DNA of 64,000 nucleotides. Origin: Alphaproteobacteria bacterium (lineage in GTDB: Bacteria > Pseudomonadota > Alphaproteobacteria > MPNO01 > UBA830). The stretch lies in the NCBI GenBank assembly GCA_964291215.2, contig OZ219791.1, forward strand, positions 320,001 to 384,000, given 5' to 3'. The translations under genes were made by a program, and so were the position numbers. The number at the start of each line of letters is the position of its first letter. Positions within the stretch are counted from its first letter, which is position 1. Below are positions 1 through 64,000 of the stretch, piece after piece. Under the pieces are notes generated by a model, which saw only the letters and a list, made by a program, of their open reading frames with translations, had not been told where the DNA came from and did not search any database.

Positions 1-225
1 GTATCCGAGCTGGCCGACCGTGAAGCCCAGCATGTAGCCGCTGAGCGTGAGCTGGATCTCGGCCGCCGAAACCCCGAACTCCTGTCGAAGCGTCGGAAAG
101 CTTGGCAGATACATATCGATCGCCAGCGGCGCCAGTGCGGCGACCACCGCCAGCGACAGGATTGTCGACCATTCCGACCCGTAATTGTCGGAACGTCGGT
201 CCCCGTTGCTGTCAGCGGGTGTCAC
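1..225 (-). CDS. Bcr/CflA family MFS drug efflux transporter (N-terminal part; runs off window edge)
   Basis: Manual translation from GTG at 225 gives ...LAPLAIDMYLPSFPTLRQEFGVSAAEIQLTLSGYMLGFTVGQLGY, which carries the Bcr/CflA DMYLP signature. Not in the ORF track. Confidence 0.85.
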   Translation of the reverse strand, partial: MTPADSNGDRRSDNYGSEWSTILSLAVVAALAPLAIDMYLPSFPTLRQEFGVSAAEIQLTLSGYMLGFTVGQLGY

Positions 226-354
226 GGTCGTCCGCCCTCGATGCGCGCCCTCGGGCGCATACTGGCCGGCCGGCTTTTCGCAGGCGTCCGGCGGCTCGCC
301 GGCACGAGCAACGGCGCCCCGTGCCGGCGCCGGACTGCGGGGATCACGCGGCGG

Positions 355-1320
355 TCATCCGCCCGCGGGCCGGCCGCTGTCCCGGTCCCTGAGCAGCCGG
401 ACCAGTCCGAGAAAGGCGGGCTCCGGATGGAGCACGATCGATGTCGGGATCTCCTTCAGATAACTCTCGTACCGGCCCTTTGCGTCGAACCGCGAACGGA
501 ATTGCGATGCCGCAAAATACTCCCGCATGCGTGGGATGATTCCGCCGGCGATATAAACTCCGCCCCGGGCTCCGAGCGTGAGCGCGATGTCGCCCGCGAC
601 GGTCCCGAACATCGCGCAGAACGTGTCGAGCGCACGGCCGCTCACCGGACACCCCTGTGCCGCGGCCGCGGTGACTGCTGCCGCATCGCGGTCCGGGACG
701 GTACCCCCGCTCTCCGCGTTGAACCAGTCATGGAGACGGACGAGGCCGTCCCCGGAGAGCAGGGTTTCGGCGGACACATGTCCGCAGTCCCGGCGGAATG
801 CTGCCAGCATTCTTGCCTCGTCATCCGTGCAGGCGGGCATCGTGACGTGGCCTCCCTCGCCGCTAACGACGGCGATGCGGTCTGGTCCGGGCAGGCAGGC
901 GGCGACGCCCAGGCCGGTGCCGGCGCCGAGCACCGCCAGTGGCGTTCCGGCCACGCTCCGGCCGTCGCCGATGCGGTGGAGATCGGAATCGGCAAGATCA
1001 GGCAATGCCCACGCAACCGCCCCGAAGTCGTTGATCAGCACGATATCGTCGATCCCCGTTTCCATGGCGAGCCGCGCGGTGTCGATGGTCCAGCCCGCAT
1101 TGGTGAGGCGGGCGGTCGAGCCTTCGACCGGACCCGCCCAGCCGAGCGCGGCGGCGCGGGGCGCGTCCGGCGCCGTATCCCGTTCGAGGAAGGAGCGGAT
1201 CGCCTCCAGAGGTCCCACGAAGTCGCGTGTCGTCAACCTGGTGATCGGTCCCACGCGGTGGCGGCCGGCGCGGGCAAACCGAGCGTTGGTGCCGCCGATG
1301 TCGCCGACCAGATACGGCAT
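355..1320 (-). CDS. glk: Glucokinase
   Basis: LVGDIGGTNARF, LINDF, GAGTGLG, EGGH, GGVYIAGGI motifs; likely start at MPYLVG (1320). Confidence 0.93.
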   Translation of the reverse strand: MPYLVGDIGGTNARFARAGRHRVGPITRLTTRDFVGPLEAIRSFLERDTAPDAPRAAALGWAGPVEGSTARLTNAGWTIDTARLAMETGIDDIVLINDFGAVAWALPDLADSDLHRIGDGRSVAGTPLAVLGAGTGLGVAACLPGPDRIAVVSGEGGHVTMPACTDDEARMLAAFRRDCGHVSAETLLSGDGLVRLHDWFNAESGGTVPDRDAAAVTAAAAQGCPVSGRALDTFCAMFGTVAGDIALTLGARGGVYIAGGIIPRMREYFAASQFRSRFDAKGRYESYLKEIPTSIVLHPEPAFLGLVRLLRDRDSGRPAGG

Positions 1321-1372
1321 GGATCCGGAGCGCGGAGGCAGTCCTCCGTTGCCGGCTGGCCGGGAATCTGGT

Positions 1373-3181
1373 CTACGGGGTTGCATACTGGAAGGCGTTG
1401 TCCCAGGACCGGGACAGTTTCATTGCCGAGTTGATCAGGCCGACCATCGAATAGGTTTGCGGGAAATTGCCCCAGAGCTCGCCCGTGACCGGGTCGATAT
1501 CCTCCGACAGCAGACCGGCCGCGTTTCTTGATTCGAGCATGTTCTCGAACAGAATCCGCGCCTCGCCCACCCGTCCCGCCATCGCCAGCGCGTCGATGTA
1601 CCAGAAGGTGCAGGCATTGAACGCGACTTCCGGCTTGCCGAAATCGTCGGCGATGGCGTAGCGGTATATGTGATCGCCGTGACGCAATTCCTTTTCGATC
1701 CGCTCCAGCGTCGTCGTGAAACGCGGATCCCGCGCATTGACGAAACCCATCTGCGGCAGCAGCAGCAGGACGGCATCAACATCAGTGCCGCCGAATGTCG
1801 AGGTAAACGAGCGCAGCTTTTCGTTCCACGCATGGGTGACGATCTTGTCGTAGATGTTGCGTGCCGTCGTCGACCAGTGCCGGGCGCGGTCCGTCAAGCC
1901 GAGTCTCACCGCAATCTGGGCGAGACGGTCGCACCCGGCCCAGCACATGACGCTCGAGAAGGTATGGACGGACTGCGTTTCGCGCAGTTCCCAGATCCCC
2001 GCATCGGGTTTGTTCCAGGATTCCGCCGCCTTGTTGCCCAGCGCTTCGAGACGGCGGAACAGCGCCTCGTCGCCCTGCCGCACCAGCCGGAGGTCGAAGA
2101 ACATCTGGGTGCAGGACAGGATCGCGAACCCGTACCCGTCATTCTGGATCTGCCTGTACGCATCGTTGCCAACGCGCACCGGCCCCATGCCGCGGTAGCC
2201 GGGAAGGCCTTTGATGAAGGTTTCGGGAAGCGATTTGGCCTGGGCCACTCCGAAAAGCGGCTGCAGGTATCCGTCCTCTGCCGCCTCGGCGATGTTCAGG
2301 ATGTAGTTGAGATAGCCCTCCATGGTCTGCGTCACGCCAAGGCTGTTGAGCGCGTGGACGACGAAAAACGAATCTCGCAGCCAGCAATAGCGGTAGTCCC
2401 AGTTCCTTCCGCTGTCGGGCGCTTCGGGAATGGATGTGGTGGGGGCCGCGATGACGGCGCCCGATTCCTCGAAATAGGACAGTTTCAGGGTGATCGCGGC
2501 GCGTATGACGGCAGTCTGCCACTCGAACGGCAGCGAAAGATAGCGGACCCATTCGCGCCAGTAGTCCTCGGTCTGATCGCAGAAGTCCCTGAACGTCGCT
2601 CCGACCGCACCGCTCAGGGTCTCGTCCGGCCCGATGACGAAGGTAGTCGGCGTCTCAAGCAGGAACGGGACCTCTTCGAGAACATAGGTAACCGGCGCAT
2701 CAGTCGTCAGCCTCAACGTCAGGTCCGGCATCACGTAGCGCACATGATTCGATCCGCGCGTGATTTCCGGGAGCCTGCTTCCGTAGTCGCAGGTCGGGCG
2801 CAGGCGGATCGTGCAGCGTGGGGTGCCGGACAGCGGAATGACTTGGCGCAGGATCATCGGCGGCCGGAACATGCGGCCGTACTGGTTGAAGCGCGGCACC
2901 AAGTCGATGACCTTGACCGCCCCCCCCTTGTCGTCGTGGAGAATGGTCTCGACGATAGCCGTATTGTTGCGGTAGCTCTGACTCGAATGCGAGAAATGCT
3001 TGATCTCAACGGCAAACACGCCGTTTTCCTGATCGTCGGGCGCATGCAGAAGGGCGCAGAACCGCGGGTCGCTGTCGAATCGCGGAAGGCAACTCCAGAC
3101 GATCCGCGCCCAGCGGTCGATGAGGGCGCTGAAGCTGCAGTTGCCTATGACGGCGAGTTCAAGATCGGTGTTCATGCGCAT
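1373..3181 (-). CDS. Glycoside hydrolase family 15 (trehalase/glucoamylase-like)
   Basis: AVIGNC, CLPRFDS, AAPTTSIPE, NWDYRYCWLRD, GLLSED, GNFPQTYS motifs; start approximate. Confidence 0.92.
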   Translation of the reverse strand: MRMNTDLELAVIGNCSFSALIDRWARIVWSCLPRFDSDPRFCALLHAPDDQENGVFAVEIKHFSHSSQSYRNNTAIVETILHDDKGGAVKVIDLVPRFNQYGRMFRPPMILRQVIPLSGTPRCTIRLRPTCDYGSRLPEITRGSNHVRYVMPDLTLRLTTDAPVTYVLEEVPFLLETPTTFVIGPDETLSGAVGATFRDFCDQTEDYWREWVRYLSLPFEWQTAVIRAAITLKLSYFEESGAVIAAPTTSIPEAPDSGRNWDYRYCWLRDSFFVVHALNSLGVTQTMEGYLNYILNIAEAAEDGYLQPLFGVAQAKSLPETFIKGLPGYRGMGPVRVGNDAYRQIQNDGYGFAILSCTQMFFDLRLVRQGDEALFRRLEALGNKAAESWNKPDAGIWELRETQSVHTFSSVMCWAGCDRLAQIAVRLGLTDRARHWSTTARNIYDKIVTHAWNEKLRSFTSTFGGTDVDAVLLLLPQMGFVNARDPRFTTTLERIEKELRHGDHIYRYAIADDFGKPEVAFNACTFWYIDALAMAGRVGEARILFENMLESRNAAGLLSEDIDPVTGELWGNFPQTYSMVGLINSAMKLSRSWDNAFQYATP

Positions 3182-3959
3182 CTTCCCGTTTTCGGCGCGG
3201 CGCCCGAAGGCATGCCGGCCAGCTGTCGAGCCACGCGACGACTTCGTCGACATCCTTCAGGACATGGCGCGCCGCGGTCTGGTCCGTATGGCCCACCCGA
3301 ATGGCATACCCTTTAGCCATGTTGACATGGGCGAACCCGTCCTCGTCGGTCGTGTCGTCGCCGATGAATACCGGCGTTCGCCCCTTGAAGGGCGCTTCGG
3401 CCATGAAATCGCGGATTGCGGATCCCTTGTCGGCTCCTGCCGGCTTGATCTCGATAACCATGTGGCCGTGCATCACCCGCATGTCGGGCGCATGTTCGCG
3501 CACCATATCCCGGACATGGTCCCGCAGCGTGTCTTCGGTCGCGGGAACCTGCCGGTAGTGGACGGCGACGGCGTGCGACTTCTCTTCGATGATGACGCCG
3601 GGTGCGCCCGCCGCAACCGCCCTCAGGCCGGCTTGCAGCCGGTCCAGCCCGGGCGGGGCTGGTCCGGCCCGGCGCCGCCCGTGAACATCGCGGCGTTCCA
3701 GCCCGTGCTGGCCGGCCGCGGGAAGCCGGTGCGGCCGGAACAGCTCGTCGAGCTCGTCGATCGGACGTCCGCTGACCAGGCCGATGGCGCCGCCGAGACA
3801 GGGCAGGAGTTCATCGAGGATCCGGCACACGCGGTCGCTGCGCCGGACTTTATCGGGAGTTGCCTTCAGGTGCAGCACGGTGCCGTCCACATCCAGAAAC
3901 AACGCCCAGCCGGGCTCGGGACGAAGGCTCAGCGCCGAGGGTCTATCAAGTGAACGCAT
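3159..3959 (-). CDS. otsB: Trehalose-6-phosphate phosphatase (HAD superfamily)
   Basis: LFLDVDGT, VSGR, AGQHGLE, EIKP..DKG, FIGDDTTDEDGF motifs; start at 3959 or 4010. Confidence 0.92.
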   Translation of the reverse strand: MRSLDRPSALSLRPEPGWALFLDVDGTVLHLKATPDKVRRSDRVCRILDELLPCLGGAIGLVSGRPIDELDELFRPHRLPAAGQHGLERRDVHGRRRAGPAPPGLDRLQAGLRAVAAGAPGVIIEEKSHAVAVHYRQVPATEDTLRDHVRDMVREHAPDMRVMHGHMVIEIKPAGADKGSAIRDFMAEAPFKGRTPVFIGDDTTDEDGFAHVNMAKGYAIRVGHTDQTAARHVLKDVDEVVAWLDSWPACLRAPRRKREDAHEHRS

Positions 3960-4095
3960 TGCGATTCCGAAAGCAGCTCGCAGCCCGGCAAGTTTCCGTT
4001 CGTGCGCCATAATAGCTCGAATCTTCGGGATATGGGCACCGGCGCGCCGCGGAGAGCCCGGGCCTTTCAACGAGCCATGATTAACTCGACGGTAT

Positions 4096-5270
4096 CTACT
4101 CACCCCTAGTTGGGTTCTGATTGGTCGTAGTGCTCGTTGATGATGTCTGCGGCTTTTCCGTCGAGGGCGATCTGGGTGGCGACGAGTGGGTTGTAGCCGA
4201 GTGCGGCCATGGAGGTGAGGTAGCTTGAGCCCCGGCACCATGCTTTTGCGTGGAGCGGAAGCATCCGGACACCTTGAGCTTTGCCATCCTGATCTTCTGT
4301 TCTCCGGCATTGTTGGTGAAGCTGACATCGGGGTCGTCTGTGAAGCGCAGGTTTTCGTGTTTCATGAGACGTTCGTGCAGGTTGTGCGCGTTTGCTATGC
4401 GTTTTCCTTTCGGCGGGATGTCGGGCAGTTCCTTGGCGCCCTGATGGTGCGGTAGCGCACGGCCTCGTTCAGGGTCCTGGATGCGCTCTTGTTGATCTTG
4501 TGGCAGACCTCGCGGAGCAGGCTCTTCATCAGTCGCGCGGTAGCCTCGACGACGAAGGTCAGTTCGCGCAGCAGGTGGCTGCCGCTGGTGGCTACACTGC
4601 CATGTACGAGGCCCAGGACGCCCTTGTAGCACGGGCCGATCTCTTGCTTGCGGTGCGGGAACTTGCACGTCCCGACGACATGGAGCCACTTGCTGTTGAT
4701 CCGAAATCGTCGACATCGGGCGTTGCAGGAGGTGCGCCACGGCGGCCTCCTCCCATGACGCATCGTGAAAGCATGGCCGAGGCCTCGGAGAGCTTGATGC
4801 CGGAGATCGCCTGCACGAGCGCGACGGCGCAGGGACAGCATTTGGGCGACCAGCAGGTTGATGACGAGGGCTTGGATGCCGTACTGCACGGGATGTTGTC
4901 GGGGAACCGGGCCTTGCACTTTGGGCATTCCTCGGCGTCGACGCGGCACGACCTCGAACACGATGTCGTGCGGCGCTCCCGATCGACGGGGTCGGCGCCG
5001 CAGGCGTCGCAGGCCGCGACCGTTTCCTCGACGATGGTCTTGCGCAGGTTGTCGCCCATCTGCCGGTTCGGCTTCGGGCCCTTGCTCCCGGCACGCTTCG
5101 CGCTCTCGTCCGTCTGTGACGGCGGCAGACCGGAGTTCCGGCTCGTGCGTGGTTTTCTCCAGAAGGACGACGATGAGGATGTCGAGGACGCGGATCACGG
5201 CCTCTTCCGACACCTTACCGGCCGCACGCAGCGCCGCAGCCTTGGCCGCTTCGAACTCCTCGCGCGCCGC
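4096..5270 (-). pseudogene. IS66 transposase, frameshifted
   Basis: IS66 motifs spread across several frames; boundaries approximate. Confidence 0.8.
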
Positions 5271-5279
5271 CCGTCGCCA

Positions 5280-5893
5280 TCACCCGGCCTCGCCGCGAGC
5301 ATCGCCCGGCGCTCACCCGGCGGCATCTTCCGGTACTCCGCCTTGCGCTTGATGCGCTGACGGTCCGTGCGGTTCCGCCCGGCATGGCTGGCCGAGTGCA
5401 TCCCCGCCCGGGCTCGAAGTTGAGCCACACCACCTCGGTGCGGACCCGGGGCGTCACCTGCACGACGATGCGGCGCCAGTCTCGCAGCAGGTCGTCGTAC
5501 AACGCCGAGGGGCAGCCCAAGACCATCGCCTGACACGGCAGCCCCTTGAGCAGTTCAAGGAGTTCGACATGGTCGGCTTCGGTGTAGTCGTGGCGGTATC
5601 GCCGCTTCGACCGGCGGGTCGCCTGCAGGGGTCGCTGCAGACCAGTTCCGTGCCCCGGAACGCAAGGCCGGCCAGGAACGCGTGGGCGCAGCCGTGGATC
5701 AGTTTCACCGGATAGTCGCACCCGAATCCGTCCAGCGCTCCCGGTCGATCCCGATAGAGCATGGCGCCGGCGCCTTGCGCTTCATCAGCGCGCCGCCTCC
5801 CGGATGCGTTTCCACATACAGATCATGCGGGGGCTGGAGCCCCGGAAGCAGCTGGCACAGCCCGCTCGTCGCTTTCGATCCAAAGTAGCCCAC
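5280..5893 (-). pseudogene. Dam-like (D12 class) DNA adenine methyltransferase inside IS66, frameshifted
   Basis: Stitched frames: VGYFGSKATSGLCQ..PPHDLYVETHPGGGALMKRK..IGID..ELVCSDP[PY lost]..YRHDYTEADHVELLELLKGLPCQAMVLG.PSALYDDLL..RTEVVWLNF. The YxGxK, E..GGG, DPPY-position and ExxWxN elements match Dam-type MTases. Confidence 0.75.
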
Positions 5894-6072
5894 TGGCGGT
5901 CCCCGTCGTTCTCGATGACCACCACTAAACGAATCAGCCTGCAGTGTCAAATCTCCACGAAAACCCGTTCGTTACTCTACCCCGACATCAAGCCGGAACC
6001 AGGGGGTGAGCAGTTACCAAAAATCAACGCATTCAATAGTGTCAGGTTGAAAGGCCCGGGCGACGGGCGCAG

Positions 6073-6672
6073 TCAGGGCAGGGCGGAGGCAGCGCCGTCC
6101 CGCAGTTCTTCCTCGATCGGCACTTGCAAGGCTTCGTGGACCGAGTTGTACATCTTCCAAAAACCGACGACGCAGGCGAGTTCGACGATCTGCGGCGGCG
6201 TCAGCTGCGCGGCCAGTTCGTCGAGCAGGGCTGTTGGAACCGCGCCGTGGTCGAGTGTAGCCGCCCGAGCATACTCTACCGCGATGCGCTCGACGGCGCT
6301 GTCCGGAACATGGGACGGATCGAGAAGCTCGGCGACTTGGGTTTCCGAGAAGTCCCAGCCCTCTCCTTCTCCGTCCGAAGCGCTGGTGAGGGTGTTGACG
6401 TTGTGCGCCACGCAGTAGGCGCTCTGGTTGAGATGCGAACAGATGGCGGCAATGCGCCGCTTGAGCGCCGGGTCGAGATGACCCGAGGGGTCACGCATGA
6501 CGGTGTTGTTGAGGCGGATCAGGGCCGAGAGGATTTCCGGACGGTGCATGTAGAGCCGGAGCGCGTTGGGCATGAAGCCCATGCGGCTCTCATACGCAGC
6601 AAGCGCGGCGCGAAGAGGTTCATCGAGGGCGCTGCCGTCAGCATAGGGGATGAAAGGGGTGTCTTCGCTCAT
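6073..6672 (-). CDS. Carboxymuconolactone decarboxylase / AhpD-like protein
   Basis: GFMPNALR..HRPE, LDPALKRRIAAICSHLNQSAYCVAH (SxxC in place of CxxC), QIVELACVVG. Confidence 0.8.
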   Translation of the reverse strand: MSEDTPFIPYADGSALDEPLRAALAAYESRMGFMPNALRLYMHRPEILSALIRLNNTVMRDPSGHLDPALKRRIAAICSHLNQSAYCVAHNVNTLTSASDGEGEGWDFSETQVAELLDPSHVPDSAVERIAVEYARAATLDHGAVPTALLDELAAQLTPPQIVELACVVGFWKMYNSVHEALQVPIEEELRDGAASALP

Positions 6673-6718
6673 CGGTTGTTCCGAAGCTGGTGGAGGGACG
6701 GGTCCGAGGCCGCCGGTG

Positions 6719-8131
6719 CTACAGGTAGTCCTCGAGCCTGACCTTTCCCCAGTTCAGGGGGAACGCCTGCCGGAAGTCGTCACCGCCGCGGTGAGGTTTG
6801 GCCGTTGCGTCGATGCCGATCTTGCCGACCAGGCGAAACGGTTCGTGGCCGGGCAGCGGTTGGGCGGACGGGTCGTAGGGAGAACCGCGCGTGCCGGGCA
6901 CGATGATGATGTCGCGCGCCGGGTCGACCCGTGTCGCCATGGCGTGATAGACGGCGCCGGGATCGTCGGGGTTGGTATCCGGGCCGACGGCAACCACCAT
7001 CTTGGTGTTCAGCCAGGGTGCACCCATGGTCTGCATCAGGGCGTCGTTGATCAGCCCCGGCCGCGGGTAGTCGAGCTGCAGGATGCAGCTCAGCGCGGCG
7101 CCCCAGGGCGGAAACCGCACGTCGCAGACATCGAGGCCGATCTCAGTCAGGCGGTTGTAGAGCACCGCTTCGTGGCACAGGCGGGGCAGGGTCTGATGGT
7201 CCGTGTCGGGAACTGTCTGGTGGTTCCTGTAGATGGGACGGCCTGCCCGCATCGTGACGGACCTGACCGCGATCTCGGGTATGTCCTGGTGCGCGGGAAG
7301 AAAATAGCCGCTCGGCGCGTTGACGCCGCCGGCACTGCGCGTACCGGAGAGGTCGACCACGGCCTCGACCACGATCTCCGCATGCGCCGGCACGAGAAGG
7401 TCGATGGTCTCGCACGGCGTCATCTCGATGTCCTGGTCCATCACGGTGCCGACCATCTCGAGTTCGCCCCAGAGGTCCATGTGCATGCCCGAGAAATTGG
7501 CCATGATCTCGTAGGCGGGATGGAGGCCGAAGACGATGGCGATCGGCATCTCCGCGAGGCCCGCATCGCGGTACTTGCGCATGATGATGTGGGTGTGCGG
7601 CGTTGCGAAGCTGATCACACCGTGGCTCGGGCCGAGCGGCGTGGTGCCGGCGTGGGACGAGTTGTAGAAGCCGGTCTCCGGATCCTTGACGATGTTCATC
7701 GCCGAAATGTAGCGGTTGCCTTCCTCCGCCGAATGGACGGGCACCGGAAGGTCGAGCCAGTTGGCGTCATCGCCGAGGCGGATGATCTCCTTTACGGGCC
7801 CGGTAGCGACCTCCACGAAGCCGCGGGGCGGCATGCGGAGGCGCTGTGCCAGCGTCGGCAGATAGTCTTCCTGGTCGACCCCGAGGGCGCGGCACTGCGA
7901 CCACCGGTGCTTGACCAGAATGTCGCAGATCCGGAAATCAGGATATTCCGTTATGTTCTCGAACAGCACCGGCCCCTCGGACTGCGCCGACAGCGCACCG
8001 ATATTGTCGATCGAGACCGGCCGCTCAACGACCGTCAGGATGTCGCTGTTGCTTTCGAGGTAACCGCGAAGGTCGCGATCGAGTGCGCGGTTGCTGCCGC
8101 AACCGGTCCGGGAAGCGCTGTCACCTGCCAT
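6719..8131 (-). CDS. UbiD-family (prFMN-type) protein with a divergent active site
   Basis: DLRGYL, GPVLFENI, GPVKE, KDPETGFYN, VPAHAEIVVE, KMVVAV..D, ATRVDPARD, KIGIDAT motifs. Confidence 0.9.
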   Translation of the reverse strand: MAGDSASRTGCGSNRALDRDLRGYLESNSDILTVVERPVSIDNIGALSAQSEGPVLFENITEYPDFRICDILVKHRWSQCRALGVDQEDYLPTLAQRLRMPPRGFVEVATGPVKEIIRLGDDANWLDLPVPVHSAEEGNRYISAMNIVKDPETGFYNSSHAGTTPLGPSHGVISFATPHTHIIMRKYRDAGLAEMPIAIVFGLHPAYEIMANFSGMHMDLWGELEMVGTVMDQDIEMTPCETIDLLVPAHAEIVVEAVVDLSGTRSAGGVNAPSGYFLPAHQDIPEIAVRSVTMRAGRPIYRNHQTVPDTDHQTLPRLCHEAVLYNRLTEIGLDVCDVRFPPWGAALSCILQLDYPRPGLINDALMQTMGAPWLNTKMVVAVGPDTNPDDPGAVYHAMATRVDPARDIIIVPGTRGSPYDPSAQPLPGHEPFRLVGKIGIDATAKPHRGGDDFRQAFPLNWGKVRLEDYL

Positions 8132-8136
8132 CGACG

Positions 8137-9177
8137 CTACGCGGCCGCCGCCATTCGCGCCTCGGCGCGGATCATGCGGTCGATTCTGCGGCGGAACAGG
8201 CCTGCGGATGCGTCGAGGTCAAGGCCGATCTTGCCGCGGCCCGAATGACGGTCCTCCCGCTGCTGGATGGCTTCGAGAATCTCCTTGTCCTCGGCGAAGG
8301 CGATGCGGAACTGTTCGCTGATGCGTTCGCCGACCCCGTCGTCGCCGATGTTGAAATCCCTGACATGGAGCCAGCGATCGATCGTCCGGTTTTCCGTGAT
8401 CGGCGTCATGAAGTGGCAGGAAAAGACCTGGACGCGCTGTTCGCCGCCCCCTTCGAACCCGCCGGTTCCCGCGGCCGCGCCGCCGAAATCGATGATAGAT
8501 GTCGACGGCGCATGCATCAGGTAGCGCTGCCACATGTCGACCCGGCTGTCGTCGTTGTTCGCCGCCCGGATGAATCCGGTGGGCGCCGAATCCGACGTCA
8601 GGCGCTCGGTCAGGACGCCCCACGAGGTTGCGCGATGCGTGACCGGCGCATTGATCTCGTCGGGGTTGCCGAGCGTCGACGGATGGACGTAGTTCACATG
8701 GGTGGGGTCGCAGAGATTGTCGCACAGCAGAAGGTAGTTGGCGGTCACGTCGAGCGCGTCACCGTGGGCGACAGCCCAGCCGTCCTGATGGTACTCGGGC
8801 AGGTCGTAGATCTCCGACTCGTCCGCCCGGTCGGCGTCTCCCATCCAGATCCAGACGAGACCCATTCGCTCGGCCACCGGATAGGCGCGCACCGCGCATT
8901 TGGTGGGAGGGGCGTCCTGGGTTGGGGCGCCCACGCAGCCGCCGCCGCCATCGAATATCAGACCGTGATAGCCGCACTGCAGGTTATTGCTGCGGATGCG
9001 CCCCTTCGAGAGCGGCAGGAAACGGTGTGGACAGAGGTCCTCGAGGGCTCGCGGCTGCCCGTCCGCGCCGCGCCAGAGCACGACCTCATCGCCAAGAATC
9101 GTCGCTGCGAGCGGCGAGGTCTCAAGGTCACGCGTGAAACTCGCTACGTACCACGCGTTGCGGACAAATGGCATCAT
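8137..9177 (-). CDS. Rieske non-heme iron oxygenase alpha subunit (VanA/TsaM-like)
   Basis: RNAWYVA; Rieske motif CPHR...CGYHG; mononuclear iron motif DNLCDPTHVNYVH; FAEDKEILEA. Confidence 0.92.
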   Translation of the reverse strand: MMPFVRNAWYVASFTRDLETSPLAATILGDEVVLWRGADGQPRALEDLCPHRFLPLSKGRIRSNNLQCGYHGLIFDGGGGCVGAPTQDAPPTKCAVRAYPVAERMGLVWIWMGDADRADESEIYDLPEYHQDGWAVAHGDALDVTANYLLLCDNLCDPTHVNYVHPSTLGNPDEINAPVTHRATSWGVLTERLTSDSAPTGFIRAANNDDSRVDMWQRYLMHAPSTSIIDFGGAAAGTGGFEGGGEQRVQVFSCHFMTPITENRTIDRWLHVRDFNIGDDGVGERISEQFRIAFAEDKEILEAIQQREDRHSGRGKIGLDLDASAGLFRRRIDRMIRAEARMAAAA

Positions 9178-9437
9178 GCACCTCCCGTCAGAGGTCGGGC
9201 GCCGGACGATCGGCCCGGGAGCCGGATATCATACTTGGAACATGGAGATTGTTGCGTGCGGCGTCAATGTCCATTCCGCTTTCGGGGCCGGCCCTAGCAA
9301 TCCATCGACATTGTATTGATGGTTTTTTGTGGGTAGTATTTCCGTGTCGGCATCCGTTGGAATCCGGACAGTGCCGATATCCACACGGGCAAGATGCCGA
9401 ACGGGCAGGCAGCAGCGGCCCCATGCGCAGGGGGTCC

Positions 9438-10671
9438 GGGTACTGTAACTTGATGTCTGGAAATTTGTCTGAGGTTTGCGCTTTGAGGCGTTTCACTGGG
9501 GGGGGGGGGGCTAGCCCCCCCCCCCCCCCCAGTGAAACGCGGCGCCATCGTGCTATCCCATGGAGTTGGAAAAATTCATGGAGGAAGCGAATGGACCTGC
9601 GACACACTACGACGATCGGGACTGTTTTGGAACATCTGATCGCAAACGGAGCAACGGATCTGGGGCGGGTCGCCAGCTCTTCGAGCTTGCGATGCAAATC
9701 GAGCGCGAGCAGTACTTGAAAGCGGGCCACCGGACACCGGAGCGACAGGGCCAACGGCTACAAGCGGATCGACACCCCCACTGTTACCGTTCAGGTGCCA
9801 AACGGTCACGGGGACGATCCGTCCCCAGTCGCTTGAACGCGGCCAGCGATCTTCTCGCGCCGTAGCCGAGATGTACATCAAGGGTGTTTCCACTCGGCAA
9901 GATGTAATGCGCGAGTTCGGGAGCCTGTCCTCTTCTCAGGTCAGCCGAGCCACCAAGTTGCTCGATGAAGAACTCGCCGCGCAACCGGCCCCTGATGAAA
10001 TACCTGGATGCGCGCTATGAAAAAGCCCGCCATGACGGCGTTGCGCGCGATGTTGCAGTGCTCTCGGCCATCGGAATAGGGGCTGCAGGCACGTTCTGGG
10101 GCTCTCTGTGGCGCTCTCCGAGGCCGAGGTCCATTGGAGAGCCTTCCTGGAAAGCTTGCAAACCCTGCATGGTACGACCTTCATCGTCTCGGATGCCGGG
10201 TTGAAAGCGGCACGACGCGCGGTGCAAGGCGCGGCGATGTGGCAGCGCTGCCAGTTCCACCTGGCGCAAAACGCCGTGCACCGAACAACGGCATCAGGAA
10301 ACGTATCGGAAAACAGCTCGGAGCCACGCCTCCTCACTCCAAACCGCCGAGGCTGAACCGGGCACCCTCGTGGCCAGCGACAAGCATCCAGGCTTCCTGG
10401 CTGGAAAACAATGCGGGGCTCGCTGTCTTCACCTTGCCCGATGCTCACCACAAGCGTATGCGAACCTCGAACGGCATCGAGCGACCGATCCGGCAAGAGC
10501 TCAAGCGGCGCACCTCCAAAGTCAGGGTCTTTCCGAACCTCGCCTCGTTGGAGCGCCTCTCAACCGCGGTCCTCATCGACGAAAAATGGGAAACCGAAAC
10601 CAAGATCAAATGGGAACAGCTCGATGACTGAGAGCTTCACGACAATTTCCAGACATCAGGTTGCGTAATCC
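9438..10671 (+). mobile_element. IS256-family element, degenerate, inserted in the IS630 leader
   Basis: Inverted repeats ..GTAACTTGATGTCTGGAAATT and (reverse) ..GCAACCTGATGTCTGGAAATT; flanks gggtccgg and aggtccgg (possible TSD). Fragments YLDARYEK, SEAEVHWRAFL, WQRCQFHLAQNA, RTSNGIER..ELKRRT.KVRVFPN. Confidence 0.88.
9488..9540. repeat. Long hairpin GCGTTTCACT-G13-CTAG-C16-AGTGAAACGC
   Basis: Perfect 10-bp outer arms plus complementary G and C homopolymers, read directly from the sequence. Confidence 0.9.
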
Positions 10672-11089
10672 AGGTCCGGACAACGGGCATGCCCGCAGGT
10701 CTTCGGCGCAATGACAGGAGCGGCGCATATGGCCAACTCTCGGGGCAGGAAGCTCTACCGCGTGACCCTTTCGGCGCAGGAGCGCCGGGATCTGAAGGCG
10801 ATCGGGCACCGGGGCCGCCTGGCGCCGGGCACAGGTCCTGATGCTGAGGGGCGCTTGTCGATGCCGACATTGCGCTGGGCACGGCGACGGTCGAGCGCTT
10901 GCGCAAGCGCTGCGGGGGCTGGAGGCCGCCCTCAGCCGCAAGGAGCAGGTGAACCGCCGGCCGAAACGGGGCGATGGAGGCGAAGCTGGTCGCCCTGCTC
11001 GTCCCCGCCCGAGGGCTGTGGACGCTGCTCGCCGGCCGTCTGGTGAAGATCGTCGAGCGCATTTCGGAAGAGACGGTCAGGAAGACGCT

Positions 11090-11098
11090 AAAAAAAAG
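11090..11098 (+). promoter_or_regulatory. A8G slippery site, probable -1 programmed frameshift of the IS630 transposase
   Basis: KTLKK is followed by a frame change to EIKPW, the usual orfA/orfB junction in IS630. Confidence 0.55.
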
Positions 11099-11133
11099 AG
11101 ATCAAGCCGTGGCTGAAGCAGTACTGGTGCATT

Positions 11134-12805
11134 ATCGCGGTAGGGAACCGGGTTTCCCCGGTCCCCCCGCACAGATCCGGACTTGCGCTGTTCGCATCCG
11201 GCTCCTCCCCTGACGACAAGGCGCTGGTTTGGCCACGGATGCTAGCCTTAGGCCAGTGAGCTTCGACGAGGGTGTCCATGTCCCTCCATTCGGTGCGATC
11301 CTTTTGGGAACGCCGCCGAAGGGCACGCAGCCGTTTGCATTGGTATATGAACCCCTGCAGGGACTCACTGCTTCCCGGAACGGCGTAGTAGCAGCCTTTG
11401 ATCACTCGCCACTTGGCCGTCTTGTGCCGATTGTCGTGCCACCGCTTGCGCAGCGCCTCCTTGATCCGCCGCAGGGTGCCCGTTTCTGGGCTGGTTTGCG
11501 GCCGACCCTGAACTTGCCCTTCCACGTCTGCTCGCAATAGTGCGTCATACCGAGGAAGTCGAACGTCTTGCCCCCGCTTCCGGCGGTTCGCTCTCGCAAA
11601 CCGACCGAACTCGATGATTGTCCGGGTGCAGTTCAAGTGAGCCAACCTCTCCCCGAGGTCCCAGCGCTTCGCATCGCCCTGATCCTGAAAGCCGCACACA
11701 AAATCATCCGCATAACGCACGATGATCGTGTCAGTCATCCGTTTGCGCCAATGGTTCTGGAACCAGTCACGTAGTGCAGGTAAACGTTCGCCAGGCAGGG
11801 GCTGCGCCCTGCGGCGAACCAGCACCGGTGTCGCTCCATGACGCCAGCGTCACTTGATGATCAGACCCCCCGATCCGTCTCTCGAGCATCGCGACCAGAT
11901 GGTCGCAATTGTCGAAGGGGCGTCAACGATCCAGTTGACCTTCCGCCGTTCCACCGTGACTGCATCGAGCGCGTTGTGCGTCCCGGCCGGAAACCATAAC
12001 TGAACCCGAGGAACTCCGTCTCGCGGTACCAGAATCGTGTCCGTCACTGCCCGCTGAAGAATCTTGTCCGAGGCAAGCGGTCGTTGCCCTCCATCCTCTT
12101 TGGGTATGTATACCCGACGGAGGCGCCCGCCCCTGTGCACACGGCAGGTCGACCAGTTCCACACCTTCCGCATACGCGTGCCACGTAACTCCGTCCACGC
12201 CCGCTGCCGCGTCCTTTCTCAAGGAGTGAAACGCCGCGTGCAGGACATCACGTGGTGGAGCAACGTCACAAGACGCTCTTCCGGATTCCTCTTCGCAACT
12301 TGTCGTATGCGTTCGGCCGCCTGTGACCCACTTTCCCGCTTCTGCGCGCGGCGCGGGCTTTGGCCAACCGCATTTCCCTTCCCTCCAGCAGCTCCGCAGG
12401 CTCCGAGGAGCCCTTGTTCGCCGCCTTCAACGGTACTATGGCCGAATCTGACTTCTCGTTCATCATCGGGTTACGGAATAGTTCCTTTCCTCTGCGACCC
12501 CTCTACGACAGTGGGGTAATTGGAAGACCTCCCAGGTCCCGGTAGACTGCTTCAGCGCGTGCCATGGTTCTCAGACCCCGCGGAGCCCCTGCTCGCCTCA
12601 CCAAACGCGGCCCGCAGGGTGTTGCCTTCGGCCTGGTGGACGATCTCAGCACTCCGGTTTCGCAGTATCTCGTGGCTCAATAGCCCGGCTTGCCGCTCCC
12701 CAACGCTTCGCCTCACGACGCATGGTTCACGGAGGAAGTGGTGGTTAGCCTCTCTTCCTGCCGGGACTCTCACCCGGCGACATCCTACCAGTTAGCCTGG
12801 CGCTC
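11134..12805 (-). mobile_element. Group II intron (RT without an obvious endonuclease domain), degenerate, antisense to IS630
   Basis: Domain V GAGCCGGATGCGAACAGCGCAAGTCCGGATC; domain VI and 3' end CCCTACCGCGAT; 5' end GAGCG. RT fragments AAAGVDGVTW, RRVYIPKEDGGQRPL, VRYADDFV, FDFLGMTH, LRRRSQK. Removing the intron restores IS630 WCI|PP. Confidence 0.9.
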
Positions 12806-13535
12806 CCACCGCACCGGAGCGCACAGTTCGTGGCGACGGACATGCTTGACATTTGTCAGCGGGACTTTACCGGGGACGAGGTGCTGAGACCAGCCGGCAG
12901 CAGGAAACCCGCATCCCCCGGTCAGCCGAAGGTGGTCGACCATGAATATGAACGAAACGGCCAACCTCTTCATGGCCTTTGCGCCCAACAAGAACTGGCG
13001 CACGGTGAAAGTCACTGACCGCCGCGGGACCGGGCGCACTTCATCCGGGAGCTTGCCGACGACCATTTCCCCGACAGGAAGATCGTGCTGGACAATCTGA
13101 ACACGCACAGTCGCTGTATGAAGCCTTCGAGCCCGGGGAGGCGGGTGCGAAAGCGGTTCGAGTTTCGCTACACGCCGAAGCACGGGAGCTGGCTCAACAT
13201 GGCCGAGATCGGTGCGCTGTCGCGGCAATGCCTTCGGCGACGCATTCCCGACAGAGACACCATGCGGCGGGAGACGGCGGCGTAGGTGGAACGGCGCAAT
13301 GCGGCCGATGTCACCGTCGACTGGCGTTTCACGACGAAGGATGCCCGGACAAAACTAAAGTCTCTATATCCATCAATACATTAATGCCGAACTACTAGGT
13401 GACGGTAACCTTTGGACATGAACAAGCTCCCTTCATCTTGTACAGAAACTCTCGCCGCTACCGCTCCGCAACATCATGCGTCTAAAAACACATGGTCACA
13501 GCCCATCATGTGTTGCACTTCACTATGGAACGGGG

Positions 13536-13553
13536 AAACAGAATTTAGCGTGA
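13536..13553. repeat. 18-bp exact repeat AAACAGAATTTAGCGTGA (second copy at 24596-24613)
   Basis: Direct string match between two IS-rich regions. Confidence 0.8.
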
Positions 13554-13776
13554 GGCTCTCCTGAATGCCGGAGCGGACCCCTTGAGTTCGCCGCCGCGAA
13601 CCTTGTAATCTGACCGCCGATTCTGGGAGCGCGCACCAGCGCTGTTTGAGGCCTCCGGAAATGGGTTTTCTTCTGCTACCAGCCGCCTTCGGCAAGACGG
13701 GCGCGCATCGCGTCGGAACGCCGCCGCGATATGCGGCGGACCGGGGCCGGACGGTTTACCGACCAGTGACAGACGG

Positions 13777-14505
13777 ATGAGCGGCGCATCGGACACCGTC
13801 GTCGTCCACAGCTCGGACCTTCATGTCGACGACGGCCATACCGCGCGGAAATGGTCGGGCGACGGAACCGGGCCGCTGGCCGCAATACTGCAGACCGCCC
13901 GGGTCCTCGATGCCGACATCGTGCTCTTGACCGGGGACGTGTTCGATCACAACCGGTTGCCGCAGGCCCTTCTCGACAGGGCCGGCGACATTCTCCGCCG
14001 CGCCCCCTGCCCGGTCGTCATGCTTCCCGGCAACCACGATCCGCTGATGGACGGCTCGGTCTGGCACCGGGGAGAACTTGCGCGCGTCGAAGGGGTCCAC
14101 GTGCTCGGCGTCGCGGGCGACAGGGCTGCGTTTCCGGATCTCGCGCTGGAGATATGGGGGCGGGCGCACAGGGACTATTCCGACATGGCGCCGCTTGCCG
14201 ATCCCGGACCGCGGTCGACGCGCTGGCATGTCGTTGCCGGGCACGGGCATTTCGTCGAGGATCGGCCGCCGGAAGGCGTGTTCGCCCCCTCCTGGCTGAT
14301 TTCCGGCGCCGAGATTGAGGCCGCGGCTGCCGATTACGTCGCGCTCGGCCACTGGAACCGCGCCCAGCCCGTGGGCACCGGCAGGTTCCCGGCATGGTAT
14401 TCGGGGTCGCCCGACCTCTCGCGGACGGTCAATCTGGTGCGGTTGACGGCCGCCGGTCAGGTCGAGGTATCGCGCGAACCGGTTCTCGGAGCCCCGCCGG
14501 GCTGA
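13777..14505 (+). CDS. Metallophosphoesterase (SbcD/Mre11-like nuclease domain)
   Basis: HSSDLH, GDVFD, GNHD, GHG, YVALGHW, YSGSP motifs. Confidence 0.85.
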   Translation: MSGASDTVVVHSSDLHVDDGHTARKWSGDGTGPLAAILQTARVLDADIVLLTGDVFDHNRLPQALLDRAGDILRRAPCPVVMLPGNHDPLMDGSVWHRGELARVEGVHVLGVAGDRAAFPDLALEIWGRAHRDYSDMAPLADPGPRSTRWHVVAGHGHFVEDRPPEGVFAPSWLISGAEIEAAAADYVALGHWNRAQPVGTGRFPAWYSGSPDLSRTVNLVRLTAAGQVEVSREPVLGAPPG

Positions 14506-14542
14506 CGGCTTTCGTTCACGCGCGGCCGGGGCGAACGGACCG

Positions 14543-15619
14543 TCAGGCCGCTTCGCGCTCCCTCGCCACGGCGTCCCCGATCATGCGGCGCAGCGTCAGT
14601 CCCGGACCGTCGACATTGATGTCGAGCCAGTCCCGCGGCTTGTGGACGTGGCATTCCATGTTCGCCTGCTGTGCGGCGAGGATGTCGATGTCCTCCTGGA
14701 AGGCGCCCCGCAACTCGAGGCGGAACATCTCGTCGACTTCCAGATCGTCAAGCGCGAAATTCCGGGAATGGGCGTAGAAATACCAGCTTGTCCGGTCCGT
14801 CTCCGGTGTGATGGCGTTCAGGTTAAAGAACTCGAAACCGCTACCGTCCCGTCCTCCGGGTCCGCGGCTGATGCCTTCGGGATGATCGCCCGGTTTTGCC
14901 CCGCAGCCCGCGGGCAGGCAGCCGACCCACACCGTGTTCAGGCTCGGAACCTGGGCCTCGGCGTACTGCCAGCGGTCGATGTTCCGGTCGAACCCGCCAA
15001 ATCTCGCATAGAGCGGCGCCGGCGGAGAGTCCATGATCCAGCGGATCATGCGCACCGTCCTGTCGCCGCGGCTGGTCACGATGGGAAAATCCGGGACGGC
15101 GCCGGTGCCGATATTGCGGATGTGGACGTAGGCGAGATGGCTGAGGTCGAGGAGATTGTCGTTGAACAGCTCGTAATGGCAGTCTACGTGAAAGGGCGGG
15201 TCGCCCTTGACCACGCGCCATGCGGGGTCGTCCATCACCCGCCAGTCGGGGAGAAGCGCCTCATCGGCGTCTTCCGGCGTTCCCGCCCACAGCCAGACGA
15301 TCTGGTATTTCTCGAGGACCGGCCAGGCGCGCACCGCGGCGCCGGGCGGTATCCTGGTCTGGCCGGGGACGCGGATGCAGTTGCCCGAGTTGTCGAAGGT
15401 CAGTCCGTGATACCCGCATTCGATGGCATCGCCATCGACACGACCTTTCGAGAGCGGCAGGCCGCGGTGGCAGCAGCGATCCTCGAGGGCGACGGCCCGC
15501 CCGGCGCGGTTGCGATAGAGCACGACGGGCTCGCCGAGCAGGGTTCGCGCCAAGGGCGTTCCGCCGACCTCGTGGTTCCAGGCCGCTGCATACCAAGCAT
15601 TGCGCAGGACGCTATCCAT
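14543..15619 (-). CDS. Rieske non-heme iron oxygenase alpha subunit (VanA-like)
   Basis: LRNAWY, CCHR...CGYHG, DNLLDLSHLAYVH, FQEDIDIL motifs. Confidence 0.92.
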   Translation of the reverse strand: MDSVLRNAWYAAAWNHEVGGTPLARTLLGEPVVLYRNRAGRAVALEDRCCHRGLPLSKGRVDGDAIECGYHGLTFDNSGNCIRVPGQTRIPPGAAVRAWPVLEKYQIVWLWAGTPEDADEALLPDWRVMDDPAWRVVKGDPPFHVDCHYELFNDNLLDLSHLAYVHIRNIGTGAVPDFPIVTSRGDRTVRMIRWIMDSPPAPLYARFGGFDRNIDRWQYAEAQVPSLNTVWVGCLPAGCGAKPGDHPEGISRGPGGRDGSGFEFFNLNAITPETDRTSWYFYAHSRNFALDDLEVDEMFRLELRGAFQEDIDILAAQQANMECHVHKPRDWLDINVDGPGLTLRRMIGDAVAREREAA

Positions 15620-15660
15620 GAGTCTCGTACTCCAGAGCATCGGTTCGGCAGATTACCCGG

Positions 15661-15689
15661 CTGACCGGGACGTCCGCAATCCCTATAAT
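15661..15689 (+). promoter_or_regulatory. Putative sigma70 promoter CTGACC-N17-TATAAT
   Basis: Perfect -10 box and 17-bp spacer, upstream of a GGAGGA RBS and the ATG at 15720. Confidence 0.5.
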
Positions 15690-15719
15690 GAATTCGGCAG
15701 CGACGGAGGAGCAACAGCG

Positions 15720-15968
15720 ATGCCGAGGTTTCATTCGCCGGATCTGGGTGCCAACCCGGAAAGTCCGTTTGCGCGGGACCAGTCGGATCGGCTTGTCCGC
15801 CGCGATTTCTGGCTCGGGATGAGCGACCGCTCTCTGGTCCTCGCGATGACCCAGGGTGTTGGCGCCGGACTGTCAGCCGACGAGAAACGCGCGCATCTTG
15901 AGGACATCGGGCGCGCCCATCTCGTTGCGGAGGTCTGCGTCCAAGAAGTGATTCCGCCGCAGCGCTGA
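15720..15968 (+). CDS. Small hypothetical protein (82 aa)
   Basis: RBS GGAGGA and a promoter candidate; fills the gap between flanking genes; begins MPRFHSPDLGANPESPFARD. Confidence 0.7.
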   Translation: MPRFHSPDLGANPESPFARDQSDRLVRRDFWLGMSDRSLVLAMTQGVGAGLSADEKRAHLEDIGRAHLVAEVCVQEVIPPQR

Positions 15969-16023
15969 ACCCGGCGGCAGCCCGGACGGGCGCCGCGGGT
16001 CTCTTCCGCCTCCAGAGCCGCAC

Positions 16024-18369
16024 TCAGCGCGCCGCCGATGCGCCTATCATCTTCCAGACCCTCTGCGGCGTGACGGGCATGTCGACATGCCGGACGCCGT
16101 AGGGGCGCAGCGCATCCACGAAGGCGCTCACCAGGACGGCGAGGGCAGGCGTCGTTCCGCCTTCGCCGCCGGCCTTGACGCCGAGCGGATTCGTCGGTGA
16201 CGGGACCTCGTGGATGGCCGTTGCAAAGAGCGGATACTCGTCGGCCCGCGGCATGTGGTAGTCCATGAACGAGCCTGCGAGTGGCTGGCCGGTCTCCGTG
16301 TCGATCGCACAGATCTCGCCCAGGGCCTCGCCCGCCCCCTGGACGATTCCGCCATGGGTCTGCCCGTCGACAATGAGCGGGTTGATCGCCCGCCCGACAT
16401 CGTCGACGGCCGTGTAGCGGACAATTTCGTAGGCGCCGGTCTCGGGATCGATCTCGATTTCGCAGACATGGCAACCGTTCGGAAACACCGGGGTTTCCAT
16501 TACGTTGTCGACGGTGACCGAGAGGCCGTCGGCGAATTCGTTCGGCACCCCGGAGCGGTTGGGGATATCGCGCGCGATGTCGAACAGCGTCACCGCCCGG
16601 TCGGTGCCGGCGATCCGGAAACTGCCGTCCGCGAACGCGATATCATCCTCGGCGGCCTCAAGCATCAGCGCGGCGAGTTTCCGTGCCCCGCGAATCAATG
16701 CTTCGGACGCCTTCACGATGACGGTGCCCGCCATGCGCATCGACCGCCCCGAATGCGAGCCGCCGCCGACCCTAACGATGTCGGTGTCGCCGACGATCAC
16801 CCTGATCCGTTCCACCGGCACGCACAGCCATTCGGCGGCGACTTGCGCGAAGCTGGTCTCATGTCCCTGTCCGCTCGGCTGCGTGCCGATGACGAGGTCG
16901 ATGTTGCCGTCATCCAGCACCCTGAGGCCGGCCTGCTCGCGCGGTGTTCCAATCGATGATTCGACATAGGCCGCGATGCCCCTGCCCAGAAGCCGGCCGC
17001 GGGCCTCCGCCGCGGCCCTGCGCGCAGCGAAGCCGTCCCAGTCGGCAAGATGCATCGCCATGTCCATGCCGGCAGGGTAGTCGCCGCTGTCATAGGTCAT
17101 TCCGACGGCGTTGGCATAGGGCATCTGTTCCGGCGTCACGAGGTTCCGGCGCCGCAGTTCGACCGCGTCGAGCCCGAGCTCGCGCGCGGCCGTTTCGACC
17201 AGCCTCTCGATCGCGAATGTTACTTCAGGACGGCCTGAACTGCGGTAGGCGTTGGTCGGCGGCGTGTTGGTGAAGACGGCGCGCGAGCGCAGCGACGCGG
17301 CCGGTATGTGGTAGGGCCCGGGGATGAGCCCCGATCCCTTGCTCAGCGGCGACAAAGAAACGGCGCGGGCGCCAACATTGCTCAGATTATCGGCGCGCAT
17401 GGCAAGAAAGCGGCCGTCGCGGTCGAGCGCGAGCGACATGGTCGTGGTCAGGTCGCGTCCCTGGTAGTCGCTGACGAAGGATTCGCTCCGGCGGCAGGTG
17501 AACTTGACCGGCCGCCCGAGCCTGCCGGATGCCCACGCCACCAACGGAAACTCGACATAGAGCCGGTTGCGGGTCCCGAAATTGCCGCCGACATCCTTGG
17601 AGACCACGCGGACCCTGTCCGGGTCGACTCCGAGCACCAGGGCGATTTCCCGCTTCTGGCGCACCGATCCGCCGGAGCCCGCGTAGACGGTGTAGCGCCC
17701 GTTTGCCGGATCGAACGAACCAAGCGCCGACCGGGGTTCGAGCGGAACGCCGGTCACCCTCGGGACATGGATATCCATCTCGACGACATGCGCCGCGGAG
17801 CGGAACGCGGCATCGGTGGCGTCGGTATCACCGAAAAACGTCTCGATGAAGACGTTGCCGGGAGCTTCGGGCCAGAGGTTGGGGGCGTCCGGGGCCGCCG
17901 CCTTCCGCGCATCGGTCACTGGCGGCAGCGGCCGGTACTCGATCAGCACCCGTTCGGCGGCGTCCTCGGCCTGTTCCAGCGTCTCCGCCACGACGATCGC
18001 GAGCGCTTCACCCACATATCTTGCCTTGTCGACGGGCAGTGGCATGTGTTCGCCAACGAACGGGGCCGCTCCGCCGGGGCCATGGAGCTTCATGTCGTGC
18101 CTGGTCGACGGAAGCGGGTTGTGCGGGATCGGCAACAGCCCGTCCGCCGCGCAATCGGCGCCGGTGAATACTCCGAGGACGCCGTCCGCCGTCGCCGCCC
18201 CGGACGTGTCGGCGGAGTTCAGTTCGGCGTGGGCGAACGGGGAGCGAACGACGACCATCCACGCCTGGTCCGGGAGGCTCCAGTCGTCGCTGAAACGGCC
18301 GTTGCCGGTCAGCAGGCGCGCATCTTCCCGGCGCCGGACCGGCTGTCCGATCTTGCGGTATTCCGTCAT
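16024..18369 (-). CDS. Xanthine dehydrogenase-family molybdopterin-binding large subunit (CoxL-like)
   Basis: IGQPVRRREDARLLTG, VGGNFG, AYRSSGRPE, GQGHETSFAQ, INPLIVDGQTHGG, GVKAGGEGG motifs. Confidence 0.92.
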   Translation of the reverse strand: MTEYRKIGQPVRRREDARLLTGNGRFSDDWSLPDQAWMVVVRSPFAHAELNSADTSGAATADGVLGVFTGADCAADGLLPIPHNPLPSTRHDMKLHGPGGAAPFVGEHMPLPVDKARYVGEALAIVVAETLEQAEDAAERVLIEYRPLPPVTDARKAAAPDAPNLWPEAPGNVFIETFFGDTDATDAAFRSAAHVVEMDIHVPRVTGVPLEPRSALGSFDPANGRYTVYAGSGGSVRQKREIALVLGVDPDRVRVVSKDVGGNFGTRNRLYVEFPLVAWASGRLGRPVKFTCRRSESFVSDYQGRDLTTTMSLALDRDGRFLAMRADNLSNVGARAVSLSPLSKGSGLIPGPYHIPAASLRSRAVFTNTPPTNAYRSSGRPEVTFAIERLVETAARELGLDAVELRRRNLVTPEQMPYANAVGMTYDSGDYPAGMDMAMHLADWDGFAARRAAAEARGRLLGRGIAAYVESSIGTPREQAGLRVLDDGNIDLVIGTQPSGQGHETSFAQVAAEWLCVPVERIRVIVGDTDIVRVGGGSHSGRSMRMAGTVIVKASEALIRGARKLAALMLEAAEDDIAFADGSFRIAGTDRAVTLFDIARDIPNRSGVPNEFADGLSVTVDNVMETPVFPNGCHVCEIEIDPETGAYEIVRYTAVDDVGRAINPLIVDGQTHGGIVQGAGEALGEICAIDTETGQPLAGSFMDYHMPRADEYPLFATAIHEVPSPTNPLGVKAGGEGGTTPALAVLVSAFVDALRPYGVRHVDMPVTPQRVWKMIGASAAR

Positions 18370-18467
18370 TCCGTCCCGTCAGCTGTGGCGCCGGAAGTCG
18401 GCCCGACCGCGTCGGCGCTGCCCTGAATCCGCGTTCGTGCGGGTGGTGGCGGCCGGTCCGCACTCCT

Positions 18468-19592
18468 TCATGCTGCCATCGCAAGCTGCGGGCGGGCGAT
18501 CCAGCCGCCGCCGAGAACCCGGTCGCGTTCATAGAAGACGCATGCCTGCCCGGGCGTCACCGCACGCTCGGGGCGGTCGAGGACGATGCGGGCGGCGGGT
18601 CCGTTGCGGTGAAGCGTGGCTGGGACCGGTGGCTGCGATGAGCGGATCCTGACCCCGACGCGCCGCCGGGGAAGGGAAGCCTCGCTTACCTCGCCGAGCC
18701 AGTTCATGCCGATCACGGCGAACTCCGCCTCGCCGAGAGCCGACAGCGGTCCGACCACCACCCGCTGCTGCTCGGGCTCTATGCGGACGACATAGAGCGG
18801 CTCCGTGCCGCCGCCGATGCCGAGCCGGCGGCGCTGGCCGACCGTGAAGCCGATGATGCCGTCGTGGCGGCCGAGCACACGGCCGTCGACATGCACGATG
18901 TCGCCGGGATCGATCGCTCCCGGGCGAATGCGGCGGACGACCGACGCATAGTCCCGGTCGGGAACGAAGCAGATATCCTGACTGTCCGGCTTGTCGGCGA
19001 CCGGCAGGCCGAAGCGTGCGCCATGTCCGCGCACGTCCTCCTTGGCCATCGCTCCCAGCGGAAAGCGCAGATACGCGACCTGTTCGCGCGTGGTCGCGAA
19101 CAGGAAGTAGCTCTGGTCGCGCTGGTGGTCGATGGCTCGGTGCAGCTCGGGGCCGCCGGCGCCAGCGATCCGGCGCACGTAATGGCCTGTCGCCAGCGCG
19201 TCGGCGTCCAGATCGCGGGCCGTCTGCAGAAGGTCGCGGAACTTGACCGTCTGGTTGCAGGTAACGCAGGGAACCGGCGTCTCGCCGCGCAGATAGCTGT
19301 CGGCAAAGGCCTCCATCACATCGTGGCGGAAGCGGGACTCGTAGTTGAGCACGTAGTGCGGAATGTCGAGCGTCCCGGCAACGTACCTCGCGTCGTAGAT
19401 GTCGGCCCCGGCGCAGCACGCGCGACGATGCTTGGAAACTGCTCCGTCGTCATGGAGCTGAAGCGTGACGCCGACGACATCGTAGCCCTCCTCGACGAGC
19501 AGCGCCGCCGTCACGGAACTGTCGACGCCGCCCGACATGGCGACGACGACGCGGGTATCCGCGGGCCTCTTCGGGATCTCAAGCGAGTTCAT
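18468..19592 (-). CDS. mnmA: tRNA 2-thiouridine(34) synthase
   Basis: AMSGGVDSS, TPVPCVTCN, ATGHY, DQSYFL, DSQDICF, FTVGQRR, PGQACVFY motifs. Confidence 0.96.
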   Translation of the reverse strand: MNSLEIPKRPADTRVVVAMSGGVDSSVTAALLVEEGYDVVGVTLQLHDDGAVSKHRRACCAGADIYDARYVAGTLDIPHYVLNYESRFRHDVMEAFADSYLRGETPVPCVTCNQTVKFRDLLQTARDLDADALATGHYVRRIAGAGGPELHRAIDHQRDQSYFLFATTREQVAYLRFPLGAMAKEDVRGHGARFGLPVADKPDSQDICFVPDRDYASVVRRIRPGAIDPGDIVHVDGRVLGRHDGIIGFTVGQRRRLGIGGGTEPLYVVRIEPEQQRVVVGPLSALGEAEFAVIGMNWLGEVSEASLPRRRVGVRIRSSQPPVPATLHRNGPAARIVLDRPERAVTPGQACVFYERDRVLGGGWIARPQLAMAA

Positions 19593-19684
19593 GGCAGGGT
19601 TCCCTGGGCTGTCTTCCTTTGATCAGCCGCCGGTGCCGAACCTGTCCTGGGCTGATGCCGCCGCGACCGGAAGCCGGGCGCTTC

Positions 19685-20374
19685 TCAGCGGGGACCGGAG
19701 TCGCCGCCAAGGTGCCGATACAGGAATTCGAGCGATCTCGCATGGGCGAGGGCAGCCGCCGTCGCGTCGTGGGTGCCCTGCTCGGGGTTGTAGAAGGCGT
19801 GATCGCTACCCGGGTAGATGTGGAATTCCGTCGACGGGTGCGCGCCGCGGATGGCCTTGACGTCCTCGAAGGGAACGATGCGGTCGGCGTCGCCGTAATG
19901 CAGCATGACGGGGCAGCCTGGCGTTCTCGCTATCTCCTCGCGGATGTCGCTGCCATAGAAGATGACGCCGGCGTCGAGTTCGAGGCTGCTGGATGCGATC
20001 CAGGCCCAGCTGCCGCCGGTGCAGAACCCGAAGACCGCGACCCTGGCGACCGATTCGCGCAGTTTCGCCGCGCAGGCCGCAACATCGGCCAGCACCGTTT
20101 CTTCTTTCAGGTTCTCGCGGAACATCATGCCGCGCGCGACGCCGCAGGGATCGTAGTCGAACATCGTGTCCTTCTCCGCCCGGTCGTAGAGGGCCGGCGC
20201 GATCGCGGTGAAACCGTCGCGGGCGAACCAGTCGCAAACATCCCCGAGATGGGGTGTCAGCCCGTAGATCGCATGCAGGAGGACGAGTCCGCCGCCGGCG
20301 TCTCCCGGTGCCTCCGCCCGCCAGGCGTCGAGCCGGTGGCCGTCGGCCGCAGTTACGGTTATGCGATCAGCCAT
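19685..20374 (-). CDS. Dienelactone hydrolase family protein
   Basis: GFCTGG nucleophile elbow; HYGDAD; YPGSDHAF. Confidence 0.88.
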   Translation of the reverse strand: MADRITVTAADGHRLDAWRAEAPGDAGGGLVLLHAIYGLTPHLGDVCDWFARDGFTAIAPALYDRAEKDTMFDYDPCGVARGMMFRENLKEETVLADVAACAAKLRESVARVAVFGFCTGGSWAWIASSSLELDAGVIFYGSDIREEIARTPGCPVMLHYGDADRIVPFEDVKAIRGAHPSTEFHIYPGSDHAFYNPEQGTHDATAAALAHARSLEFLYRHLGGDSGPR

Positions 20375-20430
20375 CTTCGTTCCTGCTGTTCCGGTTGCGG
20401 CCCGCGGATGCCTGCCCGGTGCGGTCGAGC

Positions 20431-21084
20431 TCAGAGGATCTTGCACGCCTCGTCGAAATCATACCGGTACAGCCGCGGCCCCTTGACGCCGTCCAAGGCG
20501 CCGTAGCCGATGTTGCACAGGAAGTTCGATTTCAGGTTCGTGCCCTCGAAGAATGCCTGGTCCGCGACCTCGGGGTTGAAACCGAGCATAGGCCCGGAAT
20601 CGAGGCCGACGGCGCGGATGGCCAAGATCAGGTAGGCGCCCTGCATCGTGCTCTGGTGCGAGGCCAGTTCGGTGGCTGCCGCCTGGTCGGACTTCCAGCG
20701 CTCCGCCATTTCCGGCCGTATCGGGTAGAGCCGCGCGAAATCCTCGAAGAACCTCGTGTCGTAGGCGAGGAGCGCGACCACCGGTGCCGCCATCGTCTTG
20801 TCGAGATTGGGCGGAGACAGGGAAGGCTTCAGCTTTTCCTTCGCCTCGTCCGAGCGGATGAAGAGGAGCCGGCCGGGCATCGTGTTGGCGCTGGTCGGCC
20901 CGAATTTCATCAGGTTCCAAATCTCGTGCAGCTGTTCGTCGGTCACGTCCCGATCCTGCCACGCGTTGTGGCTGCGGGCCTCGCGGAACAGAAGGTCGGC
21001 GGAATCGTCGTCGAGCTGCTGGATCCTGGAGCGATAATTCTCGATTCTGGCGTGGGCTGCAGCGAGGGCCTGATCCTCTGACAT
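20431..21084 (-). CDS. Nitroreductase-family malonic semialdehyde reductase (RutE-like)
   Basis: LLFREARSHN, GPTSAN, QGAYLILA.RAVGLDSGPM.GF, NFLCNIGYG motifs. Confidence 0.85.
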   Translation of the reverse strand: MSEDQALAAAHARIENYRSRIQQLDDDSADLLFREARSHNAWQDRDVTDEQLHEIWNLMKFGPTSANTMPGRLLFIRSDEAKEKLKPSLSPPNLDKTMAAPVVALLAYDTRFFEDFARLYPIRPEMAERWKSDQAAATELASHQSTMQGAYLILAIRAVGLDSGPMLGFNPEVADQAFFEGTNLKSNFLCNIGYGALDGVKGPRLYRYDFDEACKIL

Positions 21085-22989
21085 GTATTTCCTCCCGTAA
21101 ATCGGCGGTTGTCCGGACGGCTGAAGCGCCTGCCTCCGACGGACAGGCAGCGCGATGGAAACGCGGGCCGCTCTCGGCAACGTATCGTGCTGTCTCCGCC
21201 AATTCCTTAGATAGCAGACTTGGCGCGATTGGCAAGACTTCACCACCCAGGCGTTTCTCATGCTGCATTCAATTTTGCTGTCTTCTGCTGTCCGGAGGTT
21301 TCACAGCGTGCCGGGTTTTCTGGCTTCGGGGCCGTCCGCGGTCGTCGCCGACGGCGTTGCCGGCGCGTGGGCGGGATGTGGGCGGCGTCCGGGAATCGGC
21401 CGGACGCTATTGGCGCTCAGGGCTGCGACGGCTTCCCGGCGGTCGAGCCGCCGCCGTGTTTCGGCGAGGCTCTCGCGTCGGTTGGCAAAGATCACCGCGA
21501 GCGCGATGTTGTCGAGGCTGGCGCGGTTTGCGGGTCAGGCAGGCGTCCTTGCCGAAGACGCAGTCTCGGTGGTTCATGTTTTCCACGGCCCGCGGCCGCA
21601 GCAGTTCCTCTGGCGACGCGTGTTGCGCATCAAGCGAGGTGATGATGTATCGGTGCAGTCGTTACCGCTTGCTGCGCCGCTGGCGCTCTTTCTCAGCGGC
21701 TTGCGGTAGCATGCGGGCGATCTGCCGGGGTAGTTGATCAAGCCCTTGAGCGGCACGCGCTGCTCGAGGCGGGTCTTGCCTCCTTGAAGCGGCCGCTGGC
21801 TCCCAGTCGAAGGTTTCGGGCGCCCTTGACCGGGAAGACGTGGTCTGCGCCGCAGCGCCGGGTGATCAGCGTCGCCGGCGTCGTGCGGGTGATCACCTTG
21901 CCGCGGACATCGGTGCGCTCGAGGAGGTGGCCGCCAGCTCGCCGTCGTCGAAGTTCAACGGCGCGAAGGGTGCGCCAGAGGCGTGAGGGCCACGGTCTCG
22001 TGGTGGCGGTTGGCGCCGCGGATGCGCTTGCCGTCGGCGGCAAGCGCCCGGGCGAGCCCGCGGCCGAGCACATCCTCGATCGCCTCGGAGTCGACCGACC
22101 GGACGACCCGGTGGAGGGTCGTCCCGGAGGGCGGCTCGCGCAGCCCCGTCCTCGGGTTCTGCCGATGGCCCCGAGCTCGTCCCGGGACAGCGACCGCGCA
22201 GCTGCGAGGCAGCCTTTCATGTTCGCAAGCTCGGCGAGAACGTGAGCACACCGTGTGCTTCCTGCGCGGCGGAAGTCCTCGATCGCCGCCAGCTCGTCGT
22301 GCAGCGAACGCATCACTTCGGAACCCCGGGGAGCGAGGAGGCAGGCCACCGCAGCGCCTGCGACAGCAGCCGTCGCGCCGCACAACGAAAATCTCCTTGC
22401 CATGGGGGTCGGTGCAGCGCCCGTTGGCGCGGGCAAATCCCCTGGCACGCCAGCCCGCCGCCTTGTGCCCGCAAAACGCGCCGGATCGCAGAACGTCTCC
22501 GCCACCTAGTGGCCGCAGGCCCGGTCGTCGGCCAGCCGCGGCGTCGCAAGAAAGAAGGAGGCGAGGTTCGGAAACGTTCCCGGCGCCGCAAGCAGTCGCG
22601 TGTTGTCAGATCAAGCCACTCCTGCTCCTACTTCCAGCCACCGGTCGCGGCACTTGAAGGCCCCGGCCAGACCACTGCCCCCTGAAGGACGCAATATGGC
22701 GCAGCCTCGCCAGACAGCGAAACCCGAGATAGTCGTCCATCAACGCAGCGGACGCTCCTCAGGCTTCGCGAACCTCGGACAGACCCTTCCGGAGCTGCGA
22801 CGTGAATCGGACAGGACGCGATGTACCTATGAACCGACATCCCCGCACCATGACAACTCCAGTGCAGGAAAGCCAGCGAAAACTGTAAAAAAATCGTAAC
22901 TGCTCACCCCCTGGTTCCGGCTTGATGTCGGGGTAGGCAACGAACGGGTTTTCGTGGAGATCTGACACTGCAGATCGATTCTGTTAGTG

Positions 22990-23255
22990 TGAACTTCCTG
23001 GGCTGCCTCCGCCAAATCCTGATTCTGGTTGAATGTCACGGCCACATCGAGAGCGCCGTTGCGCGCGATTCGCACCATTTCGAGACCAATCCGAAGGTCT
23101 GTTTCTTTCTCGCGCTGTGCCGGCACATCATGCATCGTACCGTCCGGAAGCGGGACCCGCTCGGAGCGCGGTTTCCGGGATGTCACGAGAATCCCGACGC
23201 GGCTCATCGCGGTCAGGCACCGCGCCCGGCACGCCGGATCTTTCCTGGCGTCGGA
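22990..23255 (-). pseudogene. NYN/LabA-DUF88 (PIN-like) protein internal fragment
   Basis: QREKETDLRIGLEMVRIARNGALDVAVTFNQNQDLAEAAQEV resembles the EKxxD...SxDxD core of NYN domains; no start or stop of its own. Confidence 0.6.
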
Positions 23256-24024
23256 GTATCTCCTCACCCCTCCGCAGAGGCGGGTTTGGCGTTGTGCATC
23301 TTGATCATGTCGGCGGCGAGTGCGATCCGGATGGCGACGAGCGGGCTGTAGCCGAGTGCGGCCATGGAGGTGAGATAGCTTGAGCTTCGGCACCAGGCCT
23401 CGGCGTGGAGCCGGGTTCGGAAGCAACCGGAGACCTTGACCTTTGCCATCCAGATTTTCTGCTCGCCGGGATTGTTGGTGAAGCTGACGTCCGGGTCGCT
23501 CATGAAGCGCAGGACGGACTCTTCATGTCTTGCGAGACGCTCCCGGAGGTTGTGCGCGTTCGCAATCCGTCCGCGTTTTCCTTTCTGTCGGGGCGGGATT
23601 TCAGGCAGTTCCTTCGCCCCCGGGTCAGGATGGTCCGGTAGCGCTTGATGACGCTGTGGCGGTCGGCCTCGTTCAGGGTTTTGGATGTGCTCTTGTTAAC
23701 CCTGTGGCAGGCAGCAGTTTCTTCATCACGCGTGCCCGGCGGTAGCCACTGGCGCCGACGATGAAGGTCAGTTCCCTGAGCAGGCGGGACCCGCACAGCT
23801 GGTGGGTGCATTGATCGCAGGCCAGCCATGCGGCCCAGCAGTCGTGGACCAGCGTGCCGATGTAGCTGATGCCGATCTCCTCGATCGCCTGCCTGCCGCG
23901 CCTGCGATGCAGGAACTTGCACGTCCCGTCGGTGACGACATGGAGCGATCGGGTCCTGCCGTCGACCCGGAAGCCGGTTTCGTCGACATGCAGCGCCGGG
24001 CGTTCCAGCAGTTCGGCGATGCGG

Positions 24025-24411
24025 CCGCCAGTCCCGCAGCAGGTCGTCGTACAACGCCGAGGGGCGGCCCGAGACCATTACCTGACACGGCAGACCCAGT
24101 TCAAGGAGTTCGACATGGTCGGCTTCGGTGTAGTCGGGGCGGTACCGGCGGGTCGCCTGCAGGGGTTGCTGCAGACCAGTTCCGTGCCCCGGAACGCAAA
24201 GCGCGTGGGCGCAGCCGTGGATCAGTTTCACCGGATAGTCGCACCCGAACCCGTCCGGTGCTCCCGGTCGATCCCGATAGAGCGCCGGCGCCTTGCGCTT
24301 CATCAGCGCGCCGCCTCCCGGATGCGTTTCCACATACAGATCATGCGGGGGCTGGAGCCCCGGAAACAGCTGGCACAGCCCGCTCGTCGCCTTCGATCCA
24401 AAGTAGCCCAC
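24025..24411 (-). pseudogene. Dam-like methyltransferase remnant in IS66 copy 2
   Basis: VGYFGSKATSGLCQ..VETHPGGG..DYTEADHVELLEL..PSALYDDLLRDW, then joined by deletion to the middle of the transposase. Confidence 0.72.
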
Positions 24412-24863
24412 TGGCGGTCCCCGTCGTTCTCGATGACCACCACTGAACGAATCGGCCTGCAATGTCAAATCTCCACGAAAACCCGTTCATTACTCTACCC
24501 CGACATCAAGCCGGAACCAGGGGGTAAGCAGTTACAAAAAATCTCCTCGCACCAACCCGCGTCCCCGCAATACCCAGATTCTGCCCTGAAAAATCAAACA
24601 GAATTTAGCGTGAAAATTTCCTGCCGCAGGCCTCTCGCCGCACGCCTCGATGCACCGGTCCGTCAACAACCCCGCTGTTCCGGCAGCCAGCCGCGCAAGA
24701 AGCGCAGCTGCGCCCCCGGGCCGGAAACCCGCGGGCGATTCGCCAAAACGGTTCGAATTGCCCCATTATCCCGTCCATCAATCACGTGATCCGACCGTCG
24801 CGTCCGACAGTTTCGGGGCGGATTGGTGCGCATCGTTTTCCAACACCGCTGGCGTCCCGCAAC

Positions 24864-26864
24864 ATGGCAGATCTTTTCGCAACCGCCGCACCGAAGAGAC
24901 GGAATTATTCCGCCAAGGACATTGAGGTCCTCGAGGGGCTCGAGCCGGTCCGCAAGCGGCCCGGCATGTATGTCGGCGGCACCGACAGCCACGCCTTGCA
25001 CCATCTCGCCGCCGAGATCCTCGACAACGCGATGGACGAGGCGGTTTCGGGACACGCCAGCTGGATCGAGTTCGAACTCGAGGCGGACGGACATATCAGG
25101 ATCCGAGACAACGGACGCGGCATTCCGGTCGAACCGCACCCAAAATACAAGAACAAGTCAGCGCTCGAAGTGGTCCTGACGACCCTGCACTCTGGCGGCA
25201 AGTTCGGCAACGACGCCTACGGCATTGCCGGGGGACTGCACGGGGTCGGCCTTTCGGTCGTCAACGCGCTCTCGGCAGAACTCGTAGCCGAAGTCGCCTA
25301 TGACCGGACGCTCTGGAGCCAGCGCTATGTGAGGGGCAAGGCCAGCGGCCCGTTGCGGCCGGCCGGCAAAGCGACCAATCGCCGCGGCACGCAGATCCGG
25401 TTCCGACCCGACCCCCAGATCTTCGGCGAGAAGGCCGCTTTCCGGCCCGCGGCCCTGTTCGCGATGGCGAAGGCCAAGGCATATCTGTTCAAGGGCGTGG
25501 AAATCCGCTGGTCGTGCGCGCCCGGGCTGATCGCAGCTGGCGACGAGATTCCGGAGCGGCTGACGCTTCATTTTCCCGGCGGCCTCTCCGACTATCTTGC
25601 CGCGATGCTCGGTGACCGCGGAACCGTCGCGGGGACTCGTTTCGTCGGCGAAAGCAAGCTGTCCGGCGACGGCCGGGCCGAATGGGCGCTTGCCTGGCCC
25701 GAGGATCGTGATGCCGCGCTCTCCTCCTACTGCAACACGATACCGACGCCGGAAGGCGGAACCCATGAGGCGGGCCTTCGCGCCGCTCTTGCGCGCGGCC
25801 TCAGAACCTACGGAGAGATGGCCGGGAACAAGCGAGCATCGATCATCACCGGAGACGATGCCGCGGCGTCATCGACGGGCGTGCTCTCGATCTTCATCCG
25901 CGACCCCGAGTTCCAGGGCCAGACCAAGGAGAAGCTGTCGTCACCAAGCGTCGCCAAACAGGTGGAGACCGCCATCCGCGACCATTTCGAGCACTTTCTC
26001 GCCGGTAACGCACGGGCCGCGGACCAGATTCTCGAGCATGTCGTCGAAAGGGCCGAGGAAAGGCTGCAGCGGCGCAAGGACCGGGAGCTTGCCCGCAAGA
26101 CCCCGACCCGAAAGGTCCGGCTGCCGGGCAAGCTTGCCGACTGCGCCTCGGGAATCGCCGCGGGAACCGAACTGTTTCTGGTCGAGGGCGATTCCGCGGG
26201 CGGGTCCGCCAAGCAGGCAAGGGACCGCAAGACGCAGGCGGTTCTGCCGCTCAGGGGAAAGATTCTCAACGTCGCCAGCGCCTCTGCCGACAAGATGCGT
26301 GCGAACCAGGAACTCACGGATCTCGTCCAGGCGCTCGGCTGCGGCTACGGCAAGACCCTGGCCATCAAGAATCTGCGCTACGAACGCGTGATCATCATGA
26401 CCGATGCCGATGTCGACGGCGCCCATATCGCCTCCCTCCTGATGACGTTCTTCTTCAGGGAGATGCCGGACCTGGTCCGGGAGGGCTGCCTCTATCTTGC
26501 CATGCCGCCGCTCTATCGCATTTCCCAAGGCGGCCGCACCACCTTTGCGCGGGACGACGCGCACCGTGACGAATTGCTGGCCTCCGCCTTCAGCGGCCGC
26601 GGAAAGGTCGAGATCAGCCGCTTCAAGGGGCTCGGCGAAATGCCGCCAGCGCAACTGAAGGAAACGACCATGAGCCCCGAGACGCGAACGCTCCTCAAGG
26701 TGGTCGTCCCCGACGGATACGCTGCGCCGCAACCGCCGCGCGACGGCAACTGTCCGCCGTCGGCGACCGCGGATCTCGTCGAACGCCTCATGGGCCGCAA
26801 GCCCGAAGCGCGCCTGCAGTTCATCCAGCAGAATGCGGAAACGGTCGACTACGTGGACGTCTGA
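24864..26864 (+). CDS. parE: DNA topoisomerase IV subunit B
   Basis: IEVLEGLEPVRKRPGMY, EILDNAMDEA, LHSGGKF, VEGDSAGG, PLRGKILN, MTDADVDG, RFKGLGEM; about 666 aa without the GyrB insertion. Confidence 0.9.
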   Translation: MADLFATAAPKRRNYSAKDIEVLEGLEPVRKRPGMYVGGTDSHALHHLAAEILDNAMDEAVSGHASWIEFELEADGHIRIRDNGRGIPVEPHPKYKNKSALEVVLTTLHSGGKFGNDAYGIAGGLHGVGLSVVNALSAELVAEVAYDRTLWSQRYVRGKASGPLRPAGKATNRRGTQIRFRPDPQIFGEKAAFRPAALFAMAKAKAYLFKGVEIRWSCAPGLIAAGDEIPERLTLHFPGGLSDYLAAMLGDRGTVAGTRFVGESKLSGDGRAEWALAWPEDRDAALSSYCNTIPTPEGGTHEAGLRAALARGLRTYGEMAGNKRASIITGDDAAASSTGVLSIFIRDPEFQGQTKEKLSSPSVAKQVETAIRDHFEHFLAGNARAADQILEHVVERAEERLQRRKDRELARKTPTRKVRLPGKLADCASGIAAGTELFLVEGDSAGGSAKQARDRKTQAVLPLRGKILNVASASADKMRANQELTDLVQALGCGYGKTLAIKNLRYERVIIMTDADVDGAHIASLLMTFFFREMPDLVREGCLYLAMPPLYRISQGGRTTFARDDAHRDELLASAFSGRGKVEISRFKGLGEMPPAQLKETTMSPETRTLLKVVVPDGYAAPQPPRDGNCPPSATADLVERLMGRKPEARLQFIQQNAETVDYVDV

Positions 26865-26943
26865 ACCGCTTGTCGGGAGTTCGCGGCGGCGGGCCGGAAA
26901 GCGCCAAACGCCGGCATCCGGCCCGCCGCCAGTCACGATCGCT

Positions 26944-27663
26944 TCAGTCTCCACTCAGCCACGCCCACATCTCGGCCGTGACTTCGCCGGGCTGCTCCAT
27001 GGTCGAGAGGTGTCCGTACTCCTCGATGACGGACAGCCGTGCGCCGGGGATCCGGGCGGCAATTTCCTCGCTCATGCCGAGAGGCGTGAGCTGGTCCTGG
27101 CGCCCGCAGAGCACCAGGGTGGAGCAGCGGATGAGGGGCAGGACGGGGCGGCTGTCGGGACGGTCGCAAAGCGCCTGCTGCTGGCGCAGGAACACGACCC
27201 CGTCCCGCCTCGTCGGTCATCGCCGTGATCCCGGCGACCACCGCCTCGTCGCCGAAACGGTCTTCGTGAACGAAGGTCCGAAGGAGCCGCTCGCTGACGG
27301 CCGTGAACCTGCCGCGCCGCACAAGATCCATGAGGTCGCGGCGGCGCACCGCCGTTTCGGCCGAATCGGCGCGCGCCGACGTGCCCAGAAGCGCGAGGCG
27401 GGCCACGCGCTCGAGGGCTCGGCGCATGATCTCGAAGGCGACGTGTCCGCCCATGGAAACCATGCCAGCGCAAACCGGCCGGGCGCCGCGGACAGCGCCC
27501 GCACGGCCATGTCCGCCATCGATGTCGCCTGCGACAGATCGGCGGCAACGATCTCGGCGATATCCGACAACCCGCGGATCTGCGGCCGCCACAACCGCTC
27601 ATTGCAGAGCAGGCCCGGGAGCTGCACGAGCGTCGGCCGGCTGCTGCCGCTTCCCGGTATCAC
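26944..27663 (-). pseudogene. Alpha/beta hydrolase split by two frameshifts
   Basis: Three consecutive frames: LPGLLCNERLW..FALA / SMGGHVAFE..LLGTSARAD / TLVLCGRQDQLTP..GHLSTMEQP. Confidence 0.8.
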
Positions 27664-27864
27664 GTGATACTCGGTTCCGCGGCACGCACCGGGACGATCG
27701 CGGGCAGGCGCGCAGCGGGTGAAGGGGCTGCAGTTCATCTGGCGGTTTCCCGGACGCTATCGAAAAGCCGCGGACCGTGCTACAGTGGCGCCCCGGCAGG
27801 CGGAACACGGCGACATCCGGAAGATTCCAGCTGGCCCGGGTATTTCCACAGCATCAAGGTGATC

Positions 27865-29214
27865 ATGAATTTTTCGAATCTGGGACTTTCCCAGGAAATC
27901 GTTTCCGCAACAAGCGACGCGGGCTACACGGAACCGACACCCATCCAAGCCCAGGCCATCCCGCACATCCTCGGCGGCCGGGACGTGCTCGGCTGCGCCC
28001 AGACCGGAACCGGCAAGACGGCCTCGTTCACGCTCCCCATGATCGACATGCTGTCGAGAGGGCGGGCGCGGGCGCGCATGCCACGGTCCCTGATCCTGAC
28101 GCCGACGCGCGAACTTGCAACCCAAGTTTCGGAAAATTTCGAGACCTACGGAAAGTACCACAAGCTGACCATGGCGCTGTTGATCGGCGGCATCTCGCTC
28201 GACGACCAGACGCGCAAGCTCGACCGGGGAGTCGACGTGCTGATCGCCACGCCGGGCCGGCTTCTCGACCATTTCGGGCGCGGCGGCATCCTCCTCACCG
28301 ACATCAGGATACTGGTTATCGACGAAGCTGACCGGATGCTGGACATGGGGTTCATTCCGGATGTCGAGCGCATCGTCTCGCTTCTTCCGCGCACGCGCCA
28401 GACGCTGTTCTTCTCGGCGACCATCCCCCCGGAAATCCGCCGCCTGTCGGACGCGTTTCTCACCGATCCCGTGGAAATCACCGTCGCCCCGAACACGCAT
28501 TCCGCGGCGGAGACCGTCGTCCAGCATCTCACCATCGTGCCCCGATCGGACAAGCGCGAGGCGCTGCGCCGGATCATCCGGGCCGAGAATGTCAGCACCG
28601 CCCTCATCTTCTGCAACCGCAAGCGCGACGTCGACATCCTGTTCAAGTCGCTCACCAGGCACGGTTTCGGCGCGGCCGCGCTCCATGGCGACATGGACCA
28701 GGCGCGGCGCCAGCAGACCCTCGGCCAGTTCAAGGAGGGTGAAATCGACTTCCTCGTCGCAAGCGATGTCGCCGCCCGCGGCCTCGACATCGACGACCTT
28801 CCGGCGGTGTTCAACTTCGACGTTCCGACCCATTCGGAAGACTACATTCACCGTATCGGGCGAACCGGGCGCGCCGGCCGCGACGGCCGCGCCTACACCC
28901 TCTCCACCCCCGAAGACGGAACCTATGTCGCAGCCATAGAAAAACTCCTCGGAAACCCGATCCGGCGCCTCGACGTCAACGACATCGCCAGCGAGACTCT
29001 CGAGGACGGGCCCCGAGCGCGGCGCAGCGCGCGCAGCCGGCCCGCGCGGGAGCGGGCCCAGGCGCCGCGAGCCTCCGCCAAGACCAAGAACCGGAGTGCG
29101 CGGAACGCCGAACGCCGGAACGAGGGAGGGAAAGTGCCGGCCGCGCCGGTGGTCGGCCTCGGCGATCATGTGCCCGAGTTCCTGCTCAAGCCGGCGCGCA
29201 GACCGTCGCCCTGA
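27865..29214 (+). CDS. DEAD-box RNA helicase (RhlE-like)
   Basis: Q motif, AQTGTGKT, PTRELA, DEAD, SAT, HRIGRTGR motifs. Confidence 0.95.
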   Translation: MNFSNLGLSQEIVSATSDAGYTEPTPIQAQAIPHILGGRDVLGCAQTGTGKTASFTLPMIDMLSRGRARARMPRSLILTPTRELATQVSENFETYGKYHKLTMALLIGGISLDDQTRKLDRGVDVLIATPGRLLDHFGRGGILLTDIRILVIDEADRMLDMGFIPDVERIVSLLPRTRQTLFFSATIPPEIRRLSDAFLTDPVEITVAPNTHSAAETVVQHLTIVPRSDKREALRRIIRAENVSTALIFCNRKRDVDILFKSLTRHGFGAAALHGDMDQARRQQTLGQFKEGEIDFLVASDVAARGLDIDDLPAVFNFDVPTHSEDYIHRIGRTGRAGRDGRAYTLSTPEDGTYVAAIEKLLGNPIRRLDVNDIASETLEDGPRARRSARSRPARERAQAPRASAKTKNRSARNAERRNEGGKVPAAPVVGLGDHVPEFLLKPARRPSP

Positions 29215-29239
29215 AGCGTAGCAGAGGAGCGAAACCCCG

Positions 29240-29482
29240 ATGCAGACAATCTTCGTCATGGTCAAGTGCGAACTCGGCAAGGCCTACGATGTCGCCGCTG
29301 CCGCCGCCGACAACATAGAGAACGTCTCCGAGGTGTATTCGATCTCGGGCCAGTACGATCTGCTGATGAAATGCGCACTCAGTGACGATGCCGACATCGG
29401 GCATTTCGTCACCCAGAGCGTCCAGTTGATCGATGGCGTCAAGGACACCTACACCCACATCACCTTCAACGCCTTCACCTGA
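29240..29482 (+). CDS. Lrp/AsnC ligand-binding-domain protein
   Basis: 80 aa; VSEVYSISGQYDLL, GVKDTYT. Confidence 0.85.
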   Translation: MQTIFVMVKCELGKAYDVAAAAADNIENVSEVYSISGQYDLLMKCALSDDADIGHFVTQSVQLIDGVKDTYTHITFNAFT

Positions 29483-29506
29483 GCCGGGCGGGCCCAGCGG
29501 CCGGCC

Positions 29507-30676
29507 CTATTCCGCGCAAGAGTCGTCGGTAATCCTGAACGGCGACAGGTCCGCCAGCTGCTCCATTTCGTGCGCGACGCCCTGGCGCTCGCGTTCCAGA
29601 AAATCGGCGACCGCGTCGCGAAACCCCGAATCGCGGATCCAGTGGGCGCTGTAGGTCGGCGTCGGAAGATACCCCCTGCTGATCTTGTGCGGCCCCTGCG
29701 CTCCGGCCTCGACGGTCTTGAGGCCGTGCTCGATCGCGTATTCGATCGCCCGGTAGAAGCAGCATTCGAAATACAGCATCCTGAACCGCGCCGCACAGCC
29801 CCAGTTGCGCCCGTACAGGGTCCCGGCACCACGCAGATTGAGCGCTCCGGCGACGAAATCGCCGTCATGGCGCGCCAGGAACAGAACCATCCGGTCCGCA
29901 AGCCGCTCCCTCAGGAGATGAAAGAAATCCCGGTTGAGATAGGCGTGCGCCCATTTGCGGTCGACCGTGTTGAGATAGAATTCGTAGAACGAATCCATGT
30001 GATGCGCCTTGAGGTCATCGCCGGCCAGCATCTCGATCCGGACATCCCTGTTCGCGGCCGCCCGTTCCTTGCGGATCATTTTTCGCTTGCGAGAATTCAA
30101 CGAGGCGAGGAAGTCGTCAAAGGTCGAGAAACCCTCGTTCTTCCAGTGAAACTGCTGGCCGATGCGCTGAAGAAGCCCCATGCTGCCGAACAGCTGCCAT
30201 TCCTCTTCTCGGGCGAAGGTAATGTGAAGCGACGACGCCTCGTGCTGCCTAGCCAGCTCGACGAGAGCCGCGGTGAGCAGCGCGCGCAGGCGGCCGACGT
30301 TCCCGCCCGGCCGGACCAAGAGGCGCGGCCCGGTGACCGGAGAGAACGGCACCGCGACCTGGAGCTTCGGATAGTAGCGCCCGCCGGCCCGCTGATAGGC
30401 CTCGGCCCAGCCCCAGTCGAACACGTACTCGCCATAGGAATGGTTCTTCAGGTAGCACGGAGCAACAGCCACGGTCTCGCCCTCGTCATCGATGACGAGA
30501 TGCTGCGGCAGCCAGCCTGACCCGGCCGATGCGGCCTCCGAATCCTCAAGGGTCTTCAGGAATGCATGGGATGTGAACGGGTTTTCCGTCCCGGCGCATG
30601 CGTCCCACTGACCGCACGGGATCTCATCGAGGCCGGAGAGGATCCTGACGGCGACTGCCTGGTCCCCGTCGGGCAT
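29507..30676 (-). CDS. FemAB-related GNAT protein (DUF482)
   Basis: HSYGEYVFDWGWA, YYPKL, LYGRNWG, EAGAQGPHK.RGY motifs. Confidence 0.88.
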   Translation of the reverse strand: MPDGDQAVAVRILSGLDEIPCGQWDACAGTENPFTSHAFLKTLEDSEAASAGSGWLPQHLVIDDEGETVAVAPCYLKNHSYGEYVFDWGWAEAYQRAGGRYYPKLQVAVPFSPVTGPRLLVRPGGNVGRLRALLTAALVELARQHEASSLHITFAREEEWQLFGSMGLLQRIGQQFHWKNEGFSTFDDFLASLNSRKRKMIRKERAAANRDVRIEMLAGDDLKAHHMDSFYEFYLNTVDRKWAHAYLNRDFFHLLRERLADRMVLFLARHDGDFVAGALNLRGAGTLYGRNWGCAARFRMLYFECCFYRAIEYAIEHGLKTVEAGAQGPHKISRGYLPTPTYSAHWIRDSGFRDAVADFLERERQGVAHEMEQLADLSPFRITDDSCAE

Positions 30677-30678
30677 CG

Positions 30679-31140
30679 TCACGCCACCTCGAACACCGCG
30701 TCGACCTCGACCGCCGCCCCGGACGGCAGCGAGGCAACGGCAACCGCGAAGCGTGCGTGAGCGCCATTTTCGGCACCGAGGACCTCGACGATCAGGTCCG
30801 ATGCGCCGTTGACGACCTGCGGCGGCTGCGTGAAGTCGGGGACGGCGTTGACGAACCCGCCGAGCTTGACGGCACACGCACCGTCAATGCCGTCGCCGAC
30901 GGCGGCCCTGAGCTGCGCCAGGATGTTGAGGCCGCACAGCCTGGCGGCCTCGTAGCCGTCCTCGACGGCGAGATCCCCGCCGAGCTTGCCGACGATCGAC
31001 CGTTCAGCGGTGATCGAGACCTGACCGGCGATGAAGACCTGGTTGCAGCTGATGCGGTAGGGCACGTAGTTGGCGGCCGGCTTCGGCGCTTCCGGCAGCG
31101 CGATTCCGAGTTCCTTCAGGCGTTCCTCGATTCGTCCCAT
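30679..31140 (-). CDS. RidA/YjgF family protein
   Basis: ELGIALP..PAANYVPY, VNGASDL, HARFAV..LP.GAAVEVD. Confidence 0.9.
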   Translation of the reverse strand: MGRIEERLKELGIALPEAPKPAANYVPYRISCNQVFIAGQVSITAERSIVGKLGGDLAVEDGYEAARLCGLNILAQLRAAVGDGIDGACAVKLGGFVNAVPDFTQPPQVVNGASDLIVEVLGAENGAHARFAVAVASLPSGAAVEVDAVFEVA

Positions 31141-31320
31141 GCCCCCGTATCCTCCCCTGTCCGCTGGTCCGACGATGGCGACGAGCCTATCGGGTTCGCC
31201 CGGGGGGCGCAACAATGACGCGGCGCGCCAGGAGTTGGCCGGAAACACCGGAGTGTGGACGCCGCGCGCCCGCTCTGCGATACTTGCCGCCGGCATGATC
31301 CGGCATCGCGGAGTTGCATG

Positions 31321-31677
31321 ATGACGATAGGTACGCGTCTCTATACCATGCTGTGCGGCGAACAGGCGGGCACCGATGCCCAGGGCAATCGCTACTACCG
31401 TTCGCGGCGTACGCCTGCCAGCAGAAGGGAACGGCGCTGGGTGGTGTATGACGGCGAGACCGAAGCCTCGCGGGTGCCGCCCGCATGGCATTCGTGGCTT
31501 CACCATACGACCGACGAGGTGCCGGAAGACGATGGCGGCCGGCGCTGGGACTGGCAGAAGGACCATGCGCCCAACCCGACGGGCACTGCGGCTGCCTACC
31601 GCCCGCCGGGGCACGTGCTCGAAGGCGGTGTGCGGGCACCGGCGACGAGCGACTACGAGCCTTGGCAGCCCGATTGA
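31321..31677 (+). CDS. NADH:ubiquinone oxidoreductase NDUFA12-like subunit
   Basis: GTDAQGNRYY, RRWVVY, SRVPPAWHSWLH, PNPTGT, DYEPWQP motifs. Confidence 0.9.
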   Translation: MTIGTRLYTMLCGEQAGTDAQGNRYYRSRRTPASRRERRWVVYDGETEASRVPPAWHSWLHHTTDEVPEDDGGRRWDWQKDHAPNPTGTAAAYRPPGHVLEGGVRAPATSDYEPWQPD

Positions 31678-31707
31678 TCCTGCCCCGGAGATCGCGGAGG
31701 CGGAACG

Positions 31708-32169
31708 ATGCGCAGCAATCTGATTGAGGCCATCATGGGCGCGGTCGTGCTTGTCGTGGCCGCGTTCTTCCTTGTCTTCGCATACTCGACGGCCGACATC
31801 GGCGCTGTCGACGGCTACGAGATCACCGCCCGGTTCGACCGCGCCGACGGGGTCGGGCCGGGAACCGAAGTCCGCATGAGCGGCGTCAAGATCGGCACCG
31901 TCACCGCGATGTCGCTCGACCCGAAGGACTACCTGGCGCTCGTGCGCATGACCGTAAGGCCGGATATCAGGATTCCCGACGACACCTCGATTTCCGTTGC
32001 CTCCGACGGTCTTCTCGGCGACGCGTTCCTCAACCTGTCGCCGGGAGGTTCCGACGACATGCTCGCCGCGGGCGGGGAAATCGAGATCACGCAGGGCTCC
32101 GTGGACCTGATCTCACTGCTCGGCCGGGCGATGTTCAGCGGAACGGAGGACAATGGCAAGTCCGAGTAG
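31708..32169 (+). CDS. mlaD: Outer membrane lipid asymmetry protein MlaD (MCE domain)
   Basis: N-terminal TM helix; VRMSGVKIGTV, GLLGDAFLNLSPGG. Confidence 0.88.
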   Translation: MRSNLIEAIMGAVVLVVAAFFLVFAYSTADIGAVDGYEITARFDRADGVGPGTEVRMSGVKIGTVTAMSLDPKDYLALVRMTVRPDIRIPDDTSISVASDGLLGDAFLNLSPGGSDDMLAAGGEIEITQGSVDLISLLGRAMFSGTEDNGKSE

Positions 32170-32944
32170 GGGCGGTGCGACGGCATCGCAGGCGCTGCAG
32201 TCCTGGGACCCCGGCCGCTACGCCAGAAACGCCCGTTTCGTCGCCGATCTCGGAGAACCCCTGATCGCGCTGCTGGATCCGCGGCCCGGAGAGCGGATTC
32301 TCGACATCGGTTGCGGCGACGGCGCGCTCACCCTCAAGCTCGCGGAGACGGGAGCCGCCGTGGTCGGAATCGACAGCGCCCCCGAACAGGTTCGCGCCGC
32401 CCGTGCGCTCGGCCTCGACGCCCATGTCGCCGACGGACAGATCCTTGCCTTCGACGGCGAGTTCGACGGCATCCTGAGCAACGCGGCGCTTCACTGGATG
32501 CGGCATGCCGACGCGGCCATAGACAGCATGTGGCGCGCGCTTCGCCCGGGCGGCAGGATCGCGGCCGAGATGGGCGGCAAAGGCAACGTCGCAACCATTC
32601 ACGCCGCCCTCGTCGGCGAGCTGGAACGCCTCGGGATTGACGCAGCGGCCGCGGATCCGTGGTATTTCCCGACGGCCGCCGACTACCGGCAGCGCCTCGA
32701 GGGTGCCGGTTTCCGGGTCGAGCGGATCGAGCTCCTTCCGCGTCCGACACCGCTGCCGGGAGAGCTCGCGGACTGGCTCCAGACGTTTGGCGAATCCTTC
32801 TTTGCCGCGGCTCCCGCAGAACAGCAGCACGCCCTGATCGACAATGTCGTGCGGACGGCCGGGCCGGCGCTGCGCCAGGATGACGGCAGCTGGGTCGCGG
32901 ACTATGTCCGCCTCCGCTTCCTTGCCGTGAAACCGCCGGAATGA
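32153..32944 (+). CDS. Class I SAM-dependent methyltransferase (Tam-like)
   Basis: ILDIGCGDG, SNAALHW, DYVRLRF motifs. Confidence 0.88.
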   Translation: MASPSRGGATASQALQSWDPGRYARNARFVADLGEPLIALLDPRPGERILDIGCGDGALTLKLAETGAAVVGIDSAPEQVRAARALGLDAHVADGQILAFDGEFDGILSNAALHWMRHADAAIDSMWRALRPGGRIAAEMGGKGNVATIHAALVGELERLGIDAAAADPWYFPTAADYRQRLEGAGFRVERIELLPRPTPLPGELADWLQTFGESFFAAAPAEQQHALIDNVVRTAGPALRQDDGSWVADYVRLRFLAVKPPE

Positions 32945-33384
32945 TTCCCCCCTTGCATCCCCTTCACGGCCTCGTCCTCGCTGCAGCCCTCGCGGCGACT
33001 CCGGCACCGCCGGTGCCAGGCGTCGCGGTGCTGCAGGGACTCGACAAGATTACGGCGCGCGTCACCACCATAGAGGCGCCGCTTGGAACGGTCGTGCGCT
33101 TCGGGACCCTCGAGATTCTGGCGCGGCGCTGCCACAAGCGCCCGCCCGAGGAACCGCCCGAGAAGACGGCCTTTCTCGAGATCCGCGAACGGCGGCCCGG
33201 GGAACCGGCGGCGCGCCTCTTCTCGGGGTGGATGTTCGCCTCGAGCCCGGCTGTCTCGGCGCTCGAACACCCGGTCTACGACGTCTGGGTGGTCGATTGC
33301 AGAAACGCGGCGAGTTCCGACCTGTCAAGGGAGGGCTCGAAGGTCGCGGGCCGGTCGAGCGCTGCCGCCAGTCGCTGGCGGTAG
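32941..33384 (+). CDS. DUF2155 family protein
   Basis: [30 protein letters not shown]. Confidence 0.85.
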
Positions 33385-33926
33385 CCCGCGCGCGAGACGG
33401 CAACAACCCCGAAACTGGCCAGATGGTCGGTGACGAACTGGGTGTCGAGCAGCATGAAACCGGCCTTGCAGAGCCGCGCAACGAGATGGACGAGAGCAAT
33501 CTTGCTAGCGTCGCGCGCACGGCTGAACATGCTTTCGCCGAAGAACGCGGCATTGAGCGCCACGCCGTAGAGCCCTCCCGCGAGCTCCCGCCCGTGCCAG
33601 ACCTCGACACTGTGGGCGCGCCCCATGCGGTTGAGTTCGACATAGAGTGAGATGATCTCGTCATTGATCCACGAATCGTCGCTGTATCCGCGGGGTTCGG
33701 CGCAGGCCCGTATCACGGATTCGAAGGCCGTGTCGCAACGGATCTCGTAGGGGCACGCGCGAACGGTCCGCCGCAGACGCCGCGAGACATGAAACGAGTC
33801 GAGCGGCAGGATGCCGCGAACCTCGGGGTCGACCCAGTAGAGGGTCGGATCGTCCCTCTGTTCGGCCATGGGGAACAGGCCAGCCGCGTAGGCGCGCAGA
33901 ACGACTTCGGGCGTCAGAACGGACAT
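33276..33926 (-). CDS. aat: Leucyl/phenylalanyl-tRNA--protein transferase
   Basis: [40 protein letters not shown] motifs. Confidence 0.95.
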
Positions 33927-33956
33927 CGCTGCCGTGCCGGCCGGTCGCCGGCCGCG

Positions 33957-35309
33957 TCAGGCCAGGCTGCCCCCGGCTCCAATGACCTTCTCCAGCCAGT
34001 GGATGTCGTAATTGCCATCCACGAAATCGCTATTCGCGATGATCCGCTGATGCAGCGGGATGGTGCTCCGTATCCCGCCGATCACGTATTCTTCAAGAGC
34101 CCGACGCAGCCGCATCAGGCATTCCTCCCGGTCGGTGCCGTGGACGATCAGCTTCGACACGAGGCTGTCGTAGTAGGGTGGTACCTCATAACCCGAATAC
34201 AGGCCGGAGTCGACGCGGACACCGAGTCCGCCGGGCGGATGGTAGTCGGTGACGCGCCCCGGAGAAGGAGCGAACGTCTCGGGATCCTCGGCATTGACGC
34301 GGCATTCGATGGCATGGCCAGAAAATGCGACATCGGACTGCGCTAGCGACAGCGGCTCGCCGGACGCGACCCTGATCTGTTCGCGCACAAGGTCGATGCC
34401 GGTGATCATTTCGGTGACCGGGTGTTCGACCTGGAGCCGGGTGTTCATCTCGATGAAGCTGAAAGCGCCATCCTCGTACAGGAACTCGATAGTCCCGGCG
34501 TTCCGGTAGCCTATGCGGCGCATGGCCTCGGCCGCGATTTCCCCGATTTCCTGGCGGCGCCTGTCATCGAGAACGGGTGATCGCGCCTCCTCGAGCACCT
34601 TCTGATGGCGGCGCTGCAGCGAGCAGTCACGCTCGCCGAGATGGATGGCGTTGCCATGGGCGTCGCCGAAGACCTGGATTTCGATATGGCGAGGGGTTTC
34701 GAGGCACTTCTCGACATAGACCTCGTCATTGCCGAAGCTGGCCCCGGCCTCGGCCCGTGCGACCGAGAAGGATTCCTCCAGCGCATCCGGCGAGCGCACG
34801 ATCTTTATGCCCCGGCCGCCGCCGCCAGCAGATGCCTTGATCAGGACCGGATAGCCGATGTCGTCGGCGATCTTGCGAGCCTCTTCGGTGGAAGCGACCC
34901 CGCCTCCAGATCCAGGGAGGACCGGAATGCCGGCTTCCGCAACAGCGTTGCGGGCGGCAATCTTGTCTCCCATCAGCGCGATGTGGTCCGATGACGGTCC
35001 GATGAATGCGAGGCCATGCTCTTCAAGTATCGCCGCAAAACCCGCGTTCTCGGAAAGGAAACCATATCCCGGATGCACCGCGTCCGCACCGACGACCATG
35101 GCCGCGGACACGATTGACGGTATGTTGAGGTAGCTGCCAGCGGCGGACGGCGGCCCGATGCACACGCTCTCGTCGGCAAGGCGCACATGCATCGCGTCGG
35201 CATCGGCGGTCGAATGGACGGCCACCGTCCGTATCCCCATCTCGCGACAGGTACGATGGATGCGAAGCGCGACCTCGCCACGATTGGCGATCAGGATCTT
35301 GTTTAACAT
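33957..35309 (-). CDS. accC: Acetyl-CoA carboxylase biotin carboxylase
   Basis: KILIANRGE, HPGYGFLSEN, ERDCSLQRRHQK, EMNTRLQVEH motifs. Confidence 0.97.
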   Translation of the reverse strand: MLNKILIANRGEVALRIHRTCREMGIRTVAVHSTADADAMHVRLADESVCIGPPSAAGSYLNIPSIVSAAMVVGADAVHPGYGFLSENAGFAAILEEHGLAFIGPSSDHIALMGDKIAARNAVAEAGIPVLPGSGGGVASTEEARKIADDIGYPVLIKASAGGGGRGIKIVRSPDALEESFSVARAEAGASFGNDEVYVEKCLETPRHIEIQVFGDAHGNAIHLGERDCSLQRRHQKVLEEARSPVLDDRRRQEIGEIAAEAMRRIGYRNAGTIEFLYEDGAFSFIEMNTRLQVEHPVTEMITGIDLVREQIRVASGEPLSLAQSDVAFSGHAIECRVNAEDPETFAPSPGRVTDYHPPGGLGVRVDSGLYSGYEVPPYYDSLVSKLIVHGTDREECLMRLRRALEEYVIGGIRSTIPLHQRIIANSDFVDGNYDIHWLEKVIGAGGSLA

Positions 35310-35338
35310 CTCGACGATTCGCGACCGCGCAGCCGGCC

Positions 35339-35785
35339 CTATTCGATGATCATGAGATCTTCGCCGAACTCGACCGGATCAGTGTCGCCGACGATTATGC
35401 GGGTCACCGTTCCGGCCCGTGGCGCGCGCACCGGATTGAACGTCTTCATCGCCTCGATCAGCGCAACCGTCTGCTGCTCGGTCACCGCGTCGCCGATCCT
35501 GACGAACGGATCGGCGCCGGGCTGCGGCGCCAGGTAGACGGTGCCCACCATCGGCGCCGTGACCGGAACTCCGGCAGCCTGAGGAGGATCGGGCGGCGGC
35601 AACGCCTCAGGCGGCGCAGCGACGACTGGCTGATCGGCAACCTCCCGGACGGGCCCGGCGGCACCACGCACAACGCGCACCCGCCGTCCGCCCGCCTCAT
35701 ACTCGATCTCGGTAAGGCCGGTCTCGCTCAGCAATCCGGCCAGCTTGCGCACGAGCGCGTCGTCAATGTCGAACTTGCCGGCCAT
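35339..35785 (-). CDS. accB: Biotin carboxyl carrier protein
   Basis: APMVGT and the EAMK biotinylation motif; adjacent to accC. Confidence 0.95.
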   Translation of the reverse strand: MAGKFDIDDALVRKLAGLLSETGLTEIEYEAGGRRVRVVRGAAGPVREVADQPVVAAPPEALPPPDPPQAAGVPVTAPMVGTVYLAPQPGADPFVRIGDAVTEQQTVALIEAMKTFNPVRAPRAGTVTRIIVGDTDPVEFGEDLMIIE

Positions 35786-36243
35786 CAACCTTCCTCCCCA
35801 AGCCTGATCAGCTGAACCATCGCGTCGATCGCCAGAAGATAGCCCTGCGAACCGAACCCGGAAATCACGCCGACCGCCACCGCGGAGACATGGGAATGGC
35901 TGCGGAACGAGTCGCGGCGATAGATGTTCGAGAGGTGCACTTCGACCACGGGAAGCGCGGTGAGCGCAAGCGCATCCATGATGGCCACGGACGTGTGGGT
36001 GTAGGCTGCCGGGTTGATGATGATGCCCGTCGCCGAATCCCGGGCATGCTGGATCCAGTCGACAAGCTCGGCTTCGCTGTTGCTCTGCCGGAAATCGACC
36101 TCGACCTCTGCAGCGCGTGCGCGGGCAAGGCAAGCCTTCCGAATATCGTCGAGCGTCTGATGCCCGTAGATTTCGGGTTCGCGAACTCCAAGCATGTTGA
36201 GGTTCGGACCGTTCAGCACAAGAATTCGAGGTGATGGCGTCAC
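35785..36243 (-). CDS. aroQ: Type II 3-dehydroquinate dehydratase
   Basis: [32 protein letters not shown] motifs. Confidence 0.95.
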
Positions 36244-36447
36244 ATCGTCTCCCGTGGTCCCGGCAGGGAACGCGGCCGGGCATATGCCGGAGACGACAAG
36301 CCTTATAAACCGGTTCCGGTTGCGACGGACCGTCACCACGACAGGAGAAGGCAGCGGGATTTCCCCCTCCGGCCGCAGGGAATGCGTGCGGAGTATACCG
36401 CCCGCGAACCGAATCTAGCAAGAATCGGGGCCCCGCCCGCACGACAA

Positions 36448-38488
36448 TCTCACGCCAGGTTTGTTGGAAGGTTTGGTGCCGTTTTTTTCCGGATGATTCG
36501 CATTTTCGCTGGCTTTTTGTGAAGCGGTGTAGTATCCGTTGTCGTGATGGAAGAGGCAGCGGATTTTTTTGAGACGACTCTGGAGGGTTTTGCGCTCCGG
36601 GATGTGGTTGTGCGCCTTGCGCGGCCTGATGAGGTATGTCGCTGGAATCGTGTCGTTGACCGTCATCACTATCTTGGTTTCAAGCAGTTTGCCGGTCGAG
36701 GTCTGCGCTACGTGTTCACTTGGCGCGGGCGGTGGATTGGCGCTGCGGGCTGGCAGACGGGCGCCTTCAGCTGTGCGCCGCGGGACCGTTGGATTGGCTG
36801 GCGCCGCGAGGAACAGTTTGAGCGGTTGCACCTGATCGGAAACAACACGAGGTTTGTTGTTCTTGGTGGTCGCCGAGTGTTTCCGAGCCTTGCCTCGTTT
36901 GCGTTGTCGCGGATGGTGCGGCGTCTCAGCGGCGACTGGGAGGCTGCGTACGGCAATCCGTTGCTTGTTGCGGAGTCGTTTGTCTCGCCGACGAAGTTCA
37001 GCGGCGCCATGTACAAGGCGGCGAGCTGGGAGTGCGTTGGCAGAAGCAAGGGTTATGCGCGCGCCAGCGGGCGCTATACCGACCGGCACGGGGAGGCGAA
37101 GGATCTTTACGTGTTTCCGCTGCGTCGTGACGCCTGTCGTCGGCTGCGGGATCGTTCGCCGCTTCCTGCGGCGTGGGAGTTGCGGGCGACGCTGAGCGGC
37201 CGGTCGGCGCGGGAGTTGCGCTCGATTTATCAGCATTTTGCGGCGCTTTCCGACTTCCGGCGCGCGCAGGGGCGCAAGCACCCCGTCGCCTCGGTACTGT
37301 GCGTGATTTTGCTGGCGCGGCTTGCAAACCGGCACGGCGCGGTTGCGGCGGCGCGCTACGCGAAAGCGATGACGCAGAAGGAGCTGGCGCAGATCGGCGC
37401 GTGGAAGAACAGGGACACCGGCAGGTATGAGCCGGTCTCCAAATCGACCGTGCACCGGGTGCTGCAGAACACCGACCCGGGATGGATCGAGGATGCTCTG
37501 CAGCCTTGGGTGCAGCCGCGCCTGCAGGTCGGCAACGCGATCGCGGTCGACGGCAAGCGCGGCCGCACCGGCGAGGATCATTACGAGACGGTCTCGCTGA
37601 TCGAGCACGGGACCGATATGCCGGTCTCGATCCTCAACTGTCACGACGGGGAGATCGCTGCCGTCCACGCCGCGCTCGAGACGGCGCCGGTTGCCGGCCG
37701 TCTGCTCACCCTCGACGCGCTCCACACCACCCGCGAGACCGCGCGGCTGATCGTCGAGACTCATCGCGCGGACTGGATGATGACGGTCAAGGGCAACGCG
37801 CCCGAAACCTTCAAGACCTTCGAGAGCATCAACTGGAAGACCGTGAGCACGGGGCGCTATAGCGAAAAGCCCGCGCATGGCCGCCAGCGCACCATCGAGG
37901 TCTTCACCCCGCTGGCGAAGATGATCAACTATCCCCACGTCAAGCAGATCTTCCGCGTCACCCGGCACATCGAATTCAGGAAATCCGGAAAACGGACAAC
38001 CGAGCAGGCCTACGGCATGACCTCGGTCGAGGCCGATCGCGCCTCGCCGCAACAGTTGCTCGGATGGAATCGCGGACACCGGGGGGTCGAGAGCCATCAT
38101 CATGTCCGCGACGCCACCTTCCACGAAGACGACTCCATGCTCCGGACCGGCAACGCGCCCGCAAATAACGCGATCACCCTCGCAATCGCCGTCATCATCC
38201 ACAACAAGCTGCGCAAACCCTTCAACAGCTTCGTCGACACCACCATGGCGACAAGCGCAAGCAGGTCCTGCACGCAATCATGAGATCCGGCTGACCGCGC
38301 CTCTCTCCCCGACAGAAACCGCAAGCTTTCGAGCCCGGCAACCAAGGCCTCTCGCTCGCCCCGGATACGCCGACCAATCGCGCCCCGCGCTGCAACAGCG
38401 CGTCAGCAAATCTCAAAATCGCAGCTTCGAACGCGTCGACCCGCGCCGCGATCAGGACTCCGATCACATCACATCAACAAGCATGAGA
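36448..38488 (+). mobile_element. DUF4338-ISAs1 fusion element
   Basis: Short inverted ends TCTCACGC...GCATGAGA bracket the fusion ORF; ends tentative. Confidence 0.6.
36544..38283 (+). CDS. DUF4338 (DruA/Mom-like) domain fused to an ISAs1-family DDE transposase
   Basis: N-half: HHYLG, LRYV, RDRWIGW, NNTRF, ESFV, GAMYKAASWECVG.SKG. C-half: DFRRAQGRKH, AVDGK, TLDALH, VKGN, HVRDATFHED. Confidence 0.85.
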   Translation: MMEEAADFFETTLEGFALRDVVVRLARPDEVCRWNRVVDRHHYLGFKQFAGRGLRYVFTWRGRWIGAAGWQTGAFSCAPRDRWIGWRREEQFERLHLIGNNTRFVVLGGRRVFPSLASFALSRMVRRLSGDWEAAYGNPLLVAESFVSPTKFSGAMYKAASWECVGRSKGYARASGRYTDRHGEAKDLYVFPLRRDACRRLRDRSPLPAAWELRATLSGRSARELRSIYQHFAALSDFRRAQGRKHPVASVLCVILLARLANRHGAVAAARYAKAMTQKELAQIGAWKNRDTGRYEPVSKSTVHRVLQNTDPGWIEDALQPWVQPRLQVGNAIAVDGKRGRTGEDHYETVSLIEHGTDMPVSILNCHDGEIAAVHAALETAPVAGRLLTLDALHTTRETARLIVETHRADWMMTVKGNAPETFKTFESINWKTVSTGRYSEKPAHGRQRTIEVFTPLAKMINYPHVKQIFRVTRHIEFRKSGKRTTEQAYGMTSVEADRASPQQLLGWNRGHRGVESHHHVRDATFHEDDSMLRTGNAPANNAITLAIAVIIHNKLRKPFNSFVDTTMATSASRSCTQS

Positions 38489-38965
38489 TCATCTTGCCCC
38501 GCCCGCCTACACCGCCGGGCCGGGATTCGACGGCCCGTTTCGAACGCTTCGTCCGCCGGGAGAGCGTGCAACCCAGAGAGTCGGCGCACCCCCGGATCGG
38601 AGTCGCAACCTGCATAACTCGCCGCGCAGAAACGACGCGCGGAGAGTCCCGGGATCGTGACGGCCCGACTCCGCATCCCCCTTGTCCTGCCGGCGATCCG
38701 ACGGGCTGTCCGGTTCGGCGATCCATGACCATGGACAGGCGCCCGTGGTCCGGTTCTGGACAGGAGGGCGTCGCCCCGCGGCACCTCGTCCGGACACGGC
38801 GGGCGACCGGTTCGGTGCCCAGACACGTAGTGGCGCGCCCGCGGCGATCATCCGATTCCAGCCTTGAACCGCACTAGGCAAGAGTTGCACGCGGGAGGCT
38901 TTGCGTACGGGCCGGACAGGGATTAGAACCCTCGTTCCTGCCCTGATCCAAGGCGGTGGCGGCGC

Positions 38966-40102
38966 ATGGCCCTTACAGAGAAACTCCGGAAATTCCTGCT
39001 GCGCCGGGACATCGACACGCCGTATCTGGCGGTCGATCTCGACATTGTCGAAGCGCGCTACCTGGCGCTGTCAGGCATCCTCGCCCCTGCCGACATCTAC
39101 TACGCGGTCAAGGCCAACCCCGCCACGGAGATCCTCGTGCGGCTACGGGATCTCGGTGCGCATTTCGACGCTGCCAGCATGCTGGAGATCCGCCAGTGCC
39201 TTGAGGCCGGAATCCCGCCTGGGCGAATCGCGTTCGGCAACAGCGCCAAGAAGGCGCGCGACATCGCCGAGGCCCGCGAACGGAACATCGACCTGTTTGC
39301 CTATGACAGCCGGGCGGAGATGCAGAAGCTGGCGGCGACGGCGCCCGGCGCGCGGGTCTATTGCCGCATCTTCATGGAACCCGATGGCGCGGAATGGCCG
39401 CTGTCGCGGAAATTCGGCTGTCCGGCCGACAGCGCCGCAGATATTCTCGAGGAAGCGGGCCAACTCGGGCTCAAGCCGGCCGGCGTGTCGTTTCATGTCG
39501 GATCGCAACAGAGATTTCCCGCGCGCTGGGATGTCGGAATCGCGCGGGCCGCGCGGATATTCTCGGAACTGGAACGCCGCGGAATCGTACTTGAGCTGCT
39601 CAATATCGGAGGTGGATTTCCTGCCCGCTATCGCGACGAGGTTCCGCCCCTGTCCGCGTACGGGAACGGTATCCGCGCATCACTGGCACACCATTTCGGA
39701 GACCGCATGCCGCGCATCATCGCCGAGCCAGGCCGCGGCATCGTCGGCGACGCCGGGGTCATCCAGACCGAAATAGTCCTGATCGCCGAAAGATCGCGGG
39801 AACCGGACCGGCGTTGGATATTTCTCGATGTCGGCAAGTTCGGAGGTCTCGCAGAGACTTTCAACGAGTCGATCCGTTACCGGATCAGGACTCCGCATGA
39901 CGGCGGTCCCGCGGCGCCGGCCGTCCTCGCCGGTCCCACCTGCGACGAGGTCGATGTGCTCTACGAAGCCTCCAACTATACCATGCCGACGGCACTCGGA
40001 ACGGGAGACCGAATCGAAATTCTCGCCACCGGAGCCTATACCTCAACCTATGCGTCGGTCGGATTCAACGGTTTTCCGCCGCTCGGCGAATACTACATCT
40101 GA
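38966..40102 (+). CDS. Type III PLP-dependent ornithine/lysine decarboxylase
   Basis: YAVKANP, KFG, FHVGSQ, NIGGGFP, EPGR, GPTCD, GAY, FNGF motifs. Confidence 0.93.
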   Translation: MALTEKLRKFLLRRDIDTPYLAVDLDIVEARYLALSGILAPADIYYAVKANPATEILVRLRDLGAHFDAASMLEIRQCLEAGIPPGRIAFGNSAKKARDIAEARERNIDLFAYDSRAEMQKLAATAPGARVYCRIFMEPDGAEWPLSRKFGCPADSAADILEEAGQLGLKPAGVSFHVGSQQRFPARWDVGIARAARIFSELERRGIVLELLNIGGGFPARYRDEVPPLSAYGNGIRASLAHHFGDRMPRIIAEPGRGIVGDAGVIQTEIVLIAERSREPDRRWIFLDVGKFGGLAETFNESIRYRIRTPHDGGPAAPAVLAGPTCDEVDVLYEASNYTMPTALGTGDRIEILATGAYTSTYASVGFNGFPPLGEYYI

Positions 40103-40213
40103 ACGGCCGCACGGAACGCGAAGACCCGAATGAGCCGCGCGGCAGCACTGGAACCGGCATCGGCAGCGGCCTATCGTGCCCCTGCCAAAGCCATGCAAAA
40201 CGGGGAAACATTG

Positions 40214-40852
40214 ATGAAGCTCTACGGATTCTCGCGCTCGTCGGCAGCCTTCCGCGTGCGTATCGCGGTCAACCTCAAGAAGCTGGACTGCGAACATGTC
40301 TCGATCAGCCTGCCGGACGGCAACCAGTTCAGCGACGACTACACGGCGATCAATCCCCAGGGCCGCGTACCCACCCTGGCCGACGGCGGTCTGGTTCTGT
40401 TCCAGTCGATGGCGATCCTGGAATATCTCGACGAACGCTATCCCGAACCGGCGTTTCTGCCCCGGGATTCCGCCGGCCGGGCGCGGGTGAGGGGACTGGC
40501 CAACATTGTCGCCTGCGACATACACCCCCTGAACAATCTCGAAGTTCTCAAGTTCCTCGGCGCCGAGCTCGGGCAGGACAGGCAGGCCGTGGACGTCACA
40601 TGGTACCATCACTGGATCGCCCGCGGGCTGCGGACGATCGAGACTCACCTTGCCGGCGACCACGCCACGGGAACATTCTGCTATGGCGACAGCCCCGGGC
40701 TGGCAGACATCTGCCTCGTGCCGCAGGTTTTCAATGCCCAGCGCTATAAGTGCGACCTTGCCGGCTATCCGAAGCTGATGTCGGTCTTCGAAGCCTGCAT
40801 GGCTCTGGAGGCGTTCGACCGCGCGCAGCCGTCGAAACAGACGGACGCCTGA
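40214..40852 (+). CDS. maiA: Maleylacetoacetate isomerase (zeta-class GST)
   Basis: RSSAAFRVRIA, QSMAILEYL, CDIHPLNNL, ADICLVPQ motifs. Confidence 0.92.
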   Translation: MKLYGFSRSSAAFRVRIAVNLKKLDCEHVSISLPDGNQFSDDYTAINPQGRVPTLADGGLVLFQSMAILEYLDERYPEPAFLPRDSAGRARVRGLANIVACDIHPLNNLEVLKFLGAELGQDRQAVDVTWYHHWIARGLRTIETHLAGDHATGTFCYGDSPGLADICLVPQVFNAQRYKCDLAGYPKLMSVFEACMALEAFDRAQPSKQTDA

Positions 40853-40972
40853 TCCCGGGCGGGCGCACAAACATCGCGGAACCCGCCGACGGCACCGGAC
40901 AAAAGACGCATCACCCCTACGGTTCGAAGCCTGCCGTCTGCGCTCTGCAGCGTTGAGGCCAACACCCGGTCC

Positions 40973-42337
40973 TTATTCGGGAGCAGCCCGCCCTCTTCCG
41001 GCAGCCGGATCGACATAGCTTAGAATGTCCCCGGCCCGGACCCGCCCCGGGGATCCCTTCGCGAGCAGGCGCTCGGCCTTGCGGGCGTAGTTGCCGGCTT
41101 CCTTGCCGCGCCCGAGAAGCAGCGCGTGTTCGGCCGACGACAGCGCCGACAGCCCGAAGCGGCCCGTGCGGCCGTAAGCGATCGCCGACAATCTCCAAGC
41201 CGACACCATTGTCGGCTCCGCACGAAGGACGGTCCCGAGATTCGCTATCGCCTTTTCCATCAGTTCAGGATGGCCCAGTTCGATATAGACCCGGGCAAGG
41301 CCGACCTGGATCAATGGCTGATTCGGAATCAGCTTCAACGCGTTTTCGTAGGCCCAGCGCGCTTCCGGGAGCCGCCCATTCTCGAACAGCACCTGTCCCC
41401 GCAATTCCCGGAAGTACGGGTCATCCGGCAATTCGCCAGCAAGCCCGTCGATCAGGCCCAGCGCCTTGTCGGTCTCGCCCGCGCGATAGAACGCGATCGC
41501 CCGGGCGTAGCGCGCCTCGATAGTGAGGTCGGTCTCGGCGTATTTGCGCAGCGTCCGCCGGGGCTCATCCAGGAAGCCTGTGAGCTTGGCGACCATGCGA
41601 CCGTGGGCGGCCCGCTCGCCAGGCCGGGCCGGCGCATCGGCAAACGGCGATCGTGCAAGATGGTTGTGGACAAAAGTGATCCTGTCGCGCGTGAGCGGGT
41701 GGGTCCGGAGATAGGGGTCCTGCAGGTTCGGCGCCAGCAGCTCCTGCTTCTCAAGCACCTCGAACAGCTCGAGGAGACCACGCGAGGATGTTTTCGTCCC
41801 GTCAAGGAGATCAACGGCAACCTGATCAGCGGAATTTTCCTGCACGCGGGTGAATTTTCTGAGGCTGCGCTCGGTGATGTCGGCGCCCAGGAGCAGGCTG
41901 GCCATAACCGCGTCGGGCCGGCCGGCGACGGCGCCGAGCGCTCCGCCCACGAGGGACCCCAGCGCGCCCTTCGCCAGCGCCCCCTGCGATTCGATGCGCA
42001 GCCGCGCCAGATGCCCCCCGGAGATATGGCCGATTTCGTGGGCGATCACTCCCTTGACCTGGCCGGGATGGCGGGCGCGCATGAGGAGGCCGGTGGTCAG
42101 AAAGATGCGTTTGCCACCGCTGACGAACGCGTTGATCTTCGGGTTCCTGATGATGTGAAGACGGATCTCGTCCTTTCGGAAACCGGCTTGCCTGGCAAGT
42201 GGCCAAGCCCACTGGTCTATGGTATTTTCAATTTCCGCGTCCCGGATCAGCCCCTGTCCGGAGCTCGGCATCACCATCAACGGCGTCATGAGGCTCGCCA
42301 CCAGCACCGGGGCGGCTCTTGATACGATCCTGTGCAC
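40973..42337 (-). CDS. M48 family metalloprotease with TPR-like C-terminus (BepA-like)
   Basis: INAFV.GG, AHEIGH, E..AD, YLRTHP; start approximate. Confidence 0.9.
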   Translation of the reverse strand: MHRIVSRAAPVLVASLMTPLMVMPSSGQGLIRDAEIENTIDQWAWPLARQAGFRKDEIRLHIIRNPKINAFVSGGKRIFLTTGLLMRARHPGQVKGVIAHEIGHISGGHLARLRIESQGALAKGALGSLVGGALGAVAGRPDAVMASLLLGADITERSLRKFTRVQENSADQVAVDLLDGTKTSSRGLLELFEVLEKQELLAPNLQDPYLRTHPLTRDRITFVHNHLARSPFADAPARPGERAAHGRMVAKLTGFLDEPRRTLRKYAETDLTIEARYARAIAFYRAGETDKALGLIDGLAGELPDDPYFRELRGQVLFENGRLPEARWAYENALKLIPNQPLIQVGLARVYIELGHPELMEKAIANLGTVLRAEPTMVSAWRLSAIAYGRTGRFGLSALSSAEHALLLGRGKEAGNYARKAERLLAKGSPGRVRAGDILSYVDPAAGRGRAAPE

Positions 42338-42515
42338 CGGTTTGGCCCGTTTCCCGCAATCAGTGAGGCTGCGAAACAGTGCAGACCCTGCCAAACCTAT
42401 GTAGGAACTCTACAGCGGCGGGTCAAATTTGCCCGCCCGGCCATATCGGTCGCCAGCGGCAAGACGCGGAGGCCCGGGCCGGCGCGGCGGCGCTCTTCCT
42501 GACCGAGCGATCGTC

Positions 42516-43673
42516 ATGACCCCGGCGTTCGCGCAAGCCCGTCTCGATTCGGTGAAGCCCTTCATCGTGCTCGATGTCATGGACAAGGCCAACCGGCTGG
42601 AGGCTGCAGGCCGAGACGTGCTTCACCTTGAGGTTGGCCAGCCGGGAACGCCAGCGCCTTCGCGCGTCGTCGCCGCTGCGCACCGGGCTCTGGAAACCGA
42701 AAAGCTCGGCTATACGGAAGGGTTGGGCGTTCACGAATTGCGCGCCCGCATAGCCTGCCATTACCGCGACGCGTACGGTCTGGAGATTGCGCCGGACCGG
42801 GTGGCGGTCACCACCGGCTCATCGGGCGGCTTCATCCTCGCATTCCTCGCGGCCTTCGAGCCGGGTGCGCGCGTGGCGCTCGCCGAGCCCGGCTACCCGG
42901 CTTACCGCAACATACTGGCCGCGCTTGGTCTCGAGGCTGTCGGGGTGCCAACAACAGCCGAGGACCGCTTCCAGATAACCCCGACCCTTCTCGACCAGCT
43001 CGGTCCGGACCTCGACGGGGTGATCGTCGCCAGCCCCGCCAATCCCACTGGCACGATGCTCCCGGCCGAGGCCCTCCGGGCACTCGCGGCCTATTGCAGC
43101 GATCGCGGCATCTGGCTGATCTCGGACGAGATCTATCACGGCATCACCTATTCGATGGACAGTACGAGCGCTCTCCAATTCACCGACGATGCCATCGTGC
43201 TCAACAGCTTCTCCAAATACTACTCAATGACCGGCTGGCGAATCGGATGGATGGTTCTTCCCGAGAACCTGTGCCGGCCGATCGAACGTCTTGCCCAGAA
43301 CATGTTCATCTCCGTGCCGACGCTCTCCCAGTGCGCCGCACTCGCGGCGTTCGATTGCCGCGATGAACTCGATACCAATGTCGCCCGCTATGCGGCAAAC
43401 CGCGAGTTGCTGCTGCGTGAACTGCCAGCGGCCGGTTTCGATATCCTCGCCCCTGCCGACGGCGCGTTCTATCTCTATGCCGACGTGAGCCGGCTTACCA
43501 ACCACAGCAGCACGTTCGGCGACACGCTGTTGCAGGAAACCGGTGTGGCGATTGCGACAGGCCTCGATTTCGACGCTGCCCGCGGCCATACGACCGTACG
43601 CATCTCTTTCGCCGGAACGGCCGAAACGATGGCAGAGGCAGTACGGCGAATTCGGGAGTGGTGCGGGCGCTAG
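42516..43673 (+). CDS. PLP-dependent aminotransferase class I/II
   Basis: LEVGQP, SPANPTG, SDEIYH, NSFSKYYSMTGWRIG motifs. Confidence 0.93.
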   Translation: MTPAFAQARLDSVKPFIVLDVMDKANRLEAAGRDVLHLEVGQPGTPAPSRVVAAAHRALETEKLGYTEGLGVHELRARIACHYRDAYGLEIAPDRVAVTTGSSGGFILAFLAAFEPGARVALAEPGYPAYRNILAALGLEAVGVPTTAEDRFQITPTLLDQLGPDLDGVIVASPANPTGTMLPAEALRALAAYCSDRGIWLISDEIYHGITYSMDSTSALQFTDDAIVLNSFSKYYSMTGWRIGWMVLPENLCRPIERLAQNMFISVPTLSQCAALAAFDCRDELDTNVARYAANRELLLRELPAAGFDILAPADGAFYLYADVSRLTNHSSTFGDTLLQETGVAIATGLDFDAARGHTTVRISFAGTAETMAEAVRRIREWCGR

Positions 43674-43777
43674 CAGCCCGTGCCGCCGGACGCCATCGCG
43701 GCCGGCGACCCTGACGCCGCCGGCACCGACAACCGGAACCGGGCGCCCCCCAAAGATCGGAACCGGACGGGACCGCG

Positions 43778-46219
43778 TTATCCGGCCGCTTTCTGCCACC
43801 AGCCGCGTCGCGCCGCCCTTTCGACATGCTCGTCGCGGGTCCTGGCGTCTTCGGCCTGGCCCTGCGGTTCCGGCTTGCAGTCCGCGGCAAGTTGCGGCGG
43901 CAGCGCCTCGGGGACCGCCGCACCCGCCGACTGGGGCTGTCCTTCCGGAGCGATCGCACCACCAGCATCAATATTCGCCGCATCGCCGTTTGCGGGCGGC
44001 GGCCCGTCGGCTGCGGGCATGGCATCGGACTGCGCTTCGCCATTGGTTGCCTTGCGGCGGCGACGGCGACGGCGACGGCGGGCGGCGGGCGGCTTCTCGC
44101 TCTCGTCGCCGGAGCCATCCACCGCATCCACGGACTCGGAGGCAAGCTCGACCTCGCTGGCGACCTGCTCGTCAACGGGCGCCTCCGTCTCGCTCTTGCG
44201 GCGACGGCCGCGCTTCCGCGCCGACCGCCGGCCGCCATCCGCAAGCTCTTCGTCCCTGACGGCAGACCCGTTCGCCTCGGCCAAAGCCTCGTCGGCGACC
44301 TGCTCGTCCTTCGCCGGTTCGGCCTCGTTCCTGCGCCGACGGCCGCGCTTCCGGCCCTGCCGCCGGCTGCCGTCGGCGGATTCTTCCGCGCCGCCTGCGG
44401 CTCCGTTCGCGCGTCTGGCCGGGGCTTGGCGCTTGCGGGAAGCCTGGCGTTTTCCGGACGGCGGCGCCTTCTCCGTACCGTCTTCAGCCACCATCTGCTC
44501 AATGCGGATGTCCGGAGCCCCGCTATCGTCGGTGCGGAGAACTATCTTCAGCTCGTGCCGGTTCTCGATTTCTGCCAGCCTTGCTCGCTTGTGGTTCAGG
44601 GTATACAGCGCTACTCCGGTCGGCACGAAAACGATAATCCCCTCCTGCTGCCGGCGCGCGGCTTCCTGCTCTATGGCCCGGAGTACGCGCAGCACCATCG
44701 ATTCCACCGACAGGACGTAGCCGCTGCCCTCACAGTGTCGGCAGGTCTCGCTGCTGCTCTCGATCAGGCTGGGCCGCAAACGCTGACGTGACAGCTCCAT
44801 CAGCCCAAATTCGCTGATGCGGCCCACTTTCAGCCGCGCCCGGTCATCCTTGACGACCTCGCGCATCCGGCGTTCCACCTTGCGCACGTTGCGGCTCTCG
44901 TCCATGTCGATGAAATCGATGACGACCAGCCCGGCGAGGTCGCGGAGCCTGAGCTGGCGGGCGACCTCCTCGGCCGCCTCGAGGTTGGTCTTGAGCGCGG
45001 TCTTCTCGGTGTTCCGCTCGCTTGTCGACTTGCCTGAATTCACGTCAATGGCAACCAAGGCTTCGGTCTGGTTGATCACCAGCGAACCGCCGGACTTGAG
45101 CCCGACTTCCGGTCTGTACATCGCCTCGAGCTGCTGCTCGATCTGGTGGCGCTGGAACAGGGAGACGCCGCCATCGTCATAGCGCTGCACGCGTTTGGCG
45201 TGGCTCGGCATCATCAGCCGCATGAACTTCTTGGTGCTCTTGTAGACATCGGCCCCGTCGACCAGGACCGTTTCGATGTCCTTGGCATAGACATCGCGGA
45301 TCGACCGCTTGATGATGTCGCCTTCTTCGTAGACAAGGCAGGGCGCCGTCGAGGACATCGTTACCTCGCGCACCTCGTCCCACGCCCGCATCAGATATTC
45401 CAGATCACGCTTGATCTCGCTCTTGCTCCGCTGCATGCCCGCGGTGCGGATGATCAGGCCCATCCCGTCGGGAACATCCAGTGCGCTGAGCGTCTTGCGC
45501 AGTTTCTTGCGCTCACCGGAATCCGTGATCCGTCGCGAGATCCCGCCAGTGCGCGAGGCATTGGGCATCAGCACACAGTACCGTCCAGGCAGGGAGATGT
45601 AGGTGGTGAGCGCGGCTCCCTTGTTGCCCCGTTCCTCCTTGAGAATCTGGACGAGCAGGATCTGGCCGGGCCTTATTACCTCCTGGATCTTGTAACGGCG
45701 GCGATTCAGCCCCGCGGGTACCGTCTCCTCGACGCTTTCGACCTGTGCGCTCTCCGCCTCGTCGGCATCGGCGAGCTCCTCATCCGGCGCCTGGTCCTCT
45801 TCCGCGGCGGGGCCTTCCGACTCTGCCGCCTCAACCGCAGGCCCGTCGTCCTGTTCGATCTCGAGATCGTCGCTGGCGCTGTCGCCGTCGATCTCCTCGA
45901 GATGCTCGCGGGCGGCGCGTGCGCCGTGATCCAGGGCTTCCTGCTCCTCGAGCAGTTTCCGGCGATCCTCGACAGGAATCTGGTAGTAGTCCGGGTGGAC
46001 ATCGTTGAAGGACAGGAAACCGTGGCGGTCACCGCCGTAATCGACGAATGCCGCCTGCAGCGACGGCTCGACCCTTGCTACTGTTGCCAGATAGATGTTG
46101 CTCTTGATCTGCTTCCTGAACGATGTCTGGATATCATATTCTTCGAGCTCGCTCCCCGACGCGATGACAACCCGGATTTCCTCCTCGTAGTTGCCGTCGA
46201 TGAGCATACGCTTTGACAT
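43778..46219 (-). CDS. rne: Ribonuclease E
   Basis: MSKRMLID, VEPSLQAAFV, KEERGNKGAALTT, AIDVNSG, RDLAGLVVIDFIDM; acidic/Arg-rich tail ending GWWQK. Confidence 0.95.
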   Translation of the reverse strand: MSKRMLIDGNYEEEIRVVIASGSELEEYDIQTSFRKQIKSNIYLATVARVEPSLQAAFVDYGGDRHGFLSFNDVHPDYYQIPVEDRRKLLEEQEALDHGARAAREHLEEIDGDSASDDLEIEQDDGPAVEAAESEGPAAEEDQAPDEELADADEAESAQVESVEETVPAGLNRRRYKIQEVIRPGQILLVQILKEERGNKGAALTTYISLPGRYCVLMPNASRTGGISRRITDSGERKKLRKTLSALDVPDGMGLIIRTAGMQRSKSEIKRDLEYLMRAWDEVREVTMSSTAPCLVYEEGDIIKRSIRDVYAKDIETVLVDGADVYKSTKKFMRLMMPSHAKRVQRYDDGGVSLFQRHQIEQQLEAMYRPEVGLKSGGSLVINQTEALVAIDVNSGKSTSERNTEKTALKTNLEAAEEVARQLRLRDLAGLVVIDFIDMDESRNVRKVERRMREVVKDDRARLKVGRISEFGLMELSRQRLRPSLIESSSETCRHCEGSGYVLSVESMVLRVLRAIEQEAARRQQEGIIVFVPTGVALYTLNHKRARLAEIENRHELKIVLRTDDSGAPDIRIEQMVAEDGTEKAPPSGKRQASRKRQAPARRANGAAGGAEESADGSRRQGRKRGRRRRNEAEPAKDEQVADEALAEANGSAVRDEELADGGRRSARKRGRRRKSETEAPVDEQVASEVELASESVDAVDGSGDESEKPPAARRRRRRRRRKATNGEAQSDAMPAADGPPPANGDAANIDAGGAIAPEGQPQSAGAAVPEALPPQLAADCKPEPQGQAEDARTRDEHVERAARRGWWQKAAG

Positions 46220-47072
46220 TGTGTTTCTCCGGCATGGTCGCCAGATCCGCCGCGCGAACGAACGATCGGGAAATGCGCCATGCCTGCAAGACCGGGCCGG
46301 CCCTGGTCGACCTTCAGGACACGCCCGCCGTTCCCGGGGAACGGCGTCGGCGGCAGGGACCGGGCAAGGGCGACAGATATCCGGGTGGTTCCGGATTCGG
46401 TCTTGAGTTCCGTTGGACCGCGACCGTACAATGCGGCCAGCCTGTCGCTGCTGACATGTGCCAACTGCGAAAAAAGGAATTTGGGGGACTGGCCACCAGA
46501 CAGTTTTCCTGCCTGTTTCGGAGTTCGGTAGCGGATGTTCGCATTTAGCGAATATATGCCGATCCCCCTCTGAAGGCAACTGCCGACCACAGTTTTTCGC
46601 GATTTGGCTGCTGACAGCCCTTGCCGGACCTCTTCAAGGATCCCTGCCGCTTGGCCTTCCCGCCGGCCTTCAGCGCTTCGACCATGCCGCCGGATCGCCA
46701 CCGCACCACAGGAGACGCCGTTCGCCGGTCCGGCACCCGAGTCTTCCGGCGCCACCCCGTCGGGGGCCGAAGATGTCTGCAGATTCTCCGAACGGCTGTA
46801 CAGGGCGGCGGATCCGGCTTTCGAAAACGACCGTCGCCCTGTACAGCCGATTCCCGAAAACGCCGATTCTCGGGCTATTCATAGCCGAGCGCCGTTCCGA
46901 ATATGATGGATTGAAACGCGTACGACAACGCAGGGGCTTGGACCGCATGGCAGAGACGCTTGCCGTCCCGAACGGGCGAAAGGATGTTCCGGACACCGCC
47001 CGCGGCTCCCCGCGGTGTCCCGGCGTCCCGGCTCGACCGCCGGAGCCGTCGCGTCCGGCCATCATCGCGCCC

Positions 47073-48263
47073 GTGATCCGGACGCTCTGGAAAATGGCGC
47101 TGCTGCCCGCCCTCGCGGCGATTGCGCTTGCCGCCGTGCCCGCAGGCGCGGGCGCATTATCACCCAACGTGGACGGCATGCGTATCGGCGTCTACGACAC
47201 CAGGACGCGGTTCGTGGTGGATCTGGACAGGTCGGCAACCTTCAGCGTGTTCACCCTTTCCGATCCCTATCGCGTGGTCGTCGATCTGCCCGAAGTCACC
47301 TGGTCCTCGCCGCTAAAGCGGGTCAGCGGCGGGCTGATCGCGCAGCTGCGCTTCGGACTCCTGAAGCCGGGCGTATCTCGCATCGTGCTCGATGTCGGAG
47401 GACCCGTGCGCGTCCTGAAATCCTTTCTCCTGGCGCCCAGCGACGCACTTCGGCATCACCGGCTCGTGATCGACCTTGTCCCGACCGACCGCAAGACCTT
47501 CATGCGAGAAATCCGCGCCCGGCTCGCGACAGCGAGGACGGCGCCACCGAGAGCCGCACCCGTCCCCCGCCCGAAACCCCGCGACGGCAAGAAGCTGGTC
47601 GTGATCGATCCCGGCCATGGCGGCGTCGACCCCGGCGCCATCAGCCGGTCGGGACGATACGAGAAGCATGTTGTACTCGCCCATGCCAGGGAACTGCGGC
47701 GCCAGCTTCTCGCGACCGGAAACTACCGCATCGTCATGACCCGGAACCGCGACGTATTCATGCGCCTGCGCAAGCGCACCGAGAAGGCCCGCGCCGCCGG
47801 CGCCGACCTGTTCATTTCCCTGCATGCCGATTCGATCGCAAGGCCATCCGTCCGCGGCGCGTCGGTATACACGCTGTCCGAGCGCGCATCGGATCGGGAA
47901 GCCGCCGCTCTCGCGGCGCGGGAGAACAAGTCGGACATCATCGCAGGACTCGACCTCGACGCCCGATCAAGTGAGGTTGCAGACATCCTCATCGACCTTT
48001 CCCAACGCGATACCAAGAACCAGTCCGCGCAATTTGCCGGCATTCTCATCCACGAGATGGCCAAGGTGCGCCGCATGCTCCGCAACACGCATCGCTTCGC
48101 CGGCTTTGCGGTTCTCAAGGCGCCGGATGTCCCCGCAGTCCTCGTCGAGCTCGGCTACCTGTCCAATCGCGCCGACGAGCGCCTGCTGCTCGACACGAAA
48201 GCGCGGCTCAGGGTGGTATCCGCAATCGTCCGCGCCATCGACCGGTATTTCGGTAGCCGATAG
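47073..48263 (+). CDS. N-acetylmuramoyl-L-alanine amidase (AMIN + Amidase_3, AmiC-like)
   Basis: PYRVVVDLP, VIDPGHGGVDPGA, FISLHAD, VLVELGYLSN; start approximate. Confidence 0.92.
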   Translation: MIRTLWKMALLPALAAIALAAVPAGAGALSPNVDGMRIGVYDTRTRFVVDLDRSATFSVFTLSDPYRVVVDLPEVTWSSPLKRVSGGLIAQLRFGLLKPGVSRIVLDVGGPVRVLKSFLLAPSDALRHHRLVIDLVPTDRKTFMREIRARLATARTAPPRAAPVPRPKPRDGKKLVVIDPGHGGVDPGAISRSGRYEKHVVLAHARELRRQLLATGNYRIVMTRNRDVFMRLRKRTEKARAAGADLFISLHADSIARPSVRGASVYTLSERASDREAAALAARENKSDIIAGLDLDARSSEVADILIDLSQRDTKNQSAQFAGILIHEMAKVRRMLRNTHRFAGFAVLKAPDVPAVLVELGYLSNRADERLLLDTKARLRVVSAIVRAIDRYFGSR

Positions 48264-48346
48264 CTGCGCAACATACCATATTGACGCCATATTCATATGG
48301 CGACGTACCGGTTCGACCTGAAGCAACGGTGTTGCAGGCCACAGTG

Positions 48347-50779
48347 ATGAAATTCCTGAAGATTGCTCTCCTGTGCGTGGTCCTTCTCGGTACCGTCGCG
48401 GCTGCGGCCGCGTTCTATGGTCTTTACCATTACGGACGCGGTCTGCCCGATTACCGGCAGCTCGCCGAGTACAAGCCCCCGATCGTGACCCGCGTCCATG
48501 CCGGCGACGGCCGCCTGATGGCGGAATTCGCCCGGGAACGGCGTGTCTTCGTGCCGGTGCGCGCAATGCCGAAGCCTGTCATCCGGGCGTTCCTTTCGGC
48601 CGAGGACAAGACGTTCTACAGCCATTTCGGCATCGACCCTCCGGGCATCGTCCGGGCCGCCATGACCAATCTCCTGAACATCGGCACCGGGCGGCGGGCC
48701 GTGGGAGCGTCAACGATCACCCAGCAGGTGGCAAAGAATTTCCTCGTCGGCAACGAGCTGTCGATCACCCGCAAGATCCAGGAGATCATCCTCGCCTTCC
48801 GCATCGAGCGCGCAATTTCGAAGGACAGGATCCTCGAACTCTATCTGAACCAGATCTATCTCGGCTTCGGGTCCTATGGCGTCGCTGCTGCGGCGCTCAA
48901 CTATTTCGACAAGTCGCTTGACGACCTGACCCTGCCCGAAGCGGCGTTCCTCGCCGGACTGCCGAAGGCACCGGCCAACTATCATCCGCTCCGGCATCCC
49001 CGCGCGGCGCGGGCGCGCCGCAACTACGTTCTGTCGCGCATGGCGGCCGACGGCCATGTCCCGCGCACCGATGCCGAAAAGGCGATGGCGGGGCCGGTGG
49101 CGGTGAGGCCGCCGTCCGTGATCCAGACCGCGCGGGCCGACTATTTCGTCGAGGAGGTGCGGCGCGAACTCGCGCAAAGGTACGGCGAGAACACCCTCTA
49201 TGGCGGCGGCCTGTCGGTGCGTTCCACCCTGTCCTCCCGCCTTCAAGAAGTTGCCGACATCGCGCTGCGCGCCGGCCTTTCCGCCTACGACCGGCGGCGC
49301 GGCTGGCGCGGTCCGCTCGGCCGGGTGGATCTCGGGCGCGACTGGAGGAGCGAGCTCGACCGGGCGCCGTTTCCCGACGACATCGCCGAATGGCGGCGCG
49401 CAGCCGTGCTCGAGGTGCGCCGCGAAGAAGTCTGGATAGGCTTCAGCGACGGCTCGGAGGGGCGCATTCCACTCGCCGAGATGCGGTGGGCTCGGGCGCT
49501 CGACGCCCGCGGCCGACGGGGCCCGAAGGTCGCAGACCCCGGCGACGTGCTGAAACCCGGCGATGCGGTGGCGGTCGAGAAGGTGATCCGCAGCAGCGAC
49601 GGCAAGACCTATCCCGCCGACACCTACGGCCTGCGGCAAATTCCCGAAGTCAATGGCGGGCTGGTCGCGATCGATCCCCATACCGGCCGCGTCCTCGCCA
49701 TGAGCGGCGGTTTCTCGGCGGCGCTCAGCAGTTTTAACCGCGTCACGCAGGCGTCGCGGCAACCTGGCTCGGCGTTCAAGCCCATCGTCTACCTGGCCGC
49801 GCTCGAATCCGGCTTCACCCCGTCGAGCCTGGTTCTTGACGCACCCTTCGTGATGGACATGGGGCCCGGCCTCGGGCGCTGGCGGCCGGAGAACTACGCC
49901 CGGCGATTCTACGGGCCGAGCACGCTGCGCGTCGGCATCGAGAGATCACGCAACCTGATGACGGTGCGCCTCGCCCGCGACATCGGCATGGAAAAGATCG
50001 CCGCCTACGCGGAGGCGTTCGGGATCGTCGAGCGGATGCCGCAGGTCATGGCGATGGCGCTGGGTTCGGGGGAGACCACACTGCTGCGCCTCACGGCCGC
50101 CTACGCCATGCTCGTCAATGGCGGCCGACACATCCGCCCGACCCTGATCGACCGCATCCAGGACCGCGACGGAACCACCGTGTTCCGCCACGACCGGCGC
50201 GACTGCCCGGCCTGCAGAAGCGCTGACTGGGATGGCGGAGAGACCCCCGGCCTGCCCGACGAGCGCGAAGCGGTAGCTGATCCGCGTGCCGCCTACCAGG
50301 TAGTGTCGATGCTCGAGGGGGCGGTACGGCGCGGAACCGGACGCGCCATCCGGTCGCTGGGCCGGCCACTCGCCGGCAAGACCGGCACCACCAACGAAAG
50401 CCGCGACGCGTGGTTCATCGGGTTCTCTCCGGATCTTGCTGTCGGCGTATTCGTCGGCTATGATCGGCCGAGGTCGCTGGGACGCCGGGAGACGGGCGCC
50501 TCTGTGGCGGTTCCGATATTCAGGCATTTCATGGAGATGGCGCTGGCCGACGAACCGGCCATTCCCTTCAGGGTGCCGCCCGGAGTGCTTCTGGTGCGGG
50601 TCGACCCCGCAACCGGGGTGCCGGCCGCACCGGGAGCGAAGAACGTCATTCTCGAAGCCTTCCTTCCCGGGACAGTGCCGCTGGAGCAGACCGCGGTGCT
50701 CGACGGCAGCGACCGGGAACCGGCGGCCGCAGGCCAGACACCGCCGGGCGGCAGCGGGAGGCTGCGCGGCCTTTACTGA
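48347..50779 (+). CDS. mrcA: Penicillin-binding protein 1A
   Basis: AEDKTFYSH.GID, GASTITQQ, PGSAFKP (SxxK), SRN, KTGT motifs. Confidence 0.93.
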   Translation: MKFLKIALLCVVLLGTVAAAAAFYGLYHYGRGLPDYRQLAEYKPPIVTRVHAGDGRLMAEFARERRVFVPVRAMPKPVIRAFLSAEDKTFYSHFGIDPPGIVRAAMTNLLNIGTGRRAVGASTITQQVAKNFLVGNELSITRKIQEIILAFRIERAISKDRILELYLNQIYLGFGSYGVAAAALNYFDKSLDDLTLPEAAFLAGLPKAPANYHPLRHPRAARARRNYVLSRMAADGHVPRTDAEKAMAGPVAVRPPSVIQTARADYFVEEVRRELAQRYGENTLYGGGLSVRSTLSSRLQEVADIALRAGLSAYDRRRGWRGPLGRVDLGRDWRSELDRAPFPDDIAEWRRAAVLEVRREEVWIGFSDGSEGRIPLAEMRWARALDARGRRGPKVADPGDVLKPGDAVAVEKVIRSSDGKTYPADTYGLRQIPEVNGGLVAIDPHTGRVLAMSGGFSAALSSFNRVTQASRQPGSAFKPIVYLAALESGFTPSSLVLDAPFVMDMGPGLGRWRPENYARRFYGPSTLRVGIERSRNLMTVRLARDIGMEKIAAYAEAFGIVERMPQVMAMALGSGETTLLRLTAAYAMLVNGGRHIRPTLIDRIQDRDGTTVFRHDRRDCPACRSADWDGGETPGLPDEREAVADPRAAYQVVSMLEGAVRRGTGRAIRSLGRPLAGKTGTTNESRDAWFIGFSPDLAVGVFVGYDRPRSLGRRETGASVAVPIFRHFMEMALADEPAIPFRVPPGVLLVRVDPATGVPAAPGAKNVILEAFLPGTVPLEQTAVLDGSDREPAAAGQTPPGGSGRLRGLY

Positions 50780-50857
50780 CCCCCGGCACGCTGCAAACGG
50801 GCGGTGTGCCGCACAGGCAGGCCGGTCGCTGCAACCCGGCCCGAGACGAGGAGTGCC

Positions 50858-52007
50858 ATGCGTAGCGAGAACCAAGCGGTCGCGGAACGGATAAAGCAGT
50901 CACTGGAACTGCTGAGGAGGCGTCTTTGACCCGGAGACGGCAGCTCGCCGCCTGACCGAACTCGACACCGAGGCCGAGGATCCCGATCTCTGGAAGGACC
51001 GACTCCGCGCGAGCCGCGTGATGCGCGAGCGCACCCTGATCGTGAAGTCCCTCGACGACTTCAAGAGCCTCGAACAGGAGTTTCGCGACACCGTCGAGTT
51101 GATCGAACTCGGCGAGGCGGAGGATGACGAAGAGATCGTGGCCGACGCCGCTGAGGCGCTATCGCGCCTCCAGCGTCTGGCGACGCAGCGCGAACTCGAG
51201 ACGTTGTTGTCGGGCGAGGCCGACGGCAATGACTGCTTCATCGAGATCAATGCCGGCGCCGGCGGCACCGAGTCGCAGGACTGGGCGCAGATGCTGTTTC
51301 GCATGTACATGCGCTGGGCCGAGGCCCACGGCTACCGGACCGAGATCCTTGACGAGAACCCGGGCGAGGAGGCGGGACTCAAATCCGCCTCGGCGCGCCT
51401 TCAGGGCGCCAACGCCTATGGCTGGATGAAAACCGAGAGCGGCGTGCACCGGCTGGTGCGGATATCTCCCTTCGATTCCGGCGCCCGGCGCCATACCAGC
51501 TTCGCGTCGGTCTGGGTCTACCCTGAAATCGACGACGACATCGAGATCGAGATCGATGATCGGGAACTCAGGGTCGACACCTATCGGTCCCAGGGCGCCG
51601 GCGGCCAGCATGTCAACACCACCGACAGCGCCGTCCGCATCACCCACCTGCCATCCGGAATCGTGGTCCAGTGCCAGAGCAACCGCTCGCAGCACCGCAA
51701 CCGCGCGGAAGCCATGCTCATGCTGCGCTCGCGGCTCTACGAGGCCGAATTGCAACGCCGCGAGGAAGCGGCCCGAGCCGAACAGGACGCCAAGGCCGAG
51801 ATCGGCTGGGGGCACCAGATACGGTCCTATGTCCTTCATCCCTACCGCATGGTCAAGGATCTTCGGACGGGCGTAGAGACGTCGAACACCCAGGCCGTGC
51901 TCGACGGCGACCTCGACAGTTTCATGGCCGCAGCGCTGGCGCAGCGCGTCACGGGCGGCGGCAGCGGTAACCCGGACCCCGCTGCAGCAGACGGGGCCAG
52001 CCGATAG
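50858..52007 (+). CDS. prfB: Peptide chain release factor 2 (programmed +1 frameshift)
   Basis: ATG at 50858 reads MRSENQ...LLRRRL, then CTT TGA C; the downstream frame has SPF and GGQ. Confidence 0.96.
50915..50930 (+). promoter_or_regulatory. RF2 autoregulatory frameshift cassette AGGAGG-CGT-CTT-TGA-C
   Basis: Internal Shine-Dalgarno 3 nt before CTTTGAC, the canonical prfB arrangement. Confidence 0.93.
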
Positions 52008-52097
52008 TTCCGGCGTGCCCGACAGGCAGGACGGACATGACGGCGAATTGCGACGCAGACGGCGGGGGCGGCCGCGGCACGGCCGGGGACCGGCAGC

Positions 52098-55000
52098 ATG
52101 GCAGCGGCTGAAGAAACGCCGCGGACGCGGTGGTGGCACATCGCTGCGGCTGCCGCAGCCGCGGCAGCGATCCTGCTCTCCGTTGCCGCCGGCCTTGCCT
52201 ACTGGCGCCTGACCGCCGGGCCGGTCTCGCTTGGATTCGCGCTGCCGCAGGCGGCGCGCTTTCTCGACCTCCCCGATTACGGGTTCCGCGCCGAACCCGA
52301 GGACATCATCGTCACCTGGCAGGGCCGGGACCAGCCGGTCCATGTCGAAATCGAGGGACTCGGGTACCGCAACCCTGCCGGACAGGTGGTCGCGCACTTC
52401 GAGAGGGCGGTCGCCGACATCAGCACGCAGGGGCTTCTCCGCGGCCGCATCGGGCTTGTCAGGCTCGAGCTCGTGCGCCCGCGCATTCAGCTGGTTGCAA
52501 ACCCGCCGACGGAAGATTCTCCCGGGAGGCACGACACGTACACCTCGCTCGCGATCGACGCGCTGTTCCGGATCCAGGCACATGTGAACAGGCACATGCC
52601 GTTCCTCGAACGGTTGCGAATTAACAACGCCGCGGCCGAGTTCGCGCTGCAGCAGGGGCTCGCTCCGGTCAGGTTCCCCGACATCGACATCGACATCCGG
52701 CGCAATGCCTCGGGCGTCGCCGGCTCCTTCGCCCTTGCGGCCGATGTCGGCGGCGATACCGGCACGGTGCGCGGCACCGCCGTCCATAGCGACAGCGACG
52801 GCTCCATGACGCTGATCGTCGATTTTGCAGGCTTCGGGCTCCGCACCTTCATGGAGCAGCTGACCGGAACTGCCGGCCGGTTCATCCCGCGAACCGACCT
52901 TTCCGGCTGGCTCTCGCTGGCGATCGGAGGCGACGGCAAGCTGAGCAAAACCGCGTTCGCTCTCGAGACCGGCTCCGGCGCGATCCCGGCCCCCGTGTCC
53001 GGCGCAGCGCCGCTCAGGTTCCGCAGGCTGGAGCTCAGCGGGCGCCTCGATCCGGCGTCCGGACGCCTGCTCGTGGACGATACGGAACTTGCGTTCGACC
53101 GCATCCGGGTTGCGGTGAAGAATGCCGCGGTGCGCCTGGGAGAGACGACAGAGGTGCGCGCCCGCATCGAGACGGCAAACATAGGGCACAATGCTCTGGC
53201 CGGGCTCTGGCCGGAGTCTCTCGGCAGCGGCGTGCGGCGCTGGGTGCTGGCGAATCTCGCGGACGGCACGGTGCGGACGATCGCTGCCGACGTGACGGCC
53301 CTGGTGACCACCGGCGACGACGGGCTCGCGGTGGCGGTCCGGGATTTTGCGGGCCGCGCGGCGCTCGAGGGTTACAGCGTGACCTATCTTGCTCCCCTGC
53401 CGCCGGTACGCGATGTCAACGCAGAGATGACCTTCGCCGGCGACCGCGTGGACTTTCAGGTGAGCAGCGGACGGGCCGGGGCGCTCAGCATCCGCAAGAC
53501 GGGGATCCACATCCGCGATATCGGCAAGACGCGCGGGACGATGTCGATTTCGCTCACCGTGGCGGGACCGGTGCGCGCGGCGCTCGCGCTTCTCGGGCAT
53601 CCGCGCCTCAACCTCCTTCCGAAGTCGAGCGGCGGCGGGAAAGGCGTCTCGGGCAGCCATGTAACTCTGCTCGAGTTCGGTTTTCCGCGTCTCGACGCGC
53701 TGGCGATGGACGATGTCGAGGTCTCCGCGAAATCGGAGATCTCGGAGCTCGGGATACCGGGGATTTTCCGCGACATCGCGCTCAGGGACGGCAGGTTCCG
53801 ACTCGAGTTCCGCGGCAGCAAGCTGGCCGCTGACGGCGTCGCGAAGATCTCCGGGCGAACGGTCCAGATTAGCTTCCGCGAGGATGTCTCAAGCGGCGGG
53901 GCCAGAATCGTTTCAGGAGCGGCAACCGCCGGCCCGGAGACGGCGGCACTTTTCGGGGTCGATGTCCTGCCCTATCTGCGCGGGTCGGCAGGCGTGCGCT
54001 TCGTCTACAGCCGCCGCGGCAGCGACGCGGCGGCGCTCTCGCTGACGCTTGATCTCCGGCGGACCAGGGTCATGGCTCCGGTGCTCGGCCAGGTCAAGGC
54101 GCTGCGGGAGCCGGGTACGGCACGACTGAAACTCGCGTTCCGCAGCGACCGCGACGCAATACTCTCGGAATTCTCCGTCGATACCGACCGGCTGAAGGCG
54201 GTGGTACAGCGCATGAGGAGCGGCCTGTGGAAGACGCAGATCGCATCCGGCCGCACTTCGATCGAGGGCACGGTCGAGTTCCGCGCAGACGGCTCCCTGG
54301 TCGTCGACGTCACCGGTCCCGAACTCGACACGCAACCGTTCCTCGTAGGCGCGACCGGCGGAGGAACATCGGATCTGCCGCCGTTCCGGGTGCTCGGAGC
54401 CTTCCGGAAACTGTGGATCGACCCCAGGCTGGCGCTCGCCAACGCGCGAATTCTCCTCGACCGCGGGCCCGGAGACTGGCGGCGCGCCCGGCTCACGGCC
54501 AGGCTCCCGAAGAACAACCGAACCATCGAAGCGGAACTCTCGCGGACCGACAAGGGCTACGACCTTGCCGTCAAGAGCGACGATGCGGGCGCGGTCCTTG
54601 CGGCACTCGGGATCACCGACGTGATGGTCGGCGGCGCGCTTGATCTGAAAGCGCAGCGTGCCGACGGTCCGGCAAGCGCCTGGAACGGGACCGTGAAAAC
54701 CGGCAAGTTCCGGATCGTGCGCACGCCACCGCTTGTCCGTCTCCTCAAAAGGATGTCTCTCGCCGGAATCGCGCAGCTGTCCGATACCGACGAGCTTCGC
54801 TTCACGAAGATGGCCGTCCCTTTCGAATATCTCGATGGCATCGCAAAAATCGACGAGGCTCGCGTCAGCGGGTCCGAACTCTCGCTGACCGCGTCGGGCA
54901 ATCTGAATATTGCCCGCGACACCATCGACCTTCGCGGAAACGTCGTGCCCGCGCCGGTGATAAACCGCCTGCTCGCCGGAATTCCGATTCTCGGTCCGCT

Positions 55001-55193
55001 CGCCGCCGGTGGCGACGAATCGAGCGTTTTCGCGGCTTCCTGGCGCGCGAAGGGGCCGGCCTCCGATCCCCGGTTCACGATCAATCCGCTGACGCTGCTG
55101 GCACCCACGGTCATTCGCAAGGTAATCGAAGGGTTCGCCGAGGGTGCGGCCAGCGGCACGAGCCTCCGCCCGGCGCCGACGGAGGCCAACTGA
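52098..55193 (+). CDS. AsmA-like / YhdP (DUF3971) outer-membrane bridge protein
   Basis: 1031 aa, N-terminal TM, beta-rich; C-terminal IPILG.L..G...FA..W..KG...P...INPL. Confidence 0.8.
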   Translation: MAAAEETPRTRWWHIAAAAAAAAAILLSVAAGLAYWRLTAGPVSLGFALPQAARFLDLPDYGFRAEPEDIIVTWQGRDQPVHVEIEGLGYRNPAGQVVAHFERAVADISTQGLLRGRIGLVRLELVRPRIQLVANPPTEDSPGRHDTYTSLAIDALFRIQAHVNRHMPFLERLRINNAAAEFALQQGLAPVRFPDIDIDIRRNASGVAGSFALAADVGGDTGTVRGTAVHSDSDGSMTLIVDFAGFGLRTFMEQLTGTAGRFIPRTDLSGWLSLAIGGDGKLSKTAFALETGSGAIPAPVSGAAPLRFRRLELSGRLDPASGRLLVDDTELAFDRIRVAVKNAAVRLGETTEVRARIETANIGHNALAGLWPESLGSGVRRWVLANLADGTVRTIAADVTALVTTGDDGLAVAVRDFAGRAALEGYSVTYLAPLPPVRDVNAEMTFAGDRVDFQVSSGRAGALSIRKTGIHIRDIGKTRGTMSISLTVAGPVRAALALLGHPRLNLLPKSSGGGKGVSGSHVTLLEFGFPRLDALAMDDVEVSAKSEISELGIPGIFRDIALRDGRFRLEFRGSKLAADGVAKISGRTVQISFREDVSSGGARIVSGAATAGPETAALFGVDVLPYLRGSAGVRFVYSRRGSDAAALSLTLDLRRTRVMAPVLGQVKALREPGTARLKLAFRSDRDAILSEFSVDTDRLKAVVQRMRSGLWKTQIASGRTSIEGTVEFRADGSLVVDVTGPELDTQPFLVGATGGGTSDLPPFRVLGAFRKLWIDPRLALANARILLDRGPGDWRRARLTARLPKNNRTIEAELSRTDKGYDLAVKSDDAGAVLAALGITDVMVGGALDLKAQRADGPASAWNGTVKTGKFRIVRTPPLVRLLKRMSLAGIAQLSDTDELRFTKMAVPFEYLDGIAKIDEARVSGSELSLTASGNLNIARDTIDLRGNVVPAPVINRLLAGIPILGPLAAGGDESSVFAASWRAKGPASDPRFTINPLTLLAPTVIRKVIEGFAEGAASGTSLRPAPTEAN

Positions 55194-55371
55194 CCGGAAC
55201 CTCGCCTGACCGCATACGTTTTGGCGGATTCCGCCGACCGGCATTCGGGGCGGCATGCCGGGATCCAGCGGGTTGATGCGGGCGCCAGGACGGGAACCGG
55301 CGCAGGATACGGACATCGGAGGCCGCCAAGCCATTCAGCAAGGAAACCGCGGCCTGCCCCCCCGAGAGTCG

Positions 55372-56634
55372 TCAGACAGCCCGCACAAGAACGTGGCGCT
55401 TGCGGCCGGCCGACAGCTTGAGCATGCGGTCGGCGGCCAGATCGGCGGCCGTCACCGCACGGTTCTCGTCGTCGAGTCGGACATCGTTGAGCCGTCCGCC
55501 GCCGCCCCGTATCAGGCGCCGCGCGGCGGTGCCTGATTCAGCCAGCCCGGCACGCCGGAAGAGGTCGAATGCCGCGAGGCCGGCATCGAGTTCGGCGCGC
55601 GGGATCTCGACTGTGGGGAGTCCTCCGGACGCCATCCCGCGCTCGAAGGTTTCCTGCGCCGTGTCCCGCGCAGCGCTTGCGGCATCCTTTCCGTGACAGA
55701 GCGCGGTCGCCTCGTCGGCGAGAATCTTCTTGGCCTCGTTGATTTCGGCGCCCTTGAGCACCTCGATCCTGGCTATCTCGCCGAGCGGCAACTCGGTGAA
55801 CAGCCGCAGGAACCTGCCGACATCACTGTCGTCGGTGTTGCGCCAGAACTGCCAGTAGTCGTACGCGCTCACGCGGTCTGCATTGAGCCACAGGGCGCCG
55901 TCGGCGGTCTTGCCCATCTTGGCGCCCGACGCCGTGGTCAGCAGGGGCGTCGTCAAGCCGAACAGGGCGGCGCCGTCGGCGCGGCGCCCGAGTTCGACGC
56001 CGTTCACGATATTGCCCCACTGGTCGGATCCTCCCATCTGCAGGATGCAGTCGTGGCGCCGGTGGAGCTCGAGAAAATCGTAGGCCTGGAGAATCATGTA
56101 GTTGAACTCGAGGAAACTCAGTGTCTGCTCGCGCTCAAGCCGCAGCCGCACCGAATCGAAGCCGAGCATGCGGTTTATCGAGAAATGCGAGCCATATTCC
56201 CTTAGGAACGGAATGTAGGAGAGGCCGTCGAGCCATTCGGCATTATCGGCCATGACCGCGTCGGTCGGGTCATCGCCGAAGGACAGGAATCTCGCGAAGA
56301 CGGCCTGGATGCCGTCCTTGTTGGCGGCAATTTCCGCTTCGCCGAGCAGCTTGCGGCTCCCGTCCTTGCCCGACGGGTCGCCGACCTTGCTCGTGCCACC
56401 ACCCATGAGCACGATCGGCCGGTGGCCGCATTTCTGGAACCAGCGCAGCAGCATGATTGGCAGCAGGCTTCCGACGTGCAGGCTGTCGGCCGTGCAGTCG
56501 AAACCGATATAGCAGGTCCGCGGCACACCGCCGGCGAGAAGCCCGTCAAGCGCTGCGGAGTCGGTGCACTGGTGTAGGAACCCGCGCGCGACGACCGTGT
56601 TCAGGAAATCGGACCGCATGGTGGTGTCGGACAT
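55372..56634 (-). CDS. tyrS: Tyrosine--tRNA ligase
   Basis: [34 protein letters not shown]; C-terminal S4-like domain. Confidence 0.97.
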
Positions 56635-56881
56635 CGCTCGTACCCCGGCATGGTCGTTGTGCATCTTTCGGGAAATCCGTGGCGGGTGTCCGCCGGATGC
56701 CCGGGCATGCAGTCATCGCCTCCGGCACCCGCCCGTGAGCGGGACGGAGATCCTGCCTGCCAGGAAATATTCTCTGGAAAGCCGCAGGCCCCGCGCACCG
56801 CAGCCACTGTAACCGTGTCCGTTCGCATATTATATTGCCCGAAAGCCGTTGCAACCCCGGAAACGCACAGGAAACAGGAAG

Positions 56882-58426
56882 ATGCTCACCATGCGTTCAG
56901 CCCTTGAACGGGCACTCCGGATCCACGGCGCGAACACCGCGATCGTCGATGATGAGAAAGACTTCACGTGGGCCGCGCACATGGAACGCGTCATGCGCCT
57001 CGCCACGGTCCTCGGCGACCTGGGCATTGGCCCCGGCGACCGTTTCGGCATCATCTGCCGCAACACCTGGCGCCACTGCGAACTCCTCCATGCCGGCTAC
57101 TGGAACGGCTCGATCCCGGTGCCGGTGAACTACCGGCTCGCGCCGCCGGAGATCGGGTTTATCCTCGAGGACTCGAAAATCACCCGGCTGTTCGTGGAGG
57201 ACGCCTTTCCCGACCTCCTCGCCGCCGAGGCGCTCGCGCCATGGCGCGACAGTGCTGTCTGCATCGCCGGCGGCGGAGCGGAAGCGCCGCCCCCACGGAC
57301 CGACGAGATGATCGACGCCGCCCGCCCCGCCGACGGCCATGCGAGCGCCGAGGACGACGACGCCATTCTGCTCTATACCGGCGGTACCACCGGGCGCTCG
57401 AAGGGCGTGCGCCTCAGCCATCGAAACGTGGTTTCAAACGGCATGCAATGCGCGGTCGCGATGAAGATGCGCGCCGACGATGTCTACCTCCATGTCGCGC
57501 CCATGTTCCATTCGGCCGACCTTCTCGGCACCGGCTACACGCTGGTCGGCGGCGGCCATGCCTACCTGCCGGTCTTTACCCCGGCTAACCTCCTCGCTGC
57601 ACTCCGTGACCACCGCGCGACCTCGGTCATGCTGGCGCCGACGATGATCATCCTGACGCTCCAGGATCCTGATTTCTCGGGACACGGGCTCGGCGCCTTC
57701 CGACGCCTCTTCTACGGCTCCTCGCCGATGGCCGTCGAATGGATCCGCCGCACCATGGAGGCGTTCCCCGGGGTCGCCGTGCAGCAGGGTTACGGCCTCA
57801 CCGAGACGTCACCCATCCTCACCACGCTGGACGAGGAGGAACACGCCGCCGCCATCGCGTCGGGCGAGCACAGCATCCTCCGCGCCGCCGGACGGCCGGT
57901 GATCGGCCTCGACATGCGCATTCTTCGCGATGGCGCGCCCGCCGCCGCGGGAGAAGCCGGGGAGGTCTCCGTGCGCGGGCCAAACGTGACCCGCGGCTAC
58001 CTCAACCGCCCGGACGACAACGCGCGCACCTTCGCCGACGGCTGGTTCCTCACCGGCGATGTCGGGCGCATGGACGAGAACGGCTATCTCTACCTCCTCG
58101 ACCGCAGCCGCGACGTCATCATCACCGGCGGCGAAAACGTCTATTCGTCGGAGGTCGAGGCAGTCCTCTATCAGCATGAGGATGTGGTCGAATGCGCCGT
58201 CGTCGGCATTCCCGACGAGACGTTCGGTGAAGCGCTGTTCGCTGCCGTCGTGGCGCGTCCGGGATCGGCGCTCGACGCGGACCGGCTCGTCGCGCACTGC
58301 CGCGGGCGCATCGGCGGCTACAAGATCCCGCGCCGGTACAGGTTCGTCGAGGAGTTGCCAAAGAGTGCGATGGGCAAGATCCTCAAGACCGAACTCAGGA
58401 AGATCTATGGAGGATCCGCGACATGA
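56882..58426 (+). CDS. AMP-dependent acyl/aryl-CoA ligase
   Basis: YTGGTTGRSKG, GYGLTE, TGD, GGENVY, PKSAMGK motifs. Confidence 0.92.
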   Translation: MLTMRSALERALRIHGANTAIVDDEKDFTWAAHMERVMRLATVLGDLGIGPGDRFGIICRNTWRHCELLHAGYWNGSIPVPVNYRLAPPEIGFILEDSKITRLFVEDAFPDLLAAEALAPWRDSAVCIAGGGAEAPPPRTDEMIDAARPADGHASAEDDDAILLYTGGTTGRSKGVRLSHRNVVSNGMQCAVAMKMRADDVYLHVAPMFHSADLLGTGYTLVGGGHAYLPVFTPANLLAALRDHRATSVMLAPTMIILTLQDPDFSGHGLGAFRRLFYGSSPMAVEWIRRTMEAFPGVAVQQGYGLTETSPILTTLDEEEHAAAIASGEHSILRAAGRPVIGLDMRILRDGAPAAAGEAGEVSVRGPNVTRGYLNRPDDNARTFADGWFLTGDVGRMDENGYLYLLDRSRDVIITGGENVYSSEVEAVLYQHEDVVECAVVGIPDETFGEALFAAVVARPGSALDADRLVAHCRGRIGGYKIPRRYRFVEELPKSAMGKILKTELRKIYGGSAT

Positions 58427-58827
58427 AGGACACGCTGAAGGCCGGCCTCGAGGGCCGGCGGAGTTGGACCGTGGACAGCGAGCGCACGATCGCTTTCATG
58501 GGCGACGAGCTTCGCGTCTACGCCACGCCATACATGGTGCGCGACATCGAGGAAACCTCCCGACTCCTCGTCGGGGCGCATCTCGACGACGGCGAGGAGA
58601 CGGTGGGCGCGCATGTCTCGGTGGACCATCTCGGCGCCACCCTCCTCGGCATGACGGTCGAGGTCGCCGCCACCGTCACGGAAGTCGACGGCAGGCGCGT
58701 AACTCTCGAGGTCACGGTCCATGACGGGCTCGACCTCGTGGGCAAGGCCCGTCACGTGCGCTTCGTGATCGACCGCGAGCGTCAGCGCGAGCGCCTGGAG
58801 AAGAAACGGGCGCGGCTTCAGCCATAG
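58423..58827 (+). CDS. Hotdog thioesterase, FlK (fluoroacetyl-CoA thioesterase)-like
   Basis: VYATP..E..TVG..V.H..AT, with Thr/Glu/His at the expected positions; ATGA overlap with the ligase. Confidence 0.82.
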   Translation: MKDTLKAGLEGRRSWTVDSERTIAFMGDELRVYATPYMVRDIEETSRLLVGAHLDDGEETVGAHVSVDHLGATLLGMTVEVAATVTEVDGRRVTLEVTVHDGLDLVGKARHVRFVIDRERQRERLEKKRARLQP

Positions 58828-60134
58828 AACAGCCGCGGCAGCAGGAGCGATATTCCCGGCGCCGCAACGAGGATCGCAAGACGCACGATATCGGCGCACC
58901 AGAACGGGGTGACCCCGCGGAACACGGTCGCCGTCGAGACATCGCGCACGACGCCCGAGAGCACGAACACGTTGAGCCCGACCGGCGGCGTGATCAGGCT
59001 GATCTCGGTGACGACGACGGCAATGACGCCGAACCAGACCAGGATCTGCTCGGGCCCGAGCCCGCCATAACCGAGTTCCTTGATCACGGGGAAGAAAATC
59101 GGGACGGTCAGCAGCAGCATCGACAGGCTCTCGAACACGCAGCCGAGCACGACATAGATGGCGAGGATGATGACGATCACGGTAAGCGGTGGCAGCTCCT
59201 GACCGGAGACCAGCGCAAGGAGCCCGTCGGGCAGGCCGGCGCGATTGACGAAGTTGGAGAAGATCAGGGCCCCGATCAGTACCGCGAACAGCACCGCGGT
59301 CGTGCGCGCACTGTCGGCAAGGACCTCGCAGAAGCCGCGCCAGGTCAGCGTGCGCCGCGACAGGGCGATGAGGAAGGCACCGCCGGCGCCGATCCCGGCC
59401 GCCTCGGTCGGCGTGAAGGCACCGCCGTAGATGCCGCCCATGACCACGGCAAACAGCAGCAGCGTTCCCCACACGCCGCGCAGCGCCTGCAGCTGCTCGC
59501 GTCCGCCGCGGCGCGGCGCCGCCGGCCCGGCCGCCGGGTCCCGCCACACCACGTAGCGCACCGCCGCCATGTAGAGCACGATGCCGACAATGCCGGGGAG
59601 GAGTCCGGCTGCGAACAGCTCGCGGATCGAGGTATCGGTCATCAAGCCATAGATAACCAGAATGACGCTTGGCGGGATGAGGATCCCGAGCGTGCCGCCG
59701 GCTGCGATCGATGCGGTTGCGAGCGTGTCGGCGTACCCGTAGCGGCGCATCGGCGGCAGCGCCACCTTTGACATGGTGGCGGCGGTAGCCAGCGATGAGC
59801 CGCAGATCGCGCTGAAACCCCCGCAGGCGAGCACGGTCGCCATCGAGAGCCCGCCGCGGCGGTGGCCGAGAAAGGCGTGCGAGGCATCGTAGAGTTCGGC
59901 CGACAGGTTGGCGCGGACCACGAAATTGCCCATGAGGATAAACATGGGCACGACCGAGAGCCCGTAGTTCAGCGCCGTGTCGGAAACGATGGTGCCGACC
60001 ATGGCGAGCGACGGCTGCCATCCCGACAGCACCCCGAAGCCGGCAAACCCGACGATCCCCATCGCGAAGGCGATCGGCGTGCGCAGGAAAACGAGGACCA
60101 GCAAAACCGCGAAACCGACCAGCGCGACATCCAT
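58818..60134 (-). CDS. TRAP transporter large permease (DctM)
   Basis: GGTLGILIPPS, FTPTEAA, ITPPVGLNVF motifs. Confidence 0.95.
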   Translation of the reverse strand: MDVALVGFAVLLVLVFLRTPIAFAMGIVGFAGFGVLSGWQPSLAMVGTIVSDTALNYGLSVVPMFILMGNFVVRANLSAELYDASHAFLGHRRGGLSMATVLACGGFSAICGSSLATAATMSKVALPPMRRYGYADTLATASIAAGGTLGILIPPSVILVIYGLMTDTSIRELFAAGLLPGIVGIVLYMAAVRYVVWRDPAAGPAAPRRGGREQLQALRGVWGTLLLFAVVMGGIYGGAFTPTEAAGIGAGGAFLIALSRRTLTWRGFCEVLADSARTTAVLFAVLIGALIFSNFVNRAGLPDGLLALVSGQELPPLTVIVIILAIYVVLGCVFESLSMLLLTVPIFFPVIKELGYGGLGPEQILVWFGVIAVVVTEISLITPPVGLNVFVLSGVVRDVSTATVFRGVTPFWCADIVRLAILVAAPGISLLLPRLFYG

Positions 60135-60150
60135 GGGCCGGGCCTGCGGG

Positions 60151-60678
60151 TCAGACCGAGTCGCTCTGTCCGGCGGCCTCCAAAGGGCCGGAACCGGTCA
60201 GGTGGCGGACGGCATTGGCAAACAGCACCACCGCCGCGACGCCGCTCATCACTGATATGAAGTAACTGACCGGACCGAGGGGGATCGAAAGGAACTCGGT
60301 GGCGTCGCCGTAGTCCGACTGGAAGCCGCCGATGATCCACACCCGCCAGCACACGCCGGCCATGACGGCGGCTGCGATCAGGTTGATGATCACCCGACGC
60401 GGGCGCGCCAGCCGTGCAGGAAACCAGCGGTCAAGGAGGTCGACGGTGATGTGGTCTTCGCGCAGCGAAATGATCGGAAAGACGGCAAAGACGATGACCC
60501 CCATCATGATCTGGGTGAGCTCGGTGGCGCCATCAAGCGGGGCCGCAAACACCTCGCGCCCGAAGACGTCAATGCAGGTCATGGCCATGAGGACAAACAG
60601 GACAGCAGCCCCGAGTCCGTCGGTTACCGACGAGAACACCCGTCGGGGAAGCCGCCCACGCGGCGCGGTCTCAGGCAT
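60151..60678 (-). CDS. TRAP transporter small permease (DctQ)
   Basis: Four TM segments, DVFGR, HITVD; lies between dctP and dctM. Confidence 0.9.
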   Translation of the reverse strand: MPETAPRGRLPRRVFSSVTDGLGAAVLFVLMAMTCIDVFGREVFAAPLDGATELTQIMMGVIVFAVFPIISLREDHITVDLLDRWFPARLARPRRVIINLIAAAVMAGVCWRVWIIGGFQSDYGDATEFLSIPLGPVSYFISVMSGVAAVVLFANAVRHLTGSGPLEAAGQSDSV

Positions 60679-60789
60679 GGCGGCGAACCCCGCCGACGAG
60701 TCCGGATTCCGGCGAGCGGGCCCGGCCGGCCCGCGAGTCGGCCTCGAAAGGCCCGGACTCCACGCCGGCCGGAATCGCCGCCGCCACGA

Positions 60790-61797
60790 TCAGTTCTTCG
60801 CCTTGTCGTAGTCCCGCGCCTGCTTGCGCAGCTCGGCAAGGGCCGCCTTGCCGTCGAACCACATGGAGACCTTCTTCATCCATTCGTCTTCAAGCGGCTT
60901 CACGCGCGCGTAGTAGGCGTTCGTGGTCTTCTCGTCGGCGACCGTGATCTCGGTCCCGGCCTTGACGCCCGCGGCGCGCGCCTCGTCGTCGGCCGTATCC
61001 CAGTGGCGGCCGAGCTTCGCGAACGGAATGCCGAAGGTGCTCGTCACACCCTTTCTGTCGGCGTCCGAAAGGCCCTTGAGGAACTGCGGATTGATCAGGA
61101 ACGCGAAGCTGCCGTAATAGAGCCCGCCCGGGATGACGGTGACGAATTTCGTGACCTCCTTGAGCCGGAAGCCGTTCTGCGTCTCCATCGGCATGAAGAT
61201 GCCGTCAGCAACGCCGGTCGACAGCGCCTCGTAGACCTTGGGCGCTGGCAGCTTGACGGCGGTAACTCCGAGCGCCTTGCCGACGAGGCTGCCGACGCCG
61301 CCCGGCACGCGGATCTTCATGCCCTTGAGTTCGTCGAGGCTCTTGAGCGGCCTCTTGGTCTGGATCACCGCCGGTCCGTGCACATTCAGCCCGATCAGTC
61401 CGACACCGCGATGCTCGTTGGCCTTCTTGAGATATTTCTCGTGCACCATCGTATAAGCGATGGCCGCCGCTTCCGCGCTGGTGCCGAGGCCCGGCATTTC
61501 GACGATCTGGGTGGCAACGAAGCGGGTGTTGTAGCCATGGAAGATGAAGCTGGCATGGGCCACGCCGTCGCGGGCGACCGCAAACTGCTTGAGCGGCGAT
61601 GCCAGATTGTATTCCTGCTTGATGACGACACGGCCGCCGGTAGCCTTCTTGACCGCCTCACCCCACTGGGGCCAGATCTTCGCATTGACGAAATGGGTGG
61701 GAGGCGTCCACGTGCTGACACGCAGCACCGTTTCGCTCCGGGCCGCTGTTGCGGCAACCGCAACGGCGACGGCAAGGGTTGTCCAAAGGATCTTCAT
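60790..61797 (-). CDS. TRAP substrate-binding protein (DctP)
   Basis: Signal peptide; LKGMKIRVPG; YEALSTGVADG. Confidence 0.92.
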   Translation of the reverse strand: MKILWTTLAVAVAVAATAARSETVLRVSTWTPPTHFVNAKIWPQWGEAVKKATGGRVVIKQEYNLASPLKQFAVARDGVAHASFIFHGYNTRFVATQIVEMPGLGTSAEAAAIAYTMVHEKYLKKANEHRGVGLIGLNVHGPAVIQTKRPLKSLDELKGMKIRVPGGVGSLVGKALGVTAVKLPAPKVYEALSTGVADGIFMPMETQNGFRLKEVTKFVTVIPGGLYYGSFAFLINPQFLKGLSDADRKGVTSTFGIPFAKLGRHWDTADDEARAAGVKAGTEITVADEKTTNAYYARVKPLEDEWMKKVSMWFDGKAALAELRKQARDYDKAKN

Positions 61798-61867
61798 GAC
61801 GTCTTCTCCTTCGAGCCTGCCTGAACGGAAGACGTCATTCTAATGGCATGAGGCGTCTTCCACAAAC

Positions 61868-63373
61868 CTATCTACTCACCCCTTGTTGGGTTCTGATTCA
61901 TAGTGCTCGTTGATGATGTCTGCGGCTTTTCCGTCGAGGGCGATCTGGGTGGCGACGAGTGGGTTGTAGCCGAGTGCGGCCATGGAGGTGAGGTAGCTTG
62001 AGCTCCGGCACCATGCTTTTGCGTGGAGCGGAAGCATCCGGACACCTTGACCTTTGCCATCCTAATCTTCTGTTCTCCGGCATTGTTGGTGAAGCTGACG
62101 TTGGGGTCGTCTGTGAAGCGCAGGTTTTCGTGTTTCACGAGACGTTCGTGCAGGTTGTGCGCGTTTGCTATGCGTTTTCCTTTCGGCGGCGGCGGGATGT
62201 CGGGCAGTTCCCTGGCGCCCTGATGGTGCGGTAGCGCCCGGCGTCGTTCAGGGTCTTGGATGCGCTCTTGTTGACCTTGTGGCAGGGAGCAGGCTCTTCA
62301 TCAGTCGCGCGGTAGCCTCGACGACAAAGGTCAGTTCGCGCAGCAGGTGGCTGCCGCACAACTGATGGCTACACTGGCCCATGTACGAGGCCCAGGACGC
62401 CCTTGTAGCACGGGCCGATCTCTTGCCTCCCGGCCGCGCTTGCGGTGCGGGAACTTGCACGTCAGGGTCCCACGACATGGAGCCACTTACTGTTGATCCG
62501 AAATCCGGTCTCGTCGACATGCAGGGCTGAGCGTTGCAGGAGGTGCGCCACGGCGGCCTCCTCCCATGACGCATCGTGAAAGCATAGCTGAGGCCTCGGA
62601 GAGCTTGATGCCGGAGATCGCCTGCACGAACGCGACGGCACGGCGCAGGGACAGCATCTGGGCGACCAGCAGGTTGATGATGAGGGCCTGGATGCCGTAC
62701 TGCACGGGATGTTGTCGGGGAACCGGCCCCGGGCCTTGCACTTCGGGCATTCCTTGATCTCGGCGCGGCGCTCGACGACCTCGAACACGATGTCATAGAG
62801 GACGCGGCGCTCCCGATCGACGGGGCCGTCGATGTCGGCGCCGCAGGCGTCGCAGGCCGCGACCGTCTCCTCGACGATGGTCTTGCGCAGGTTGTCGCCC
62901 ATCTGCCGGTTCGGCTTCGGGCCCTTGCTCCCGGCACGCTCTTGTCCGTCTGTGACGGCGGCAGACCGGAGTTCCGGCTCGTGCGTGGTCTTCTCCAGAA
63001 GGACGACGATGAGGATGTCGAGCAGGATGACGAAGACGCGGATCACGGCCTCTTCCGCCACCTTGCCGGCAGCGCCGCGGTCTTGGCCGCTTCGAACTCC
63101 TCGCGCGCCGCCCGTCGCCATCACCCGGCCTTGCGCTTCATCAGCGCGCCGCCTCCGAGATGCGTTTCCACATACAGATCATGCGGAGGCTGGAGCCCCG
63201 GAAGCAGCTGGCACAGCCCGCTCGTCGCCTTCGATCCAAAGTAGCCCACTGGCGGTCCCCATCGTTCTCGATGACCACCACTAAGCGAATCGGCATGTAG
63301 TGTCAAATCTCCACGAAACCCCGTTTGTTGCTCTACCCCGACATCAAGCCGGAACCAGGGGGTGAACAGTTAC
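61868..63373 (-). mobile_element. IS66-family element copy 3, degenerate, with truncated MTase (63121-63249)
   Basis: Ends CTATCTACTCACCCC and (reverse) GTAACTGTTCACCCC; perfect 8-bp TSD CCACAAAC at 61860-61867 and 63374-63381; LHVDETGF, FTNNAGEQ. Confidence 0.9.
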
Positions 63374-63480
63374 CCACAAACAAAAAACGGCCGCAGGCGG
63401 CGTCCGGCAGTGCGCAGTGAGACATACGGACAAGGGCGGTGTCCGGCAGTCCGGTCGGATTGTTGCGGCAAACGTCGCCC

Positions 63481-64000
63481 CTAGATGTCGCCCCAGACTT
63501 CGGCCGCCGTCTCGACAACCAGCGACAGCTTGCGCTTCTGGTCGTCGTCGGTGATCACCTGGCCGCGTCCCGGCGCCGACGAAAATCCGCATTGCGGGCT
63601 GAGGCAAAGCCGTTCAAGCGGTACATACCGTGCCGCCGCATCGATCCGGCGCTTGAGATCGTCCTTCGATTCGAGAACCGGAGTCTTGGTCGAGACAAGC
63701 CCGAGCACGACGATGCGGTCTTCGGGCATGAAACGGAGCGGCTCGAAGCCGCCTGCGCGTCCCGTGTCGTATTCCATGAACCAGGCGTCGACTCCGGTCG
63801 CTCCGAACACCGTCTCGGCAATCGCCTCGTAGCCGCCCTCGGCCATCCAGGCCCCCTTGAGATTGCCCCGGCACATATGCACGGCAACACGCATGGTCGC
63901 GGAACGGCCGTCGACAATAGCGTTGATCAGTTCGACGTAACGGCCGGTCAGCGCCTCGGGATCCTCGCCACGCACTACCACATCGCTCCGGAAATTCTCA
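63481..64000 (-). CDS. Cobalamin-independent methionine synthase II family protein (C-terminal part; starts outside the window)
   Basis: HMCRGN, EYD..RAGGFEPL, LGLVSTK, LSPQCGF motifs. Confidence 0.9.
   Translation of the reverse strand, partial: ENFRSDVVVRGEDPEALTGRYVELINAIVDGRSATMRVAVHMCRGNLKGAWMAEGGYEAIAETVFGATGVDAWFMEYDTGRAGGFEPLRFMPEDRIVVLGLVSTKTPVLESKDDLKRRIDAAARYVPLERLCLSPQCGFSSAPGRGQVITDDDQKRKLSLVVETAAEVWGDI

Follow-up and report, generated by a model that had tools for sequence, protein, structure and literature searches.

The IS66 lineage to which three decayed elements of the window belong carries, between its left end and its transposase, a gene related to upf31 of IncP-1beta plasmids and a palindrome that overlaps the promoter. 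By analogy with the plasmid gene, this pair is probably a portable autorepressor cassette that throttles the transposase coupled to it. The anatomy of the elements, the fold of the protein, its homology, and the conservation and swapping of the cassette are observed directly. The window is the whole stretch of 64,000 nucleotides that was analysed, G000:C2:320001-384000; its source genome (G000) has 6.15 Mb and a GC content of 64%.

Copies in the window and in the source genome

Elements of the IS66 family have terminal inverted repeats starting with GTAA and produce an 8-bp target-site duplication. Classical members are organised as tnpA-tnpB-tnpC, with tnpA and tnpB as accessory genes, while the ISBst12 subgroup has the single-transposase organisation. 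ISBst12 is named as a subgroup of IS66 in PMC8024623.

The three elements of the window (Table 1) all lie on the minus strand and have a common left end, GTAACTG(C/T)T(C/T)ACCCC. It is followed by a TTGACA box (at 5950, 24468 and 63306 in copies 1, 2 and 3, respectively), by the same ORF start (at 5893, 24411 and 63249) and then by remnants of an IS66 transposase, as a sequence-only reading of the window had described. That reading had also called all three copies broken, and indeed they contain deletions, a mini-ORF and transposase pseudogenes. In copy 1, the TGA of the upf31-like pseudogene overlaps the ATG of the transposase (TGATG); its promoter is predicted from the consensus and from analogy with upf31p. 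In copy 2, a large deletion fuses the upf31-like remnant to the middle of the transposase. The stop of the copy 3 mini-ORF still overlaps the transposase ATG. The DPPY motif is absent from every copy: copies 1 and 2 have a common 7-bp deletion at this place, and in copy 3 the 42-codon mini-ORF is all that remains of the gene. The short methylase-like fragments of the window were not recognised in a Pfam search.

Table 1. Features of the three family-A elements, in window coordinates
Feature	Position	Strand	Description
Copy 1	4092..6017	-	1926 bp, non-autonomous; family A with a transposase of type A1; lacks a target duplication
Copy 1 left terminal inverted repeat	6003..6017	-	
Copy 1 predicted promoter	5921..5950	-	-35 TTGACA, 17-bp spacer, -10 TAGTGG; degenerate family-A operator position
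Copy 1 upf31-like (Dam-fold) pseudogene	5280..5893	-	interrupted by four deletions (6-15 bp), one of which has taken out the codons for DPPY
Copy 1 IS66 transposase pseudogene	4107..5280	-	numerous 5-7 bp deletions
Copy 1 right terminal inverted repeat	4092..4106	-	
Copy 2	22896..24535	-	1640 bp; family A with a transposase of type A2; flanked by a perfect 8-bp target duplication
Copy 2 predicted promoter and degenerate operator position	24439..24468	-	
Copy 2 upf31-like remnant	24015..24411	-	5' two thirds, six short deletions; lower bound approximate
Copy 2 IS66 transposase remnant	23262..24014	-	3' half; HVDET, HDCW and TNN..E motifs visible; bounds approximate
Copy 2 inner end-like motif, type A2	23256..23270	-	homologous to the right end used by type A1
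Copy 2 segment between inner motif and outer end	23006..23255	-	250 bp, open frame
Copy 2 outer right end	22896..22990	+	left end repeated in inverted orientation over 95 bp, -35 box included
Copy 3	61868..63373	-	family A, type A1, dominant 1.5-kb deletion form, perfect 8-bp target duplication
Copy 3 predicted promoter and degenerate operator position	63277..63306	-	
Copy 3 mini-ORF	63121..63249	-	42 codons, left by an in-frame deletion of the upf31-like gene
Copy 3 IS66 transposase pseudogene	61883..63121	-	

Copies 1 and 2 match a full-length copy of the family with 91-93% identity over the left end and the ORF, whereas transposase types A1 and A2 have only about 68-72% DNA identity, which agrees with the earlier observation that copy 2 joins a different transposase to the same left module. 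The right end of type A1 reads GTAT instead of GTAA, a single change. Copy 2 had been recognised correctly as an element, but its end had been placed at 23256, which is an inner motif; the true extent is 22896-24535. Type A2 elements end in the old inner end, a captured 250-bp segment and an inverted left end, the last bringing a second -35 box that faces inward. The 250-bp segment of copy 2 has ten full-length copies in the genome and yielded no match in a Pfam search; it may resemble a fragment of an NYN domain.

The three copies had been singled out as a set, and while they are real, they are not special. The left end of this family, denoted here family A, has 239 BLAST matches in the genome; five are partial and were left out, and the remaining 234 complete left ends were analysed. 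At 104 of the 234, the first end motif found is accompanied by a perfect 8-bp duplication, and 66 have no end motif within 3.2 kb. This left end is the most abundant repeat in the genome, with a top 24-mer count of 181 against at most 66 for the other repeat families listed. A full-length methylase-like ORF is retained in only two of the 234 copies, and both of these elements are interrupted. An in-frame deletion that leaves a 42-codon leader, still coupled to the transposase, is present in 104 of the 234 copies, copy 3 of the window having this form; 12 further copies have leaders of 62-64 codons. The copies in the window are themselves ordinary IS debris.

The 114 elements of 1.4-1.7 kb, all of type A1, have a median pairwise identity of 96.9%, and no two are identical; a perfect 8-bp target duplication flanks 81 of them. 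Numerous deletions of 5-7 bp are common to most of the 114. The four-gamete test fails in 721 of 1421 indel pairs and in 2959 of 3388 SNP pairs, and this mosaic of deletions points to recombination between family-A copies. Since the copies are recombined mosaics, the order of events in the family cannot be read from them. Independent recurrence of the deletions at microhomologies was ruled out, as most of the 5-7 bp deletions shared among copies have 0-2 bp of microhomology. Similar deletions of 5-7 bp, as well as of 12-13 and 18 bp, are numerous in IS pseudogenes throughout the genome, including those at 4107-5893, 23262-24411 and 61883-63121 of the window. The mosaic deletions, mostly lacking microhomology, suggest an unusual deletion process combined with gene conversion among the copies.

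Among stop-free frames of at least 250 amino acids, the genome has no intact family-A transposase. The only near-complete IS66-like transposases found are three ORFs of 613-635 amino acids, at G000:C1:804519-808337 and C1:2092074-2093978. They are 26% identical to classical IS66 TnpC over 87-88% of its length and are possible candidates for helpers acting in trans; the dominant, gene-deleted subfamily has probably been copied in trans. We do not claim that loss of a repressor caused the expansion of family A. Repeats of at least eight copies account for about 20% of the genome bases, so the expansion of one family cannot be credited to such a loss when IS expansion in this genome is general; a causal role is also countered by another genome, which has 81 cassette matches with mostly intact genes.

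The source genome contains a second, better preserved family. Family B elements are 2357 bp long, and their protein is 75% identical to that of family A. Twelve promoter-bearing left ends and ten full-length ORFs containing DPPY were found, and a perfect 8-bp duplication was seen in seven of the eight uninterrupted copies tested. Compared to an intact relative, codons 1-216 of the gene are free of indels whereas the transposase has nine deletions (P about 0.04); the transposase scores 231.8 bits with NF033517 (cut-off 180). At least two further decayed IS families of this genome carry the cassette with G9-type operators (the operator positions are described below); they were observed at L004 and L005 (G000:C2:2408399 and C2:3133982), C1:1351434 and C1:1713993.

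The cassette and its transposases in other genomes

The genome collection yielded 311 confirmed relatives, of which the best 80 loci were kept, a set biased towards family B and towards multi-copy genomes. In 78 of these 80, an IS66 transposase lies directly downstream of the upf31-like gene. The gene is full-length in 77 loci, both frames are open in 69, and terminal repeats are present in 65, with a perfect 8-bp duplication around 50 of the 65 elements so bounded. The gene ends in GTGA in 76 of 77 cases, overlapping the open transposase frame in the junctions inspected, and in intact elements the gene, of 219-224 codons, either overlaps or abuts the transposase start. Metagenomes gave a similar picture: 54 of 67 loci are full length, and an IS66 transposase follows the gene in 49 of the 54, two of the five misses being loci that stop at a contig edge. 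Hence, as the sequence-only reading had proposed for its methyltransferase, the upf31-like gene is no stray cargo but a stable constituent of an IS66 lineage that has a single transposase.

Intact type A and type B elements have a length of 2.25-2.46 kb and are filled by the two ORFs, without tnpA and tnpB. The transposases of the intact A-type relatives (L096, L157) score 248.7 bits with NF033517, above the cut-off. No restriction gene fits inside the cassette-bearing elements, in agreement with the earlier remark that no restriction partner is visible. Thus, types A and B follow the single-transposase organisation of IS66 in having a DDE transposase, terminal repeats starting with GTAA and 8-bp duplications, and differ from it in that the transposase is preceded by an extra gene, which has a promoter and a palindrome of its own.

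A non-transposase gene between the terminal repeats of an IS66 element also recalls the transporter IS (tIS), which are said to be restricted to the IS1595 and IS66 families (10.1101/2021.05.26.445724). However, the promoter common to the gene and the transposase, the coupling and the gene's own operator make it look like a part of the element's control and unlike the independent cargo of tIS.

The cassette is uncommon. It was found in 10 of 61 related genomes (E <= 0.001) and in four of 401 genomes of the class (E <= 1e-60), the source genome counted. In one genome, it has 81 matches. For 15 pairs, dN/dS is 0.10-0.28 for the upf31-like gene and 0.11-0.37 for the transposase; the gene is therefore under purifying selection as strong as that on the transposase.

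Across transposase types, the gene is 58-75% identical, whereas the transposases are mostly 20-32% identical. Moreover, the family-A gene groups with the genes of type B elements, although its transposase is of type A. These observations, drawn from pairwise comparisons of identity and from two upf31-like protein trees, mean that the cassette has been swapped among transposases, and of the two histories offered earlier for copy 2, a link older than the divergence or an exchange of modules, the latter is the one borne out. In all, the cassette fronts four IS66 transposase types and one IS701 transposase.

Several individual loci deserve mention. A 3212-bp IS66 element with an 8-bp duplication (L191:665-3876, genome G037) has the upf31-like gene and tnpC on the same strand, with tnpA-tnpB in convergent orientation on the opposite strand, starting from the far end; it is the only cassette element with tnpA and tnpB, and its genome has 22 matches (E <= 1e-60). 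The IS701 element with the cassette (L255:1089-3625, genome G136) is 2537 bp long, has six matches in its genome, and has, upstream of its promoter, a small ORF of about 95 codons in divergent orientation. At L162:1050-2645, the cassette precedes an ORF of 532 amino acids, for which no convincing Pfam or NCBIfam match was found and which possibly represents another transposase type. An apparent pairing with IS21 at L097 was ruled out, as there the IS21 is inserted into the gene. Finally, near-identical family-B elements are present in one Dehalococcoidia assembly and in Alphaproteobacteria assemblies (L009, L012, L024, L026, L062), with dS of about 0.09-0.2 between L013 and L024, suggesting either cross-phylum transfer or mis-binning.

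The protein and its operator

Searches with methyltransferase profiles yield matches to the upf31-like protein that are below the respective cut-offs: TIGR00571 (dam) at E 2e-5 and 24.4 bits against 114.85, and PF02086 at E 0.035 and 14.3 bits against 22. In the sequence search DpnM is matched with E 0.5, and the family-A protein has no NCBIfam match. The AlphaFold2 model (pLDDT 84) has DpnM as its best fold match (Z 17.4 at an rmsd of 2.5, the alignment comprising 149 of 258 residues), followed by Dam with Z 16.7. The match is limited to model residues of about 1-167, which span DpnM 15-284, while helices 172-217 are extra. Since only residues 1-167 are covered, the helical target-recognition domain of Dam is missing; about 60 residues separate the SAM loop (31-34) from DPPY (90-93). 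Thus, in the model the Dam catalytic fold is present and the target-recognition domain is absent. The order of motifs is called beta by the authors who described Upf31 (PMC11997246), whereas our fold search points to a Dam-like order.

Motifs X, I, II and IV are near-invariant in 115 homologues: DPP, E28, G32 and G34 are present in all 115, and Y93 in 114. The protein has the same catalytic fold and motif order (Z 16.6-17.4), DPPY and glycine-rich SAM loop as the alpha-type N6-adenine methyltransferases Dam and DpnM (PF02086, TIGR00571). Unlike these enzymes, it has no target-recognition domain inserted between its SAM-binding motif and its catalytic one, its scores stay far under the cut-offs, and a basic C-terminal helical region is added.

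The one homologue that has been tested is Upf31 of the IncP-1beta plasmids (pBP136, R751; Elg et al. 2025). The family-B protein and the pBP136Km protein have 43% identity and 61% similarity (E 1e-63) over residues 1-217, the C-terminal region included. A plasmid search returned 196 records, including upf31.0 of IncP-1beta plasmids and pBP136Km; 139 of the records cover 80% of the query or more, conjugative plasmids account for 134 of the 196, and 95 phage records match as well. The likeness thus extends over the full length, from the methylase-like N-terminal domain to the C-terminal helices with the equivalent of W198, and includes a TTGACA promoter over which an inverted repeat of the form 8-N10-8 lies.

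According to its published description, Upf31 lowers the activity of its own promoter from 4.76 to 0.09 XylE units, and this self-repression needs the C-terminal helices, each of the substitutions Y180A, F185A and W198A abolishing it (PMC11997246). Its authors propose that Upf31 binds the inverted repeat at its promoter (PMC11997246). The same description reports no GATC methylation by pBP136 Upf31 in DpnI/MboI digestion and no SMRT-detectable methylation, even upon induction (PMC11997246). In our set of homologues, the equivalent of W198 is W in 114 of 115, position 181 (F185 of Upf31) is F in 89 of 115, and either Y or F occupies position 176 in 70 of the 115. In family B, all three residues are kept; family A has only the W, with H/H or H/R at the other two. 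Hence, in contrast to Upf31, the equivalents of Y180 and F185 vary in the IS-borne proteins. The IS-borne gene further differs from the plasmid one in being coupled to a transposase, without the KorB circuit, and in having a single operator with half-site (C)ATAG in place of repeat clusters with CATCG.

For analysis of the operator, 149 promoters were dereplicated at 90% protein identity, leaving 43. All 43 have TTGAC at 56-72 bases ahead of the start. A palindrome, ATAG-N10-CTAT, overlaps the -35 and -10 boxes and is conserved across the set: positions 9-12 pair with 26-23 in 81-98% of the promoters, and A11 and G12, which lie in the spacer between the boxes, are invariant, as is A25, the -11 base (43/43). 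The centre of the palindrome, 10 bp long, is variable, with no more than 0.41 bit at any position. As the right arm coincides with the -10 box, only the left arm is independent evidence.

A scan of 18 elements placed one palindrome in the promoter of each and none in the terminal repeats; two of the scanned loci have one further match away from the promoter. The palindrome is thereby ruled out as a marker of element ends. The suggestion that the element gates its own ends by methylation finds no support either, as the conserved site lies in the promoter and not in the ends.

Upstream of the plasmid and phage homologues, 19 sites were found at a spacer of 10, compared to 0-5 at other spacers. 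The spacer-10 palindrome is present in nine of these 11 loci, and absent from two phage loci. Individual homologues (L248-L254, L089-L092) are preceded by one to three N10 palindromes. Their half-sites are CACAG, CATAG and CATCG, so these palindromes extend the IncP-1beta repeats to other mobile elements.

Residue 181 seems to vary together with the operator. In the set of 43, residue 181 is non-aromatic in four sequences, and these four, and no others, have G9. When further loci are included, all ten non-aromatic sequences, from four lineages, have G9 or C26, and the exceptions, both with F181, are L255 with G9 and L147 with C26. The kin are not independent and represent only about four lineages, and thus this covariation is suggestive, not statistical. 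Family A of the window, with H or R at 181, belongs to the G9 group, its operator position being degenerate and poorly symmetric.

Control of the transposase

Binding, dimerisation and repression inside an insertion sequence are carried over here from plasmid Upf31. The left-end promoter would drive one transcript for the upf31-like gene and the transposase. A dimer of the upf31-like protein would bind the palindrome via the basic C-terminal helix, around residue 181, and, once bound, would block RNA polymerase and limit the transposase. Given such repression, a newly arrived element would be briefly unrepressed and then shut down, and resident copies that have an operator in common would restrain one another. 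In the source genome, the dominant subfamily has lost the gene in frame. Several observations count against autorepression. The analogy is drawn from a homologue with 43% identity; the residues for catalysis and SAM binding are near-invariant, although a pure repressor could do without them; the intact gene does not hold the copy number low in the genome with 81 matches; and the operator position of family A itself is poorly symmetric.

The near-invariant motifs and the Dam catalytic fold leave some room for an active but very narrow methylase, or for a SAM-sensing switch: a dimer on the palindrome would methylate an adenine, for example A25, setting the transposase promoter epigenetically on or off. 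We consider this possible though unlikely; it would add to autorepression and not replace it. The invariance of A25 fits it, but is already expected from the -10 box, and the mutations that abolish Upf31 repression lie outside the catalytic domain (PMC11997246). As for the negative digestion and SMRT results, the latter were obtained in an E. coli strain with an expression vector and not with the repeat-bearing plasmid (PMC11997246), so that a rare bipartite target could have been missed.

The earlier interpretation, a solitary Dam-like methylase, here widened to a promiscuous one in the manner of Hia5, that protects against restriction, marks the ends or rewrites the host methylome, is improbable. 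Its Dam-like part is sustained on the intact relatives with respect to homology and fold, and the intact catalytic motifs, the weak profile matches, the occurrence of homologues on conjugative plasmids and phages, and the existence of non-specific Dam-related methylases, the Hia5 family of Mu-like prophages (PMC3299994), are all consistent with it. A working methylase is another matter: the recognition domain is absent, and so is the region that Hia5 has in its place (residues about 80-170; PMC3299994), and Upf31 methylated nothing detectable even when induced (PMC11997246). Neither restriction protection nor methylome rewriting is supported, the conserved site is absent from the ends, and a solitary methylase does not predict a conserved operator and a residue covarying with it.

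Least probable is retention of the cassette mainly as a portable promoter and translation-coupling leader, the gene activity being minor inside the IS, for which the leader-only forms of family A and the free swapping among transposases could be cited, but the former are uninformative about the autonomous element because their transposases are dead, the protein is under purifying selection as strong as the transposase, and the family-B gene is intact while its transposase has decayed.

We thus return to the autorepressor cassette. Both of its components have precedents: IS66 elements with passenger genes form the named class tIS (10.1101/2021.05.26.445724), and Upf31 has been described on plasmids (PMC11997246). 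Our search of titles and abstracts found none on an IS66 element with an upf31-like gene. Simple insertion sequences are not generally known to carry a dedicated repressor gene of their own.

A broader and rather doubtful generalisation is that Upf31-like proteins are widespread methylase-fold transcription factors, forming a plug-in control cassette of IS66, IS701, plasmids and phages. The palindrome would be read by the C-terminal helix, residue 181 setting specificity groups; the active site would methylate the operator or sense SAM, tying transposition to the methylation state; and in-frame deletion of the gene would let a family multiply to hundreds of copies.

With one operator and the covariation at residue 181, the cassette offers a minimal system for studying the target of Upf31 and the reason why its catalytic site is kept. 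If the autorepressor model is true, transposases unrelated to each other have come under a portable brake made from a methylase fold, and thousands of proteins annotated as 'DNA adenine methylase' (3691 homologues at E <= 0.001) may be regulators.

Follow-up and report, generated by a model that had tools for sequence, protein, structure and literature searches.

Two insertion sequence families in an alphaproteobacterial genome carry unrelated accessory modules, a likely Mom-type domain and a likely promoter repressor

Main finding

Two unrelated insertion sequences (ISs) in the window, a stretch of 64,000 nucleotides from an alphaproteobacterial genome, carry two unrelated accessory modules that probably do different jobs: Mom-type DNA modification in ISAs1 and promoter repression in IS66. 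We put the probability of this reading at roughly 0.55. The original prediction was that both families had convergently acquired a DNA-modifying passenger. The ISAs1 half agrees with the Mom likeness of its module, but the IS66 module is likely a repressor. The two modules are therefore best read as one domain that likely modifies DNA and one gene that likely represses, and not as convergent anti-restriction. No published account of DUF4338 or of an Upf31-like gene inside an IS was found in the literature covered, which was incomplete.

Elements in the window

IS ends were found on all five elements, three IS66 and two ISAs1. The features are listed below.

4092..6017, minus strand: IS66 family A copy A, single-transposase; imperfect terminal repeats, no target duplication remaining
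4108..5280, minus strand: IS66 transposase of copy A; many 5-7 bp deletions, 3' boundary approximate
5280..5893, minus strand: Upf31-like Dam-fold gene of copy A, frameshifted (compared with the intact genomic copy L212)
5922..5950, minus strand: cassette promoter of copy A; -35 TTGACA intact, operator arms and -10 degenerate relative to the family consensus
21248..24623, minus strand: ISAs1 subfamily D element, DUF4338-transposase fusion; 49 deletions relative to the intact copy L002
22888..24543, no strand: composite insertion of IS66 copy F, about 260 bp and an inverted IS66 left-end stub
22896..22989, plus strand: left-end stub of IS66 family A, in the opposite orientation to copy F
23256..24535, minus strand: IS66 copy F; left end as in family A
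36440..38496, plus strand: ISAs1 subfamily G element; imperfect 16-17 bp terminal repeats, 9-bp target duplication
36544..38283, plus strand: subfamily G fusion ORF, 579 aa; DruA/DUF4338 at aa 31-171, DDE_Tnp_1_assoc at 230-323, DDE_Tnp_1 at 367-550
36634..37056, plus strand: predicted Mom-like GNAT domain of subfamily G; His-Tyr, Arg, Ser and Tyr counterparts kept, Ser at the Mom Asp149 position
61868..63373, minus strand: IS66 family A copy H, cargo gene deleted; commonest form in the genome, 8-bp target duplication
63121..63249, minus strand: Upf31-like remnant of copy H, 42 codons in frame; stop overlaps the transposase ATG, DPPY absent

Three IS66 copies with a Dam-like methyltransferase gene had been described within 4092..38488. 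The three elements are real, but only A and F lie in that range, and the gene is frameshifted, truncated or a 42-codon stub, so that none of the three copies (0/3) has it intact. In copy A, of the ISBst12-like group, the gene differs from L212 by four deletions (7, 7, 6 and 15 bp), one of which takes out the DPPY codons; its stop codon and the ATG of the transposase overlap as TGATG, and the transposase gives an IS66 Pfam fragment match. A sponge-metagenome contig from a related strain leaves out the copy A stretch. In copy F, the 5' two thirds of the gene remain (24411-24014) with six deletions, ending at about codon 148 with DPPY deleted, and are joined to the middle of another IS66 transposase, of which the 3' half remains and is 71% identical to copy A at the DNA level. 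The composite that contains copy F splits the 5' region of the subfamily D element, which has no visible duplication of its own, and is flanked by a single 8-bp duplication.

The two predicted ISAs1 elements with DUF4338 were both recovered with their IS ends. However, they belong to separate subfamilies, with 102/176 aligned DruA residues identical, and self-BLAST left the pair unmatched. The motifs that had been noted, HYLG and G.MYKAASW..VG, are both present in the ORF at 36544-38283. DUF4338 (Pfam DruA, PF14236) is not a separate gene upstream of the transposase, as had been proposed, but an in-frame N-terminal domain of it. The proposed rule that such modules stand 5' of the transposase also fails, because DUF4338 lies 3' of an IS66 transposase elsewhere in the genome.

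Genome-wide, 235 left ends of IS66 family A and 53 and 47 left ends of ISAs1 were counted; this recurrence is far beyond chance. A census of subfamily D, blurred by nested insertions and deletions, paired seven elements, with DruA DNA above the cut-off in three.

The ISAs1 domain resembles Mom

The structure of the subfamily D domain was modelled (pLDDT 86.7) and is a predicted GNAT fold. Comparison with Mom had been proposed with the original prediction; phage Mu Mom ranked first of 48,161 PDB representatives (Z 14.3, rmsd 3.9, 170 aligned; next 12.1) and first of 997 in a smaller set. Ordered by Foldseek E-value, Mom was only ninth. Mom and endonuclease fusions are among its structural neighbours from viruses.

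Counterparts of the Mom active-site residues H58, Y59, R111, S124, D149 and Y159 are conserved (87-100%) across DUF4338 proteins. Among 122 representatives of 50% clusters, the counts were His 117/118, Tyr 103/118, Arg 120/122, Ser 115/122, Asp 113/122 and Tyr 122/122. The key Arg was paired with R111 by motif; hhalign did not align the two. An Arg near the essential R151 of Mom is offset by one position, not in register, in 81/122 representatives. According to the available part of PMC7261163, the R111-type Arg is specific to Mom among GNATs.

The sequence link is weak. The hhalign probability was 6.9% (E 0.005), a first profile comparison of the DUF4338 alignment against Mom alone gave no match, and global hhalign of the two gave no result. 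With an HMM of DUF4338, Mom reached 7.6 bits, a weak value; the highest score from 500 shuffles, of which 342 were scored, was 4.6. The Pfam Mom family (PF25680) matched 2 of the 73 homologues scanned, one above the cut-off, and matched no protein of the window or of L002.

We predict that the ISAs1 domain is a Mom-type acyltransferase, one that likely modifies adenines in DNA near the site of transposase action. As a mechanism, we lean slightly toward acyl transfer, possibly of glycine from a charged tRNA, to N6 of adenine, in which fusion to a scarce, cis-preferring transposase would keep the activity local and non-toxic. Such a mark could serve either to protect DNA against restriction or to adjust transposition.

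A protein or RNA target is a competing and rather less probable explanation: the domain would acylate the transposase, a host defence protein or tRNA, or bind nucleic acid without catalysis, and so regulate transposition. Generic GNATs stand at Z 11-12, about 2 units under Mom. The HTH-like insertion that Mom needs (about 175-209) is absent from DUF4338, as a 25-column gap in the profile alignment and a short hairpin in the model. Subfamily G has lost the Asp149 equivalent in 32/32 readable of 49 matches and is nonetheless present at about 50 copies. In the portion of PMC10853773 available, DUF4338 fused to DndF is taken as a GNAT that possibly targets proteins. Against this, the Mom-specific residue set is kept across more than 100 clusters at 50% identity, and the viral structural neighbours are those named above.

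The IS66 cargo is homologous to Upf31

The IS66 cargo had been taken for a putative DNA-modifying Dam-like enzyme, which now looks less likely. The protein is a homologue of plasmid Upf31 (95/219 identical, 43%, E 8e-63); the homology includes the C-terminal extension, with aromatic residues at the positions of Upf31 Y180, F185 and W198. The modelled fold aligns with E. coli Dam (Z 15.1, rmsd 2.5) over 141 residues, with model positions 10-167 spanning 15-270 of the Dam chain, but nothing in it corresponds to the roughly 100 residues of Dam's target-recognition domain. Scores fall below the Dam cut-offs (TIGR00571 24.8 against 114.85 bits; PF02086 14.1 against 22 bits).

The cargo gene lies within the IS66 terminal repeats, directly 5' of the transposase, and in families A and B its stop codon overlaps the transposase start; this architecture is fixed in 64/80 metagenome loci. 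The promoter ahead of it reads TTGACA-n-CATAG-N10-CTATG. The -35 box was found in 75/80 metagenome loci, and at least 9 of 10 palindrome bases matched in 65/77. Spacer positions 8-12 are conserved at 87-99% and positions 13-22 at 33-57%. The adenines of both operator arms are 95-99% conserved, and one of them is the A at -11 within the -10 box. A palindromic operator between -35 and -10 was present in 11/11 family B copies. The upf31 promoter has identical spacing, plus two upstream repeats.

In the available text of PMC11997246, Upf31 represses its own promoter, this repression needs Y180, F185 and W198 in the C-terminal helices, and DNA methylation was undetected by DpnI (GATC) or SMRT. By homology, the IS66 gene likely does not methylate the genome but represses the promoter from which it and the transposase are expressed. 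We consider it rather probable that an Upf31-like dimer would bind the palindrome, which overlaps the spacer and the -10, and throttle transposase expression. In family A, every class has a degenerate operator, and the window copies may therefore not be subject to repression.

It is also possible, although we find it doubtful, that the protein is a true methyltransferase of one long site, its own operator, and that hemimethylation after replication opens the promoter. Dam controls IS10 and IS50, and this would be a private version for IS66. The cargo homologues have the Dam catalytic fold, keep motif I HLGGG in 89/91 and DPPY in 90/91, a retention that fits real catalysis, and the operator adenines are conserved. 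However, Upf31 also has DPPY, yet no methylation was seen, and its repression relies on the C-terminal helices, a dependence on catalysis not being demonstrated in the part of PMC11997246 available.

As a separate remark on the method, a rare long methylation site could escape SMRT motif calling.

Loss and spread of the IS66 gene

The cargo gene was lost in 174/193 classifiable left ends of family A, the more expanded of the IS66 families, and the deletion joint was present in three read sets. A joint between two 11-bp repeats occurs in 27 copies, with 30 more in a derived form; it was rejected as the dominant cargo deletion, since the dominant form (117 copies) has a further deletion. The 5-7 bp deletions were considered as a pure assembly artefact, because the contigs of one run do contain the letters that are absent here; this was rejected, as other contigs match the deleted alleles exactly. 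The genome has mutS; Ku was looked for in the genome and not found. Intact cargo genes remain in two family A and 10 family B copies. Their products could work in trans, which makes the loss of the gene in cis an imperfect discriminator.

The genome offers a natural experiment: an intact gene with a perfect operator (about 12 copies) against a decayed operator with a mostly deleted gene (235 left ends).

Restriction and neutrality

In the shared anti-restriction explanation, both modules would be active DNA modifiers, shielding the element or whatever carries it in a restriction-rich community. The setting fits what had been supposed: with 9 full-length N6_Mtase (type I-like) genes, this genome has the highest count of the 41 compared. 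At least one N6_Mtase was found in 5/5 DUF4338 carriers and 8/36 non-carriers, a comparison in which kin are not independent and genome size and assembly quality confound. The cargo family is found on 150 plasmids (122 conjugative) and prophages, and the IS66 element crosses phyla with 92-93% protein identity. Nevertheless, DNA that moves inside one cell is already methylated by the host. Mom confers restriction resistance in the available portion of PMC7261163, but Upf31 gave neither GATC nor SMRT-detectable methylation in that of PMC11997246. With a target-recognition domain absent from the IS66 protein and its gene mostly deleted, we regard this explanation as quite unlikely.

Neutral hitchhiking of both modules in IS-rich genomes appears very improbable. 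In this genome, the majority of copies of each module have been broken or lost, and canonical ISAs1 and IS66 elements transpose without them. However, the modules form 3,761 and 737 homologue clusters, their architecture is fixed (63/73 DUF4338 representatives, besides the metagenome loci above), operator and active-site residues are conserved, and at least three IS families in this one genome (ISAs1, Tn5-like and IS66) have recruited DUF4338.

Implications

Under the preferred reading of two modules with different jobs, the thousands of transposases with a Mom-like domain would supply new candidate enzymes, and the likeness suggests a function for the uncharacterised DruA domain of Druantia. 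Many "DNA adenine methylase" annotations in mobile elements may be repressors. A bolder version, which we hold only tentatively, is that ISAs1, IS4/Tn5 and IS66 elements form a widespread class with a tRNA-charged DNA hypermodification enzyme of their own, with DruA a relative of Mom, and that the transposases of IS66 and IS701 are under the control of a portable methyl-switch cassette of the Upf31 type, the loss of which leads to runaway. If so, Mom chemistry would reach from phages to cellular chromosomes, and the roughly 170 cargo-less IS66 copies here would be a runaway after cassette loss. To our knowledge, that chemistry (glycine from charged tRNA to adenine) has been demonstrated only for phage Mu-type enzymes.

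Comparison with known systems

The ISAs1 elements match their family in NF033564 above the cut-off, in PF13808 plus PF01609, and in the 9-bp duplication of subfamily G. Canonical ISAs1 transposases have about 370-380 aa, whereas the fusion proteins here have 579-645 aa, with about 230 extra N-terminal residues. The likeness of that extra domain to phage Mu Mom (PDB 8BV8, PF25680; PMC13219725, PMC7261163) lies in the predicted GNAT fold, a transposing element as carrier, and counterparts of W48 besides the six active-site residues. It differs in about 14-18% identity, an extra RDxWIGW...RL insert and the missing HTH insertion, and Mom is a late phage gene whereas DUF4338 is here fused to an IS transposase.

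With DruA of Druantia type I (PF14236), the domain shares the Pfam family above the gathering score, but the match covers only model positions about 50-230 of 297, and the PADLOC match is weak (E 0.006) or absent. In the loci examined, the domain adjoins a transposase or forms part of one, and a Druantia operon with DruB-E was not found.

The IS66 elements agree with their family in NF033517 above the cut-off, GTAA-type ends and 8-bp duplications (81/131, 10/11 and 52/80 in the IS66 sets). They differ in the Upf31-like gene 5' of the transposase; the other IS66 with DUF4338 has it downstream. With Upf31 of IncP-1beta plasmids (pBP136; PMC11997246, in part), the cargo shares full-length identity, DPPY, the C-terminal helical extension and the promoter layout -35 / CAT.G-N10-C..... 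The operator arms are CATAG/CTATG in IS66 and CATCG/CG... for Upf31; unlike Upf31, the cargo lies within terminal repeats and adjoins a transposase, and no KorB partner is expected. With Dam and the D12-class N6-adenine methyltransferases it has the catalytic fold, motif order and DPPY in common, but it is without their target-recognition domain, and the closest relative so far assayed leaves GATC unmethylated.

IS elements in the window

The window spans positions 320001-384000 of contig C2 of the source genome (G000; 6.15 Mb in two contigs, 99% complete), which carries a very large IS load. Three copies of IS66 family A and two ISAs1 elements were identified in the window with their ends, together with two further repeats:

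4092-6017 (-): IS66 copy A; Dam-like gene present, with four deletions, one of which takes out DPPY
23256-24535 (-): IS66 copy F; two thirds of the Dam-like gene left, joined to a different IS66 transposase
61868-63373 (-): IS66 copy H; Dam-like gene reduced to a 42-codon stub
36440-38496 (+): ISAs1 element G; a single 579-aa protein with DruA/DUF4338, DDE_Tnp_1_assoc and DDE_Tnp_1
21248-24623 (-): ISAs1 element D, of a subfamily other than that of G; 49 deletions and an interrupting IS66 composite, itself bounded by an 8-bp duplication
9300-10640: IS256-like element with a Transposase_mut match; about 100 matches in the genome
10640-13450: repeat of roughly 60 copies; Pfam gave no match, and we take its frames to resemble a group II intron maturase

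The original prediction counted three IS66 copies with a Dam-like gene and two ISAs1 copies with DUF4338. This count is true of the elements and not of intact enzymes, because element D and the Dam-like genes of all three IS66 copies are broken by deletions, truncated or reduced to a stub. An intact copy of subfamily D lies elsewhere (locus L002, 645 aa). The composite (22888-24543) consists of two inverted IS66 left ends and about 260 bp of captured DNA, has one 8-bp duplication and is inserted in the 5' region of element D. In one sponge-metagenome run (X4), a related strain has a contig without IS66 copy A. In another run (X3), one contig links both ends of this copy (6022/4092) with one base between, which marks either a circularized element or copies in tandem. 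Judged by eye, 6073-9177 presumably holds a cluster of carboxymuconolactone-decarboxylase-like, UbiD-like and Rieske oxygenase-like ORFs, beside what we take to be trehalose-pathway-like genes (355-3970).

The Dam-like gene of IS66

The Dam-like gene ahead of the IS66 transposase (the cargo) belongs to a family of 3,761 clusters, found on 150 plasmids, 122 of them conjugative. Its closest relatives come from MAGs whose titles read Alphaproteobacteria, Dehalococcoidia and Binatia. Intact cargo ORFs (10, at 99-100% identity) occur in family B, a second IS66 family absent from the window, in which 10 of 11 copies tested have exact 8-bp duplications. In the best 80 of 257 GTDB loci, which come from about 17 MAGs and are not independent, an IS66 transposase followed in 78 and an exact duplication was present in 52. 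Metagenomes gave 410 loci; among the best 80, the cargo was followed by IS66 (64), IS701 (2) or an IS4-like transposase (1); six were too short and seven had other neighbors.

The nearest tested relative was upf31 (43% identical over 219 residues), taken as the 675-bp gene of pBP136 at 25336-26010 by length, position and Y180/F185/W198. The accessible text of Elg et al. (PMC11997246) reports that Upf31 gave no GATC methylation and no SMRT signal, and that it repressed its own promoter about 50-fold, for which the C-terminal region was needed. The cargo model shares the catalytic core with Dam, lacks about 100 residues of the Dam target-recognition domain and has two C-terminal helices. Upstream of the cargo, TTGACA-n-CATAG-N10-CTATG-CT is conserved, with the -35 box in 75/80 loci. 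The first palindrome arm sits in the spacer and is 87-99% conserved, versus 33-57% for the next ten bases. Sigma-70 requires no fixed sequence in the spacer. The promoter of upf31 is laid out in the same way and has two more such repeats. An Upf31-type repressor cassette is, in our view, the better explanation for the Dam-like gene. The operator alone may still be methylated, since DPPY is kept in 90/91 homologues.

The predicted operator is perfect in 11/11 family-B copies and degenerate in all family-A classes. Among 235 family-A left ends in the genome, three nested deletion joints accounted for 117, 30 and 27; the cargo gene continued in 19, and 42 were not classifiable. It is intact in two family-A copies. 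In 102/111 copies with the dominant joint, an in-frame leader remains that still overlaps the transposase start. The repeat-mediated joint was also present in contigs of three runs, all from one study and one possibly the source. Cargo deletion with a degenerate operator fits the loss of a brake, as it would a protein acting in trans or a plain size advantage.

The DUF4338 domain

The domain was supposed to be an enzyme placed 5' of the transposase. The ISAs1 module is in fact a fusion, and the separate 326-aa gene at L213 (G000:C2:525850-529030) lies downstream of the transposase of a different IS66 element, within terminal repeats. That gene has about 130 additional N-terminal residues and several near-identical copies; of three copies examined, one has an 8-bp duplication. 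DUF4338 matched 737 database clusters of comparable length, and 115/120 among the matches listed had a transposase Pfam domain. It also matched 6,418 representatives at 50% identity (E <= 0.001); the ISAs1-associated domain was present in 63 of 73 homologues scanned, drawn from the longer ones among 150 listed. An ISAs1 transposase match came next in 58 of 96 DUF4338-like loci of the genome, and the domain DNA was kept in 21/21 paired subfamily G elements. L214 (G000:C2:1643624-1646002) encodes a 793-aa IS4/Tn5-type transposase with DruA, Tn5 DNA-binding, DDE and Tn5 dimer domains, and has several diverged relatives in the genome. P0012, P0014, P0015 and many homologues of 350-390 aa have no sequence beyond the associated domain, perhaps owing to a programmed frameshift. 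In the genome, both intact copies that were examined are single frames. At locus L179 (910-1209), a fragment with the DUF4338 motif ETFVD...GTCYR lies right behind an Upf31-like gene, so the two modules can abut.

The proposed likeness to Mom held on modelling. The model, built from 98 sequences (pLDDT 86.7), was a GNAT. Mom ranked 9th by Foldseek E-value, with the top query TM-score (0.53) and identity (18%) among the rows listed. By VIA-align, Mom was first of 997 (Z 14.3 versus 12.4 for the next) and first of 48,161 (next, 12.1). According to the accessible text of Silva et al. (PMC13219725), Mom transfers glycine from Gly-tRNA onto N6 of adenine and needs H58, Y59, R111, S124, D149, R151, Y159 and an HTH insertion. 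Among 122 representatives, the counterparts were His in 117/118, Tyr in 103/118, Arg (paired with R111 by motif) in 120/122, Ser in 115/122, Asp in 113/122 and Tyr in 122/122. The profile match was weak (probability 6.9%), the Arg for R151 is offset and present in 81/122, and no HTH insertion is present. In subfamily G, to which the intact ORF of the window belongs, Ser or Leu stands in place of Asp149 in 32/32 readable sequences (of 49 matches). Because of these differences, we consider that the domain probably works like Mom, rather than that it is Mom.

Short deletions in IS copies

IS copies across the genome (e.g., 4092-6017 and 21248-22895) contain many deletions, nearly all of them 5-7 bp long. 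Of about 670 deletions in 87 IS66 copies, 613 had this length, and both ISAs1 families showed the same. The deletions recur at fixed sites in a mosaic (121 patterns in 121 copies), with microhomology of at least 2 bases at 56/98 recurrent sites versus about 20 expected. Deleted and undeleted alleles were both seen in read contigs. The genome has mutS, and loops of 5 or more bases escape mismatch repair. One idea is that such loops, together with gene conversion, produced the deletions.

Restriction setting and comparison with known systems

In line with a restriction-rich setting, the genome has 9 full-length N6_Mtase genes, besides 3 N6_N4 and 1 C5 methyltransferases. Of 41 genomes searched, 5 had DUF4338 and 6 had the cargo (two of these six as weak partial matches), and they were mostly the same genomes. 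At least one N6_Mtase gene was present in 5/5 DUF4338 carriers versus 8/36 others, a comparison confounded by kinship, genome size and assembly quality. As for both modules being DNA-modifying enzymes, the Mom half remains a candidate, supported by predicted fold and residues, and the Dam half probably gives way to the repressor cassette. A convergent anti-restriction theme is therefore unlikely (roughly 15%).

DUF4338 is already called a GNAT in the accessible text of Rakesh et al. (PMC10853773), and that of Iyer 2021 (PMC7824862) describes Mom-endonuclease fusions. In the literature searched, neither module was described inside an IS, and a search coupling DruA with transposase found no paper. 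Surveys by Iyer (2009 and 2013) reportedly cover the domain architectures of Mom, and transposase fusions may already appear there or in the supplements. IS elements with passenger genes are a known kind.
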